64,000 nucleotides of DNA. Source: Chiloscyllium plagiosum. Lineage: Eukaryota. The notes beneath the pieces are model-generated. The model was not told the DNA's origin, did no database searches, and was given only the letters and a program-made list of their open reading frames with translations. Positions 1 through 64,000 of the stretch are shown here, piece after piece. The stretch lies in NCBI RefSeq assembly GCF_004010195.1, contig NC_057748.1, positions 6,271,653 to 6,335,652 on the forward strand, read 5' to 3'. Both the position numbers and the translations under genes were made by a program. The stretch's first letter is position 1. Each line of letters opens with the position of its first letter.

Positions 1-672
1 TACCACCCTTCCCTTTCACCCTAACAGGAATATACTTTCTCTGGATTCTCATTATCTCATTTCTGAAGGTTTCCCATTTTCCAGCCGTCCCTTTACCTGC
101 GAACATCTGCACCCAATTAACTTTTGAAAGTTCTTGCCTAATACCATCAAAATTGGCCTTTCTCCAATTTGGAACTTCAACTTTTAGATCTGGTCTATCC
201 TTTTCCATCACTATTTTAAAACTAACAGAATTATGGTCGCTGGGCCCAAAGTGCTTCCCCACTGACACCTCAGTCACCTGCCCTGCCTTATTTCCCAAGA
301 GTAGGTCAAGTTTTGCACCTTCTCTAGTAGGTACATCCACATACTGAATCAGAAAGTTTTCTTGTACACACTTAACAAATTCCTCTCTATCTAAACCTTT
401 AACACTATGGCAGTCCCAGTCTATGTTTGGAAAGTTAAAATCCCCTACCATGACCACCCTATTATTCTTACAAGTAGCTGAGATCTCCTTACAAGTTTGT
501 TTCTCAATTTCCCTCCGACTATTATGAGGTCTATAATACAATCCCAATAAGGGATCATCCCTTTCTTATTTCTCAGTTCCACCCAAATAATCTCCTTGGA
601 TGTATTTCCAGGAATACCCTCCCTCAGTATAACTGTAATGCTATCCCTTATCAAAAACGCCACACCCCTCCT
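1..672 (-). mobile_element. CR1-clade (HER1-like) LINE fragment, ORF2 endonuclease region
   Basis: Minus-strand translation gives IWVELRNKKG..., VGDFNFPNIDW, LDLLLGNKAGQVTEVSVG, typical of the CR1 APE domain; very similar to 24004-24580. Confidence 0.85.
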
Positions 673-889
673 CCATTGTTGAATGGCAACATAGTCTCGA
701 GAGGCTGAATGGTCTCCTTCCGTTCTCATTATGAAATTATAGATGGACGCTGCTTTTCCCTCTGGGAATGAGGAATATTTCACATCAGCTGCTCTAGCAA
801 TTGTCCCCCCACTCCATCCTTACCTGATGGTATAAGTTACAGGCTGAAAACATACTCTCATTGTTGGAATAACATCTCTCTTTTACAGT

Positions 890-1051
890 ATGTGGTGGTC
901 TCAGATTTTCCTCCTTGCACTGTGCTTCCCATATGTCCAGAACAGACACCTTTGTCACCCAACCAACGTGACAATTTCTGCCGAGAAGGATGAATGCCCC
1001 ATCTGTGTGACCCTAACTACCTCCATATGCAGTGGCTACTGTCCAACCAAG
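890..1051 (+). CDS. lhb: Luteinizing hormone beta subunit, first coding exon (signal peptide to CPTK)
   Basis: Acceptor ttttacag ends at 888, ATG at 890; [54 protein letters not shown]; cystine-knot CxGYC motif; single N-glycosylation sequon (NVT) at the LH-type position; donor AAG|gtaata at 1052, phase 0. Confidence 0.95.
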
Positions 1052-1254
1052 GTAATATTAGGGAGAACGGGGGGGTGGGGGAGGTGGGTTGGGGAGAGGG
1101 GTGTGTGACTGTGCACGTACGAGCTGGGATGACCTGCCATCATCATTACATCCACCCTCATCACATTTTCTGTCTGTTTCACCTGATCACCTCTGATCAG
1201 GAGTCTTCCCAGTAGAGTTATGCAAGTGGCCATTCTTAATACATATCATTGAAG

Positions 1255-1560
1255 TATCCAAACCCACAACCACTTCCATCTGGAAGGACAAGGGCAGCAG
1301 GTATTTGGAAACACCACCACCTGCAAGTTCCCCTCCAAGCCACTCACCTCCCTGACTTGGAAATATACCGCTGTTTCTTCACAGTCATTGGGTCAAAATC
1401 CTGGAATTCCCTCCCTACCAGCACTGTGGGTCAACCCACAGCAAGTGGTCTGCAGCGATTCAAGAAGGCAGCTCACCCCCTCCTTCTCAAGGGCAAATAC
1501 AGACGGGCTATTAATACTGGCCAGCCAGTGATGCCCAAGTCCCACAAGTGAATAAAAAAA
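1255..1560 (+). mobile_element. 3' end of a CR1/L2-group LINE
   Basis: Encodes FFTVIGSKSWNSLP...LQRFKKAAH (typical ORF2 C-terminus) and ends in an A-rich tail; related copy at about 57710-58060. Confidence 0.7.
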
Positions 1561-1736
1561 AGAATAAAAAGCCCAGAAGGCTTTTTGACTGTGGGAGGAA
1601 TCACAGGGGATCCTGTCCTAGTTCAAATCACCAGAAGCCAACATGAGATCACCAGTTAAAGGAAACAGTGAACAATTTTCCTGTGAACCGCCCTGGGGTC
1701 CTTGACACTAACTGAAGTGAGTCAACAAGGAGGTTG

Positions 1737-2377
1737 GGAGGTGATGGCCTAGTAGTATTTTCGCTGGGTCATCAATCCAGAGAACCAGGTAATGCTCTTC
1801 AGAAAACAAAAAGAGCTGGAGATCACAGCAAGTTAAACAGCGTCCATGGAGAGAGAGAGCAAGCTAACATTTCAAGTCTAGATGATTCTTCATTAGAGCT
1901 GGGTTCTTAGGAGCTGGGTTCAAATCCTGCCATGACAGGTGGTGGAACTTACATTACGAGCCAATGGTGACCATTAAACGATCATCAATTTTGGATGTAG
2001 ATTTGCTCGTTGAGCTGGAAGGTTAGTTTTCAGATGTTTCATCACCATATTAGCTAACATTTTCAGTGATCCTCCAGATGTGGCACTGATGGTGTAGCCC
2101 GCTTTCTATTTATGTGTTTGGGTTTCCTTGGGTTGGTGATGTCATTTCCTATGGTGATGTAATTTCCGGTTCTTTTTCTCAGAGGGTGGTCAATTATTCG
2201 GGAAGTCCCTTCTGTCTCACGAAAGGAACTGCTGTCCTTACCTTGTCTGACCTACCTGTGACTTCAGACCATAGCAATGTGGTTGATGCTTAACTGCCCT
2301 CTGGGCAATTAGGGATGGGCAATAAATGCTGGCCCAGCCAGTGACACACACAATGTGTGAATTAGTGAAAAAAAAAG
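1737..2377 (+). mobile_element. tRNA-derived SINE (family 2) interrupted by two Penelope-derived inserts (1801-1900, 1993-2188)
   Basis: A-box tggcctagtag, B-box ggttcaaatcc, body ccttacc..tctgacctacctgtgact..agacc.agcaatgtggttga, tail gggcaattagggatgggcaataaatgctggcc; further copies at about 27718-28065, 45235-45570, 47085-47815, 50770-51520, 53855-54195, 58690-59015, 62490-62780. Confidence 0.75.
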
Positions 2378-2414
2378 CAGGGTGGAGACTGATAATATAT
2401 CAGCTAAGTGAACC

Positions 2415-2728
2415 TCTGGGGTGAGGGACTCCAGAACTAGGGGGCTTAGGTTTAGGGTGAGAGGGGAAAGATATAAGAGGGATCTGATGGACAACTTTTT
2501 CACACAGAGGGTGTGCATGTATGGAATGAGCTGCCAGAGGAAATGGTGGAGGCTGGTACAATTACAGCATTTAAAAGACATCTGGATGGGTATATGAATA
2601 GGAAGGGTTTAGAGGGATATGGGCTGAATGCTGTCAAATGGGACTAGATTAGGTTAGGATATCTGGTCGGCATGGACGAGTTGGACCGAAGGGTCTTTTT
2701 TCCCTGCTGTACATCTCTATGATTCCAT
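2415..2728 (+). mobile_element. CR1/HER1 LINE 3' end
   Basis: RTRG..FRVRGERYKRDL..NFFTQRV..WNELPEEMVEAGT motif plus the conserved 3' tail ggaccgaagggtc...ctgtacatctctatga. Confidence 0.85.
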
Positions 2729-3747
2729 TTATGGAGCATCCCAGTGTGATGTGAATTTAACAGAGTGAATTGGATGAATTAAATGGACTTGATGGTTCTT
2801 GAGGTAGTTGCACTATTGAAGATGAGCCTAAGATTAATTGACTCTTGACCGATATCCAAATGATTTTGCTGGAAATTGCCGAGAGAGGTGTGTATCAGAT
2901 GGAAACAGGCCAGGAACCACTGTTCATGGGTCAAGTGATGTGTTGACATTCCCAGGAAAGGGTCATTATCAAAAACAGAACCTCGCATAAAAGTAGGAAG
3001 TGCAAGTTTGGAAAGTAGGGTTAATTACTACAATTAGGAAACAACTCTGTAAATGTCTTTAAGTTGAATCCAACAGCGGAAATTCTAATCCAGGATTTCA
3101 CAAAGTGAAACTTGGGGTCATAAGCTCACACGCTGCAATAGCCACTGCATAGCTCTTCCCCTTCACCTCTTTCAGGCCTTCTATCCTTCACCGCCTGCCA
3201 TCTGGTTTCCTCACACCTGCTCTACTTTCAGATCATTTCAAAGGCTCAAAATGGAGTCACACTACGAAAATGTTCAAGAAGCTCCAGACCAACCTGGAGA
3301 GAAGAGACTGCAGTTCATTGCACATTGAAAGGGTTGCACAGCAGAGTCAACATGGGATTGGATAAAAACTTGAATGGGAGGAATTACAGGACTATGGGGA
3401 AGAGTCAGGACATAAAGGTGTAACTAGATTGTATGGAGCTGCCACATGCATATGCAATGGGTCTCCTGGTGTGGGAAGTAATTCCATGAAATCTAAAACA
3501 AGACACATTTCAGATATGGCTATGGTGCAAACTCAACTTGATTTTAGGGCTCAAAACATTAGTGGTTAGTAACACTTGAATTGAAATACTGTTAACCAAA
3601 GCTTGGCTTATAATTTCACAACGTGTAAAAACCTGAACAATAAGGAGTAATAAGGAAGGCAGATAGAACACTGGCTTTTATTTCAAAGAGATTACAGTAT
3701 AATAGGGAAGTTTTGTTGAAACCATACAAGGTAATGGTCAGCACTAC

Positions 3748-4005
3748 TACCTCACAGTGCCAGGGATCCTGGGTTTGATTTCCGCCTTGGGTGACTGTGT
3801 GGAGTTTGCACATTCTCCCTGTGTCTCCGTGGGTTTCCTCTGGGTGCTCCAGTTTCCTCCCACAATCCATAGATGTGCAGGCTAGGTGGATTGGCCATGG
3901 GAAATGCAGGGATACAGGAACAGGGTTGGAGTGGGTGGGGTGCTGTTTGGAAGGTCGGTGTGGACTCGATGAGCCAAGTGCCCAGCTTCCACACTGTATG
4001 GACTC
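3748..4005 (+). mobile_element. HE1-like (V-SINE) tRNA-derived SINE
   Basis: gcact.ctacctcacagtgccaggga.cc.gggtttgattt, core ctgtgtggagtttgcacattctccc..tgtct, CR1-like tail. Confidence 0.8.
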
Positions 4006-4344
4006 TATTGTTCTACTAGTCAGGCTTTAGCTGGAATAACGTGAACAGCGATGGGTTTGTTGCACCTGCACATAGTATTCTTTAACTCTTACACCAGCAA
4101 AAGGACAATAAACTCAAGAATAATAAACAATATTTATTTAACACAAGTAATACTATAACAAAGTACACCATAAACTAACAAATTACTTTACTAATATATC
4201 TGCATTTTAACTTAACTCTGGGTGATCATATACCACCACACTAGAATTTGGCCTTACTCCACATGGTGAAGATGCTTGGTCTTCTCCAGGTGATCTCAGG
4301 GGTACCTTCTCTTCTCAGTAGTTCTTTTGCAGTTACTGCTCAAG

Positions 4345-4655
4345 TTCATAGAATCCCTACAATGTGGAAACAGGCCCTTCACCCCAACAAGTCCACACTG
4401 ACCCTCTGAAGAGAAACCCATCCAGACCCATTCCCCTACTATCCTATATTTACCCTGGACTAATGCACCTAACCTACACACCCCTGAATACGATGGGCAA
4501 TTTAGCATGGCCAATTCACCTAACATGCACATCTTTGGACTGTGGGAGGAAACCCACGCAGACACAGGGAGAATGTGCAAATGCCCGAGGCTGGAATCGA
4601 ACACAGGTCCCTGGCGCTGTGAGGCAGCAGTGCGAACCACTCAGCCACCGTGACA
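4345..4655 (-). mobile_element. HE1-like SINE
   Basis: Reverse-complement match to the 20935-21249 copy. Confidence 0.85.
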
Positions 4656-5139
4656 CCCCTGAGCACAGTGTGGCGGTGATTCTTATATACCAAAGCCTTC
4701 GCAGCCTTTTCGGAGGGACTCAAGTGTCCTCCAATGGATCGATCAGGCTCCATCACCCTGATCGATTGGACCCAGCCAGGCGTTGCCACGTTGATGGTAA
4801 GGTGGTCCTTAGGCACACACGTAGCCTCCTCCAAATAAGCCTGCATGTCTGTCAAATACCTCGATTTTTCTGATCATCCTGACCATTGCCTCCATTCAAA
4901 CCCAAATTCGGGCATATATTATAGATGAAGGTGGGGCTGATGGTCATAGGTCAGGAAATTTTAAAAACATACAAAACTGGTAGATTGAAACTGTCTGTTG
5001 GTAGCTGCAGCTTGTCTGGATTCTTCAGCATGTGGATTAGCACAGTCACTTTGGTCAAAGTTGGTTCCCATTTCCTAGCATGCTTTAGTCATTGTCCATC
5101 TTTCATAACTCCATGATGAGTTCATTATTTTGAGTGGCT

Positions 5140-5640
5140 CCTACGACCACAGGTTCCTTAGCTAAGGAACGATACACTGCCTTTGGGGGTAAACCAGAGA
5201 AGGCTCATTGGAATGATACAATGTATGGAAGGAAATGCCTTCAGATGAGAGGTTGAGCCTGTACTTACTGGAATTTAGAGAATGAGAAGCAATCTTATTG
5301 AAATATACAGGGCTCTTGGGAGATTTGACAAGATAGAGGCAGAAAGTTTGTTTGCCCTTGTGGGAGAGTCCAGGACCACAGGGTATACTCTCAGAATAAA
5401 AAGGAGTCACACATTTAAGACAGAGTTGAGGAATATCTTATCTAAGATGAATCTGTGGAATTCTTTACCACATAGAGGCTGTGTCATTAATGTAGTCCGG
5501 GCCAAAATGGATTTTTATTCAGTAGAGAAATCATGGGTTATTGGGAAAAGTGGAGCTGAGGGTGATCAGAGCTGCCATGATTTCAACAAATGGCAGAGCA
5601 TTCTCAAAGGCCTGATTCTGCTCCTTTGTTCTATGATCAT
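5140..5640 (+). mobile_element. Older CR1 LINE 3' fragment
   Basis: LEFRRMRSNLIEIY...SRTTGYTLRIK...LWNSLP motifs. Confidence 0.75.
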
Positions 5641-5847
5641 AAATAATAGTTGAAGTTGTATATTTTCCCACTGTGATACATTATAGGAAGCATAGCTAGA
5701 TTCTAAGATCGCACCAAGATTGGGAATAAGGGATTTAAACTAAAACTAAGACACTTTCTCATCAAGGCTATAAAATACGAACCAATGCTGTGTGGGGAGA
5801 ATGTTTGAAACACCTGTGATTAACTAAATGTATTCTTTCGTTGACAG

Positions 5848-6078
5848 GAATCAGTGTATAAGAGCCCTCTCCTGTCAGTTTACCAGCATGTGTGCACTTA
5901 CAAGGAGATTCAATATGAGACCATCAATCTGCCAGGTTGCCCCCTGGGCGTTGATTCCACCTACACCTACCCTGTGGCAGTCAGCTGTGAATGTAACCTC
6001 TGTAAAATGGATTACACCGACTGCACGGTGCAGAGCATCAAACCCGACTTCTGCAGTGCCAGGACACTGTCGTCGTGA
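5848..6078 (+). CDS. lhb: Luteinizing hormone beta subunit, last coding exon
   Basis: Acceptor ttgacag|GAA; ESVYKSPLLSVYQHVCTYKEIQYETINLPGCPLGVDSTYTYPVAVSCECNLCKMDYTDCTVQSIKPDFCSARTLSS*; completes the 12 conserved cysteines, 130 aa in total; resembles fish LH-beta (KxxVYKSPxxxVYQHVCTY); ruvbl2 is the neighbour as for human LHB. Confidence 0.95.
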   Translation, partial: ESVYKSPLLSVYQHVCTYKEIQYETINLPGCPLGVDSTYTYPVAVSCECNLCKMDYTDCTVQSIKPDFCSARTLSS

Positions 6079-6370
6079 GCTGTGCCTCTTCAACACCCAT
6101 CACCTCTCTGCTCATCGCTGTTGTACTGTCTTCTGCTGCATTTTTGCTCATTCAGGGTTTCCTTCTGGGTGTCAGAGCCGGCTTCTCGTGACATCCCTGA
6201 AGCTCCTGTTTCTTCCTGCACTCACCCACTTCAGGGGAGCACAGTAAAGCACTGCATATTTAACATGCTGTGAAACCTGAAAAAGATTTCACTTGAATAG
6301 TTTTATAGATTGAACTCCCATTAATGCACCCAGGACTGCTGTTTTGGAAACAATTTAGGAGCTACCGTGA

Positions 6371-6376
6371 AATAAA
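6371..6376 (+). terminator. Candidate polyadenylation signal of lhb (second AATAAA at 6709-6714)
   Basis: AATAAA about 290 nt after the stop, followed by a GT/T-rich tract. Confidence 0.55.
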
Positions 6377-7127
6377 GGCAGCAGTTTTGGATTTGGTATG
6401 GTGGGAGGGGGAAGACGATGAAGGAGAGAGAGAGAGAGATATGGTCAGAGGAAGTTGAAAAGTCACACAAAGTTAAGTGAGGAAAGGGATAGGGTCTTAC
6501 AGCTGCAAAACTAGACAGACATTCTGGTTAAGTTTTTAAACTGACAAATTTCTCCTGGCTCAACCAATGTCATTTTGAATATTTTGTAACTGGGATGGTG
6601 GTATTTCCCCTCTCCTGACCCCGCCCCGGCCACTGACCCTCGTCCCTAATGCAGCAGAACAGCAGCACGATAAATCAATGTTTAATTTCAAAATACCGAC
6701 TGTTTGAAAATAAAGGGTCCTAAACTCAAACCAAATGGAGTTGGGTGCAGTTAATTATTCCTTCAGTTGGAGTATTCGGCTAAATTACGGTCTGCTCAGC
6801 TGAAGAACCTGGGTCTGAGACAATTCTACACTGACAGGAAGGGAAGACACTGGGCTGCAAGGTTCAACATGAAATGTGTGCAGTTTCCTGAGTGTGGTGT
6901 TATGTGAATGCAGTTTCCTTGCTGCAACAATGGCAGGCATCAGAGGACTTTTTGGACAAAGGTATATTCAGCAGCAGAGGGTGAGTTTCAATTCACACAA
7001 ACACCCATCCACCTTGTCCAGGAGAACCAAACGAAGCTGTGTAAAAGGAGTCGGCCCTCATTGCTGCACCTCACCTGGAAATACAGAATGCCATGTGAGA
7101 AAATTGTATAAATCACAGAACTGATTA

Positions 7128-7720
7128 GCAGTATTGTGTTCAGTTTTGGTCATCTTGCTATAGGAAGGATGTTATTAAACCAGAAAGAGTGCAGAAAAAA
7201 TTTTCAAGGATGTCGCCAGTGCTCAGTGGACTGAGTTATAAGGAGAGGTTGCACAAGCCAAGATCTTTTTCTTTAGAGCGCAGGAGACTGAGGGGGAATC
7301 TTATGGAAGTGTATAAGATAATGAGAGGCATGGATAGGGTGAATGCACTCAGTCTTTTTCCCATGGTTGGGGAATCAAGGACTAGAGGCCATGAGTTTAA
7401 GGAAGGAGAAAAGAATAGGGAACTTGAGGGGCAACGTTTTTTTTTACACAGAGGGTGGTGCACATATGGAAATGGAAGTGGTTGAGGCGGGTACATTAAC
7501 AACATTTAAAAGGCATTTTGACAAACACACGGATAGGAAAAGTGTAGAAGGATTTGGGCTAAATGCAGGGAATTAGGGTTAGTGTGAATGGAATGGTTGG
7601 AGTGGACAAGTTGGACTGAAGGGTCTGTTTCCATGCTGTACATCTCTATGACATTTTGGTCAGCACTGACCAGTTTGGGCCAAAGAGCCAGTCTCAGTGA
7701 TTTAGGACCCTATGACTTCT
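7128..7720 (+). mobile_element. CR1 LINE 3' fragment
   Basis: VQKKFSRM..LSGLSYKERL..FSLERRRLRGNLMEVYKIMRG. Confidence 0.85.
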
Positions 7721-7878
7721 TATCTGTGTTAGAGCAAAGTGACCAAACCTGACAATGTGAAGTAAAAATAGATTTTAAATTAAGGTTACTTAGCTCTTTT
7801 AACTGGCTGTTTGTGTAAGTTCATTGTTAGGTAACACAGAACGATGATATGTTGGAATACTAAATACTATTTAAACAG

Positions 7879-8050
7879 GTTGAGGTTCTGGATGTAAGTT
7901 TGCTCGCTGAGCTGGAAAGTTCAGTTTCAGATGTTTCATCACCATGAAGTAACATCATCACCGGAGGCTCACTGGCTACGTTACCTGCTATGATGGCAAA
8001 ACGTCTGAAAATGAACCTTCCAGCTCAGCTAACAAACTTACACCCAGAAC
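7879..8050. mobile_element. Penelope-derived hairpin element, family C, degenerate hammerheads
   Basis: Inverted arms gttctggatgtaagtttgctcgctgagctggaa...ttccagctcagctaacaaacttacacccagaac; flanked by the 13 bp direct repeat actatttaaacag (7866-7878, 8049-8061). Confidence 0.75.
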
Positions 8051-8509
8051 TATTTAAACAGTCTAACATAACCTACTGAACACCTTGCAAGCAGGAACTG
8101 AAAACCCCATATCATTGGATGCATGGAATGGGCTCTGGACACATCTAAGTAGCCCCATCAGACTAAGCCAAACAGCATCAGGTTGGCATTCCGAAAACCG
8201 AACATGGTTAAGTAGTTGCAATACTCATTCATACATTTGTATACATGTACGGTAGCCTCCTTGATGAGACAGTGGAAAGATTATTGGTTCCCATGGAACT
8301 CTATCCCATTAAGGCAGCCTTGGATAGTCCGTCTTACTGACAAAGAGAATATGGTATTGATTAAATTGGCACATTTCAGCCCCTTGGTGCACTACAGCAT
8401 GGTTCTTCATTGTTCTAGCCATCACTTCAGAATCATGATGACCAACTGAATACAGGTTACGGAAGTAAAACACGGGTAAAGTTCAATGCAAAATTTAATT
8501 TTTTCAGGA

Positions 8510-8515
8510 TTTATT
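8510..8515 (-). terminator. Candidate polyadenylation signal of ruvbl2
   Basis: tttatt on + (AATAAA on -) about 130 nt past the stop codon. Confidence 0.6.
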
Positions 8516-8642
8516 ATACAAAAGACAACTACAGGAAAAGATAAAACTTGACAAATATGCATCAATTTAATAAAGTGATCAGGTTTCTATTGTATCAAAC
8601 ATCATTGCTTTCAATCATTACACGCCTTCACGACAGTGAGGC

Positions 8643-8668
8643 TCAAGTGGTGTCCATTGATTCGCCTT
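8643..8668 (-). CDS. ruvbl2: RuvB-like 2 exon 15 (KGESMDTT*)
   Basis: Acceptor ttttgcag|AA GGC GAA TCA ATG GAC ACC ACT TGA; matches the human C-terminus KGETMDTS. Confidence 0.92.
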
Positions 8669-9666
8669 CTGCAAAAGAACAAAACATGAAATGTGTAAAA
8701 CAGCTTCCTAGACAACGGAGGTAAAGTTTCTAATTCTCCTTGCTATCTGGTTACCACCGCAAAATGAGAGAGAGAGAACACATACATGCACAGAATGTGC
8801 GAGTGGATGTGAGAGTGCAATTAACACCTCCATGTGAGGGTTGCAAACTCAAGTGCATGTCTTTACTGTTGCAAAACCGACAGGTAGAGAAACCTTTCAA
8901 TGCAATACTTCAATCCACTTTCATGCTGGATGTAGTGAGAGAATATTCGAACGTGAGGTCAGTCCAGACTTTTCCTAACATATCATTGATTATAGAGTAG
9001 TCATAACACAACACTGTCTTTGTCATCTAGCTTTTAAAATACGAAGCAACAGTCAAAGGGAGGCACAGGAAAATGTACAATGGTCAGCAATCCTCAAACT
9101 GTCTGCCTGATTAAAAACTGTTACACCTAGTTTCTTACATCTACCTATTACGTTTCCCCCATTCTTCTAGATGAAAGTAACTTTCTAGTGTGCAATGCGC
9201 TGCTGCTCTCAGATGCCATTCTGCATGTGAGACAGGGCAGACAGGTTAATCAAGATGCACAGCAACAGCTTACCAAGAGTGCATTGTTAGCACAATCACT
9301 ACCACCCTGAAATACATGGCAGCACCACCACTGGTAAGATCCTCTCAAATTGCAATGGGGATTCAAGGAATTTCAGTGCTGTGTCTGATTTAATCATAAC
9401 AGCTTTCTGCTAACACAATATCTAAAATGGAACCACCCCTCTTTCTCCAGTACCTTGGTACAGGGTTTACCTTAAATGCCAGGCAATGATGGTTTCCAAA
9501 AAAAAAATCAATAAATGTGATTGGATTTCACCAGCACGATCTCCATGCTGGAGATGATCAGGATCTTCACTGGACTAGTCACATTAACTTTTATATTAGG
9601 AGGATAGATGCTGGATACAATGACAAGTGGCTCACAACCTGAGATCGCCAAGTCCATCTTCAGTGA

Positions 9667-9820
9667 GGGAGAAAGTGAGGACTGCAGATGCTGGAGATCA
9701 GAGTTGAGAGTGTGGTGCTGGAAAAGCACAGCAGGTCAGGCAGCATCCGAGGAGCAGGAGAATCAACATTTCGGGCATAAGCCCTTCATCCTGCTGTGCT
9801 TTTCCAGCGCCACACTTTGG
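9667..9820. mobile_element. Penelope-derived hairpin element, family A
   Basis: Head ggagaaagtgaggactgcagatgctggagatcagag with inverted arm; flanking near-direct repeat ccatctYcagtga (9654-9666, 9825-9837). Confidence 0.8.
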
Positions 9821-9899
9821 ACCACCATCTCCAGTGAACTCGCAATGAAATACTTACAGCTGATTAGGCTGGTGGGAATGCAATAATCTGTCAACAGGA

Positions 9900-11035
9900 T
9901 CGACACTACTTAGATCAGGGCAACTGGCTTGTTTGCTGCTCCTGCTACTGTTCAAAGTCCACTGCAACGCACCAAGCTTCCACCAACAGTATCTTCTCAA
10001 CACCATGACTTTACCAACATTAGGAATCAGAGCAATAACATCAGGGAAAACTATCGTGCCTTGGCTAGAAATTTTTCATCATCACTGGCTCAAATCCCTG
10101 AGCTTCCCAAATGTATAAACAATGTGGGAACACTCATCAGGTGGAGCAGGCCTATTGGTATTCCGACCGGTGATCTTGCCATTGACTCTTCTCATGGGGA
10201 TTTTGGTTTGATCCTTTGGTCAATTGACCAGATTTTAGTGCTTCACAGAAGCTTACGTTGTCAGCAGACACTTGAGACTTTTCTCCACAAGTGACGTAGC
10301 AGTCATTTTGAATGTCTCCCAGTTTATGCTGAAGGTGCTGCATGCTTACGGAAGGTGGTCTCTTTCTCCTGGCTGGCTGAGCCAATGCTGACCACCTTGT
10401 TGCTAGTAGATCTTGGTGTATCCCTGCCATTATCATGAAGCCAGCCCTTGATGCTCAGTCCCGTAGCCTCAGTGGAAGTATCCGGCTTTGATGAGTCCCA
10501 GGCTTTTGCGACAGTGGAATCAGCAGTGTGATCAGGATGGGAGAAAGTGAATAATGCAGATGCTGGAGATCAGAGTCGAAAAGTGTGTGGCGCTGGAAAA
10601 ACACAGCCGGTCAGGCAGCATCCGAGGAGCAGGAGAATTGACGTTTCGACTGTAAGCCCTTCATCAGGAAGCCTCATTCCTGATGAAGGGCTTATGTTCG
10701 AAATGTCGATTCACCTGCTCCTCTGATGCTGTCTGACCGGATGTGCTTTTCCAGCATTACATTCTTCAAGTGTGATCAGGGTATTCCAGCCTAGTCTGTG
10801 AGATTTGCTAGATTTATATCTCTGCACGATGTGTGTGCAGGTTTCTGATCTGAAATCCCTTTGGTGATTGTCGCTTGATTGATTCTTATGCTTCGGCTTG
10901 AAATGGAAGTTCAGTTGTGAGTGAACAAGCCAATAATCTGTGTGGTAGTCAGCACTGGGCAAGACTCAAGTACGCAGCACATCCCCTAGGTCATGCTGTA
11001 TTTGATCAGAGCAAGGATATCGCTAAGTGGTCACA
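9900..11035 (-). mobile_element. Degenerate RTE-like LINE fragment, interrupted by a family A element
   Basis: Remnant RT motifs on - (AKAWDS resembling KAFDS, LHDN, FIHLGS resembling FTYLGS) with many frameshifts. Confidence 0.45.
10539..10768. mobile_element. Penelope-derived hairpin element, family A, two oppositely oriented hammerhead cores
   Basis: ...cccttcatcaggaa gcctca ttcctgatgaaggg...; 12 bp TSD agtgtgatcagg (10525-10536, 10769-10780). Confidence 0.85.
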
Positions 11036-11339
11036 GAGCCAGTGTTGTATAGCAATGGAACAGACCCTTCAGCCCAACTTGTCCATGCCGACCACATACC
11101 CTAAATGAATCTAGTCCCATTTGTCAGTATTTGGCCCATATTCCGCTAAATCCTTCCGATTCATATATCCATCCAGATATTTATCAATATTGTAATTGTA
11201 CCAGCCTCTACCACTTCCTCCAACTTCTCATTCCGTACAGGTGTCGTGAAGTGACCTTTTTCGTTGAAAGAAGGTGTTATTTATGAACGGTTGTTTTATA
11301 TGATTGTATCTTGATGTAATTTCTGTCTTGAGTATGCTT

Positions 11340-11905
11340 GCTTGCAGGGCTTCCATAGCCCTCTAAGGTACAGAATCCTAAAGATTCACCACCTTTAGTG
11401 AAGAAATTCCCTCTCAACACAGTCACAAGTGGCTTTGCTTTTATTCGGAGATTGTGCCCTGGTTCTGAAGTCACCAGCCAGGGGAAATATCTATAGCCAC
11501 CTATCAGGCCCTGTAAGTATTTTCTAAATTCCAGTAAGATCACTTCTCATTCTTCAAAGCTCTGGAGAATACAGGCCGGTTTCTTCAGTCTCTCCTGGTA
11601 GAAACAAGCCTGCCATCCTCGGGATCAGTCTGCTAAACCCCAACTGCACTCCTTCTATGGCAAGTACATCCTTTGTTAAATAAGGAGATCAAAACCATAC
11701 AAAATACTTCAGGTGTAGTCTCACCAATTCTCTGTACAACTGCAGCTTTACTCCAGTTTGGACGAAGACCAGCATATCATTTGCTTGTTGTATCTGCATG
11801 CTTGCTTTTACTGACTCACGAACATGGGGATGAACACTTCCCAAAATCTCACCATTTAAGAAATAATCTGCCTTTCTATTTGTTTCCATCAAAAACTGGA
11901 TAACT
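11340..11905 (-). mobile_element. Older CR1 LINE fragment
   Basis: QLYRELVRLHLKYFVWF..., GHNLRIK..., LRGNFFT motifs. Confidence 0.75.
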
Positions 11906-12039
11906 TCCTTTCTTCATATTGTATTACAGCTGCCAAACTCTGCTACTCTGTTGAGTACCTTAATGGAGAGGTTCTGGGTGACTGCTACTATAGCCCACAG
12001 CCTCTGGTCAAATTGTAACAGCCAAGATTTCACTTATTA

Positions 12040-12342
<303 letters not shown>

Positions 12343-12435
12343 TCAGACACCAAGTGGGATTGCAAGACCCAACACAGCCAGGGCCGAGCTCCTCCTCCCC
12401 CCCCACCACCACCCCTCCCCACCCCCCAACCCTGG

Positions 12436-12710
12436 AGGAGAAAGTGAGGACTGCAGATGCTGGAGATCAGAGCTGAAAATGTGTTGCTGGAAAAGCGCAG
12501 CAGGTCAGGCAGCATCCAAGGAGCAGGAGAACCGACGTTTTGGTCATGAGCCCTTCCTCATTTAGAGGCTTGAAAGTTGTTGTGAACCCACTGTAAACAC
12601 TGTGAAGGTGTGGAGATGCAAGAGGAAACCTAGCTTGGCCGGAGTTGCGGGGGGTCCTGCTCCTTGGATGCTGCCTGACCTGCTGCGCTTTTCCAGCAAC
12701 ACATTTTCAA
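12436..12710. mobile_element. Penelope-derived hairpin element, family A, with captured internal DNA
   Basis: Inverted arms; 13 bp TSD cccccaaccctgg (12423-12435, 12711-12723). Confidence 0.8.
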
Positions 12711-13037
12711 CCCCCAACCCTGGGGATTCACAACAACTTTCAAGCCTCTAAATGGAGTCAGTGAAAAACATTTGAGAAGCAACGATGAATTTTGTGATCC
12801 CTTGCCACCTAACAATGTCAGTGGGGCAACAGGAGAAATACTGAGTGAAATGGAATAATATCACAATAAAAGGATTTTCTGCATTTGGCAGGTGTATCAG
12901 TGCATGCGCTCCTGTCTGTAGATCTGAGTTGGATTCCTTTGTAGCTATTAGCTTCTACCTGATCCAAAAATGCCCAATACCGACACCTGCTCCCCAAAAG
13001 GGGTAAGTACAACATCTCCCAGAGCCTATACCTCTCA

Positions 13038-13478
<441 letters not shown>

Positions 13479-14009
13479 CTAAGATCATCATTTAATTCTC
13501 CCAAACAATCTGTTCTGTCAATTGAGGAGGGGGGAACTGAACTATAAACGTAGAAACTAGGACCAGGAGGAGGCCAAACAGTCCCTTGATTCAGTAAGAT
13601 CACAGGTGATTTGATTACTTTGCATTTGTGTTCACACCTGACAATCTTTCATCCCTTTGCTTATCAGGAATCTATCTACCTCTAACTTAAAGATATTCAA
13701 AGAATGTTTCCACTGCCTTTTCAAGAAGAGAATTCAAGACTCTCAACCTTGGAAGAGAAGAATTCTTATCTCTGACTTAATGGGTAATTAATTCATCACT
13801 ATCATGGTGGAGCTCATGGTAATGTAAGAAGCTCTAAATCCTCACCCTGGGCATCATTTGCTCCCCAGTGTGTTTGGATTATGTCCGACTATGGGGAAAG
13901 GATCAATAACAAATGTGCTTAGTGTACAACAAGTTCACAAACACTACAATCCTCTATGTCCATTCAGATAGACATTCATACCGTGACAGGTTGTGCCTAC
14001 ATCTTGTTA

Positions 14010-15535
14010 CACAGTTGCAGAGATGCCCAGCACAGAAATAGACCCTTCAGTCCAACTTGGCCATACCAACCAGATATTCTCAATTAATCTACTCCCATTT
14101 GGTTGATATCCCTTCCTCTTCATATACGCATCCAGATGCCTTTTGAATGTTCTAATTATACCAGCCTCCACTGCTTCCTCTGGCAGCTCATTCCATACGC
14201 TACCACCCACTGTGTGAAAAGGTTGCTCCTTAGGTCCCTTTTATATCTTTCCCTTCTTTCCTTAAACCTATGCCCTCTAGTTTTAGATTCCCCCACCCTG
14301 CAAAAAAGACCTTGGCTATTTATCGTATCCATGCCCCTCATGATTTTACAAACCTCGTTAAGGTCACCCCTCAGCCTCGGAGGCTCCATGGAAAATGACC
14401 TCAGCCTATTCAGCCTCTCCCTACAGCTCAAACCCTCCAACTCTGGCTACGTTCTTGTAAATTTTTTCTGTACCCTTTCTAGTTTCACAACAGCTTTTCT
14501 ATAGCAGAGAAACCAGAGTTGAATGCAGTGTTCCAAAAATGGCCTAACCAATGTCCTGTACAGCTGCAACGTGATCTTCCAACTCCTGTACTCAATGCAT
14601 TGACCTTTAAAGGCAAGCATACCAAATGCTTTCTTCACTACCCTATCTACCTGTGACTCCACTTTCAAGGAACTATGAACCTTCACTCCAAGGTCCCTGT
14701 GTTCAGACACACTCCCTAGGACCTTGCCTTCAAGAGTATAAGTCCTGCCCTGATTTGTACTACCAAAGTGTAGCACCTCACATTTATCTAAATTAAACTC
14801 CATCAGCCACTCCTTTGCCCATCTGATCCAGGTCCCTTTGTAATCTGAGGTAACCTTCTTTGTTGTACACTACACTACACTAATTTTGGCATCATCTGCA
14901 AATGTACTAACCATGCCTCTTATGTTCACATCCAAATCATTTATATATACAACGAAAAGCAGTGGACCCAGCGCCTGTCCTTGTGGCACACCACTGGTCA
15001 CAGGCCTCCAGTTTGAAAATGAACCCTCCATCACCACCCTTTGTCTCCTAACTTCTAGCCAAATGGCTAGCTCTCCCTGTAGTCCATGTGATCTGAACTT
15101 GTTAACCAGTCTACCATGTGGAACCTTGTCGAATGCCTTACTGAAACTCGTACAGACAACGTGCATCCCCTGCCTTCATCAATCCTCTTCGACACTTTTC
15201 CAAAAAAACTCAAGTTAGTGAGACACTATTTCCACACACAAAGTCATGTTGATCATCCCTAATAAGTCCTTGCCTTTCCAAATACATGTAAATCCTATCC
15301 CTCAAAATGCCCTCCAATAACCTGCCCACCACTGATGTCAGGCTGACTGGTCTACAGACCTGATGTCCTACTGATGTCAGGCTCACTGGTCTACAGTTCG
15401 CTGGCTTTTCCTTATCACCTTTCTTTAAAAAAATGGCCCCACGTTAGCCAACCTACATTGTTCCAATACCTCACTCATGGCTATCAATGACACAAATATT
15501 TCAGCAAAGGGCCCAGCAATCACTTCCTTAGCCTC
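14010..15535 (-). mobile_element. CR1 LINE, 5'-truncated, RT domain to 3' end
   Basis: [49 protein letters not shown]. Confidence 0.92.
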
Positions 15536-15571
15536 CTAGATGGTAGAACAAGTGTGAGAATCTGAATGTTG

Positions 15572-15932
15572 CTTGTATTTGGAAAGGCAAGGACTTATTA
15601 GGGATGGTCGACATGACTTCTTGTGTGGAAATAGTGCCTCACTAACTTGAGCTTTTTGGAAAAGTGTCAAAGAGGATTGATGAAGGCAGGGGATGGACAT
15701 TGTCTGTACAAGCTTCAATAAGGCGTTCGACAAGGTTTCACTTGGTAGACTGGTTAACAAGTTTAGATCACATGGAATACAGGGAGAGCTAGCCATTTGG
15801 ATACAAAATTGGCTAGAAGTTAGGAGACAAAAGGTGGTGATGGAGGGTTCATTTTTAGACTGGAGGCCTGTGACCAGTGGTGTGCCACAAGGATCGGCGC
15901 TGGGTCCACTGCTTTTCGTCGTTTATATAAAT
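15572..15932 (+). mobile_element. Inverted duplicate of part of the adjacent CR1 RT region
   Basis: Reverse complement of about 14938-15287; [13 protein letters not shown]...[14 protein letters not shown]. Confidence 0.85.
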
Positions 15933-15934
15933 GG

Positions 15935-16662
15935 GTTTTAAGTCTCCTTTAGGTAAAGCAAATACACATCACTGAAAACAAGTCAAGATGCCTGATTGAA
16001 ACATTCATATAGGGACATGAGATGATGCTGCTCCTTTAATAAGGTTATGTTGTCCTTGGCTATTTTTTCAGAGAGGTCGTAAAAGACACAGACTCTGCAA
16101 AGTCTAAATTGAAGGGTTTTAGAGCCAATTTGATTAGAGCTAAACAGATACTGCCTCAGGCAAAAGGCTTTCAAGTTTTAAAAAAACACTTGTACAATGA
16201 AAGGGGAGTGAGCAGTTCTCCCAGCTCAGCTTTTCTCTGGCACTCTGGCTGTTCACTGACAGTGGTCAGGCAGCTGTAAAAGTTGCTGGACCCAAAGATG
16301 CAGGTGCAGGCTGATCCTCCCTCTCTCTCTCTCTCTGACATCTCTCCTGTAAGACCCTGTGTTTGATTGTACCTTTTGTGCCAAAGGCTGTTTATGGGGA
16401 CTGTTGCAGGTATTTGGAACAGCATCATTAAGTTGGGATGATCTGTTGGGTTTTTGTAGAGGTTAAGTTATTCAGTATTCTTTTCTCTTTTGTTTGTGTT
16501 TCATTCGGTAATCTTGTAAATAAATTCTGTTTTGTTTAAAACTAAGTGGTTTGATCAGCTGATTATCTTCTGGAATATCCAATTTACACCTGCTTAAAAC
16601 AAAATTAGAGTCTGGGCCACTTTCTTGAAATGTGTTGAGGGGGTCTGGCATGGTCCATCACA
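15935..16662 (+). mobile_element. Possible solo LTR fragment
   Basis: CT-microsatellite, AATAAA near 16518 and a terminus ...ggtctggcatggtccatcaca ending in CA; 5' end not identifiable. Confidence 0.35.
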
Positions 16663-17181
16663 GACATTACATTAAAATCAAAGTCAGACCACTCAAGAGA
16701 GCATTTGAGAAACACTTCCTCACTCACTCCTACCAAGAGTCGGTACTCGTTTTACCAAAAATTTAAAGTCTAAGATTAATTTTTTTTTTGCTAGGTCAAG
16801 GTTATTAAGGAATATGGAATCAAAGTAAGTTATTGAAGTCATAGATCAGCCACAACCTTGGTGGATAGTGGAAAAACATGAGAGTCTGAATGTTGTGTTC
16901 GAGTGAGTCAAAGCAAAAATGGTCTCTCCTTAACCTGGAGTGCTGAGGTCAGTTATAACAATTTTGGTGAGAACTACTGAAAGGTACAAGAGTGTGGGAT
17001 GCAGGTTAATACAGTAAATGAACTGCCCTCCCTTTATTTATGGACCTCTTCAAAGATGGTCACAACTGAATGCTCGCTGTGCTGGAATCTCAAAACCGGT
17101 TGCTACAATTATGCTACACAGTAGTTTTAAAAAAAAACTCAAAGCTTCTCATTCACTTTTCCTAACGTTCTGAAAGCTTCA

Positions 17182-17319
<138 letters not shown>

Positions 17320-18609
17320 TTAAGCAAAATGCACACCCTTTCTCACTGTCTTATATTTCAATGTATCAAGGTTTCACAGCCCAGCATTGTGAAATGATTT
17401 TGCTTCAAATGGGATTTTAAAAATTCTTTTCACGGGATATAGAATTGTCGGCTACACCAGCATTTGTTGTGTCCCCCTTAATTGCCCTTGTGGTTGGTGA
17501 CATTGAGCAGCATTCTTGAACCACTGAATCCCATGTAAAAAGTGGCTGAACACAAAAATGTCCTGAAAATTTCTTTTACCAAGGAATTGTGTAAGTATAA
17601 GCATTGTTAATTATCTTTAATAAATGCACAGGCCTCTTTAAATATGTAGAAATCCGGGAGTCCCTTTTGTCTATCTTCTATTACTCTCAAGACTGTGTTA
17701 AAATCCCCAAAACGACCTCAGCGTTCTGACTTCTGTAACGCTCTTTGTTGTCATTGTTCTGTGACCTACTGCAACATTCCTGGACTGATCTCCTCAATGT
17801 TCCCTGACTTTCATAGAACAAGGGAGTAGGAAAAGGGGTGCAGGGAAAGGGCAGGAAAGTGGGCGTGAGGAATGTCGGAACATTCACAATTCTATAGAAC
17901 GGAGGAGCAGGATCAAGGGCCTGAACGGTCAACACTTCTCCTGATCTCCAACTCCTACACTACACCTGACCTCTCAAGGACTTTGCTGCTCACACGCACC
18001 CCATCCACATCCCAGTCTGCAACTCCTGAGCTAACCAACCTTCGTTTCTGCCTCTGATTCACTTCTCCAGCTATGAGGTGGGACTGCAGAGGCCGCAACA
18101 GCCGAGCCTGAGACAGACGGAATCTCTGATTTAAGGAGCAGCGAGGTCTTTCCCTCCTCCTGTTGCTCCCCACTGCACTCCATTGCTAAGAGCTTGAAGT
18201 GCCCATTTTCGTTTAGACACTTCGCTGTTAAAAATTGATTGTTTGTTGGAGCTATCAGTTGACCGACAGTCGCTTGGATTAAGCTGCTCCTTGAGTGGCT
18301 TTGTAGGTTGTCAGACAGTCACGCTGGAAACAAGTGGAAACGGGGGCTGTGAAACTGAGTGTTCCAATTGTTTTCAACACAATTGTCCAGAAATCCATGT
18401 TACAGCCCAAGAAGCAGCTAATCAGAGTTACCACCAGTCAAATTACAAATGGATTTTTTTTAATACATAAAGAAAGTCCTTGAAGGTTGGAAAGAAGAAT
18501 CCAAATGGTAGTTTTCCAAAATCCTAATGGCAAAGATTTCTCAGCTCTGGTGTGGTGCAAGTGCGCTAACAGTACTTCAGCAACTCACAGTTAATAGGAA
18601 ATGGCTTTA

Positions 18610-19076
<467 letters not shown>

Positions 19077-19384
19077 TTATCTAAGCTTAGTGCTTCTGTG
19101 ACTGACATGGATGCACAACGCTGAAATCCATGCTCCCAGTAACCGGTATTATTGACTTGAGATGCAATAACTACAAGATTGAAGGAGAAATTGCTTTTAA
19201 AAAATACCAGAGAACGAGGACAAACTGGACAGTGGAAACTACCAAAGAAGAGGCAAAACAATGCCAATGGCCCAACTAGGGCTTTGGAGAGAATGAACAT
19301 TTGTGCCACATCAGCCACCTGTCAGACCAGTGAAAATCAAACAGGTCAAAGCCAACAAATATGAAATAGAAACAAAATTGAGAC

Positions 19385-19905
19385 AACAATTCTGATCTCC
19401 CTGCTATAGGAAAGATGTCGTGAAACTTGAAAGGGTTCAGAAAAGAATTACAAGAATGTTGCTGGGGTTCGAGGATTTCTTCTCTCGGGACAGGCTGAAT
19501 AGACTGGGGTTATTTTCCCTGGAGGGTTGGAGGCTGAGGGGTGACCTTTTAAAGGTTTATTATATCATGAAGAGCATGGATAGGTGAATAACCAAGGTCT
19601 CTTCCCTGGGGTGGGGGAGTCGCAAACAAGAGGGCATGGGTTTAAGGTGAATGGAGAAAGATTTAAAAGGGATGTAAGGGGTAACGTTTTCATGCAAAAG
19701 GTGGTGTGTGTATGGGATGAGCTGCCATAGGAAATGGTGGAGGTTGGTACAATTACAGCATTTAAAAGGCACCTGGATGGGTATATGAATAGGCAGGGTT
19801 TCAAGGGATATGGGCCAAGTGCTGGCACATGAGACTAGATTAATGTATGATATTTGGATGAGTTGGACCCAAGGGTTTGTTTCCATACTGTACAATTCTA
19901 TGTCT
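19385..19905 (+). mobile_element. CR1 LINE 3' fragment
   Basis: YRKDVVKLERVQKR.TRML.G..., conserved 3' tail. Confidence 0.85.
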
Positions 19906-20223
19906 GTGTTTGGAGCACAGTTTGCCAATGTATCAGGAAAGGGATGTTGATATCTGGACCACAGGCTGTAGTTTAGTCATACTGTGTTTGAGACACATGG
20001 GGCTCACGAAATACAGTAGAAAACTTTTTGACCTATGAGCACCACGGTTATGACAGCAGGGACAAAAATAATTAAAATAAAGAGGCAGTAAAATAGCAGT
20101 AACGTGCAGTTTGCTAGGATTTTTCACCCAGGCCACAACAGATCCGACAGCTATGATGATGATTTGGGTTGTGAAATCCCACATGGCAGTGAAGGATGTG
20201 CGTACAAGGGTTATACAAAACAT

Positions 20224-20430
20224 AGGAGAAAGTGAGGACTGCAGATGCTGGAGTACCAGAGTTGAAAAATGTGGTGCTGGAAAAACACAGCAGGCCAGGC
20301 AGCATCCGAGGAGCAGGAGAATTGACGTTTCGGGCATAAGCCCGATTCCTGAAGAATGGCTTATGCCTGAAACGTCGATTCTCCTGCTCCTCGGATGTTG
20401 CCTGGCCTGCTGTGTTTTTCCAGCACCACA
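20224..20430. mobile_element. Penelope-derived hairpin element, family A
   Basis: Inverted arms of about 70 bp; hammerhead core CTGAAGA(20349)...GAAACGTC on +; perfect 15 bp TSD ttatacaaaacatag (20211-20225, 20431-20445). Confidence 0.85.
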
Positions 20431-20934
20431 TTATACAAAACATAGCACAGGTTAATAGTATTTTTCTTTCTGCCTCTCATGCTGAGCTTTAGGCTGCAAT
20501 TGAAAGCTTGCTTGATGATTGGTTACATTCACTTTGCGTCCAACACTGCATACTCATCCTTCCCATGATGCAGGCAGCAAGCTGGTGGACCTCTGTTTGT
20601 GTGTTTCAGAAACAGTGTCAATCAAATCTAGCCAGATGAACATTGTAAGTATGTGTTATAGCAAGGTATGCAACCTGGCAGCAGAGCATTAAATCTGAGC
20701 CTGATTCCACTTTCATCTTAATTTCACAAAATGTTTTAGTTGGCAGGAAGGGGTGTTAGGAAGTTGAAGTTAACGAATAAAGACTAGGTGGGAGTCCAGG
20801 TTCAATCTCCTTTCATCTCAGCCTACAGGTTCCAAGATCAACTGAAGTGACACTGCCACTGGGAAGCCTGAGATCAGCTTGCAGAGCAGACACAGCCCTG
20901 CACTCAGTCGATGGCTATCTTTTGGAGGTACTGT

Positions 20935-21489
<555 letters not shown>

Positions 21490-21949
21490 TTAATTTCAGT
21501 TTTGTTTTCCCATTCACACCCACCTGGTTTCCTGAGGTAGCGGTGCATTTTTACCAACTCAGTGAGCCTACGTCAGCATTGTAAACAAGTTATTCTGTCA
21601 GTGTTAGAAATGCAGGCTTCTTTTGCAGCTCCAGAGATGATGGAGAGGAGTTGGTACATGTCACAATACATCTGAAAATAGGTTGATTAAAATAGAAAGA
21701 GCTGGGTTCTGTGAGGACACTTTTGGAATAGTGGTAGTGTCCCTACCCCTGGGCCAAGAGGTCTGAGTTCAACTCCCCACCTGCCCTGGATGTGCGTCAC
21801 AACATGTTGGAACAGGGTGATTAAAACAGCTGCTAAGAGTTGGGCTCCTTCCTCTTCAAATCCATTTTAATTCCCTATCCTTCCCTCTCATCACCCCTGC
21901 TGGGCACTGCTTGTATAAACAACAATTTACTGGTGACAAGGGTTATTCA

Positions 21950-22165
21950 GTGGAAGACACCTGGGAATCACTTGTCCAAGATTTCCCGAAGTGGAGGAGG
22001 AGCATCCGGGAAGGTGTTGAAAAAGCAGAACGCACACCTATTCCCGGAACCACCTTCTGTTCCAAGTGTTACAGAGCCTGCGGCAGCTGCGTCAGCCTGT
22101 ACAGCCATCTACGGACACACCCTAAGAATGGGAGAGAGTCATCTTCATCTGCAAGGGACCTCCAA
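21950..22165 (+). mobile_element. RTE-clade LINE 3' end
   Basis: DTWESLVQDFPKWRRSIREGV...CSKCYRACGSCVSLYSHLRTH, the C-terminal C2H2-like motif of RTE ORFs. Confidence 0.75.
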
Positions 22166-22875
22166 TGAAAAAGTGCAAGTTTTAAAACAAAACAACTGCT
22201 TCCTTGTAAGACTTCTGCGGTGTAGCGGTAGTGTCCCTACCTTTCAGCCAGAAGGTCCAGGTTCAAGTCCCAACTTCAGAGGTATGTTATAACACATCTG
22301 AATATTTGGGTTCCCACCACTTCCAATTCCATTTTACTTTAATCCCTCAGTCTTTCCCTACATTTCCATTTTGTTAATTGTGCCTTTTACTTAGTGGGCA
22401 GTGCTTTAACTTATCAATTTAATGGTGATATTGGTGTTTTGAAAAATAAGGATTCACTTACTGACACCAAGGAGAAAGAATGCTATTCCCCACAGAAACG
22501 CACATGCGCATTAACATATGCATCTGTGAATGGGAAAGGGATTGGGCAAGGACAGGACCACAGGCGAGGAAGGAAGGAGCATCAGACTCCATCGTTACCC
22601 CCCCATCCATATTCTCTTCACAGTACCCCCCCACCCCCTTACATTCACTCATCCAACCCTCCAGCCTCATCCATGCCCTGCCCCATCCTTCCAACCTCAT
22701 TCATTCTCAACTCCCTACAGTAAACTCCCCCACCCAAAAATTCATATTTTGGAGAGACCCTCTCCCCTACCAATCCTAGAGACCTTTTCTTCTGCCGAAT
22801 CCTGTTTCAATGTCACATTTGTTCTGTGTTTAAGCACAGTGTGGGCTTTGTACATAACACAAAGACAGAGGGTTT

Positions 22876-25475
22876 TACCTGATCAGGCATTCCCCAAGAC
22901 GTTGTGGGAAGCCAGGGCAGGGATTGCTGGGCCCCTTACAGAGATATTTGTATCATTGACAGCCAAGGGTGAGATGCCGGAAGATTGGAGGTTGGATAGT
23001 GTGGTGCCATTATTTAAGAAAGGCGATAGGAAAAGCCAGGGAACTATAGACCAGTGAGCCTTATGCTGGGTAAGTTGTTGGAGGGAATTCTGACAGAAAG
23101 GAATTATTTATTTGAAAGGCAAGGAATGATTAGGGACAGTCAACATGGCTGTGTGCATGGGAAATCGTGTGCCTCGAGATTTGGTGTTGGGTACACTGCT
23201 TTTCGTTATTTATGTAAGTGATTTAGAGTCATAGAGATGTACAGCATGGAAACAGACCCTTCAGTCCTACCCGTACATGCCGACCAGATATCCCAATCCA
23301 ATCTAGTCCCACCTGCCAGCACCCGGCCCATATCCCTCCAAACCCTTCCTATTGGTATACGTATCCAAATGCCTCTTAAATGTTGTAATTGTACAAGCCT
23401 CCACCACTTCCTCTGGCAGATCTTTTCACACACGTACCACCCTGTGTGTGAAAAAGTTGCCCCTTAGGTCTCTTTTATATCTTTCCCTTCTCACCCTAAA
23501 CCTATGCCCTCTAGTTCTGGACTCCCCGACCCCAGGGAAAAGACTTTGTCTATTTATTCTATCCATGTCCCTCATGATTTTGTAAACAACTAGAAGGTCA
23601 CCCCTCAGCCTCCGACGCTCCAGGGAAAACAGCCCCAGCTTGTTCAGCCTCTCCCTATAGCTCAAATCCTCCAACCCTGGCAACATCCTTGTAAATCTTT
23701 TCTAAACCTTTTCAAGCCTCATAATATCTTTCCGATAGGAAGGAAGCCAGAACTACATGCAATATTCTAACAGTGGCCTAACCAATGTCATGTACAGCCG
23801 CAGCATGACCCCCCAACTCCTGTACTCAATACTCTGACCAATAAAAGAAAGCATACCAAACGCCTTCTTCACTATCCTGTCTACCTGCGACTCCAGTTTC
23901 AAGGAGCTATGAACCTGCACTCCAAGGTCTCTTTGTTCTGCAACACTCCCTAGGGCCTTACCATTAAGTGTATAAGTCCTGCTAAGATTTGCTTTCCCAA
24001 AATACAGGAATATACTTTCTCTGGATTCTTGCTATCTCATTTCTGAAGGCTTCCCATTTTCCAGCCATCCCTTTAACTGTGAACATCTGCCTCCAATCGG
24101 CTTTTGAAAGTTCTTGCCTAAAACTGTCATTATTAGCCTTTCTCCAATTTAGAGCTTCAACTTTTAGATCTGGTCCATCCTTTTCCATCACTATTTTAAA
24201 TTTATTAGAATTATGGTCAATGGCCCCAAAGTGCTTCCCCACTGACACCTCAGTCACCTGCCCTGCCTTATTTCCCAAGAGTAGGTCAAGTTTTGCACCT
24301 TCTCTAGTAGGTACATCCACATACTGAATCAGAAAATTGTCTTGTACACACTTAAGAAATTCCTCTCCATCTAAACCCTTAACACAATGGCAGTCCCAGT
24401 CTATGGTTGGAAAGTTAAAATCCCCTACCATAACCATCCTATTATTCTTACAGATAGCTGAGATCTCCTTACAAGTTTGTTTCTCAATTTCCCTCTGACT
24501 AGTAGGTCGTCTACAATACAATCCCAATAAGGTGATCATCCCTTTCTTATTTCTCAGTTCCACCCAAATAACTTTCCTGGATTTTACTTGGATGTGAATA
24601 TAGGAGGCATGGTTAGTACGCTCGCAAATGACACTAAATAGGTGGTAAAGTGGACAGTAAAGAAGACTATCTCAGAGTACCAATGGGATCTTGATCAGAT
24701 GGAGTTTAATTTAAGTATATGTGAGGTGTTGCATTTTGGTAAGACAAACCAGGGCAGGACTTGTACAGTTAATGGTAGAGCCCTGGGAAGTGCTGCTGAA
24801 CAAAGAGACCTTTAGGTGCAGGTGATCAGTTCCCTGAAAGTGGAATCGCAGGTAGACAAGGTGGTGAAGAGGTGTTTGGAATGCTTGTCTTTATTGGTCA
24901 GAACACTTGAGAATAGGAATTGAGGCATCATGTTGCAGCTGTACAGGACAATGGTGAGGTCACTGTTAGAATACTGAATTCAATTCTCATCACCCTTCTA
25001 TAGGAAGGATGTTGTTAAACTTGAGAGAGCGCAGAAAAGATTTGCTGGGAATGGAGGGTTTGAGTCACAGGGACAGTTTCAGTGTTGTTCCCGGGAGCGT
25101 CGGAGGCTGAGCGATGATCTTACAGAAGTTTATAAAATCATGAGGGGCACATATAAGGTGAATAGCTAAGGTCTTTTTTCTAGGGTGGGGGAGTCCAAAG
25201 TTTTAAAGTGAGAGGGGAAAGATTTAAAAAGAACCCGAGGGGTAACTTTATCACGCAGATAGTGGTGCTTGTATGGAATGAGCTGCCAGAGGAAGTGACG
25301 GAGGCTGGTACAATTACAACATTTAAAAGGCATCTGAATGGGTGAATGAATAGGAAGTGTTTAAGAGGGATATGGGCCAAATGCTGACAATGGAATTGGA
25401 ACAGACTGGGATGTCTGGTCGGAGCGGACAAGTTGGACCGAAGGATCTATATTCGTGCTGTATGATTCTATGATT
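22876..25475 (+). mobile_element. CR1 LINE (host), split at about 23225/24582 by a younger antisense CR1
   Basis: PEDWRLDSVVPLFKKG..PGNYRPVSL, then after the insert LDVNIGGMVS..ANDTK through to the 3' tail. Confidence 0.8.
23226..24581 (-). mobile_element. Younger, internally deleted CR1 LINE nested in the host CR1
   Basis: Endonuclease region (24004-24580) joined directly to the post-RT C-terminal region (23226-24003). Confidence 0.85.
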
Positions 25476-26486
25476 CTCTAAACACAAGTTTCTGAGTGAA
25501 TGCGCACACACAGTTGCTCTGCGGATACAGTGTCAACAGACACTGCCTTAAGAAACAGCTGGTTCCCACTCTTTCCAATTCCATTTTGATCTTGCCTTTC
25601 CCTTTTTCACTACCCTTTGGTTTTATTGCACTGTCCCAGTGGTCAGTGCCTGTAATTCGTTAGTTGTTTAATTCGTGAAACTGGCAATTTAAAATTGAAA
25701 TTGAAAGTTTATTATGACCCCCCCCAAACTCCATTTTGATTCAGTCCCATCCATTGTTTCAGCCTCTTTTTGTTATTGTTACATTGCCCTGGAAGGGTGT
25801 GTAATTTGATTACAGGGTGATCGGGTAATTTGGTGATCAGTTAAACTGTAAAGAAAAGTGCTGAGTTCCTACAGCTCCCAGTGAGCAGTGTTTGTGTAAT
25901 TTGTTAACTAGGGATTTGGTAGTTTGATTTTCTTAGAAACAGATGGCTTCTTTTTCGACACAGAAGGGCCAAAAAGGAAAGGTAGAAACTGGTGTTTGTT
26001 TTAGACTATAGATTTACAATAAAACTCTTGTAAATCTCTGAAAGACATTTGCTGCCTAATTTAACATCTGCAACTATAAACAATTTAACAGTCCAGTGTA
26101 ATCCAACAAACACACACAGAAAGATATCATCTAGTCAGTCACTAACAACATCTTCTCCAATTTCTCCTCTTGCTCTTCAAGGGGAAGGGTGTGGTGGACT
26201 TCAATGAAAATCTCAATAGGATCTACGTGTGTGTGTGTGGGTGAAGCTTCCTTCCCTCCACCCTAACCACTGAAAACTGCCACTAAATGTTAACATGCAC
26301 ACTGATATTTTCAGTAGGAGCTTCTCATAGAAACAGAAAATAGGAGCAGGAGTAGGTCTACTCCGCCATTCAATGTGATCACCCAACTCAGTAACCTGTC
26401 CCCTCTTTGTCTCCTTTGATCCCTTTAGCTCCAAGAACTATATCTAACTCATTCAGTGTCTCAGTTCTCCAGCAGCTAGGGTTTTA

Positions 26487-26654
<168 letters not shown>

Positions 26655-27495
26655 TTAGTTATATCAGACAGCTGTTAAAAACCTTGGGCTCCATCCCATA
26701 TGAAGTAGTACAATTTAATTTTAAAAGAATTGAAGTTGCTCCCCCAACCAGGGCCTACTAACCAACACAAAAAAGCGATCAAAATTAGGACATTACTCAT
26801 CCCTGTGGCTCGACCACATCTGTGACCCATTGGACAAAATGAAACTCTCAGCCATAATGTCATCACCCGCGGAAACAGAAAATCAAAGTCAAGTTGGACT
26901 GAGGGGTCTGTTTCTGTGCTGTATAATTGTGACTCCTTTTCACCAGGCTTTTGTTATGTTCCTGTTCAAGCAGCATTTACAGAAGGGTTGTGACTAAAAC
27001 ATGACTGCAATAGCAGCATCAGATAGAGAGATATTGTTCAGCAAGGGGGTGAAACCTTGTCGTGGACACGGACAGGAATGTGGATTTCTGGTTACGATCA
27101 GAGCAGCTATCGTCTTCTTAAACATCATAGCTGGCTCCAGGCTCAATCTTGCTTCTCGTTCAGATGTCCAACATCTGGAAGTGCATGTGCTTTGGAAAAT
27201 AGCTACCTGAGCAGATGGCAAGATCACCAATAGGGGATACCTCCTCGAGGACAGTACAAAGGGAAGTAGGCAAGTTGCAGCACCACTTACATAACGATAT
27301 ACATAGCTCCCTCGCAGAACTTCAAGTTATTACACTAACTTCAAAGGCAACACTGATCATCTTTATATGTTGCTGCAGCTCAGATAAGGGGTTGGCAGAG
27401 AAAGAAGAACTGGAGAAGGTTGAGAATAGAACAACCGGGACGGGCAGGCAATGCAGACCATCCGAGGGAACAATCACAATATTTCTCATCAGTTA

Positions 27496-27645
<150 letters not shown>

Positions 27646-28122
27646 TTATGCTTCTGGCCAATCTCCAAGAATTATGTCAGAACTGGGGAATGGGAAATAG
27701 GACAAGAAAGGAATGAGATGCAGTGGCAATGTTACTGGATGAGTAACCCACAGGCCCAGGCTAATGGTCTGGGAACACTATTACAGCTGGTAGAATTCAA
27801 ATTAAATTAATAAATCTTAAATTGAAAGGCTAGTCTCAGTTATTTATCATGCCATCATTAACTGCTGTGAAAATCTATCCAATTCATTCATGCCTTTCAG
27901 GAAAGAATTCTAACACCCATACCTAATCTGGATTACATGTAACTCTAGGCCCACAGCAATGTGGATAACTCCTAATCACCCTCTGAAATCTTTTAGAGAG
28001 CTAATCAGGTCAAGGAAAATTAGAAAGGGACAAGACACGCAGGCTTTGCCTATGAAAGAATGAAGGAAAAATATAGTTTTAAGCCTATTGAATTATAAAA
28101 TTTCTCCAACTTTGATTCATCA

Positions 28123-28242
<120 letters not shown>

Positions 28243-28497
28243 TTAAATTAGTACAAGATTTTCATGGACCAACTGTACACAATTGCAGCTGCACCCTTCT
28301 ACTGCTTCACAAGCTTCATCATATAGCTACAGCACTTGCAAATTCTAACTGTCCCACATCAAAATCTGGTATCCATCTGTTTATATCACAGTATCTTCCT
28401 CCAGCATTAACGGGCATTCAAAAGTATGGGTGAGGACTCAAAAACAACACAAGGAGGGACTTATTTTGAAGTCGAGGGAAGATTTCCCTGTTGTTGC

Positions 28498-28530
28498 CGA
28501 GTGAGTGAGTGAGTGAGTGAGTGAGTGAGT

Positions 28531-28565
<35 letters not shown>
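28498..28565 (+). repeat. Compound microsatellite (GAGT)n(GA)n
   Basis: Read directly from the sequence. Confidence 0.95.
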
Positions 28566-28567
<2 letters not shown>

Positions 28568-29267
28568 GCTGACTGACTGAACAGAAGGCACATAAACATG
28601 GGCACAGAGAGGAACATAAGCACTCTCCAATACTGTAACATATGCTTCTCCCAGTAAGCAAAGATACACCGTGTAGTTTGTTAAAGAATGGACAAAGGGA
28701 GAAAAGCCAACCTCTCTCTCTCTCTCTCCAGCAATATTGTATTTGCACAATGAATAAACATCAATTTCATTCACAGTCAGATGTGTGAGAACATTACTGA
28801 GGCCAAATCTCGCAGGCTCCTGATTGGTAATTAAGCCTCTCACCTTCATAATTTGATACACAAAGATGTCACTTTTGGTTCTGACCATTACTTAACTCAT
28901 TTTTGAAACTGCCTACCTTACTGCCCAACAAATATTCTGATTCATAAGGATCTGCCAACAACTCATGTCACACAAGTGTAGATACATTGTAGAACAATAT
29001 TGATCTTTTTCCAGAGAAACATAGTACTGATCATCAATGAGCAAAAGTAAAAGGATGAGCAGTTTGAGTTTTACTGTATGGAAGTAGTCTTGATTTCAAT
29101 ACAGTTGGGGAACAGAACAATAGTGTAGGACAGCACATCTACAGCTCAGGGAACAAGAGAGGATTGGTTCAGAGGAACAATGACCTTAGTAACATTGATA
29201 TAGCAGAAACACAGCAACGATTGGCTAGTATAACACTCTCTTAAACAAACAAGGCAGGCTACGCTTA

Positions 29268-29477
<210 letters not shown>

Positions 29478-30019
29478 TCAGACAGATGTTACCGAAAAAT
29501 GCAAGACACCAAATGGAAAGATTAATCCTAAGCATTATTTCAAGCTAAACAATAACTGCGGGATATGGTCAGAAAATGAGTAAAAAGTTGAGGAAACACT
29601 TCTTTACGAAGACTGATAAAAGAATGATCAAGGTAAGGTGGGTGCAAGATCAGCCATTGCTCAAGAAGTAATTACAAATCTCCACAAGCATTCAAGCAAG
29701 ACTCCTGCAAACTTGAATCCAATGGACTGGACACTGTCTGAATAACCAAGAGGTATCACCCCAACGTGTCTTAATTTTTTCCCGATTCTCATTCCAGAGG
29801 AGGATAAATAAAATACTTTGAAATCACTGCAGTATGGCAGTAGTGACATTAGTAACTGGAAGGAATTTAGAACTGTTCAGAATGATTAGGACTTGTCCAT
29901 CAAGTCACAAGTTCAAATATTTTAATAGAAGCAAAGTGACAGCAGAGAACAACAAGCAGATCTTGCATTCGCAATCCCACTACCTTGCGAGATACCCTGT
30001 GACCTTGTGTCCAAAGGTC

Positions 30020-30642
30020 AAGATGTGTAGGAGCCAGTGTTGGACTGGGGTGGACTAAGTTAAAAATCACACAATACCAGGTTATAGTCCAACAGGTTTA
30101 TTTCGGATCACTGCTCTTTCATCAGGAGCTGTGGAACGGGATCATAAGACACAGAATTTATAGCAAAAGATTAGCTATCATGCAACTGAAATGATATATT
30201 AGATTAGATTCCTTACAGTGCAGAAACAGGCCCTTCGGCCCAACTAGTCCACACTGACCCTTCGAAGAGTAACCCACCCACACCAATTTCCCTCTGACTA
30301 ATGCACCTAACACTATGGGCAATGTAGCATAGCCAATTCACCTGGCCTGCACATCTTTGAACTGTGGGAGGAAACCGAAGCACCCGGAGGAAACCCACGC
30401 AGACATGGGAAGAATGTGCTAAACTACACACAGACAGTCACCCAAGGCTGGAAACGAACCTGGGACCCTGGTGCTGTGAGGCAGCAGTGCTAACCACTGA
30501 GCCACCGTGCACCTGGACAAACTTAGATTGCTGTCTTATGATCCTGTTCCACAGCTACATAATGAAGTAGCAATGCTCCAAAAGCTAGTGCTTCCATTTA
30601 CATCTGTTGGACTATAACCTCGTGTTGTGTGATTTTTAACTC
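30020..30642. mobile_element. Penelope-derived hairpin element, family D, with an HE1 SINE inserted (30200-30510)
   Basis: Arms agttaaaaatcacacaataccaggttatagtccaacag...ctgttggactataacctcgtgttgtgtgatttttaact; degenerate hammerheads. Confidence 0.75.
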
Positions 30643-30882
30643 AGTCCATGAAAACTGATGGCAGAAACTCATACATCCAAGTAAACTTCATCCTCAAATC
30701 AACAGACAGCTGGCAATTTGATTCAGATGAGGTGGTACCTCATGTTTATACAAGAGCTGACTGGACCAATTGTATTTATTTCTATTACATTTTAACAGAA
30801 AGTATCAAGTGGGAATTGTTTGGAGATGTTGCTGAGATATCATCAGGTACATTACAAAGTCAAGTATTTCTGAACAACTTCA

Positions 30883-31104
<222 letters not shown>

Positions 31105-32154
31105 TCAGGATACATCCACAGCTCACAAAATAGGCAAGCCTGGTGCCCTGGGTCACAGGTAACTGCATGCTTGGCAGTGGTGTGAGATGGGGAGGGGCCT
31201 GCGAGATGGAAAGTGAAAATATCTGCAGAGCAATGCAGGCACTTTGTCGCTCCCTCTGGGAAATATCTGTATACTCAGGATAACAAGCCTGCAAATCCAC
31301 AGACCTGTCTGTTCACTGATCAGGGTCTCAAACATCCTTCCCCAGCATCTACCAACTCACTGGTGCTTCTCATTTTTGATTAATCAATGCAGGCCTGCAG
31401 TTGTGCTCTCAAACCTTTGAACGCAGTATCCCTTTAAACATAGAATTCCCAGCCCAAATGTCCTGTTACAGCATTTGCTACTTATGGGAGTGTAGCACTA
31501 CCACTATAGGAAATATTGATGCAACTACTGAAATAACAGGCTATGTCAGTAATAACCCAATGAACAGACTAAATAGAAGGGAGATGAGCCTTCAGCCTCT
31601 CTCACATCCAGTTTGGTGAGGGAACTCCAATTTGATGGGTTTTTTTTAAAGCAGTGCTGACGGGCACACATTACCGACTCACATCCTTCATTTCCTTTCA
31701 TGCTCTTTTCAAATATCTCTTCTGTGCTCACACAGATGAGGGAATAATCCTGAGGAATGGAATACATAAATATTAAGAACCTCAGGCTTTTCTTCAGTAT
31801 TATTTCCCAGTCATGATCAGTAGGGTTCACGGCACTGCAATGTTTACCACACTCTGCCCTACGTGTGACATTTTCCTTATGTGTGATCAGTTGCCAGACC
31901 TAATGCCAACATCCACTACAAACTGGTCAAGGTGGACAAACTAATTTCACAAGTCACTTGATCAGAAAACTTAACACTTCCTTCCAATATCACCTGCTTA
32001 AACGCAGCAAACTGACAAGGATAAATGGCTTAGAGAATAAATGGCCAGTCTTGGAGTCAAGTTCTGGATTCAATGCTAACCAGTGACCTCTACCGGAAAA
32101 TTAATTCACACAAGTATTAGGCTTGATAATGGAGTGGCAGAGAGTCAAATATTA

Positions 32155-32365
32155 AGTTAAAAATCACACACCACCAGATTATAATCCAATAGATTTATTT
32201 GAAAGTTCAAGCTTTCGGAGCAGTGCTCCTTCGACAGGTAGTTACATAATGAAGGAACAGTGATCCGAAAGCTTGTACTTTCAAATAAACCTGTTGGACT
32301 ATAACTTGGTGTTGTCATTTTTAACTTTGTCCATCCAGGTCCAACCTCAGCACCTCTACACCATG
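32155..32365. mobile_element. Penelope-derived hairpin element, family D
   Basis: Inverted arms with degenerate hammerheads; short flanking repeat gagtcaaa. Confidence 0.75.
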
Positions 32366-32537
32366 GGAGTCAAACAGGCTGCTTCAAGGACAGCCATTTG
32401 GAAGAGGTACAGGAAACACTGTCAGCACAGATGGAAATGTACCTAACTTACACCAATAGGAAAGAAACTTGCTGAGAAGTTGTGTTTGTGTTCTAGTATG
32501 AGGACCCAGCTTCAGATCAAGCTACTGCAAGGAACTA

Positions 32538-32669
<132 letters not shown>

Positions 32670-33909
32670 TTATTACAAATTATTGAATTTTACTCAATTT
32701 AATTTTACATTCAACAACCTGATTTTTTAAATAAAGTTTTGATGTTGATTGTGACTATGAAACACAGGTGTATGCACAGCAGACGACACGTCTAAAGTTA
32801 GTTGAATTTGAAATAGACCAGGCGATGCTCTCCCAGTATCTCAGTGGTAAAAGCACTACCTGATGGACATAAGATGGGCCCAGTTTAGAATTTTCAGATG
32901 ATTCTCAGTGGTTGATGGTGGCTCAGTGTTCAGCACTGCTGCCTCACAGAAACCAGTGAACTCTAGGGTCACTGTCTGTGTGGAGTTTGCACGTTCTCCC
33001 CAGTGTCTGCATGGGTTTCCTCTGGGTGATCCGGCTTCCTCCCACAATCCAAAGATGTGCAGGTTAGATTGACTGGCCAGGGGAAATGCAGGGTTACAGG
33101 GATAGGGTAGGGTGCTGGGTCTGACTGGGGTGCTCCTCGGAGGATAGGTGTGACCTCAATGAGCTGAATGGCCTGCTTCCACACTATAAGGATTGTATGA
33201 TTCCTGTTAGAGTACAAACTAAGTCTTAAAATTGGCTCCAAAAAGTCACAGTAAAAATTAGGTGTGCCCTTTGGTCTCCATGACTCTGACTACCCAGCAC
33301 TCGGGCACATAGCTCACTAACATCTACTCGATTAGGTCAGTGTCTTGCAACTGGGGATCCCACCCTAAAAGGGCCCTATGCAATTTTCTGGTCCCTCGCT
33401 CAGCATTTCTTTCACTCAAGCACAGGATTTCGATTTCCACACTTCTCAGGGAGGATAAGAATCAACAGTAAATGGGACACATCCTATACAGTCTGAAAAC
33501 ATTCATCCTCCACTGCTTTGCAACTTCCATTGTGCATACAAAAGGGTGCAGCTGCTAATTGATACAAGACCCCATTAATGGCACCAGCTCAACAAATAAA
33601 ATCCAAACCATCCGAAGAGTGAAGTGCATGTAATTAAAATAATAATTTAAATAATTTTGAATTTCCATTCATTTGATAGTATTTTACTTTGTTTCCCTCC
33701 TAGCTTTATAAAGCTGGGACAGAAAGAAGCTTGGGTTCCCAATGGAGTTTCCAATATGTAATGGAGTTACTTAACTCAAAAAAAAACATTGAAAAGCAGT
33801 GGGTAGGAGGCTCAGTAGGGCCTATGTGGGTGACCACTGGAAAGATGTCTACACTCCAGCAGTGGAGGAAAGAAACTAAACAGTGGATAAATTTTAAAAA
33901 CAAGCATAC

Positions 33910-33964
33910 CGATTCTCTCTATCCTGGTGACATCTCTAACTTCAGGAACCTTTGTTGCTGTGGT
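33910..33964 (-). CDS. ruvbl2: RuvB-like 2 exon 2
   Basis: TTATKVPEVRDVTRIERIG; acceptor tttcag, donor gtatgc. Confidence 0.95.
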
Positions 33965-34589
33965 CTGAAAGTCAATATGCACATATTGAAAAAGGGACGA
34001 GTTTTAATTATAGCATAAAATTTGACAAGCAGGTCACACAGTAACTTAAAGGCACAACACAACTGAAATCAATAAACATCTTTTCCTCGAATGATGGTTT
34101 GTAATACATTAATACTACTCTCTTACCAATGTTATCTACGTTATACAATTCAGTATCAACTGTTTGAATCTCTTATCTCAACTAATGTCAGACTGTGGGT
34201 TGATACATGGAATGGCAACTACAACACTTGTACGGTTTTGCCAGAATCTTGACCACTCTGAAAGAAGTGCAAATGGCACCCTCTTGTCTCTGCAACCCTA
34301 GTGGTTCCTTGTTTAAATCCTGCTTTTACAAGACTGAAGTTCAGAGTGGGAGCTGTAGGCCAGACAAAAGGTCACATTTCAGCAACGGAACAACTTGATG
34401 TTTTGATTCAGATCTCTCGAGCCACAATCAGAAGCAACTGCTTCGTGCAGTTGATGGCCCCCAGTCTCCTAGACAGAAAATCATGGGCTCAATCCTCACT
34501 CCAGGGCCTGAGCACTCAGTCTACACTGACATTTCAGGTAACTCCCCTAAAGTTAGACATGGCAGGAGTGGGGGGTCAATATTCAAAAC

Positions 34590-35250
34590 GGTGAGGAAAG
34601 TAGAGTCGCAGGTAGATAGGAGAGTGAAGATGACGTTTGGTATGCTTTTCTTTATTGGTCAGAGTACAGATCATGTTACGGCTGTAAAGGACATTAGTGA
34701 GGCCACTTTTGGAATATTGTGTGCAATTCTGGTCTCCCTCCTATCAGAAAGATGTTGTTAAATTTGAAAGGGTACAGAAAAGATTTACAAGGATGTTGCC
34801 AGGGTTGGGGGATTTGAGCTATAGGGAGAGGCTGAACAGGCTGGGGCTGTTTTCCCTGAAGCGTCGGAGCTGAGGGGTGACTTTATCGATTTATAAATTC
34901 ATGAGGGGCATGACAAGTCCATAGACAAGGTCTTTTCCCTGGGGTGGGAGAATCCAGAACTAGAGGGCATAGGTTTAGGGTGAGAGGAGAAAGATATAAA
35001 AGTGACCTAAGAGGCAATTTTTTTCATTCAGAGGGTGGTATGTGTATGGAATGAGTTGCCAAAAGAAGTGGTGGAGGCTGGTACAATTGCAACATTTAAA
35101 AGGCATTTGGATGGGTATATGAATAGGAAGGGTTTGGAGGGATATTGGCCAGGTGTTGGCAGGTGGGACTAGGTTGGTTTGGGATATCATGTCAGCATGA
35201 ATGAGTTGAACCGAAGGGTCTATTTCTGTGCTGTACATCTCTGACTATGA
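34590..35250 (+). mobile_element. CR1 LINE 3' fragment
   Basis: KVESQVDR.VK..FGML.FIGQ; LVRPLLEYCVQFWSP; conserved 3' tail. Confidence 0.85.
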
Positions 35251-35308
35251 GGTGCTATCAGAGAGGGGGCTACTCAAACAGGTGGGGGAGCGGCCGGGGG
35301 CTATTCAA

Positions 35309-35955
35309 NNNNNNNNNNNNNNNNNNNNNNNNNNNNNNNNNNNNNNNNNNNNNNNNNNNNNNNNNNNNNNNNNNNNNNNNNNNNNNNNNNNNNNNNNNNN
35401 NNNNNNNNNNNNNNNNNNNNNNNNNNNNNNNNNNNNNNNNNNNNNNNNNNNNNNNNNNNNNNNNNNNNNNNNNNNNNNNNNNNNNNNNNNNNNNNNNNNN
35501 NNNNNNNNNNNNNNNNNNNNNNNNNNNNNNNNNNNNNNNNNNNNNNNNNNNNNNNNNNNNNNNNNNNNNNNNNNNNNNNNNNNNNNNNNNNNNNNNNNNN
35601 NNNNNNNNNNNNNNNNNNNNNNNNNNNNNNNNNNNNNNNNNNNNNNNNNNNNNNNNNNNNNNNNNNNNNNNNNNNNNNNNNNNNNNNNNNNNNNNNNNNN
35701 NNNNNNNNNNNNNNNNNNNNNNNNNNNNNNNNNNNNNNNNNNNNNNNNNNNNNNNNNNNNNNNNNNNNNNNNNNNNNNNNNNNNNNNNNNNNNNNNNNNN
35801 NNNNNNNNNNNNNNNNNNNNNNNNNNNNNNNNNNNNNNNNNNNNNNNNNNNNNNNNNNNNNNNNNNNNNNNNNNNNNNNNNNNNNNNNNNNNNNNNNNNN
35901 NNNNNNNNNNNNNNNNNNNNNNNNNNNNNNNNNNNNNNNNNNNNNNNNNNNNNNN
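35309..35955. other. Assembly gap in ruvbl2 intron 1 (other gaps at 49832-49988, 59331-59488, 60197-60375)
   Basis: Runs of N. Confidence 1.
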
Positions 35956-36380
35956 GGGGGGGCGGTTGGGGGAGTTTCGGGGTAAAAGGGGGTGGGACGG
36001 GGACCGGGATCTCGAACCTTCTGCGGCCGCGCGGCTCCTTCCCTCGCCCGGTCCCGGCTGAATGATAATGACGTTCCCCTCTCTCCCCCACCCCCGGGGG
36101 GGGTCTCTGTCTCTGTCTCTGTCTCTGTCTCTCCCTCCCCCGTCGGTGTCTGTATCTTCTCCCTCCTCCCTCCTCACCGTTGCCATGCTGCTACCGCCAC
36201 CGGTCTCCAACCGCCGACAGCACTTCCGGTTGCACCACCCGCCCGCCTCCGACCAGGAAACAAAAGCAGAGAAACTCAGTTCCGGGCCATTCCCCACCTA
36301 CCCACAGCCTAAACGTCATCACAATCAACAACAAATTGTATATACCATACTCTAGCGCCTGTAACGCAACGAAACCTCCC
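35956..36380 (-). promoter_or_regulatory. CpG-rich promoter/first exon region of ruvbl2
   Basis: Local CpG enrichment; ETS/GABP-type ACCGGAAGTG at 36221-36230 (-); TGACGT half-site near 36314-36319; no obvious TATA box. Confidence 0.75.
36178..36186 (-). CDS. ruvbl2: RuvB-like 2 exon 1, coding part (MAT)
   Basis: agcATGGCAACG|gtgagg in a CpG-rich region; all 15 exons join in frame to 1389 nt (462 aa plus stop). Confidence 0.9.
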
Positions 36381-39300
36381 AAAATTGTCTCTCAGGATGA
36401 TTGTAGAACAATGTATGACTCTGAATCACGTTAGAGCAGATGAATAAAAGCTTGATCATGGATCTCAAGATCTATAAGGAGGAGATTAAAACATGGAAAG
36501 GGAGAGGGAATGACTTCCAGAGTTTTGGAGTCCACTGGCAGCTGAATACTTAGCTCCCAGTGTAGGGCCAATTGTTGTTGGGAATTCAACGAGGCAAGAA
36601 ATAAAAGGGGGGTGTCTTGATTGGAGGTTTGTGGGGTTGAAGTGGATTACTGAAATAAGTTCTCTTGATTTCCAAAATATTTGATGGCTGGGATTTCATA
36701 GAATGACTACAGTGTAAAAAGAGTCCATTCAGTTCATTGAGTCTGCACCAATCCTCTGAAGAGCATCCCACTCATCCAATCCCTATAACTGTGCATTTCC
36801 CATGCCTAACCCATCTAATCTTTATATCTTTGGACTGCGTGAAGAAACCAGAGCACCTATCAGAAACAGGGAGAACATGCAAATGCCGCACAGTCACCTA
36901 AAGATGGAATCAAACCCAGGTCCCTGGTGCTGTGAAGCAGCAGCACGAACCACTAAGCCACCATGAGATTTATTACACTTCAGTAGTTTGGGATATCAGT
37001 AATTTCTAAGCGAGGCACTAAGAGAGGGGTTTAGGAAAAGAGAAGATAGAGTTTACAGGAGATAATGGCTGATCTCTGTAGCTCAAATTTCTATAATAAC
37101 ATAAATATAAGTGACCCATTTGGCCCTTCAAGTTGACTCCACCATTCAATAAAACATCTGAAACCCATGATTCCCTTAAGGCCTAAAGATGTATTAACCT
37201 CAGTCTTGGAATCAATATTAATGTTGATATATAACATAATTTTGATAAGGTATGCTGAACAGTTGGTTGTTCTGAAGCAGGATCCCTGACATGAGCCAGT
37301 TGTGTTGACTGCTGTGATTTTGTGTTGTGAGCTCAATTGTAAGGTAATTCCATGTGAAGGGGATGCAGAAGAGAGAAGTATTTGTGTTTGGGCTGAATTT
37401 ACAGAGTCAATAAGGGTACCAGGCACCAGATAAAAATGCCAAAGTTTTAAATCAAGATCTGAGGATGACATTAAAATCAACGTGAAACCTTAATGCTTTT
37501 TCTGTCTGCCGCCTGAACTGCTGAGTATTTTCTAGCCTTTTCTGATTTTGACATTAGATTTCCAGCATGTGATATAAAAGGAGTGTTACACCATCTGAAG
37601 TGCTGTCTTTTAGATAAGATATCAATTTGAGCTAGTAAACGACCCTCAGTACTGCTTCAAAGATGAGTATGAAGATTTCCCATCAATGGGTCAATGTTCA
37701 TTCCTCATGATCTACAACTGTTTTCCTAAGTAACAACATTGACTACACTTTACAAACCATCCTTTGGCTATGTAATGCTTTGAGTCTTGCTCTGAGCATT
37801 GGAAAGTCCTCTATAAACATATTTATTATTTCTTTCTTGCTATCATTCTATTTTTGTCATAGAGCCATTACAGCTTCCAAGGAGACCATTAGGCCCATTG
37901 CTCTCTGGATAGCAATCCAGCAAGTCACATGCCCCAGCTCTATTCCTGTAGCCAGGCAAATTTATTTCTCTCAAGTGCCCATCTAATTTACTCCTTAAAT
38001 TATCTCTGTTTCCAAAACCCTGATAAGCAGTGAATTCCAAGTCAATGCCACTCATAGTTCTTCCTTATATTCCCCCTGCATCTCTTGCCCACAATGTTAA
38101 AATATGCAACTTCTGATCTTTCAACCATCAGCTAAAGAAGAACAGCTTTTGTTCCATATTTGTCAATCCTTCCATAATAGCAGCAGGATTACCTTTTTCA
38201 TATTCTAGTTCAGTGGGACAGAGAGTGTCTCTTGATCAGGATTTCTCGTGATGGATTCTCTGAATGTCCCCTTCTTCCCACCAGCCATCTCTGTGTGGCT
38301 GTATTCTCTACCTTGGGAACCCAGTCTTATCTAAAACCATAAAAGAACTGCATATGCTGGAAATCTGAAACATGAACAAAATTTGCTGGAGAAACTCAGC
38401 AGCTCTCTGGAGAGAAAAACACATTTCGGGTCCAGTGTAACCTGAAGAAGTTCAATGTCAGTGGAACTGTACTGCAGGAAAGGGCCAGTAAGTTGGGGAA
38501 AGGGAATGAGGAATAAAATGGCCCTTGAACTAATGGCTTGCTAGGCTATTATGACAACCATTTTGCAGTGGATCTGGAAGCCAGATCAGGTAAGGCCGGC
38601 AGTGACCAGGGACCCAATGCTGTGGCCTAGTGTGGACTGTAGTGGTAGCAAGCGGTCAGACCACGTGGAGAACCCCCCTGTTCTGGTCTGCTGCTGTAAA
38701 GGGCCTTTGGAGAGAGACTGTGATGTTTGTCTTTTTAACTTTGCTTATTGCTTTTCTGACCTATGGTTATACTGTATATAGCTGTAATGTAATTATGGTT
38801 ATACTGTGTATAGCTGTAATGAAATTTTTCTTTCTTCACTTCTCTATTCTGCAATTAAGGATTGTACCTATGGAACCTTTGTACCTAAGATGGTGCGGTC
38901 AGTAGCGATGTATAAACCTTTCACTATACTCATGTGAGTACATGTGACAATAAAGCTAATTCAATTCGATTCATGTAAGGATGGTAAATGAACCAGATGG
39001 GTTTTTTTTAAAGAATCATAGCCACCAGTTCCACAATTAGCTTTGTATTTCAGAGTTTAAATCCCATGTTGTGGATTTGAACCCATGCCACCAAAGTATC
39101 AATCCAGCCCTGTGATATTCTAGTGCAGTGATACACCATCTTCTCCATTAGTGTGTACGGTATATCTCACTCTTTAAAGTTAAATGAATCAGCAAGCTGC
39201 CTCATTGGAAAAATGTGACATTGTGGATTTCATTATCCCCTTTGTTCCTGTGGTATAAACGGTTTGTGATGATTGGAAGTTTGGCATTCTTGCATTCCTT

Positions 39301-39591
39301 CCTAAACTGTGCAAAGTGAGAAGTTTCTGTCTTTTCACAATATTCAAGCCTACCACCGTCATCTCATTATATCCACATTCCCTTAAATATTGTAGACCTG
39401 GGAACCTTGAATCTTTTCAAGGTTATGAAGTAAAGATTCATTCCAGGTCAAACAGGAGATTAGTAACGTTCCGCTATGTGATCAGGTCAAATCTGGCTCT
39501 GAAAGAGTTAATGCTGTTGAAACCGAGGGTATTACACAATACATTAGTCACACTGCACAAACAAGCCTCCCGCAGCGTCTCCAGGCGTTGT

Positions 39592-39605
39592 GTTGCCATG
39601 GTGAT
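39592..39605. promoter_or_regulatory. RFX X-box-like motif
   Basis: GTTGCCATGGTGAT versus consensus GTTGCCATGGCAAC, in a small CpG-containing non-repeat patch. Confidence 0.45.
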
Positions 39606-40926
39606 TGTTGTGCTTCGGTGTTGGGTTTTGATACAGGGAGAGGAGAGTTAGGGCAGGTCTGATCCTCTCCGGCCTCTTACTCCCTACAGTTCCTCAGCAA
39701 GGCTGGAGATCCATAGCTTTATATGTCTTTGAGAGGCAAATTCCTGAGGATCTCTTTGTAGGGAGGGGGAGGTGGTCAGTGAAGGTGAGGCCTTAAGTCT
39801 CATCTTTCTCAGCTTTCTCATCAAGGAAGATTCAAGCAGAAGGGTAGTGTCTCCCTAAGGCTAGATAGGGTAGAATCACAGAATCCCTGCAGTGTGGAAA
39901 CTGGCCATCTGGCCCATCAGGTCCACACTGACCCTCTGAAGAACATCCTTCCAGATCCACCCTCCTATTCCATCCCTGTATTTCCCATGGCTGACCCACT
40001 TGGCCTGCATGTCCCTGGACACTATGGGGCAATTTAACATGGCCAATCACCTAATATTTAGACTGTACTAGGAAATCAGACCAGTCAGAGGAAACCCACG
40101 CAGACATGGGGAGAACATACAAACTCCACATGCGCACAGTCATCTGAGGGTGAAATTGGACCTGGGGTCCTGGTGCTGTGAGGCAGCAGTGCTAACCACT
40201 GAGCCACCCTACAGTAATAGCACAAACGTTTCTGGCTACAGGTTTCTGAATGGGACTACAGGGTTTGCGGAGTTCTGAACAAGGGTCAGCAGACTCGAAA
40301 AATTAACACTGTTATCTCTCTCCATGGCAGCTGCCAGACCTGCGGCCTTTCTCAAGCAATTTCTCAGTTTTGTTTCAGATCTCCAGCAGCCGTGGTTTCT
40401 TGTCTTATTCTGGGATTGGCGGGGAGAATGGCATTATTTGGCGTGAGCCACATCTCAAGTCTTCCCTCGAGGCGCACCTCCAGCGACCTGAGCACAAAAA
40501 CGTGCTGAAACGCTGGCACCAGTAGCGAGGGAGCATTGCACTGTCAGTGGGGAGCGGGGGGGGGCTAACCTTTGGATGAAGAGGCCAAATGAAGACCCCC
40601 CCTCCCACCACAGCCTGCCCTCTCAAGCAGACATCAAAGATTTTTGATTTGATTCGATTTATTAATGTCACGTGTACCGAGGTACAGTGAAAAGTTTGGT
40701 TTTGTGGGCAGATCATACAATGCAAAGATCATAGGGTGATAGATCAGAGCGAGAAATATCAAATTGCAGCTGCAGAGACGGTGCACAAAAAGCAAGATCA
40801 ACATGAGATTTGAAATTTGAGAGGTCTGTTCGGCGGTCTAATAACAGCAAGGAAGAAGCTGTTCTTGAACCTCTGCCACCTCTTCAAAGGAAGGTCTCAC
40901 TCGTGCTCAGGTTCAATATTTATCCA

Positions 40927-41166
40927 GGGCGGAGGTGGGTACTGCAGATGCTGGAGATTAGAGTCAAGATTAGAGTGGTGCTGGAAAAGCACAGCAGATC
41001 AGGCAGCATCCGAGGAGCAGGAAAATCGACGTTTCAGGCAAAAGCCCTTCATCAGGAATCATGAGGATCATTCCTGATGAAGGGCTTTTGCTTGAAACAT
41101 CGATTTTCCTGATCCTCGGATGCTGCCTGACCTGCTGTGCTTTTTCAGTACCACTCTAATCTTGAC
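40927..41166. mobile_element. Penelope-derived hairpin element, family A, two hammerhead cores
   Basis: Inverted arms of about 95 bp; 15 bp TSD ttcaatatttatcca (40912-40926, 41167-41181). Confidence 0.85.
41024..41059 (-). ncRNA. Minimal type I hammerhead ribozyme motif (family A)
   Basis: uucCUGAUGA-a-GGGC uuuu GCCU-GAAA-c-GUC-ga: intact core, stem II, palindromic ACGU stem III, GUC cleavage triplet. Confidence 0.75.
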
Positions 41167-43243
41167 TTCAATATTTATCCATCTGCCAAGCATCACAGAA
41201 ACAAATTACTTGGGTCAGTACCTCTTTGTTTGTGTGATCTTGTGGACAGATCAGCTGCTGCTGTATCGCAGCAATGTTTCCACTTCAAATCGTCATCACC
41301 AGGTCAAAAATGTTTTTCTAACTCAACCCAAGGTGATGGAAGGCACCGATGCAAAAGCCAAATCTTTTTTCTTTTCATGTTTTTAGAAACAAAACGTTTG
41401 AACTGTGATTTATATATCATTTAAAATCCTATCTCTCATTAAATTTGAAAGTAAATTACAAGCCGGCAGATGGAAATGAGCTGCGTTCAATGTAAAAGTG
41501 ATGAGATATCTGACATTACTATTGCCATGACTCTAGGCCTCTGGGATTTCGATTCAAATTGGACTGGGGCAAAAATGTTGGACTGAGAATTGCATCTGTC
41601 TGAAGGGACTGTGCATGAAATGAATTAGTACAATGTCAACAACTTCAGCAGCAAGTCTCTTGTGACTTTGCCATCTTTTCCGCCGACCGTGACTATCTTT
41701 AATCCCGGGACTGACCAAAGGAAAAAAGAGAAGGAAAGTTTAAAGTTTGAGTGTCCCAATTCCCTGGTTCCACTTGCCACTGATTCATTTGTTCCACTAC
41801 TTTTTCTCTTGTGTGTTGTTGTTCTTGCATCCACCTATCCTCCATCACGGGTCACCAGGGAGACACTGAGTTCCAGGTGATGTCACCCTTGCTTGGAGTA
41901 TGAGGGAGAGGCTTAGCTGAGATATCTGTGGAGGTGGAAGGCATTCACTGTTGGAGTATAAGCCTCCAAATATTACATTGGGGAGCAGGCTTCCTGGACA
42001 CAGTGATTCCTTAACCCCACAGGGGTTAGTCACGGCTGCATTGATGAAAGTTCACGCTTTCTCGGGTCGAAACAGAAAGAAACATTGGAGAAGCTGATTC
42101 CCTTAGAGTGTTTGGGAGGAGATTCGATCGAGGCGTGCAAGATTGCTGTAAGCTAGATGAAGAAAAGCTTGTTCTCACCACAAGGACTGGAGACACAGGT
42201 TTGAAACTTTGAGTGTGCGTGTGAGAGGCAGAGGGCAATAGGGTGGAGACGAGTGGAAGATTTGTTCTACACAGGAGTGCTATTGACCCTGGAACCCATG
42301 AGGCTGGTGGAAGCTGAGGTGATAAAAATGAGAGGGATGTGCAGGGAAGGGAATTGATAGGATTGGGGAGTCCGGGAGGGGGAAATGGGTTTGAGCTGAT
42401 TGTTCGACGGAGAGCTGGGAAAGGCCTCTTCTGCTGGAGTTATTACTCTGATGGGTTAGGTAGGCTTTTTGCAGTGATAAACAGAGTTAACCCATTGGGT
42501 TGATGACCTTCCATCAAAACCCATGTGCGCGAGAATTATTTTGGAATGGCAGCAGAATTGGGGAGCTTTAGTTCCACGGAGGGACTGAAGAAACTGGGCT
42601 TGTTGCCCTTAGGGGCAGAAGTGGGGAAAAGGAGATTTAACAGAGGTGTTCAAAATTTTGAGAGGCTTCGGTCGGGCAAGTGAGGGGAAACTGTTTCCAT
42701 TAACAGGAGAGTCATTAACCAGGTTTCACAAATACAAGGTCATTGGCAAAAAATGGAAGATGAGGAGAAAGTTATTTACAACTTGGTGAGGGAAACAGAT
42801 GCTGGAAAATCAGAGTCGATAAAGTGTGGCGCTGGAAAAAGCAAAGCAAGTCAAAGCAGCAGTTTCGAAGTTTGGATGGGACCCTTCATCAGGACTCCTG
42901 ATACCCGAAACATCGACTCTCCTGCTCCTCTGATGCTGTTTGGTCAGCTATGCCTTTTCCAGCTCCACATTTTATCAAAGTTTATTTACATTCAGGAAGG
43001 CTGTCTCTAAGGGGTAGTGGAAGCAGATTCACCAGGGACTTTCAAATGACTTGAATAAGTATTTGGAAAGCAGATAAATGCAAGACTATGAGAAAGGAGC
43101 TGAGGATTGGGGCTCTATCAAAGAGCTATCACAGGCGCAGTGGGCTGAATGGCCTTAAATGTTTCATGTTGGTATAGGGGAGTGATTAACAGTGAAGTAG
43201 TGGAAATGCTACTGAACTGAGCTATTAATCCTGAGATCAACTA

Positions 43244-43712
43244 GGAGAAAGTGAGGACTGCAGATGCTGGAGACCAGAGTTGAAAAGTGTGGTGCCTGAG
43301 ATAAGGTGGGGGCAGGGGAAATGAGGAAGCTAGAGAAATCTACATTCATCCATGTGGTTGGAGGGTTCCTAGGTGGAAGATGAGGCGCTCTTCCTCCAGG
43401 CGTCGTGTGGCCAGGGTCTGGCGTTGGAGGAGGTCAAGGATCTGCATTTTCTTGGCGGAGTGGGAGGGAGAGTTAAAGTGTTCAGCCATGGGGCGGTTAT
43501 CTCTCCGGCCTATCGCCCTCACCCTCACCTCCTTCCACCCATCGTATTCCCAGCACCCCTCCCCCAAATTCCCTCCCCCCTACCTTTTATCTCAGCCTGC
43601 TTGGCACACCAACCTCTTTCCTGAAGAAGGGCTTATGCCCGAAACATCGATTTTCCTACTCCTCGAATGCTGCCTGGCCTGCTGTGTTTTTCCAGCACCA
43701 CACTTTTCAACC
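43244..43712. mobile_element. Penelope-like element fragment: family A arms plus GIY-YIG endonuclease C-terminus
   Basis: Minus-strand PMAEHFNSPSHSAKKMQILDLLQRQTLATRRLEEERLIFHLGTLQPHG (about 43346-43495); hammerhead CTGAAGAaGGGCttatGCCCGAAAcATC at 43621-43648. Confidence 0.85.
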
Positions 43713-44741
43713 ATTAATCCTGAGAGTCAGGCTAATGCTTTGGTAACATGGATTCGAATCTAGAATTTCAGTGTGGAAGCAGGCTGTTCGGCCCATAAAG
43801 TCCACACCAACCTACCCTAATCCTGGACACCATGGGGCAATTTAGCATGGCCAATCCACCTAATCTGCACAACTTTGGACTGTGGGAGGAAACCAAAGCA
43901 CCCAGATGGCACTGGGAGAATGTGCAAACTCCACACAGATGGTTTTCCGAGGCTGGGATCGAACCTGAGTCCCTGGTGCTGTGAGGCTGTAGTACTAACC
44001 ACTGAGCCATCATGCTGCCCCAGCATCACACATAGGTATCTCATAGAATTTGCATTCAATTAATAAATTTGAAATATAAAGCTTGTCAGTACCATAAATT
44101 GCTCTAAAAATAAAACTCTGGTTCCCTTCTGTAACAGTTGGGGCTGGAGTATATGATTTCCTCACAAATGAATATGTTAATTTTAATTTGATCAGTTTAT
44201 TTTGATGTTTTGATTTAGGTGACAGTGCCCCTTAGCTGCTGACACTGACTTGCTTTGATTTGTTCATTCCGTGATCGTGAAAAGGGAAATAGAGAGAAAC
44301 TCCGTCCCTTTAGCTCAATCACCAGGGCCACAATTTTAGGGTAAGGAGCAGGAGATTTCGAGGGGATTTGAGAAAAAAATGTTTTGACTCGTATCTAGAA
44401 CTCTCGGATGAAAAGGGTAGTAGAGTCAAGAATCTTCAAGACATTTAAGAACTATTAGGGATGAATTGCCATAGCGTTGGAAATTAGGATTAGAATAGAT
44501 GGCACAGATACAATGGACCGAAGGGCCACTTTCTGTGCTGCAAAAGCGCTATGACTCTAAGAATATTTTTAGTGCAAATATTATTTGTCAGTAGCTAGAT
44601 CTAGAAGACTGTGTTGATCTCAGCATTCTCCGTGATATGCTGTTATATCCTGATTAAATCCAGTCGGGGTTTGGGGGAATGGGATGAGATCTCACTCCTG
44701 ATCCCAATGCCATCTGGAAAGCCAGTTGTCAATTCTTTTTT

Positions 44742-45220
44742 AGTTATAGAGTACAGCACAGAAGCAGACCCTTCAGTCCAACTCATCCATGCTGACCAGG
44801 TATCCTAATTTAATAAAGTCCCCTTTGCCAGCACTTGGCTCAAAACCCTCTAAACCCTTCCTATTCATATACCCATCCAGATGCCTTTTAAATGTTGTAA
44901 TTGTACCAGCCTCCAACACTTCCTCTGGCAGCTCAATCCATACACGCACCACCCTTTGCGAGAAAAAGTTGCCCCTTAGTCCCTTTTAAATCTTTCCCTT
45001 CTTACCCAAAACCTATACCCTCTAGTCTGGACCCAATTTCCCCCCACCCCAGGGAAAGACTTTGTCTATTTATCCTATCCATGCCCCTCATGATTTTATA
45101 AACCTCTATAAAGTCACCCCTCAGCCTCTGACGCTCCAGGGAAAACAACCCCAGCCTTTTTAGCCTCTCCCTATAGCTCAAACCCTCCAACCCTGGCAAC
45201 ATCCTTGTAAATCTTTTCAA
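44742..45220 (-). mobile_element. CR1 LINE 3' end
   Basis: KRFTRMLPGLEGLSYRERLKRLGLFSLERQRLRGDFIEVYKIMRG. Confidence 0.88.
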
Positions 45221-45575
45221 ATTTTCTTAAATTATTCATTCATGAGATGAGGGCGTCACTAGCTAGAGCAGCATTTATTGCCCATTCCTAAATAACCAGA
45301 GGGCATTTAAGAGTCAACCATATTGCTGTGGGTCTGGAGTCATATGTAGGTCAGACCAGGTAGGGATGGCAGTTTCCTCCCCTGAAGGGCATTAGTGAAC
45401 CAGATGGGTTTTTCCAACAATCAACATCATTAGATTCTTAATTTCAGATTTTTACTGAATTCAAATTCCACCATCTGCCATGGCAGGATTTGAACTTGTC
45501 CCTCCAGAACTTTAGCTGAGTCTTTGCATTAACAGTGCCGTGATAATTCCACTAGGCCATTGTCTCCCCAATTCT

Positions 45576-45784
45576 TCGAGGAGAAAGTGAGGTCTGCAGA
45601 TGATGGAGATCAAAGTTGAAACTTTATTGCTGGAACAGCACAGCAGGTCAGGCAGCATCCAGGGAACAGGAGATTCGACGTTTCGGGCACAGGCCTGAAG
45701 AAGGGCCTGTGCCCGAAACGTCGAATCTCCTGTTCCCTGCATGCTGCCTGACCTGCTGTGCTGTTCCAGCAATAAAGTTTCAAC
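45576..45784. mobile_element. Young Penelope-derived hairpin element, family A, intact + strand hammerhead core
   Basis: Arms of about 80 bp with one visible mismatch; CTGAAGAaGGGCctgtGCCCGAAAcGTC at 45695-45722; 13 bp TSD tctccccaattct (45563-45575, 45785-45797). Confidence 0.88.
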
Positions 45785-46240
45785 TCTCCCCAATTCTGAA
45801 TAGAATAAAGCAGAAATGTATTTCTCCTTGCTCCACATTTTGTCAATCCTTCCCAGATAGCAGCAGGGTGACCTTTACCACATTCTAGTTCAGTGGGACT
45901 GATGGACAATGTCTCTCGATCAGGATTTCTCGAGATGAATTCTCTTAAAGTTCCCCTCTGTCCCACCAGCCATCACTGTGTTACCGTATTCTCGACATTG
46001 AGAAACAGTGCTGAGAGAGTGTCGCACTGTCGGAGCTGCCGACGTTTGGATTGAGCCTTTAAAGCTGGGGTCCTGGCTGTCCCAACAACTTCTACTAGTC
46101 AGAAGAAGAGTCCTTCCTCTGCTGTCCTTGGGCCATTACCTAACCCCCAATGCTGTTACCCCAAAATGGGCTGAATGGTCTCAAATAGGGAGAGATTGGC
46201 AAAGCAGGCTGGTAATCCAGAGGCCCAGGCTAATATTCTT

Positions 46241-46513
46241 GGGAGAAGTGGGTACTGCAGATGCTGGAGATCAGAGTCAAGTTTAGAGCGGTGCTGGAAA
46301 AGCACAGCAGGTCAGGCAGCATCCGAGGAGCAGAAGAATCAACATTTTGGGCAAAAGCCGTTCATCCTGATGAGTCCCAGGTGATGTTCTGGGAACTTGG
46401 TTTGGATCCTGCCATGGCAGATGGTGGAATTTGAATTAAATAAAAATCTGGAATTAAGGGTCTAACAATGACCGTGAAACCATTGCCGTTCCAGCACTGC
46501 TCTAATCTTGACT
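46241..46513. mobile_element. Penelope-derived hairpin element, family A, with a captured 117 bp local segment
   Basis: Family A arms; flanking repeat ctaatattct..gg; centre 46372-46488 matches 47109-47225. Confidence 0.8.
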
Positions 46514-47935
46514 CTAATATTCTGGGGACACTAACCAATCAGGGAGCTTGCTGTACACAAATTGGCCGCTGTGATTCCTACTGTCCAAACTTCAAAAGCA
46601 TGCTGTGGGCTATGGGGGGTTGGATATGGCACGGTGGCTTAGTAGTTAATACTGCTGCCTCACAGCGCCAGGGACCTGGGTTTGATTCCCGTCTTGGGCA
46701 ACTGTCTGTGTGGAGTTTGCACATTCTCCGCGTGGGTTTCCTCTGGGTGCTCTGGTTTCCTCCCACAGTCCAAAGATGTGCAGGTCAGGTGAATTGGCCA
46801 TGCTAAATTGCCCATAGTGTTCAGGGATGTGTAGGTTAGGGGCATTAGTCTGGTGAAATGTAGAGTGATAGGGGAATGTGTCTTGGTGGGTTACTCTTTG
46901 GAGGGTCAGTGTGAACTTGGGCTAAAGGGCCTGTTTCCACACTGTAGGAATTCTATGGTTCCAAAGGTTTTGGAGGTGCTGTAGAAATGCAGGATGTTCC
47001 TTTTAGTCTTTAGTCACCCATTAATGGAATCCATCAGTGTGAATGCCTCCAGGTATCCTTCCAGGAGAGATGATCACCTCATAGTTTTACTGCTGGACGG
47101 TTAATGCAGAGTCCCAGGTGATGTTCTGGGGACTTGGTTTGGATCCTGCCATGGCAGATGGTGGAATTTGAATTAAATAAAAATCTGGAATTAAGGGTCT
47201 AACAATGACCGTGAAACCATTGCCGATTGTGAGAAAAAAGCCATCTAGCTCACTCATATCTTTTATGGAGGGGAAACTGACATCCTTACCTGGTCTGGCT
47301 GATATGTGAGTGGGTGGCACTGTGGGTGGTATGGAGTGTCAGGGACCTGGGTTCAATTCTACCCTTGAGCGATTACCTGTGTGGAGTTTATATATTCTCC
47401 CCGTGTCTGCGTGGGTTTCCTCCCAAAAGATGTGCAGGTTAGGCTGGATTGGCCATGGGAAATGCAGGGTTACAGGGATCGAGTCGGGGGTGGGGGGATG
47501 CTCTTTGGTGGGCCGGTGTGGACCCGATGGGCCAAATGACCTGCTTCCACGCAGTAGGGGATTCTCTTACAACATTTAAAAGGCATCTGGGTGGGTATAT
47601 GAATAGGAAGGGTTTAGAAGGATATGAGCCAAGGGCTGGCATATGGGATTAGATTGTTTTGGATATCTGGTCGGTATGGACAAGTTGGACTGAAGGGTCT
47701 GTTTCCATGCTGTACACCTCTATGACCTTTAACTGCCCTCTGGGCAATTAGAGATAGGTAATAAAGGCTGGCCTGGCCAGTGATGCTTTCATTGCGTGAG
47801 TGAGTTTAAAAAAAGGATATGATGCTAGAATTGCAATACGGAGCGATCCATTATTGTGTCTGGTCTTCCTCCATCTTTGGCCCTCAGGGTGTCAAGAAAC
47901 CACAGGGTCGGGTCCAAGGGGATAGCCACAGCACC

Positions 47936-48437
47936 ATGAGTCCCTGGATGCACTTGGTCCCTGCAATGCTGCTGTGCAGCCTCTCCTCTGCCTCTGTGGC
48001 CCCCTCAACAGGCAACACCAGCCTCACCATGTTCTTCACTGTCAACACCACTGTCGATTCCACTCTGAGAGCTTCAAGCAGTTCCTCAGCCAACGAGAGC
48101 GCGACGTCAAACCAGACCGAGGCCTCCCCAAGGAACGCTACCATCCCTCTTGATGGCTCCTCCACCGCCGACAGCCAGATGCCACCCAGCACCGAGGGGC
48201 CACGTGACACACCCCCAGCGGTGCAAACCGAGAGCTCCGGGATTGGGACGGACACCACCGTGAAGCCGACCGGTCAGAACACTGAGCCTTGGCCTACTCC
48301 TCACGGGCCTGAGGAGACTCCGCCGTCCGCAACCCCGTCCAGGATGTCCAGTGGGTCCCCACCCAGTCAGACTGGAGCACTGGCAGGAACCACCTGGGAA
48401 ACCGGGCACCTCTCTTGTGAACCCTCCGCTGTTCCAG
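47936..48437 (+). CDS. Mucin-15-like transmembrane mucin, coding exon 1 (signal peptide and Ser/Thr/Pro-rich ectodomain)
   Basis: Acceptor ccctcag|47888; Kozak gcaccATG at 47936; signal-peptide-like MSPWMHLVPAMLLCSLSSA; five N-glycosylation sequons (NTS, NTT, NES, NQT, NAT); donor G|gttaagt, phase 1. Confidence 0.85.
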
Positions 48438-48749
48438 GTTAAGTGCCATTTTGTTTGGGGGCCATTTTAAGTTCAATCGAACTTGCATTTTCCTAGCACC
48501 TTTTATCACCTCGGGACGGCTCAAAGTGCTTTTACAACCATGATGTATGGTCATTGCTGCGTAAGTTAGAAGGAGTGGCTGACAATTTGCGCACAGCAAG
48601 CTCCCATAAATAGCAATGTGCACATTCATTACAAGAACTGGAGCAGGAGTTGGCCATTCAGCCCCTTGAGTCTGCTTCATTATTTAATATGATCACGTCT
48701 GGTCCCATCTCAGCCTCAACCCCACTTTCCTGCCCATGCTCTATTGCTG

Positions 48750-49650
48750 GTCATAGAGTCATTCAACACTGAATCAGACCCAACAAGTCCATGCAGACCA
48801 TGTTCCCAAACTAAACTAGTCCCACCTGCCTGCTCCTGGCCCATACCCCTTCAAACCTTTCTGATTCATGTACTTATCCAAATGTCTTCTAAATGTCATG
48901 ACCGTACCTGCATCCACCACTTCCTCTGGAAGTTCAATTCACACATGAACCACTCTCTGTGTAAAAACGTTGCTCCCATGTCCTTTTTAAAACTTCCTCC
49001 TCTCACCTAAAAAATATGTCCTCCCTAGCTTTGAACTCCTCCACTCTAGGGAAGAGATGCTTGTCATTCACCTTATCTATGCCCCTCATGATTTTATAAA
49101 TCTGTGTAAGGTTAACCCTCAACCTCCTACAGTCCAGTGAAAAAAATCCCAACCTATCCAGCCTCTCCTTAAACCTCAAAACCTCCATTCCTGGCAACAT
49201 CCTGGTAAATCTTTTCCAATTTAATAATCTCCTTGCTATAACAGGGTGTCCAGAACTGCACACAGTTCTCCAGAAGAGGCCTCACCAACATCCTGTACAA
49301 CCTCAACATGGCATCCCAACTCCTATACTCAAAACAATGAAGGAAAGCATGCTAAATGTCTTCTTAACCACCTTGTCACCCTGTGACACAAATTTCAAAG
49401 AATAATGTATCTGAACCCCTCGGTCTCTCTGTTCTACAACACTATCCAAAGCCCTACCATAACTGTAAAAGGCCTGCCCTTGTTTGTTTTACCAAAATGC
49501 GATACCTCACATTTATCCAAATTGAATTCCGTCTGCCATTCCTCAGCCCATTCACCCAATTGATCAGATCTATTCACAACCTTAGGTGACCTTCTTCACT
49601 GTTCACTGTTCGCCTATTTTGGTGTCATCTGGAAGTTTTCTAACCATACC
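48750..49650 (-). mobile_element. CR1 LINE 3' fragment
   Basis: KRFTRMLPGMEVLRFKERLDRLGFFSL..., EFNLDKCEV motifs. Confidence 0.85.
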
Positions 49651-51795
49651 ACCACCCCACCAAACACCTCGACCCCGCGCCCTCCCCCACCACCATCAGC
49701 CATCATTTCTCTAGTGAGACAGAAGCCATTTGGTTCTCTGGGACAGTGGTGACTTCGCCTTTACGAATTAACCTAGGAGGTGAGCCATAGGAAGGAGACT
49801 ATCTCTCCTCATCTGATTCTTTGGCCCATAANNNNNNNNNNNNNNNNNNNNNNNNNNNNNNNNNNNNNNNNNNNNNNNNNNNNNNNNNNNNNNNNNNNNN
49901 NNNNNNNNNNNNNNNNNNNNNNNNNNNNNNNNNNNNNNNNNNNNNNNNNNNNNNNNNNNNNNNNNNNNNNNNNNNNNNNNNNNNNNNNGCATGTGTGTGT
50001 GTATCTGAGTTTGTGTGAGTGTGTGTGTGTGTGTGAGAGAGAGTTTGTGTGAGAAAGGGAGTGTATGCAACAACCTGACCAATGGTCCCTCATTGTAAGG
50101 GATTACCCCTCACGTTGAATCCCATATTCTTGAGGATGGCACAGGGAGACTCTGCCAGGTAAGCTTCAGTGATTGGAGCCAGTCTGGATTGTCCAACAGC
50201 ATTGTTGTGACTCAACAAGGTAAGTGGTGGATTTGAGATGATTTTAATCCTCATCCTTTGCTTCCCACTAATCATGGCCTCAATATCACCCATCTTCCTG
50301 CTCTCTTGTGTTGAAACACAGCTCCAGGTCTCACTGGCTACCTCCTCACCCCTAACTCTCACGGTCACAATTCCCCACCCCATCCCCAACGATCACAGTC
50401 ACCCTGGGAGAGGGAGCGGATCCTGATTTGATTGAACCTAATGCTGTGTCCCCTTTGGGTCACAGAGAGACTCCTGTGATGTCGAGATGGTGAGCATTGT
50501 TACACCATAAAGACTGGGTGCTGGCTGTGAAACTCGATTGGGTGGACTCTGAGATGTAACGGTCATGATAGCCTGTAAGGGGAAAGGTCTCCGGTCACAA
50601 GGCAAGAGGTAAATCAGGGAAAGGTTTGGGTTGGTGGTGACGTGAGATTATCACTGGACTGTCATTTCAGAGAAAGGGGTTTGAATCCCACCAAGATAGT
50701 TGGCAAAATCCAAAATCTAAAAATCACAAAAAGTTAATTTAACGATGAATTTTTAAAAACTTATTTCTTTTATTCACTGAGTGAATATTCAGCTAGGCTA
50801 ATGTTGATTGCCCATCCCTAATTGCTCAGAGGTCAGTTAAGAGTCAACCATGTTGCTGTGGGTCTGTAGTCATGTGCAGGCCAGACCAGGTAAAGGTGAT
50901 AGTTTCCTTCCATAAAGGGCATTAGTCAGCCAAATGGGTTTTCCCCCAACAATTAACAATGTTTCTAATAATTAGCAATGGTTTCATGGTCATCGTTAGA
51001 TTCGTAACTCCAGATTTTTATTGAATTCCAATTCCATTCTCTGCCATTTGAACTTGGGGCCCCAGAACATTACCTGGGTCTCTGGATTAACAGTTCAACG
51101 ACAATACCACTAGGCCACTGCCTTCCCTTGATTCATTGATATCCTTTAGGAAAGAAAATTGCCATCCTTCCTTGGTCTAGCCTCCAGATCCACAGCAATA
51201 TAGCTAATTCAGCTGCTTAGTTCAAGGGCTTTTATTCATTCATTAGATGAATAATCGGCTAGGTTAGAGTTTATTGCCCAGAGGGCAGTTAAGAGTCAAC
51301 CACATTGCTGGAGTCACATGTAGGCCACACCAGGTAAGGATGGCAGTTTCCTTCCCTAAAGGACATTAGTGAACCAGATGGGTTTTTCCTGGTCATCATG
51401 AGACTCTTAACTCCAGATTTTTTATTGAATTCAACTTCCAACATGGTGGGATTTGAACCCAGAATATTAACTAGGTCTCTGGATTAACGGTCCAGCGCTA
51501 ATACCACTAGGCCATCACCTCGCCTTAACGAGCTGGAAATTATTGCCTATGAGGGTGATGGAAACTGAAACAATAAGTGATTTCTGGATGAATTCAGATG
51601 GGCACACCAGGTTAAACAAACTTGAAAGACTATGGGGATAGAGATTGGGACTGCTCAGAATACTGTGCAGGGGAGCTTGCACTGAATTAATGGACTGAAT
51701 GGCCATTCTCTGCCATAATTCCTCTGTGAGCGTAAGTCTTTGGGAGGCTGAAAGATGATCTTGAGAGATGATTGACATTGTGACTTTGGTTTTAG

Positions 51796-51966
51796 GACAG
51801 AACAACCCGGAAACCAAGAAGAAGGGACAGTTTGGGAAAACACTGGGGATCTTCATTGGTTTAGCGGTTGTCCTGCTTCTGGTGTTCGGGCTGGTCTACT
51901 TGATCTACAACAGGACTCAAAAGGATGACCCGTTCTCACACCAAAGGCTCTACAACAGCGACCCAG
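51796..51966 (+). CDS. Mucin-15-like, transmembrane exon
   Basis: tttag|GA CAG...; QNNPETKKKGQFGKTLGIFIGLAVVLLLVFGLVYLIYNRTQKDDPFSHQRLYNSDP; donor G|gtacga; 171 nt, phase 1-1. Confidence 0.88.
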
Positions 51967-53434
51967 GTACGAGAGAACTGGCCAGGCTACAAAATTGGGC
52001 CTGTGCCTCCAGGCTTTTACCACATTGGGTTGCCAACTCTGGCTTTGGGGTGTGGGGGGAGTAGTGTCGAGGTAGCGTCACTGCCCTCGTAATCCAGGCT
52101 GCCAGACCAATGTCCTATGGTCATAGGTTCGAATCCCACCGTGGTAGGGTTATGCTGTGGGGAGAGAGGGCGGAACAAGGCATTGGTGAGCCTGGGAAGG
52201 GAAGTGGCTCCCAGCTGGCATTGCTTTGACCCCAATGTCCGGTCTGTCAATCAAGTACTGACCTCTTTGATAAAAGGACAGCCTCCACCCCAGCAATATG
52301 TCAAGCTGACCTTGGGGTACTCTGCCACCATGATGTGGGCTTTTTGCCTTCAGTGGGGATAACCAGACAAAACTTGTGTTACCTCCTGTGACACAAGAAT
52401 TGGACACTGCTAATATAGGACAACGGTTGTATATTTTTGGCAGTACAAACCTGATGGGCCAAAGGGTCTTTCCTCTGTACTGAATGATTCTAATGGGTGG
52501 TTATCGCAGCCCGTTGTTAGGTAGGGGGACATGGTGGCTCAGTGGTTAGTACTACTGCCTTACAGTGCCAGGGAACTGGGTTTGATTCCAGCCTCAAATG
52601 ACTGTCTGCATGGACTTTGCACAGTCTCCCCGTGTCTATGTGGGTTTCCTTCAGGTGCTCCAGTTTCCTCCCACAGTCCAAAGATGTGCAGGTTGTGGTG
52701 GACTGGCCCTACTAAATTGCCCATAGTATCCGGGGATATGCAAACTAGGTGGGTTAGCCATGGGAAATGCAGGGTTATAGGGTGGGTCTGGGTGGGATGC
52801 TCTTTGGAAGGTCTGTAAGGAATGAATGCCTTGCTTCCACAATGTAGAGAATCCTCTAAAACGGATAAGTCCTTTGGTGTCTGAGCTAATACTGAGCTAT
52901 TTGGTTTCAAGCTTCAACCTGCACCTATCATGCTTCAAGTGGCCCCAGTTAAGATGGTCACTGAGACTCCCTCCCCCTTGGGTTGTATTTCATGAGATGA
53001 TGATGCTATCATGACCATGTCTCTTAAAGGTGTACTGCATACTCTCTGTGAGAGAGAAGACTGCAACAGGATAGCAGCTATTGAGCTATCAGATTGGCCT
53101 GTAGATGGCCCTTTAAGTAGTCCTTAAGCGGCCACTTAAAAGTCTTTAATTGGTGGCTGGGCAGGAGGGTTAACCTTGGGCCTTCCCAGACAGGACTTAA
53201 TTCTGGTGTAGGCGGGAAGGTTTTTCAACCAGTACCCCTGCCTAATTAAACACCTCCAAGAATAGAAGATTTTGCCTGGGGTGTGTCAGATAGAGAGTGC
53301 AGTCCAAGTTTGGAGATGGCTGAGGTATTTTTACTTATGACAGCAGTTAAGCTAATGAGGCTCCAGTCACAGTAAGGGGAGAATTGCATGTTGGAGATCT
53401 TTCACTATTTTTTTACTCATCATCTTGCTCCTAG

Positions 53435-53649
53435 TTCTTAGCCTTGATGTTACGGTGGAGCCCCCGGACCGGTTCTATGGGAGTCTGACCCCTGACCTCG
53501 GCCGAGAGGGTCAGGGGAATCATGTGACCTCACAGAAAACGCTGAATCAGCCAATGGGGGAGGTGAAAAATCCAGCGTCTCCACCTCAAACCCACGACGA
53601 GATTCAGCTGAAACCAATGTCCGAAAGCTCAGTGAAGATATTTCTCTGA
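53435..53649 (+). CDS. Mucin-15-like, cytoplasmic tail exon
   Basis: ctcctag|TT CTT AGC...; VLSLDVTVEPPDRFYGSL...DEIQLKPMSESSVKIFL*; joined CDS 888 nt = 295 aa plus stop. Confidence 0.85.
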
Positions 53650-53692
53650 AATGTATTTTATGTTTTTCTTTAAACTCAGCAGCAATGGTGCA

Positions 53693-53698
53693 AATAAA
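53693..53698 (+). terminator. Candidate polyadenylation signal of the mucin-15-like gene
   Basis: AATAAA 44 nt after the stop codon. Confidence 0.55.
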
Positions 53699-54474
53699 TA
53701 TTATGCTAACTGTTACCATGGAGAGTGGCTAGTGTAATATTTAGTCAGGTCTGAGCTGCGAATGCTGTGTGACACCCCTCCACCGCCTGTTTTCTTCAAT
53801 TTGTTCCTCAACACGCAGTAGAGTGTCCTCTTGTCTCTGATGCGGAAGGTTTCTTTTCCATTCATGGGATGAGGGAGGGCATTGCTGGGTAGGCCAACAT
53901 TTGTTGCCCATCCCTAATTGCCCAGAGAGCAGTCACATTGCTGTGGGTCTGGAGTCACATGTAGACCAGGTAAGGGCTGCAGTTTCCTTCCCTGACGGAC
54001 ATTAGTGACCCAGATGAGTTTTATCCCAACAATGGATTCACAGTCATCATCAAACTCTTAAATCCCAGATTTCCTAATTTTATTGAATTCAAATTCGACA
54101 TTCTGCCCATGGTAGGATTTGAACCCGGGACCCCACGTCATTACCTGGGGTCTCTGGATTAACAGACCAGCGATAATCCCACTAGAACATTGCTTCCGTG
54201 AAAGGATTGTGAGTTCAAGTCTCACTCCAGTGACCTAAGAACAAAGGTCAAGGCTGACAATGCCAGGGTGTGCTGCACTACTGCAGGTGCTGACATTTAG
54301 ATGAGAAAATCAGTGGAGGTCTTCCGAGATGGACATTCAAAAAATTATTTTGCGCTATTTCAGAGGAGAACACCAAAAAAACAAATGAGGGTTTTATTTC
54401 ATTGAGGGAACTTGCTTTGTTCAAATTGGTTCCCGCGCTTCCTATGTTATGACATGATTTGGAGGTTGGACTGT

Positions 54475-54890
54475 AAAAATCACACAACACCAGGTTATAG
54501 CCCGACAGGTTTATTTGGAAGCACGAGCTTTCGGAGCGCTGCTCCTTCATCAGGTGGTTGTGGAGATAAGATTGTAACACACAGTTTATAATAAAAGTTT
54601 ACAGTGTGATGTAACTGAAATTATACATTGAACAAGACCTGGGTTGTTTGTTAAGTCTCTCATGTTTTAGAATGGCCATATTGGTTTCAGTTCTTTCATA
54701 TGTAAATCGCAAAATTTTTTTTTAAAAGTTGCATTCTCAAGTGAACTTTAACAATTGGTGTCATGTTGGCCCAGATAGTGCATTGAAGGTGTGAGGTGCC
54801 CTGTGTGAGACTGTCTGTGCCACAACGTTCAGACTGATTCTAATCTTAAAAAAAATTTACAGAATCTTACATGGATTCATGCAGTTTTTT
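54475..54890 (-). mobile_element. Penelope-derived element, family D, single long arm
   Basis: aaaaatcacacaacaccaggttatag...; matches the arms at 30058 and 32155. Confidence 0.75.
54520..54556 (-). ncRNA. Minimal type I hammerhead ribozyme motif (family D), fully intact
   Basis: cac-CUGAUGA-a-GGAGC agc GCUCC-GAAA-g-CUC-gug: stem I cac/gug, 5 bp stem II, palindromic AGCU stem III, CUC cleavage triplet. Confidence 0.8.
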
Positions 54891-55521
54891 CTTAGATTAG
54901 ATTAGATTACTTACAGTGTGGAAACAGGCCCTTCGGCCCAACAAAGTCCACACCGATCCGCCGAAGCGCAACCCACCCATACCCCTACATTTACCCCTTA
55001 CCTAACTCTACGGGCAATTTAGCATGGCCAATTCACCTGACCTGCACATCTTTGGACTGTGGGAGGAAACCGGAGGGGGTGTGTGCATGTGGGTGTGTGT
55101 GGAGGGGGGGGGAGGGGCGAGGCTATGAGTGTCTGTGATAGAGTGTGTGTACGTATGAGTATGAGCGTAAAGGGGTTTAAGTCTGTGAGAGGGTGTGTGT
55201 GGGAGTGTGTGTGAGCGCGTGAGACAGAGTGAGTGTGTGTGTCTGTAGGAGACTCTGTGTGTGTGTGTGTGTGTCTGTGTGTATCTTTAGTGAACAGAAA
55301 ACATGGATTAGGTGCAGTACAGGTCTCTAGCGTCAGTCAGTAAGGTCCTGGCTGATCTGCTTACTCCACATTCCTGCCCGTGCCTGATAATCTGTCACCC
55401 ATTACGATAGCGTCTGCACTTTCAAAGAACCTTGTTGGCTACAAAGCACTTTGGTGCACCCTGTGTTTGGGAAAGATGCTAATTAAATGCAAAATCAAAA
55501 CCGAAAGAACGGACGGTGTAA

Positions 55522-55710
55522 ATCAGAAACAAAAGCAGAAATTGCTGGAAAAACTCAGCAGGTCTGGCAGCATCTGTGGAGAAAAATCAGAGTTGATGTT
55601 TCGGGTCCAGTGAGGAAGAGTCACTGGACCTGAAACGTTAACTCTAATGTCTCTCCACAGGTGCTGCCAGACCTGCTGAGCTTTTCCAGCAATTTCTGCT
55701 TTTGTTGTTG
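55522..55710. mobile_element. Penelope-derived hairpin element, family B
   Basis: Arms aaagcagaaattgctggaaaaactcagcaggtctggcagca...; remnant core TGAGGAagagtcactggacctGAAAcGTTaact; partial copies at about 1801-1900, 37480-37570, 38338-38450, 40270-40400. Confidence 0.75.
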
Positions 55711-57240
55711 TTTCTGTATGAATGCAGTCTTTCATCCCTGACTTGTAGTAACTTGCTGCAGACACAAGATGGTGCAGGACACCCATCCATCTGGTTCAAA
55801 GTGGCTGGAAACATATTGGCCCTGTAAATTGTTCCCCCAGATTCTAACCTCAAAGCTTATTTTAATTTTCAGAGGTAACAGCTGGTCAACCCTGACACCG
55901 TAAATCTTCTGCTTTTAACCAACAAAGTGGGGAATAAAATCAACAAAGAATTGATACTGGCAAATGACGGTGAATCTACTTAAAGGCTGCATCTGAGTGG
56001 GATTAGGTCTCACATCAATCTCCATTCATTGCATCCTGCATGTGCCCAGTTCAATGGTTGTACAAACAATATTTAAAAGCTTTCCCCCTCCCCTACCGTT
56101 TAGCCCACTGTTTTCATCTCCTCCCCTGGGCTTCATCTGACAGATTATTTCCAACCTGCTCCCTCCCTCCCCTGAGCTTCGAGTTACACACTTACTGACC
56201 CGTGCTTGGTTTCACCAATATGTGGTGTTAAGAAATTAAATATCACGCGAAGGATGTCCATTGAAAGCCTGGGCTGTCTGTCTTCTGCTTGTTTTCTGCC
56301 TCTTCTGCTCACAATGGGGACTGTGTAATGAACTCCTGAATCTCCAATTGTAACTTGACCTGCAACATTTTCTACCCACTGTCTCTAATGTAGTCTGTAC
56401 TACATTAGACTGTAGTCACAATCAATTGGACTGTGGTCACGGTTGTAAGCATTTGAAAGGCTTAATAGAGTCATAACACGTGGAAACAGACCCTTTGGTC
56501 CAACCAGTCCACGTCGACCACATTCCCAAACTAAACTCGTCCCACTTGCCTTCATATCCCTTCAAACCTTTCCTACACATATACTTATCCAAATGTCATT
56601 TAAACGCTATAATTCATCAGTTTCTCTGGCAGTTTGTTTTACACATGAACCAATCTGTGTAAAAAAAAATGTAGTCCCTCATGTCCTTTTTAAATCTTTT
56701 TCCTTTTCGCCTTTGTAATAAGCCCCTTAGTTTTGAACTCCCCCAACCGAGGAAAAGGACCATTGTTGTTCACCTTGTTATGCCCCTTGTAATTTTATAA
56801 GAGCCTTAAACATTACCTATAACGATGCTATATTGGGCAGCACAGTGGCTCAGTGGTTAGCACTGTTGCCTCAAGCGCTGGGGTTAGATTCCATCCTCGG
56901 GCAACTGTTTGTGCAGAGTTTGCACATTCTCCCCATGTCTATGACAGTTTCCTCCAGGTGCTCTGGTTTTCTCCCACAGTCCAAAGTTGGGTAGGTTAAA
57001 TGGATTTGCCATGCTAAATTGCCCCCAGTGTTCAGGGATGTGTAAGCTAGGAGGATTAGCTATGGGGAATGTGGAGAAAGGGTGAGTTAGTGCAGACTCA
57101 ATGGGCTGAATGGCCTCTTTCTGCACTGTAGGGATTCTATGATATGTAGATGTTTGGGATGAACCACAAAAGACTTAGACTTACTATCAAGTCCACCTCA
57201 TGTACTCTATAACAATATTTTTAATATCATTTTAACTTGT

Positions 57241-57452
57241 GGATGTAGGTTTGCTCTCCGAGTTGGAAGGTTCGTTTTCAGATGTTTCATCACCATGCTA
57301 GGTAATATCATCAGTGAGCCTCCCGTGAAGCTTCATTTGGAGGCTCACTGAAGATATTACTTAGCATGGTGACTAAACGTCTGAAAACGAACCTTCCAGC
57401 TCAGCGAGCAAACCTACATCCAGAACCTCAACAAATCTTCTCAAAACTCGCT
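57241..57452. mobile_element. Penelope-derived hairpin element, family C, hammerhead core on - (57277-57318)
   Basis: uca-CUGAUGA-u-AUUACC uagcau GGUGAU-GAAA-c-AUC-uga; flanking repeat attKtaacttgt (57229-57240, 57454-57465). Confidence 0.8.
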
Positions 57453-58574
57453 AATTGTAACTTGTACCTAATTGCCAATTTGCAATAAACTTCAAGTTTT
57501 TTAAGATATGGGCCTCTTCTCTTTTAACCAACAAGTGACTTTTTTTCTCCTATACCAGACCAGTAGGTTGTATTCTACCCTATCCTAAAAGAAGATGGTG
57601 TCAGCAATATTGCCCCACAGAACAATAGTGTGGACAGACTCTTACAACACAGTGGTAAGTGGTGAGAGGATTACTCATCAAAATGTGTAGCCCAACATAC
57701 ACCTTCAACACTCACTCTTTCCACCGCCGGCAGCAATGTGTACCATCTACAAGATGCAATTCACCAAGGCTCCTTTGACAGCACCTTCCAAACCCACAAC
57801 AATTACCATCTAGAAGGACAGGCAGATACATAAGAACGTCACCCTCTGCAATTTTCCCTCCAAGCCACTCACCATCCTGACTTGGAAATATATCACCATT
57901 CCTTCAGTGCCACTGGGTCAAAATCCTGGATCTCCATCCCTAACGGCATCCCTAACACCAAATGCAAGAAGGCAGCACACCACTATCTCTCCCAGGACAA
58001 TTGGCAATGGTTAATAAATGCTGGCAGTGGTGCCCATTTCCCATGAACGGATGTAAAACAGCCTGCCTTGGTCTGTCTCCTTGTACGTGCCAAGAATGGA
58101 ATGTTGCCATTCAGTGCCTGACCTGGTTGGTACTTACTGTAAATCTCAAGCAACAATGATAGATAAGAGCAGGTTGGGGGATCAAACCGAGGATTTTCTG
58201 CTCTGCACGCCTCAGTTGATCTCCTTTCTATGCTTGAGGTGGAAAGGCAGAATCATCAGCACAGATCCAGTAACTCCCCGTGGATCGCAGCCTGTGGCTT
58301 TTGACAGAATCTCTCTCTTTCAATTAAACCTTCATCCAGCTTTCTCACACTCAATGATGCACCACAGTCAAACTCTCCCGCCAACTTGATCACTCTATTG
58401 AGTGTAGATGAGGTTAACTCTGTAATGCCCTCTGAAATGCCTTCTAGATGGTAATTGATTCAAGAGGCAATTCAGGACCGGCAACAACTGATGGCTTTGC
58501 CAATGAAAGAAAAAAAACGATTCTCTCACTGTACCAATTCTTAAAGTTTGCCTGATTTCATTTTTGCTACTTCT

Positions 58575-60196
58575 GTTGGCTATCTCTCCAGGTAGTTGCA
58601 TTTTATATTTTTTGACCTTGTTCTCAGTCTAATTCCCATTTGTTCCAAATTGAGAAAGCACAGGGCCTAACACTGGCCTGTACCTATTGCTGAGGAGATG
58701 GTAATGCCGTTAAGGTCGTCATCCAGAGATTCCAGGCAAATGCTTTAGGGGACATCTTCAAATCTCCACCACGGCAGCAGATGGAATTTAGATTCAATTG
58801 GTAATTCTGGAATTGAAAACTTATCTCAGTAACAGTGCTATGATGCCTCCAATTGTGGTAAAATCCCATCAGATTCTCTAATGTCCTTTTGGGAAGAAAA
58901 TCTGCCATCCTTACCTGGTCTGGCCAACATGTGACTCTAGATCAATGTGTTCAACCACCTTCTAAAGTGGCCCCAGCAAACCACCCAGTTCCATCAGCAA
59001 TAAATGCTGGTGTTTCCAGAGATTGACAATTCTTATAGATGCACCATAGAAAGCACTCTATCTGGATGAATCATGGCTTGGTATGGTAACTGCTCTGCCT
59101 AGGACTGCAAGAAACTATAGAGAGTTGTGAACACAGCCCAGTGCATCTCGCAATCCAATCTCCCATCCATTGACACTATCTACACTTCCCACTGCCTCAG
59201 GAAAGCAGCCAACATCATCAAAGATCCCTCCCAACCCGGTTATATAATGTGTGTGTGTCAGTGTCTGTGTGTGTATGTGTGTGTGCGTTTGTGTATATGT
59301 GTGTATGTCAGTGTCTGTGTGTGCATATGCNNNNNNNNNNNNNNNNNNNNNNNNNNNNNNNNNNNNNNNNNNNNNNNNNNNNNNNNNNNNNNNNNNNNNN
59401 NNNNNNNNNNNNNNNNNNNNNNNNNNNNNNNNNNNNNNNNNNNNNNNNNNNNNNNNNNNNNNNNNNNNNNNNNNNNNNNNNNNNNNNNNGCACTGTGGCA
59501 CAGTGGTTAGCACTGCTGCCTCACAGTGCCAGAGAGTTGGCTATCTCTCCAGGTAGTTGCATTTTATATTTTTTGACCTTGTTCTCAGTCTAATTCCCAT
59601 TTGTTCCAAATTGAGAAAGCACAGGGCCTAACACTGGCCTGTACCTATTGCTGAGGAGATGGTAATGCCGTTAAGGTCGTCATCCAGAGATTCCAGGCAA
59701 ATGCTTTAGGGGACATCTTCAAATCTCCACCACGGCAGCAGATGGAATTTAGATTCAATTGGTAATTCTGGAATTGAAAACTTATCTCAGTAACAGTGCT
59801 ATGATGCCTCCAATTGTGGTAAAATCCCATCAGATTCTCTAATGTCCTTTTGGGAAGAAAATCTGCCATCCTTACCTGGTCTGGCCAACATGTGACTCTA
59901 GATCAATGTGTTCAACCACCTTCTAAAGTGGCCCCAGCAAACCACCCAGTTCCATCAGCAATAAATGCTGGTGTTTCCAGAGATTGACAATTCTTATAGA
60001 TGCACCATAGAAAGCACTCTATCTGGATGAATCATGGCTTGGTATGGTAACTGCTCTGCCTAGGACTGCAAGAAACTATAGAGAGTTGTGAACACAGCCC
60101 AGTGCATCTCGCAATCCAATCTCCCATCCATTGACACTATCTACACTTCCCACTGCCTCAGGAAAGCAGCCAACATCATCAAAGATCCCTCCCAAC
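58575..60196 (+). repeat. 661 bp apparently identical direct duplication (58575-59235 and 59536-60196)
   Basis: Base-for-base match by eye; identical 74 aa ORFs in the supplied track; adjacent to two N-gaps. Confidence 0.9.
59030..59242 (+). mobile_element. Rex1/Babar-like LINE fragment (duplicated at about 59991-60196)
   Basis: YRCTIESTLSG.IMAWYGNCSA..., LPSIDTIYTSHCLRKAANIIKDPSQPG. Confidence 0.75.
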
Positions 60197-63010
60197 NNNN
60201 NNNNNNNNNNNNNNNNNNNNNNNNNNNNNNNNNNNNNNNNNNNNNNNNNNNNNNNNNNNNNNNNNNNNNNNNNNNNNNNNNNNNNNNNNNNNNNNNNNNN
60301 NNNNNNNNNNNNNNNNNNNNNNNNNNNNNNNNNNNNNNNNNNNNNNNNNNNNNNNNNNNNNNNNNNNNNNNNNNNGTTTCTGAATTGTATGCGTCAGTCT
60401 CGCACACAATCAAAGGATTGGGGGAAGGATTTTACTTTGCAAGTCCGCTGCTTTGGTGTTAAATCCCGAGGGGGGTGGCGTCTGCTCTCGTGTTGGTCCT
60501 CAGGTGGTGTACACTGTTCCCGGCTGTGCAACTGTCAGACACCAGTCGTTAATTAGTGGAAGATGATGCATGCTGTTCCTGCCCTCCATACAGCGGGCTG
60601 CAGGCACATTCCTATAACAGGATGCCAAAGAGGGGGTGGTCAGGTCGACAAGGAAAGGATAGAGTGTCAGAGAAAGGCAACATGCACAGTAATTGTAATT
60701 TAGAGGGAGAGACAGAAGGAAGAGAGGGAAAGGGAAGGGCGCAAGGCAAAAAGAGAGAAAGGCCAGTGGGAGTAGAAGAGAGTTAATGACAGACACAGAA
60801 AGCAGAAATGGTGGACGAGAGGCTGAGAAAGGGAAGAGAGAGAGACACACACACAAAGCAAAATAGAAACACAATTCAGGAAAGGGAGTAGACAAACCAA
60901 CCAATGACTTAGAAACTGTAAAAAGCAGAAAAAAATACAGGGAAGAGAGCAAAAAGAAGTGAACGTAAAGGAAAGGAGAGGTTAGACTAGGTTAGATTTA
61001 GATTGATAGGGTGAATGACAGGTGTCTTTTCCCAACATTGCGGGAATTTAAAGACCAAAAGGCATATTTTTAAGGTGAGAGGAGAAAGATTTAAAAAGGG
61101 GCAATTTTTTTACGCAGTCGTTCACGTGAGGAATGCACTTCCAAAGCAAGTGGAGGATGCAGGTACAGTTATAATGATTAAATGACACTTGGGTAAGTAC
61201 ATGGATAGGAAAGGTTTAGAGGGATATGGGCCAGGAGCAGGCAGGTGCGACTAGTTTAGTTTGGGATTATGGTTGGCATGGACTGGTTGGGCGGAAGGGT
61301 CTGTTACTGTGCTGTATGACTCTGTGCACCGAGATACAGTGAAAAGTATTGTTTTGCATGCCATTTGCAAAGAGCTGCCACTATGTGCTGCCTTCTGGAA
61401 TACCTGATACTTGGGTGGCTCAGTGGTTAGTACTGCTGCTTCACGGGACCCAGGTTCAATTCCAGCCTGGGGTGACTGACTTTGTGGAGTTTGCACATTC
61501 TCCCTGTGTCTGCGTGGGTTTGCTCTGGTTTCCTCCCACAATCTAAAGACCTGCAGGTCAGATGAATTGGCCATGCTAAATTTCCCATAGCGGTAGGTGC
61601 ATTAGTCAGGGGAAAATGGGTCTGGGTGGCTTACTCTTCGGCGGGTCGGTGTGGACTTGTTGGGGTGAAGCGCCTGTTTCCACACTGTAGGGAATCTAAT
61701 CTATACCTGATGATAACACTGCAATAGTTTGGTATTGTTTTTGTTCAGAGTACTCAGTTGCTGTCCATCCATTGTTACAACTCCTGACCACCCACTCAGT
61801 GGTGAATCCCTGTTCTCACCCTCCACTGGTGCTGCTGGACTGGCCTCAACTGAACCCTGTATGGAAAGGGACCTGATACCCATCCTTCTCCTGGGAAGGG
61901 GCGGACAGTCTGGCCGTGACTATCGCCACCTCTGTGCCAGTCTTCGTCCCCGCCCGCCAGCCCAAAGCGTTCGGCCATGGCCACTCGGTGCCGACAGGTG
62001 GTCGGAAAGATCCAGAAACATAGAGAAAGATGGCAGGTGGAAAATGAGAGAAATTGAAAGTAAAGGTATACTAAGAATGCCTGGGAGAGGCGCGGCCCAG
62101 TGGTCTTATCGCTGAACTGTAAATTCAGAGACCCAGATTGAAGCAGGGAGGTTGGTTCCACTTGTGGGCGAACGAGGGGGCATGGCCTCAGAGTAAGGGG
62201 GAGCAGGTTTTGGACTGAGCTCAGAAGGAACTTCTTCACCCAAAGGATTGTGAATCTGTGGAATTCCCTGCCCAGTGAAGCAATAGGGCCTACCTCATTG
62301 AATGTTTTTAGGGCAAAGACAGATAGATTTTTGAACAGGAAAGAAATTAAGGGTCATGGTGAGCAGTTGAATAAATGGAGCTGAGTCCACAAGAAGATCA
62401 GCTATGATCTTATTGAATGGCAGAGCAGGCACAACCAGCTAAATGGCCTATTCCTGCTCTTATTTCTTATGTTTTTATGGTCTTATGACTAGGTAATGTT
62501 CTGGGGACCCAGGTTCAAATCCTGTAATGGCAGATGGTCGAGTTTGAATTCAATAAAAGTCTGGAGTTAGGAGTCTAATGATAACCATGAACCTATTGCC
62601 AATTGTTGAGCAAATCCATTGGTTCACTTTAGAGATGGGAAACTGCTGTCCTTGCCTGGTTTGGTCCCCATGTGACTCCAGGCCCACAGCGATGTGGTTG
62701 ACTCTTCACTGCTCTCTGGGCAATTAGGCATGGGCAATAAATGCTGCCTAGCCAGCGATGCCTTCATCACATGAATGGATAACAAAAACGATTGAGGAAC
62801 CAACAGAGAGACTGAAAATGCAACGATAAAGGAATGAATGATGGTAAGAAGGAGAAACAAAAGGAATTGTTATAGGGAGAATACACAGGGGGAGAATGAG
62901 GGAGGCTGGAGAGACATTAATTCCTACACTGCAGCATCAACTTTGAGTCATGTCTGAGGTAACTGTGGAGCCCTTCTGTCTCTTGCTGTCTGCTGTCATG
63001 TTTCCCTGAG

Positions 63011-63263
63011 CTAAAGTATCCAGGAGTGTAGGATCTGACAAAAATAGACCACAATCACTCTGTTATTAAGTTGAGACCTTGAAGTCCCAATGGCTCTGAG
63101 TTTTGCATTTATTCTTTCCATATAGATGGGATGTCTCATACACATCTTGTTGATATCATCCCAGTTAAAATTCAGGTGTTCACTCATTAGTGGTTTATAA
63201 TTCACACTATTTCTGAACAGAGAGCTTAAGAGGTTCATTAATGACATTTGGGAAGGGAGAAAT
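63011..63263 (-). other. Candidate coding exon of an unrecognised minus-strand gene
   Basis: Strong acceptor ttttcatttcccttcctttcctacag followed by 83 open codons in non-repeat AT-rich DNA; protein not recognised. Confidence 0.3.
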
Positions 63264-64000
63264 CTGTAGGAAAGGAAGGGAAATGAAAAATATTCCTCAC
63301 GTAAACAAAGAGATAAACCTCCAGGCATAACAAACCTGTGGTATTTTGATAAACTAACCTTTCCACCTGCCATTTTGCTGTATAGAGTCATAGAGAAGTA
63401 CAGCATGGAAACAGACCCTTCAGTCCTGAGGAAGGGTTATACTCAAAATGTTGACTTCTCCATCTCTGACGTGCCTGACTCACTGTGTTCTACCAGCCTC
63501 CTGTTTGTCTCCTCCAGTCCAACTCGTCCATGCTTACCAGATATTCTAAATTAATCTAGCCTCGTTTGCCTGTGATTGGCCTATATCCCTGTACAGCTTT
63601 CCTATTCATGATTTTTAAATATTGCAATTGTACCTGCATCTACCACTTTATCTGGAAGCTCATTCCATACACACACGATCCTCTGTGTGAAAAAGTTGCC
63701 CCTCAGGTCCCTTTTATATCTTTCCCCTCTCATCTTAAACCTATGTCCTCTACGTTGTCATTCCAATCCGTACTTTCAAAAATGAATAAAACAGTTCTTT
63801 GATTTGACCTGTGCATCACTGGAAAGACTAGCATTCATTGGCCCTTAAACTGCTAGTGCCATTTCAGAGGGCAGCTACGAGTTAACTGTGGGTCTGGAAT
63901 CACCTGTAGACCAGGTGGGGCAAGAATGGTGGATTTCCACACCTCCCAAGGGAAATGGTGAACAGGATGTGTTTTTGCAACAATCAATGAACAGTTGGCA

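What the first reader, a model, noticed from the sequence alone, without database searches (positions are those of the whole stretch)
1801..63510. Four families of short hairpin retroelements carrying minimal hammerhead ribozymes
Seen: about 20 elements, mostly 150-300 bp, built from inverted arms, in four sequence families. A: 9667, 10539, 12436, 20224, 40927, 42790, 43244, 45576, 46241. B: 1801, 55522 and others. C: 1993, 7879, 57241. D: 30020, 32155, 54475. The arms differ between families, yet each converges on CUGANGA-N-stem II-GAAA-N-NUH. The stems covary: stem II is GGGC/GCCC (A), AUUACC/GGUGAU (C) or GGAGC/GCUCC (D); stem III is the palindrome ACGU or AGCU; stem I is uca/uga or cac/gug. 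Established: Penelope-like elements (PLEs) carry minimal type I hammerheads in their pseudo-LTRs, thought to cleave as dimers through a palindromic stem III. Inference: this genome holds a very dense population (about one per 3 kb here) of ORF-less, ribozyme-bearing PLE hairpins that would easily be mislabelled as MITEs. They are either abortive insertion products or a non-autonomous mobile RNA system.
Basis: partly seen in the sequence, partly recalled or inferred. Interest (0 to 1): 0.8.

Follow-up and report, generated by a model that had tools for sequence, protein, structure and literature searches.

The report
Aborted Penelope retrotransposon insertions, shark genome
These short hairpins are stumps left when known jumping genes (Penelope-like retrotransposons) began inserting into a shark genome and stopped early; they carry a decayed self-cutting RNA motif already known from this class, and the one odd feature is that most stop at the same place.

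Summary
There are 21 insertions (14 hairpins, 7 single arms), one per 3 kb, and each family carries a minimal type I hammerhead.

They are not a non-autonomous hairpin family or MITEs. They are independent, 5'-truncated insertions of Penelope-like elements (PLEs), reduced to the 3' end of the pseudo-LTR and joined head to head:
- All nine family A copies have 13-15 bp target duplications and a ~35-40 nt tail on one arm.
- They have no terminal inverted repeats, and no two central junctions are the same.
- One copy holds a Neptune-type GIY-YIG endonuclease fragment (76% identical to a bamboo-shark PLE protein).
- Two hold fillers copied from DNA beside the insertion site, so they were assembled in place.

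The ribozymes are mostly decayed, and a transcript of a hairpin buries them in duplex. Inverted pseudo-LTRs, tails and opposite-strand hammerhead pairs are published.

Not found in my searches: 25 of 34 inner arm ends fall within 12 nt of the start of the hammerhead core, not at its cleavage site. This may mark an RNA 5' end or a strong stop.

The parts
9667..9824 (.). Family A head-to-head insertion; tail arm on left (-), 27-nt right arm; TSD 9654-9666 / 9825-9837
10539..10768 (.). Family A hairpin; hammerhead cores at 10667 (-) and 10680 (+); TSD 10525-10538 / 10769-10782
12436..12710 (.). Family A hairpin, arms 100% identical over 55 nt; TSD 12423-12435 / 12711-12723
12559..12589 (-). Filler inside 12436: inverted copy (30/31) of right flank 12724-12754, which starts at the first base after the right TSD
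20225..20431 (.). Family A hairpin; TSD 20211-20225 / 20431-20445 (ends overlap the insert by microhomology)
40927..41166 (.). Family A hairpin (subfamily shared with 46241); cores 41055 (-) and 41074 (+); 15-bp TSD 40912-40926 / 41167-41181
42785..42978 (.). Old, diverged family A hairpin; degenerate 13-14 bp TSD with perfect core 42772-42780 / 42982-42990
43237..43712 (.). Family A insertion with long centre: tail arm plus ORF end (-) joined head to head to a 215-nt pLTR piece (+, 43498-43712); TSD 43224-43236 / 43713-43725
43349..43498 (-). 50-codon C-terminal fragment of a Neptune-type PLE GIY-YIG endonuclease (continues ~17 codons after a frameshift)
45576..45784 (.). Family A hairpin of a distinct subfamily, arms 98.8% identical; core 45695 (+); TSD 45563-45575 / 45785-45797
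46243..46513 (.). Family A insertion, tail arm plus 30-nt right arm; TSD about 46230-46244 / 46514-46528
46372..46488 (+). Filler inside 46241: 116/117 identical to 47109-47225, about 600 bp downstream; other copies of this repeat match at most 92%
55491..55706 (.). Family B hairpin (arms homologous to A); tail on left arm; no clear TSD
38333..38447 (-). B-like single arm with tail, lacking the 5' half of the core
40270..40405 (+). B-like single arm with tail; core at 40275 (11/12)
37456..37570 (+). Old B-like single arm, weakly supported; core at 37459
1803..1901 (-). Single arm of a further variant, inserted in a host repeat; core at 1896 (11/12), stem I 4 bp
63421..63505 (+). Single arm of a further variant inside a SINE-like repeat; core at 63426 (11/12), stem I 4 bp; possible 10-bp TSD
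1989..2192 (-). Family C single arm extending 126 nt upstream of the core; upstream frame open for 42 codons up to the TGA of the core; no protein match found
7879..8048 (.). Family C hairpin; 13-bp TSD 7866-7878 / 8049-8061
57237..57461 (.). Family C hairpin; cores 57314 (-) and 57348 (+); tail on right arm, frame open through the tail
30019..30640 (.). Family D hairpin split at its centre by a later SINE-like insertion (about 30201-30523)
32154..32366 (.). Family D hairpin; tail on right arm; possible TSD (8-nt perfect core)
54462..54890 (-). Family D single arm with ~337 nt of presumed upstream pLTR; core at 54553 is the only site with all helices and core intact

Best explanation
Each element is an independent, heavily 5'-truncated insertion of an autonomous Penelope-like retrotransposon, built at the target site. 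Family A is Neptune-type. The GIY-YIG endonuclease nicks both strands 13-15 nt apart (TSDs shown; 3'-overhang geometry inferred from 12436). Both 3' ends prime reverse transcription on the same pLTR region of the element RNA, one from the tail end and one from a site ~35-40 nt inside it (two outer-end classes shown; twin priming inferred from published in vitro work). Both cDNAs stop after ~30-140 nt, mostly just after copying the hammerhead. The two stumps are joined head to head by microhomology or gap filling, sometimes with a patch copied from neighbouring DNA (shown in 2 of 9 A copies). The hammerhead is a passenger from the parent pLTR. It did not define the ends, and it is unlikely to fold in a hairpin transcript. 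A fold-back route, in which one cDNA self-primes the second arm, gives nearly the same product and is not excluded.
For: TSDs: local-alignment scores of 11-15 for 10 of 21 insertions (all 9 A and C7879), against a maximum of 10 in 3000 random pairs. Ends: the tail is on one arm only; A outer ends fall at +111 to +137 (tail arm) and +82 to +100 (other arm) from core C3; C and D show the same two classes. Termini share only 1-8 of 15 positions in 12 of 12 two-armed inserts tested, so there are no TIRs. Parent: 43349-43498 is 76% and 69% identical to two Chiloscyllium punctatum proteins that have weak GIY-YIG and RT Pfam hits; P0002 has the CX2-5CxxC linker that marks Neptune/Nematis (PMC8557442 passage). 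The read-through C-terminus of a Stegostoma PLE protein (P0091) best matches translated family A hammerheads: the top 7 of 127,900 windows, about 390 nt after the endonuclease end. Independence: all 9 A junctions differ; the two arms of a copy are sisters in 3 of 6 two-armed copies in the tree (supports 96/87, 100/99, 94/95) and there is no left/right split; local fillers occur in 12436 and 46241. Literature: inverted pLTR with tail and TSD (PMC3846280); both-strand nicking and extension, two RT start sites bounding the tail, hammerhead cleavage not needed (PMC11167929).
Against: No parent ORF was found for B, C or D, and 11 of 21 insertions have no TSD above the null. In 3 of 6 two-armed copies the tree does not pair the arms. 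Arm similarity within a copy could also come from later gene conversion. The Pfam hits of the parent proteins are below the curated cut-offs. Plain random truncation does not predict the clustering of inner ends. Only one 64-kb window was seen, so shared junctions elsewhere in the genome are not excluded.
Confidence: 0.8

Rival explanations
1. The hairpins are non-autonomous, ribozyme-processed retroelements (hairpin masters or retrozyme-like RNAs) copied as units by PLE proteins in trans.
For: High density and a near-uniform size of ~160-240 bp for hairpins without fillers. Ends cluster. Trans-mobilisation by pLTR alone is reported in a rotifer. Short non-autonomous Penelope elements are mentioned for butterflies, and tandem retrozymes derive from pLTRs.
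Against: No shared junction among 9 A copies. No arm-specific fixed differences. Site-specific fillers. No tandem arrays of arms among 7 TRF rows. Only 1 of 34 inner ends lies near the cleavage site. The hammerhead is buried in a duplex of about -180 kcal/mol in the 2 hairpins folded.
Confidence: 0.08
2. Longer inverted PLE insertions were trimmed from the centre after integration because long palindromes are unstable.
For: Some arms run further upstream (-76, -123, -126, -337). The instability of long palindromes is from my own knowledge.
Against: Three single-arm copies with no palindrome (1801, 40275, 63424) also end at about -5 (placed by eye). Trimming gives no reason to stop at the hammerhead in unrelated families.
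Confidence: 0.08
3. They are MITEs of a DNA transposon with a chance hammerhead-like motif.
For: Short palindromic shape; Rfam returns only miRNA-like hairpin matches and no hammerhead.
Against: No TIRs at the termini, a one-sided tail, variable 13-15 bp TSDs, an endonuclease fragment of a retroelement, and a motif above chance with stems that differ between families.
Confidence: 0.02

Closest known systems
Neptune-clade EN+ Penelope-like elements (Arkhipova 2006, recalled; features as summarised in PMC8557442)
   Same: C-terminal GIY-YIG endonuclease (fragment in 43244), CX2-5CxxC linker in the nearest full proteins, hammerhead in pLTR, inverted 5'-truncated copy, 30-40 bp tail on one end, TSD.
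   Different: Most inserts here are reduced to ~100-130 nt of pLTR end per arm with no ORF body. TSDs are 13-15 bp against 8-10 bp in the rotifer examples read.
Minimal hammerheads of metazoan PLEs (Cervera and de la Pena 2014, PMC4209133)
   Same: Type I core, extra nucleotide before stem II, palindromic 4-nt stem III, many families per genome, mostly lone truncated copies; pairs 100-700 bp apart on opposite strands were reported in Schistosoma.
   Different: Sharks are not mentioned in the parts read. Intact-motif density here (1-4 per 63 kb) would exceed the ~4,000 (coelacanth) and ~9,000 (Xenopus) per genome reported, if this window is typical, which is untested.
Poseidon from Anolis carolinensis (PAc; Frangieh 2024, PMC11167929)
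   Same: Two adjacent RT start sites give tail and tail-less ends; both strands are nicked and extended; uncleaved RNA is the template. Family C geometry is close: ATG at the start of stem II in 2 of 5 arms, cut site 28 nt after it (PAc 26), tail end ~109 nt after it (PAc 111-118).
   Different: No sequence link of C to a Poseidon protein was found. The parts of the paper read do not describe inner-end clustering or pLTR-only hairpins.
Non-LTR retrozymes (Li 2026, bioRxiv 10.64898/2026.07.22.740005)
   Same: pLTR-derived, type I hammerhead, ORF-less, present in a chondrichthyan.
   Different: Retrozymes are head-to-tail tandems with two same-strand ribozymes. These are head-to-head, dispersed, TSD-bounded and have one ribozyme per strand.

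Membership tests
EN+ Penelope-like element (truncated insertion) | GIY-YIG endonuclease / RT ORF linked to the repeat | tested here: met
   Family A only: fragment inside TSD-bounded 43244, 76% to P0001; P0091 links ORF end to an A-like hammerhead.
EN+ Penelope-like element (truncated insertion) | ORF link for families B, C, D | tested here: inconclusive
   No hit for the C upstream frame; tblastn of 204 proteins found PLE ORF sequence only at 43.3-43.5 kb. B is linked only through arm homology to A.
EN+ Penelope-like element (truncated insertion) | Inverted 5'-truncated pLTR copy, head to head | tested here: met
   14 of 21 insertions.
EN+ Penelope-like element (truncated insertion) | 30-40 bp tail on one end only | tested here: met
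   A (9 of 9), B55522, C57241, D30039, D32155; C7879 has only a partial tail.
EN+ Penelope-like element (truncated insertion) | Variable-length target-site duplication | tested here: met
   10 of 21 above the null maximum; the other 11 are not above it.
Neptune clade | CX2-5CxxC linker before the endonuclease; RT phylogeny | tested here: inconclusive
   Motif seen in P0002 and in 117 of 120 related proteins by a loose pattern, not in the window itself. The motif is shared with Nematis. No RT tree was built.
Minimal type I hammerhead of PLEs | Conserved core, stem II, palindromic stem III, stem I | tested here: met
   At family level; most single copies are decayed (10 of 26 keep all core nucleotides).
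Minimal type I hammerhead of PLEs | Match to an Rfam hammerhead model | tested here: not met
   No hammerhead family at E<=5. This lowers 'member of an Rfam family', not the descriptor-based call.
Minimal type I hammerhead of PLEs | Self-cleavage as a dimer or with protein help | not testable with these tools
   Needs an in vitro assay.
Non-LTR retrozyme | Head-to-tail tandem units with two or more same-strand hammerheads | tested here: not met
   No such array.
Non-autonomous family copied as a unit | Shared internal junction and fixed arm asymmetries | tested here: not met
   Nine different junctions; 1 of 76 columns differs between left and right arms. Window only.
MITE / DNA transposon | Terminal inverted repeats abutting a fixed-length TSD | tested here: not met
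   Termini match at 1-8 of 15 positions in 12 of 12 inserts; TSD 13-15 bp, variable.

The most novel reading that the evidence does not exclude
The hairpins are paired 'strong-stop' cDNAs of PLEs. The element RNA begins (transcription start or processed 5' end) at the 5' edge of the hammerhead. RT starts internally ~100-130 nt downstream at the tail sites and runs off that end. It must then jump to the 3' pLTR to copy the ORF. A successful jump would create the pseudo-LTR and partial tandem, whose origin is unexplained. Failure on both nicked strands would leave these hairpins. Shark genomes would then hold a very large record of a missing step in PLE transposition, and the hammerhead would mark the RNA start rather than cut the template.
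Probability: 0.3. Interest if true: 0.65.

Novelty: new member of a known kind. Interest (0 to 1): 0.4.

Why it matters
As a class this is known biology: PLE pseudo-LTR stumps with minimal hammerheads. It matters for annotation, because about 7% of this window is PLE-derived palindromes that hairpin-based tools can read as MITEs or miRNA precursors; Rfam did offer mir-642-like matches below threshold. It matters more for mechanism. PLE integration is poorly understood, and these copies record the cut stagger (13-15 nt), two priming sites, local template jumps and a shared stopping point. All of these could be counted genome-wide and tested with the existing in vitro PLE system.

Tried and rejected
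- Rfam scan: no hammerhead match; miRNA matches are below gathering scores and reflect the palindromes.
- Protein and atlas searches with the family C upstream frame found nothing, so its reading as an ORF end is unproven; a 42-codon open frame can arise by chance.
- Pfam found nothing on the four window peptides, including the 50-aa endonuclease fragment, which was identified only through homologues.
- tblastn with 204 fetched proteins found no other PLE ORF piece in the window.
- The hammerhead table had an off-by-one offset (it reported 0 of 26 intact) and was redone (10 of 26). The end-clustering part does not depend on that offset.
- Ribozyme cleavage as the source of inner ends: rejected (1 of 34 ends near the site).
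- Tandem or retrozyme arrangement: rejected.
- A 3' splice site at the hammerhead's 5' edge, as in D. virilis Penelope, was considered as the cause of clustering. An AG sits there in some arm types but not in most family A arms, and stem I pairing alone can explain it. Left open.
- An initiator-like TCATTC just before the core in family A was noted by eye (consensus recalled); too short to count.
- The Lunse et al. dimer-cleavage paper was not held; I saw it only as cited in a review.
- The prokaryotic genome collection was not scanned, as it is irrelevant here. No eukaryotic genome, Repbase or Dfam library was available, and viral and metagenome contigs were not searched.


Full report
HOST AND SETTING. 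The window is AT-leaning eukaryotic DNA, about one third repetitive by self-BLAST (21.9 kb). It has LINE endonuclease remains and two exons of a TIP49/RuvB-like gene on the minus strand, near 18.7 kb and 13.2 kb. The only two homologues of its PLE fragment are from Chiloscyllium punctatum, and the nearest named relatives are mostly sharks and rays, so the host is inferred to be a shark. Penelope-like elements are already reported as expanded in whale shark introns (10.1101/443036, passages).

OBSERVATION. All listed coordinates hold an element. I count 21 insertions, 14 with two inverted arms and 7 with one, covering 7.3% of non-N bases, one per 3.0 kb. A strict minimal-hammerhead descriptor gives 4 hits, all in arms, against 0.04 per shuffle (25 shuffles). 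With one mismatch there are 11 hits, of which 8 are in arms, against 1.04. Shuffles do not correct for copies being related, but the three hits with stem I of 3 bp or more come from three different arm types. Stems II, III and I differ between families yet pair. Single copies are decayed: 10 of 26 arms keep all 12 core bases. Rfam gave no hammerhead match. A and B arms are homologous, and 'B' contains several variants.

ANATOMY. Read in ribozyme sense, each arm is hammerhead plus 50-75 nt, with or without a ~35-40 nt tail. The 3' ends point outwards and the truncated 5' ends meet in the middle. All nine A copies and C7879 have 13-15 bp target duplications scoring 11-15, above the maximum of 10 in 3000 random pairs; the other 11 insertions do not exceed the null. 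The termini are not inverted repeats of each other in 12 of 12 inserts tested. This is the published PLE layout: inverted pLTR, optional tail, TSD, head-to-head junction (PMC3846280, passages; PMC8557442, passages; PMC8969392, passages).

PARENT. The centre of 43244 encodes 50 residues that are 76% identical to the C-terminus of an RT plus GIY-YIG protein; 84 representatives matched at E<=0.001. P0002 carries the CX2-5CxxC linker that separates Neptune/Nematis from Penelope/Poseidon. A Stegostoma relative (P0091) whose gene model reads past the ORF ends in a peptide whose seven best matches among 127,900 window positions are family A hammerheads, about 390 nt after the endonuclease. So family A is the 3' pLTR end of a Neptune-type PLE. 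For C, the geometry resembles Anolis Poseidon: ATG at stem II in 2 of 5 arms, cut site 28 nt and tail end ~109 nt downstream, frame open through the tail. No protein link was found for C. D and the B variants rest on anatomy alone.

INDEPENDENT ASSEMBLY. They share outer ends but no inner junction (9 of 9 differ). In four young copies the two arms are more alike than arms of different copies (100, 98.8, 96, 93%). In a 15-arm tree the two arms are sisters in 3 of 6 two-armed copies, and only 1 of 76 columns has different majority bases in left and right arms (three short right or left arms, 9667R, 46241R and 43244L, were left out). Gene conversion could mimic the sister pairing but not the next point. 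Copy 46241 contains 117 nt that are 116/117 identical to DNA 600 bp downstream. Copy 12436 contains an inverted copy of its own right flank, ending at the first base beyond the TSD. Both hairpins were therefore completed at their own sites. The second filler suggests the top-strand nick lies at the 3' end of the duplicated target (inference). A further 65 nt in 12436 has no source in the window.

THE RIBOZYME. Cleavage is predicted at +28 (A), +34 (C) and +29 (D) from core C3. Only 1 of 34 inner ends is near there, so the templates were uncleaved. This agrees with in vitro work in which ribozyme mutants still insert and cleavage needs the protein (PMC11167929, main text read). In both hairpins folded, the motif is buried in a duplex of about -180 kcal/mol, and the two ribozymes are on opposite strands, so they cannot dimerise in cis. 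Opposite-strand pairs 100-700 bp apart and low dimer activity are already in PMC4209133 (parts 1-2 of 4 read).

THE UNEXPLAINED REGULARITY. Of 34 inner ends from 20 of the 21 insertions (37459 could not be placed), 25 lie within 12 nt of core C3, across A, B-like, C and D. Taking one arm per insertion gives 16 of 20, with P about 4e-7 under a generous 100-nt uniform null. Caveats: about ten ends were placed or adjusted by eye. Single arms were partly found through the motif, which biases towards ends that include it. For family A, where BLAST would have found pieces of ~30 nt, the count is 13 of 18 arms and 8 of 9 tail arms. Candidate causes are an RNA 5' end there (strong stop), an RT block just upstream, a splice junction as in D. 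virilis (intron 46 nt after the start, PMC2377424, abstract and passages; intron end at helix I), or fold-back at short local palindromes as proposed in PMC3846280. I cannot separate these. A few arms run past the point (-27 to -337), so the stop is not absolute.

LITERATURE COVERAGE. Ten searches found no paper on shark PLE hammerheads, on pLTR-only hairpins at this density, or on end clustering at the ribozyme. The library lacks most subscription papers, and Repbase and Dfam could not be checked. Also seen: the 2026 retrozyme preprint (parts 1 and 3 of 5 and passages; supplements not seen, one chondrichthyan sampled), and passages of PMC6155905, PMC6765202, PMC5753468, PMC7561263 and PMC6685494.

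VERDICT. These are real, dense, mostly decayed PLE insertion stumps of a known kind, not a new mobile ribozyme system. Interest is moderate, 0.4, and rests on the mechanistic footprints, above all the shared stopping point.

Noticed in passing
window 13038-13478 (-) and 18610-18990 (-): Exons of a TIP49/RuvB-like gene (Pfam TIP49_C and TIP49). Nearby hairpins such as 12436 and 20224 are probably intronic and would form dsRNA in the pre-mRNA; the gene was not fully mapped.
   Followed up: partly
window 47810-48442 (+): 210-codon Ser/Thr/Pro-rich open frame with a signal-peptide-like start, possibly a mucin-like exon; no Pfam match.
   Followed up: partly
window 58575-59235 and 59490-60196: Near-identical ~660-bp blocks about 961 bp apart, each next to an N gap; likely an assembly duplication.
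   Followed up: no
window 14938-15933: LINE RT fragment with an inverted 360-bp duplicate (90% identity), resembling a 5' inversion.
   Followed up: no
window 12590-12654: 65-nt filler in element 12436 with no source in the window.
   Followed up: partly
window 1736-1990, 46200-46560, 63380-63560, 30201-30523: Nested repeats: elements 1801, 46241 and 63424 sit inside older host repeats, and a SINE-like copy sits in the centre of D30039, giving relative ages.
   Followed up: partly
window 43290-43300 (-): In 43244 the sequence just after the ORF end is fused directly to the last ~55 nt of the pLTR, skipping roughly 400 nt: either a template jump or a later deletion.
   Followed up: partly
proteins P0009, P0049, P0090, P0097: Database gene models in which PLE ORF pieces are fused to apparent host proteins; probably annotation chimeras caused by PLE abundance.
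   Followed up: no

Follow-up and report, generated by a model that had tools for sequence, protein, structure and literature searches.

What is the membrane protein gene that lies near an lhb-type gonadotropin beta gene in the brownbanded bamboo shark Chiloscyllium plagiosum, and from which ancestor does it come? The preliminary description of the window (the whole 64,000-nucleotide stretch analysed) read it as a MUC15-like mucin, an ohnolog of MUC15 on the LHB side that was kept in sharks and is absent from the human locus. MUC15 is the Pfam family PF15672 (Mucin15), encoded antisense within ANO3 at 11p14. We conclude that this intact gene, whose three exons encode a membrane glycoprotein with a single pass, is probably the ortholog in sharks of GFY (Goofy) and likely the counterpart of MUC15 from a whole-genome duplication, and that it would assist Golgi trafficking in the chemosensory neurons of the nose, a role transferred from mouse Goofy. 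GFY has the full name Golgi-associated olfactory signaling regulator, and its mouse phenotype concerns ciliated neurons. The features of the window used below are as follows.

889-1051 and 5848-6078, plus strand: coding exons of the lhb-type gonadotropin beta gene (Cys_knot match), a synteny marker
12040..36186, minus strand: ruvbl2 (TIP49), ATG at 36186, 3' end approximate, TIP49 match in two exons
47936, plus strand: ATG of the gfy-like gene, context GCACCATGA
47936-48437 (502 nt), plus strand: gfy-like coding exon 1, predicted signal peptide followed by an N-glycosylated stalk, rich in S/T/P, on the lumenal side
51796-51966 (171 nt, phase 1-1), plus strand: gfy-like coding exon 2, transmembrane (TM) helix and the conserved cytosolic F-x-H-x-R-L-Y ... 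D-P motif
52528..52872, strand not given: high-copy SINE-like repeat in intron 2, where contig depth is very high in three runs, outside the gene product
53435-53649, plus strand: gfy-like coding exon 3, V-L-x-L-D motif, remaining cytosolic tail and stop codon
53693..53698, plus strand: polyadenylation signal AATAAA; the X1 transcript-like contig of a related species ends at 53744

The gene is real, spliced and intact, with three coding exons. Both introns are GT-AG, in phases 1 and 1, and a splice acceptor at 47887/47888 points to a non-coding exon further upstream. The gene model bears out the intact 295-residue type I protein described at the outset, with a hydrophobic N-terminus, an ectodomain of 47% S/T/P with five N-glycosylation sequons, and a single strongly hydrophobic helix at residues ~183-205. 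Most of the protein is disordered stalk and tail. Residues 11-295 are identical to XP_043535198.1 ("mucin-5AC-like"), a match that is not independent since the record may be this assembly's own annotation. The proposed junction 51966->53435 was seen in transcript-like contigs of a related species, two of four runs (X1 and X2, presumed to be RNA) each yielding one contig across it; in these contigs the intron had no depth save at the repeat, and the X2 contig carried ~587 letters preceding exon 2. Runs X9 and X7 (2% read) gave no coverage of the exons. Seven of ten exon differences in these transcript-like contigs were synonymous. Orthologs with a matching exon layout were found in sharks, one skate and one ray, and across sharks and skate the TM helix plus the first 35 cytosolic residues were 82-100% identical, versus 24-92% for the stalk.

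The full protein matched no Pfam family at E<=1. In the Mucin15 comparison that had been proposed as a check, exon 2 scored 17 bits and three of six family members scored 22.8-25.4 bits, short of the cut-off of 27 expected of MUC15 orthologs. Homology to MUC15 itself was supported. HHalign of the tail alone, GFY side against MUC15, gave a probability of 98.1 and E 8e-14, so the similarity extends past the TM helix, and none of 500 shuffles reached the GFY/MUC15 profile scores. That GFY and MUC15 are unrelated S/T-rich single-pass proteins, alike through composition or convergence, is therefore very improbable. Such a reading would fit the failure of most GFY-side proteins to reach the Mucin15 cut-off and the outcome of two ESM Atlas searches, in which every score was below 0.9 and served as a lead only. 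It sits poorly with the tail-only likeness, with the X. laevis GFY (28.2 bits) and a coelacanth protein (28.8 bits) that pass the same cut-off, and with the equal intron positions and matching paralogon slots. The gfy-like gene and MUC15 share three coding exons in phase 1,1, a TM exon ending in D-P, and the F-x-H-x-R-L-Y and D-P-V-L-x-L motif, and the gfy-like gene occupies the slot in its paralogon equivalent to that of MUC15 in the sister paralogon. We therefore consider it likely that GFY and MUC15 are ohnologs with a common cytosolic juxtamembrane motif, a kinship that no publication we found states.

The genome has its own, canonical muc15, as anticipated near fshb and inside an anoctamin gene. 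It lies on C16, the fshb/bdnf contig, antisense within the anoctamin gene, at a distance of 211 kb from fshb; the gonadotropin beta paralog on this contig is of FSH-beta type. A 2007 proposal held that MUC15 is mammal-specific and was born inside ANO3 (PMC2151771), and a shark muc15 within an anoctamin gene contradicts such an origin. A genome search with Pfam Mucin15 returned two matches, on C16 (the true muc15) and on C6 (18 bits), and none of 69 genome matches placed an anoctamin on C39, the contig of the gfy-like gene. The gfy-like gene differs from MUC15 in falling under the Pfam cut-off, in not being nested in an anoctamin gene and in lacking the G-A-I-L-G pattern of the MUC15 TM helix. 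Its exon phases and 171-nt TM exon equal those of the genome's muc15, as would be expected of a shark-specific duplicate or translocated copy. We nevertheless regard such a copy as extremely improbable: the TM exon is 37% identical to that of the genome's own muc15 versus 50-57% to GFY-side proteins of coelacanth and frog, the paralogon is collinear, and a single clade of the gfy-like family with shark MUC15 was rejected (p-AU 0.004). The last result, with the separate muc15 on C16, refutes the idea of a translocated muc15 as the sole copy.

Trees of 27 TM-plus-tail rows, from which near-duplicates, fragments and extra frogs had been left out, separated seven MUC15 sequences (the genome's own included) from 20 GFY-side sequences with a split of 100/98, placing the gfy-like gene outside the MUC15 clade as predicted. 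The GFY-side rows agreed with the species tree. The trees had no outgroup and were rooted at the midpoint, with a tool warning for long branches; the elasmobranch branch is long (0.77).

Five pairs (L27/lin7, neurotrophin, gonadotropin beta, gfy-like/muc15 and VGLUT), picked from known markers rather than blind, are collinear between C39 and C16, with order and strand kept in all five. The lhb-type gene is in the window as claimed, its LH label being one that we take from its motifs plus synteny, and the TIP49 gene is presumably ruvbl2, not ruvbl1, to judge from its sequence. It and the gfy-like gene stand head to head, their start codons 11.7 kb apart. A VGLUT gene lies 56 kb downstream of the gfy-like gene on the minus strand, convergent with it, with one DUF4688 gene intervening; with VGLUT2 assigned to C16 (185 bits vs 137 and 102), the C39 copy is VGLUT1 by exclusion. 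Taken together, the MUC15 homology, the separate muc15, the position outside the MUC15 clade and the paralogon collinearity make it likely that the pair dates to the vertebrate genome duplications, and the LHB-side ohnology first suggested stands at that strength. Since the LH-beta region is sister to the FSH-beta region (PMC3280201), we infer an origin of the pair in the second round. Both genes were found in sharks and bony vertebrates, and no cyclostome or amphioxus homolog was seen.

The gene is neither a lost gene nor a new kind of system. A library-wide profile search gave 25 matches: four elasmobranch proteins, one coelacanth (63 bits), nine amphibian proteins named GFY by NCBI (42-55 bits), a salamander, a lungfish, three MUC15 (36-40 bits) and six repeat proteins with many weak stretches, discarded as unrelated (one of the six checked by name). 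The shark profile thus ranks GFY over MUC15. Conversely, the TM plus tail of the shark protein scored 57.7-68.9 bits with GFY profiles (amphibian only) versus 41.3 with the MUC15 profile, and a profile of ten named GFY gave it 57.7 bits and MUC15s 24-34. The cytosolic tail alone fails to separate the two (26.8-32.9 vs 29.9 bits), and a genome search with frog GFY had an exon of the gfy-like gene as the first of four matches, although weakly (E 0.27). Since the library searches returned no mammalian, reptile or ray-finned GFY, the tie to mouse Goofy runs through NCBI's amphibian names. With these names and the VGLUT1 neighbour, the gene is most likely the GFY ortholog. Like GFY it encodes a type I membrane glycoprotein whose stalk is rich in S/T; it departs from GFY in a short deletion that falls between RLY and DP. 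No elasmobranch record seen carries that name, and shark GFY is most likely misnamed in databases as mucin-5AC-like, sialidase-like, PERK1-like or uncharacterized.

Human GFY lies at 19q13.33 (PMC10076756), the band of LHB, and adjoins SLC17A7. The supposed absence of the gene from the human locus is most likely wrong, and loss in humans with retention in sharks only is unsupported, given the clustering with amphibian GFY and the VGLUT1-type neighbour. PTH2, LOC100507003 (presumably GFY) and SLC17A7 are listed together in a human interval of 162 kb; the human order GFY-SLC17A7 and the strands are in part assumed. Human GFY stands beside PTH2, whereas the shark gene adjoins ruvbl2 and shark pth2 lies on another contig, C40, beside a glycogen synthase gene. 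If the human strands are as we take them to be, a single inversion would account for this displacement. The placement of pth2 would also suit a third member of the MUC15/GFY family, the human-absent ohnolog on the LHB side of the preliminary description, which cartilaginous fishes would have retained and bony vertebrates lost while true GFY disappeared from sharks or escaped detection there. The unrooted trees, the ambiguous tail-only scores and the long elasmobranch branch would suit it as well. We consider this unlikely: human GFY fills the sole slot of the LH-beta paralogon, the VGLUT1-type neighbour and the TM-plus-tail scores favour GFY, and 120 kb around pth2 on C40 (13,978 bases N) held no GFY-like exon (best 8 bits vs 83.6 for the control). 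Searches with Pfam Mucin15, exon 2 (which found only itself) and frog GFY, insensitive in that each query missed the other paralog, returned no third or fourth member, and a combined TM-exon profile run over 803 kb, including C19 49.46-49.60 Mb around an anoctamin near a TSH-beta2-like gene, found only the two known exons above 10 bits.

What shark GFY does is less secure. It may be an ordinary epithelial cell-surface mucin, GFY ortholog and MUC15 ohnolog all the same, with the Golgi and olfactory role a later specialisation. The architecture and TM length are as in MUC15, the tail resembles GFY and MUC15 equally, transcript-like contigs appear in two runs of unstated tissue, and the olfactory neurons of sharks are apparently all of the microvillous type, ciliated ones seemingly lacking (PMC10116579). 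We find this possible but doubtful. Expression of mouse Gfy extends to vomeronasal neurons, which are of microvillous type (bioRxiv 10.64898/2025.12.17.694945), and sharks share 92-100% identity in the TM helix and the juxtamembrane tail, a degree of conservation that a merely passive anchor of a mucin would not seem to need. For a shark GFY that retains the trafficking role, the glycosylated stalk is predicted to face the Golgi lumen, and the F-x-H-x-R-L ... D-P-V-L-x-L-D motif would bind sorting machinery or cargo and would be the shared ancestral working part. That cargo would be membrane proteins of the V2R/TRPC2 pathway, not ciliary adenylyl cyclase 3. Because sharks appear to be without the ciliated neurons of the mouse phenotype, Goofy's older job was likely general cargo trafficking.

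These results would give a common origin to two human genes thought unrelated, and they extend Goofy to cartilaginous fishes, whose nose apparently lacks ciliated neurons, so that what Goofy carries becomes a testable matter. A short cytosolic motif kept for >400 million years in both GFY and MUC15 is a candidate part for mutation. We tentatively propose, at somewhat less than even confidence, that Goofy, treated so far as an orphan olfactory Golgi protein, and MUC15 survive as the two copies of a single membrane glycoprotein of pre-gnathostome age, that the conserved cytosolic motif may be an unrecognised trafficking signal, and that the ancestral job of Goofy would have been cargo delivery in microvillous V2R-type neurons, predating the ciliary role in mouse.

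The gene beside the lhb-type gene and ruvbl2 is a real gene, and its intact three-exon model stood as first described in coordinates, phases and composition:

Window positions 47936-48437, 51796-51966 and 53435-53649, plus strand: coding exons of the gfy-like gene (ATG at 47936, GT-AG introns, phases 1 and 1)

S, T and P make up 47% of the stalk of the 295-aa product, which carries five N-glycosylation sequons on its lumenal side and has one transmembrane (TM) helix; its residues 11-295 are identical to database protein P0001 (XP_043535198.1), possibly the same assembly's own annotation. Four sequencing runs were compared over 51700-53760. One contig each of X1 and X2, two presumed RNA runs from a related species, joined exon 2 directly to exon 3 without unique intron coverage, spanning the predicted junction 51966->53435; 7 of the 10 exon differences from the window gene were synonymous. 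Runs X9 and X7 (2% of the latter read) gave no exon coverage in that interval. Orthologs in sharks and a skate accounted for 8 of 75 candidates, and among the five elasmobranch orthologs compared, identity was 82-100% at residues 181-240 versus 24-92% in the stalk. Database names in this orthogroup (P0001, P0003, P0006, P0036, P0013) are misleading: mucin-5AC-like, sialidase-like, PERK1-like, SEA-domain protein and mucin-15-like.

A profile of the TM helix plus cytosolic tail (TM+tail) from four elasmobranch sequences, searched against 1.84 billion representatives, gave 25 matches: 4 elasmobranch proteins, a coelacanth 'mucin-15-like' protein (63 bits), 9 frog proteins named Golgi-associated olfactory signaling regulator by NCBI (42-55 bits), an unnamed salamander protein, a lungfish protein, 3 MUC15 proteins (36-40 bits) and 6 unrelated repeat proteins. 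GFY names fell on amphibian proteins, with no mammalian GFY among the matches of the protein searches. Two TM+tail trees (27 rows, 126 columns; no outgroup, with long branches meeting) parted 7 MUC15 sequences, including the genome's own, from 20 GFY-side rows with support of 99.8/100 and 100/98, the GFY-side rows being ordered as elasmobranchs, coelacanth, lungfish, salamanders and frogs. A single clade of the window family and shark MUC15 was rejected (p-AU 0.004). Against held-out TM+tail profiles the window gene scored 57.7 bits (10 named GFY), 68.9 bits (14 bony GFY-side) and 41.3 bits (7 MUC15); the tail alone was non-discriminating (26.8, 32.9 and 29.9 bits, respectively). The best genome match of frog GFY was a window gene exon, among four matches, all weak. 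Orthology to GFY is likely. The gene had been thought absent from the human locus; this most likely does not hold, as it groups with amphibian GFY and table rows of PMC10076756 place human GFY at 19q13.33. Its most likely identity is that of the known gene GFY, not of a gene that humans have lost.

In Pfam, the window gene's product stayed short of the Mucin15 cut-off: exon 2 matched at 17 bits, and the full protein was unmatched. The coelacanth protein and the GFY of X. laevis fall just over that cut-off, so databases already contain hints of a GFY-MUC15 link. HHalign without the TM helix aligned the GFY side with MUC15 over 44 columns (probability 98.1, E 8e-14), and 0 of 500 shuffles reached the cross scores. 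Both share a core of F-x-H-x-R-L-[YHF] followed by D/E-P-V-L-x-L; judged by sequence, GFY and MUC15 are homologous. The literature searched, which took in neither subscription journals nor bioRxiv supplements nor orthology databases, yielded no title or text passage that connects GFY with MUC15 or describes a shark Gfy, and the paralogy is apparently unreported so far.

A separate canonical muc15, sought in the same genome, was found on contig C16, where Pfam Mucin15 matched at 9,734,098 (56 bits):

C16:9731100-9738986, minus strand: shark muc15, nested antisense inside a plus-strand anoctamin gene

Its product is 81% identical to catshark 'mucin-15', the anoctamin matches span 9,702,692-9,817,794, and an FSH-beta-type gene lies 211 kb away. 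It has coding exons of 760 and 171 nt followed by a tail exon, in phases 1 and 1 like those of the window gene; the equal 171-nt TM exons are partly chance, with an indel inside the exon in the alignment. The nesting implies that the overlap predates the shark-bony fish split, and contradicts the mammal-specific origin inside TMEM16C/ANO3 proposed in PMC2151771. In current annotation, sharks, bowfin and birds already have genes named muc15.

On contig C39 the window gene is followed downstream by a DUF4688 gene and, beyond it, a minus-strand vesicular glutamate transporter (VGLUT):

L043:2493-4838 (G000:C39:6347493-6349838), plus strand: DUF4688 gene, a 782-aa open frame between the gfy-like and VGLUT1-type genes

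This DUF4688 locus, presumably of the C1orf94 family, was the only one found in the genome. VGLUT2 best matched the last VGLUT exon of C16 (185 bits versus 137 on C39 and 102 on C19), so the C39 copy is VGLUT1/slc17a7 by exclusion. Once C16 is reversed, five paralog pairs match C39 in both order and relative strand: an L27 exon (probably lin7), a neurotrophin, gonadotropin beta, gfy/muc15 and VGLUT. The chance of this is ~0.0005, for pairs picked from known markers. By their motifs, the neurotrophins are taken to be of NT4 and BDNF types. A fourth neurotrophin (L031, C26:50386884-50387213) is strongly diverged (141 bits versus 160-178 for the other three), and a long tandem array of 30-base units stands ahead of it. 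The LH-beta and FSH-beta regions are described as sisters from the second duplication in PMC3280201, with no mention of MUC15 in its text or in the 10 supplementary files searched. The collinearity, the tail homology and the separate muc15 near an FSH-beta-type gene uphold the proposal of an LHB-side ohnolog, and the window gene and MUC15 are very probably ohnologs.

A table row of PMC13431349 lists PTH2, LOC100507003 and SLC17A7 in a 162 kb human interval. Shark pth2 lies on C40, a separate contig from lhb/ruvbl2/gfy, head to head with a glycogen synthase gene (C40:26.49-26.61 Mb), and the surrounding 120 kb (12% N) held no GFY-like exon. We take LOC100507003 to be GFY, and assume GYS1/RUVBL2 and PTH2/GFY as human neighbour pairs. 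One exchange would turn shark ruvbl2/gfy and gys/pth2 into these pairs, and would explain why the gene seems missing beside human RUVBL2; in humans, 19q13.33 seems to unite the C39 and C40 blocks in rearranged form. Besides the C40 and C23 copies, a third glycogen synthase gene lies on the fshb/bdnf contig (C16:48.76-48.81 Mb), possibly an ohnolog lost in mammals. On C19, a TSH-beta2-like gene (L041/L053, 49.737-49.740 Mb) lies 177 kb from an anoctamin gene, mirroring the fshb-anoctamin layout of C16; no muc15-like exon was found in that anoctamin region.

According to PMC12677133 and bioRxiv 10.64898/2025.12.17.694945, Goofy in mice is a Golgi membrane protein found in olfactory, vomeronasal and Grueneberg neurons. 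Neurons that lack it have mislocalised adenylyl cyclase 3 and shorter cilia, and Goofy together with Clgn and Rtp1 brings a modest increase in the surface expression of odorant receptors. Catshark olfactory neurons are apparently all microvillous (PMC10116579, which makes no mention of Gfy). By analogy, shark Gfy may be a Golgi cargo-trafficking helper, acting in microvillous neurons, with its conserved cytosolic motif as the putative working part; we lean slightly towards such an olfactory Golgi role for the window gene in shark.
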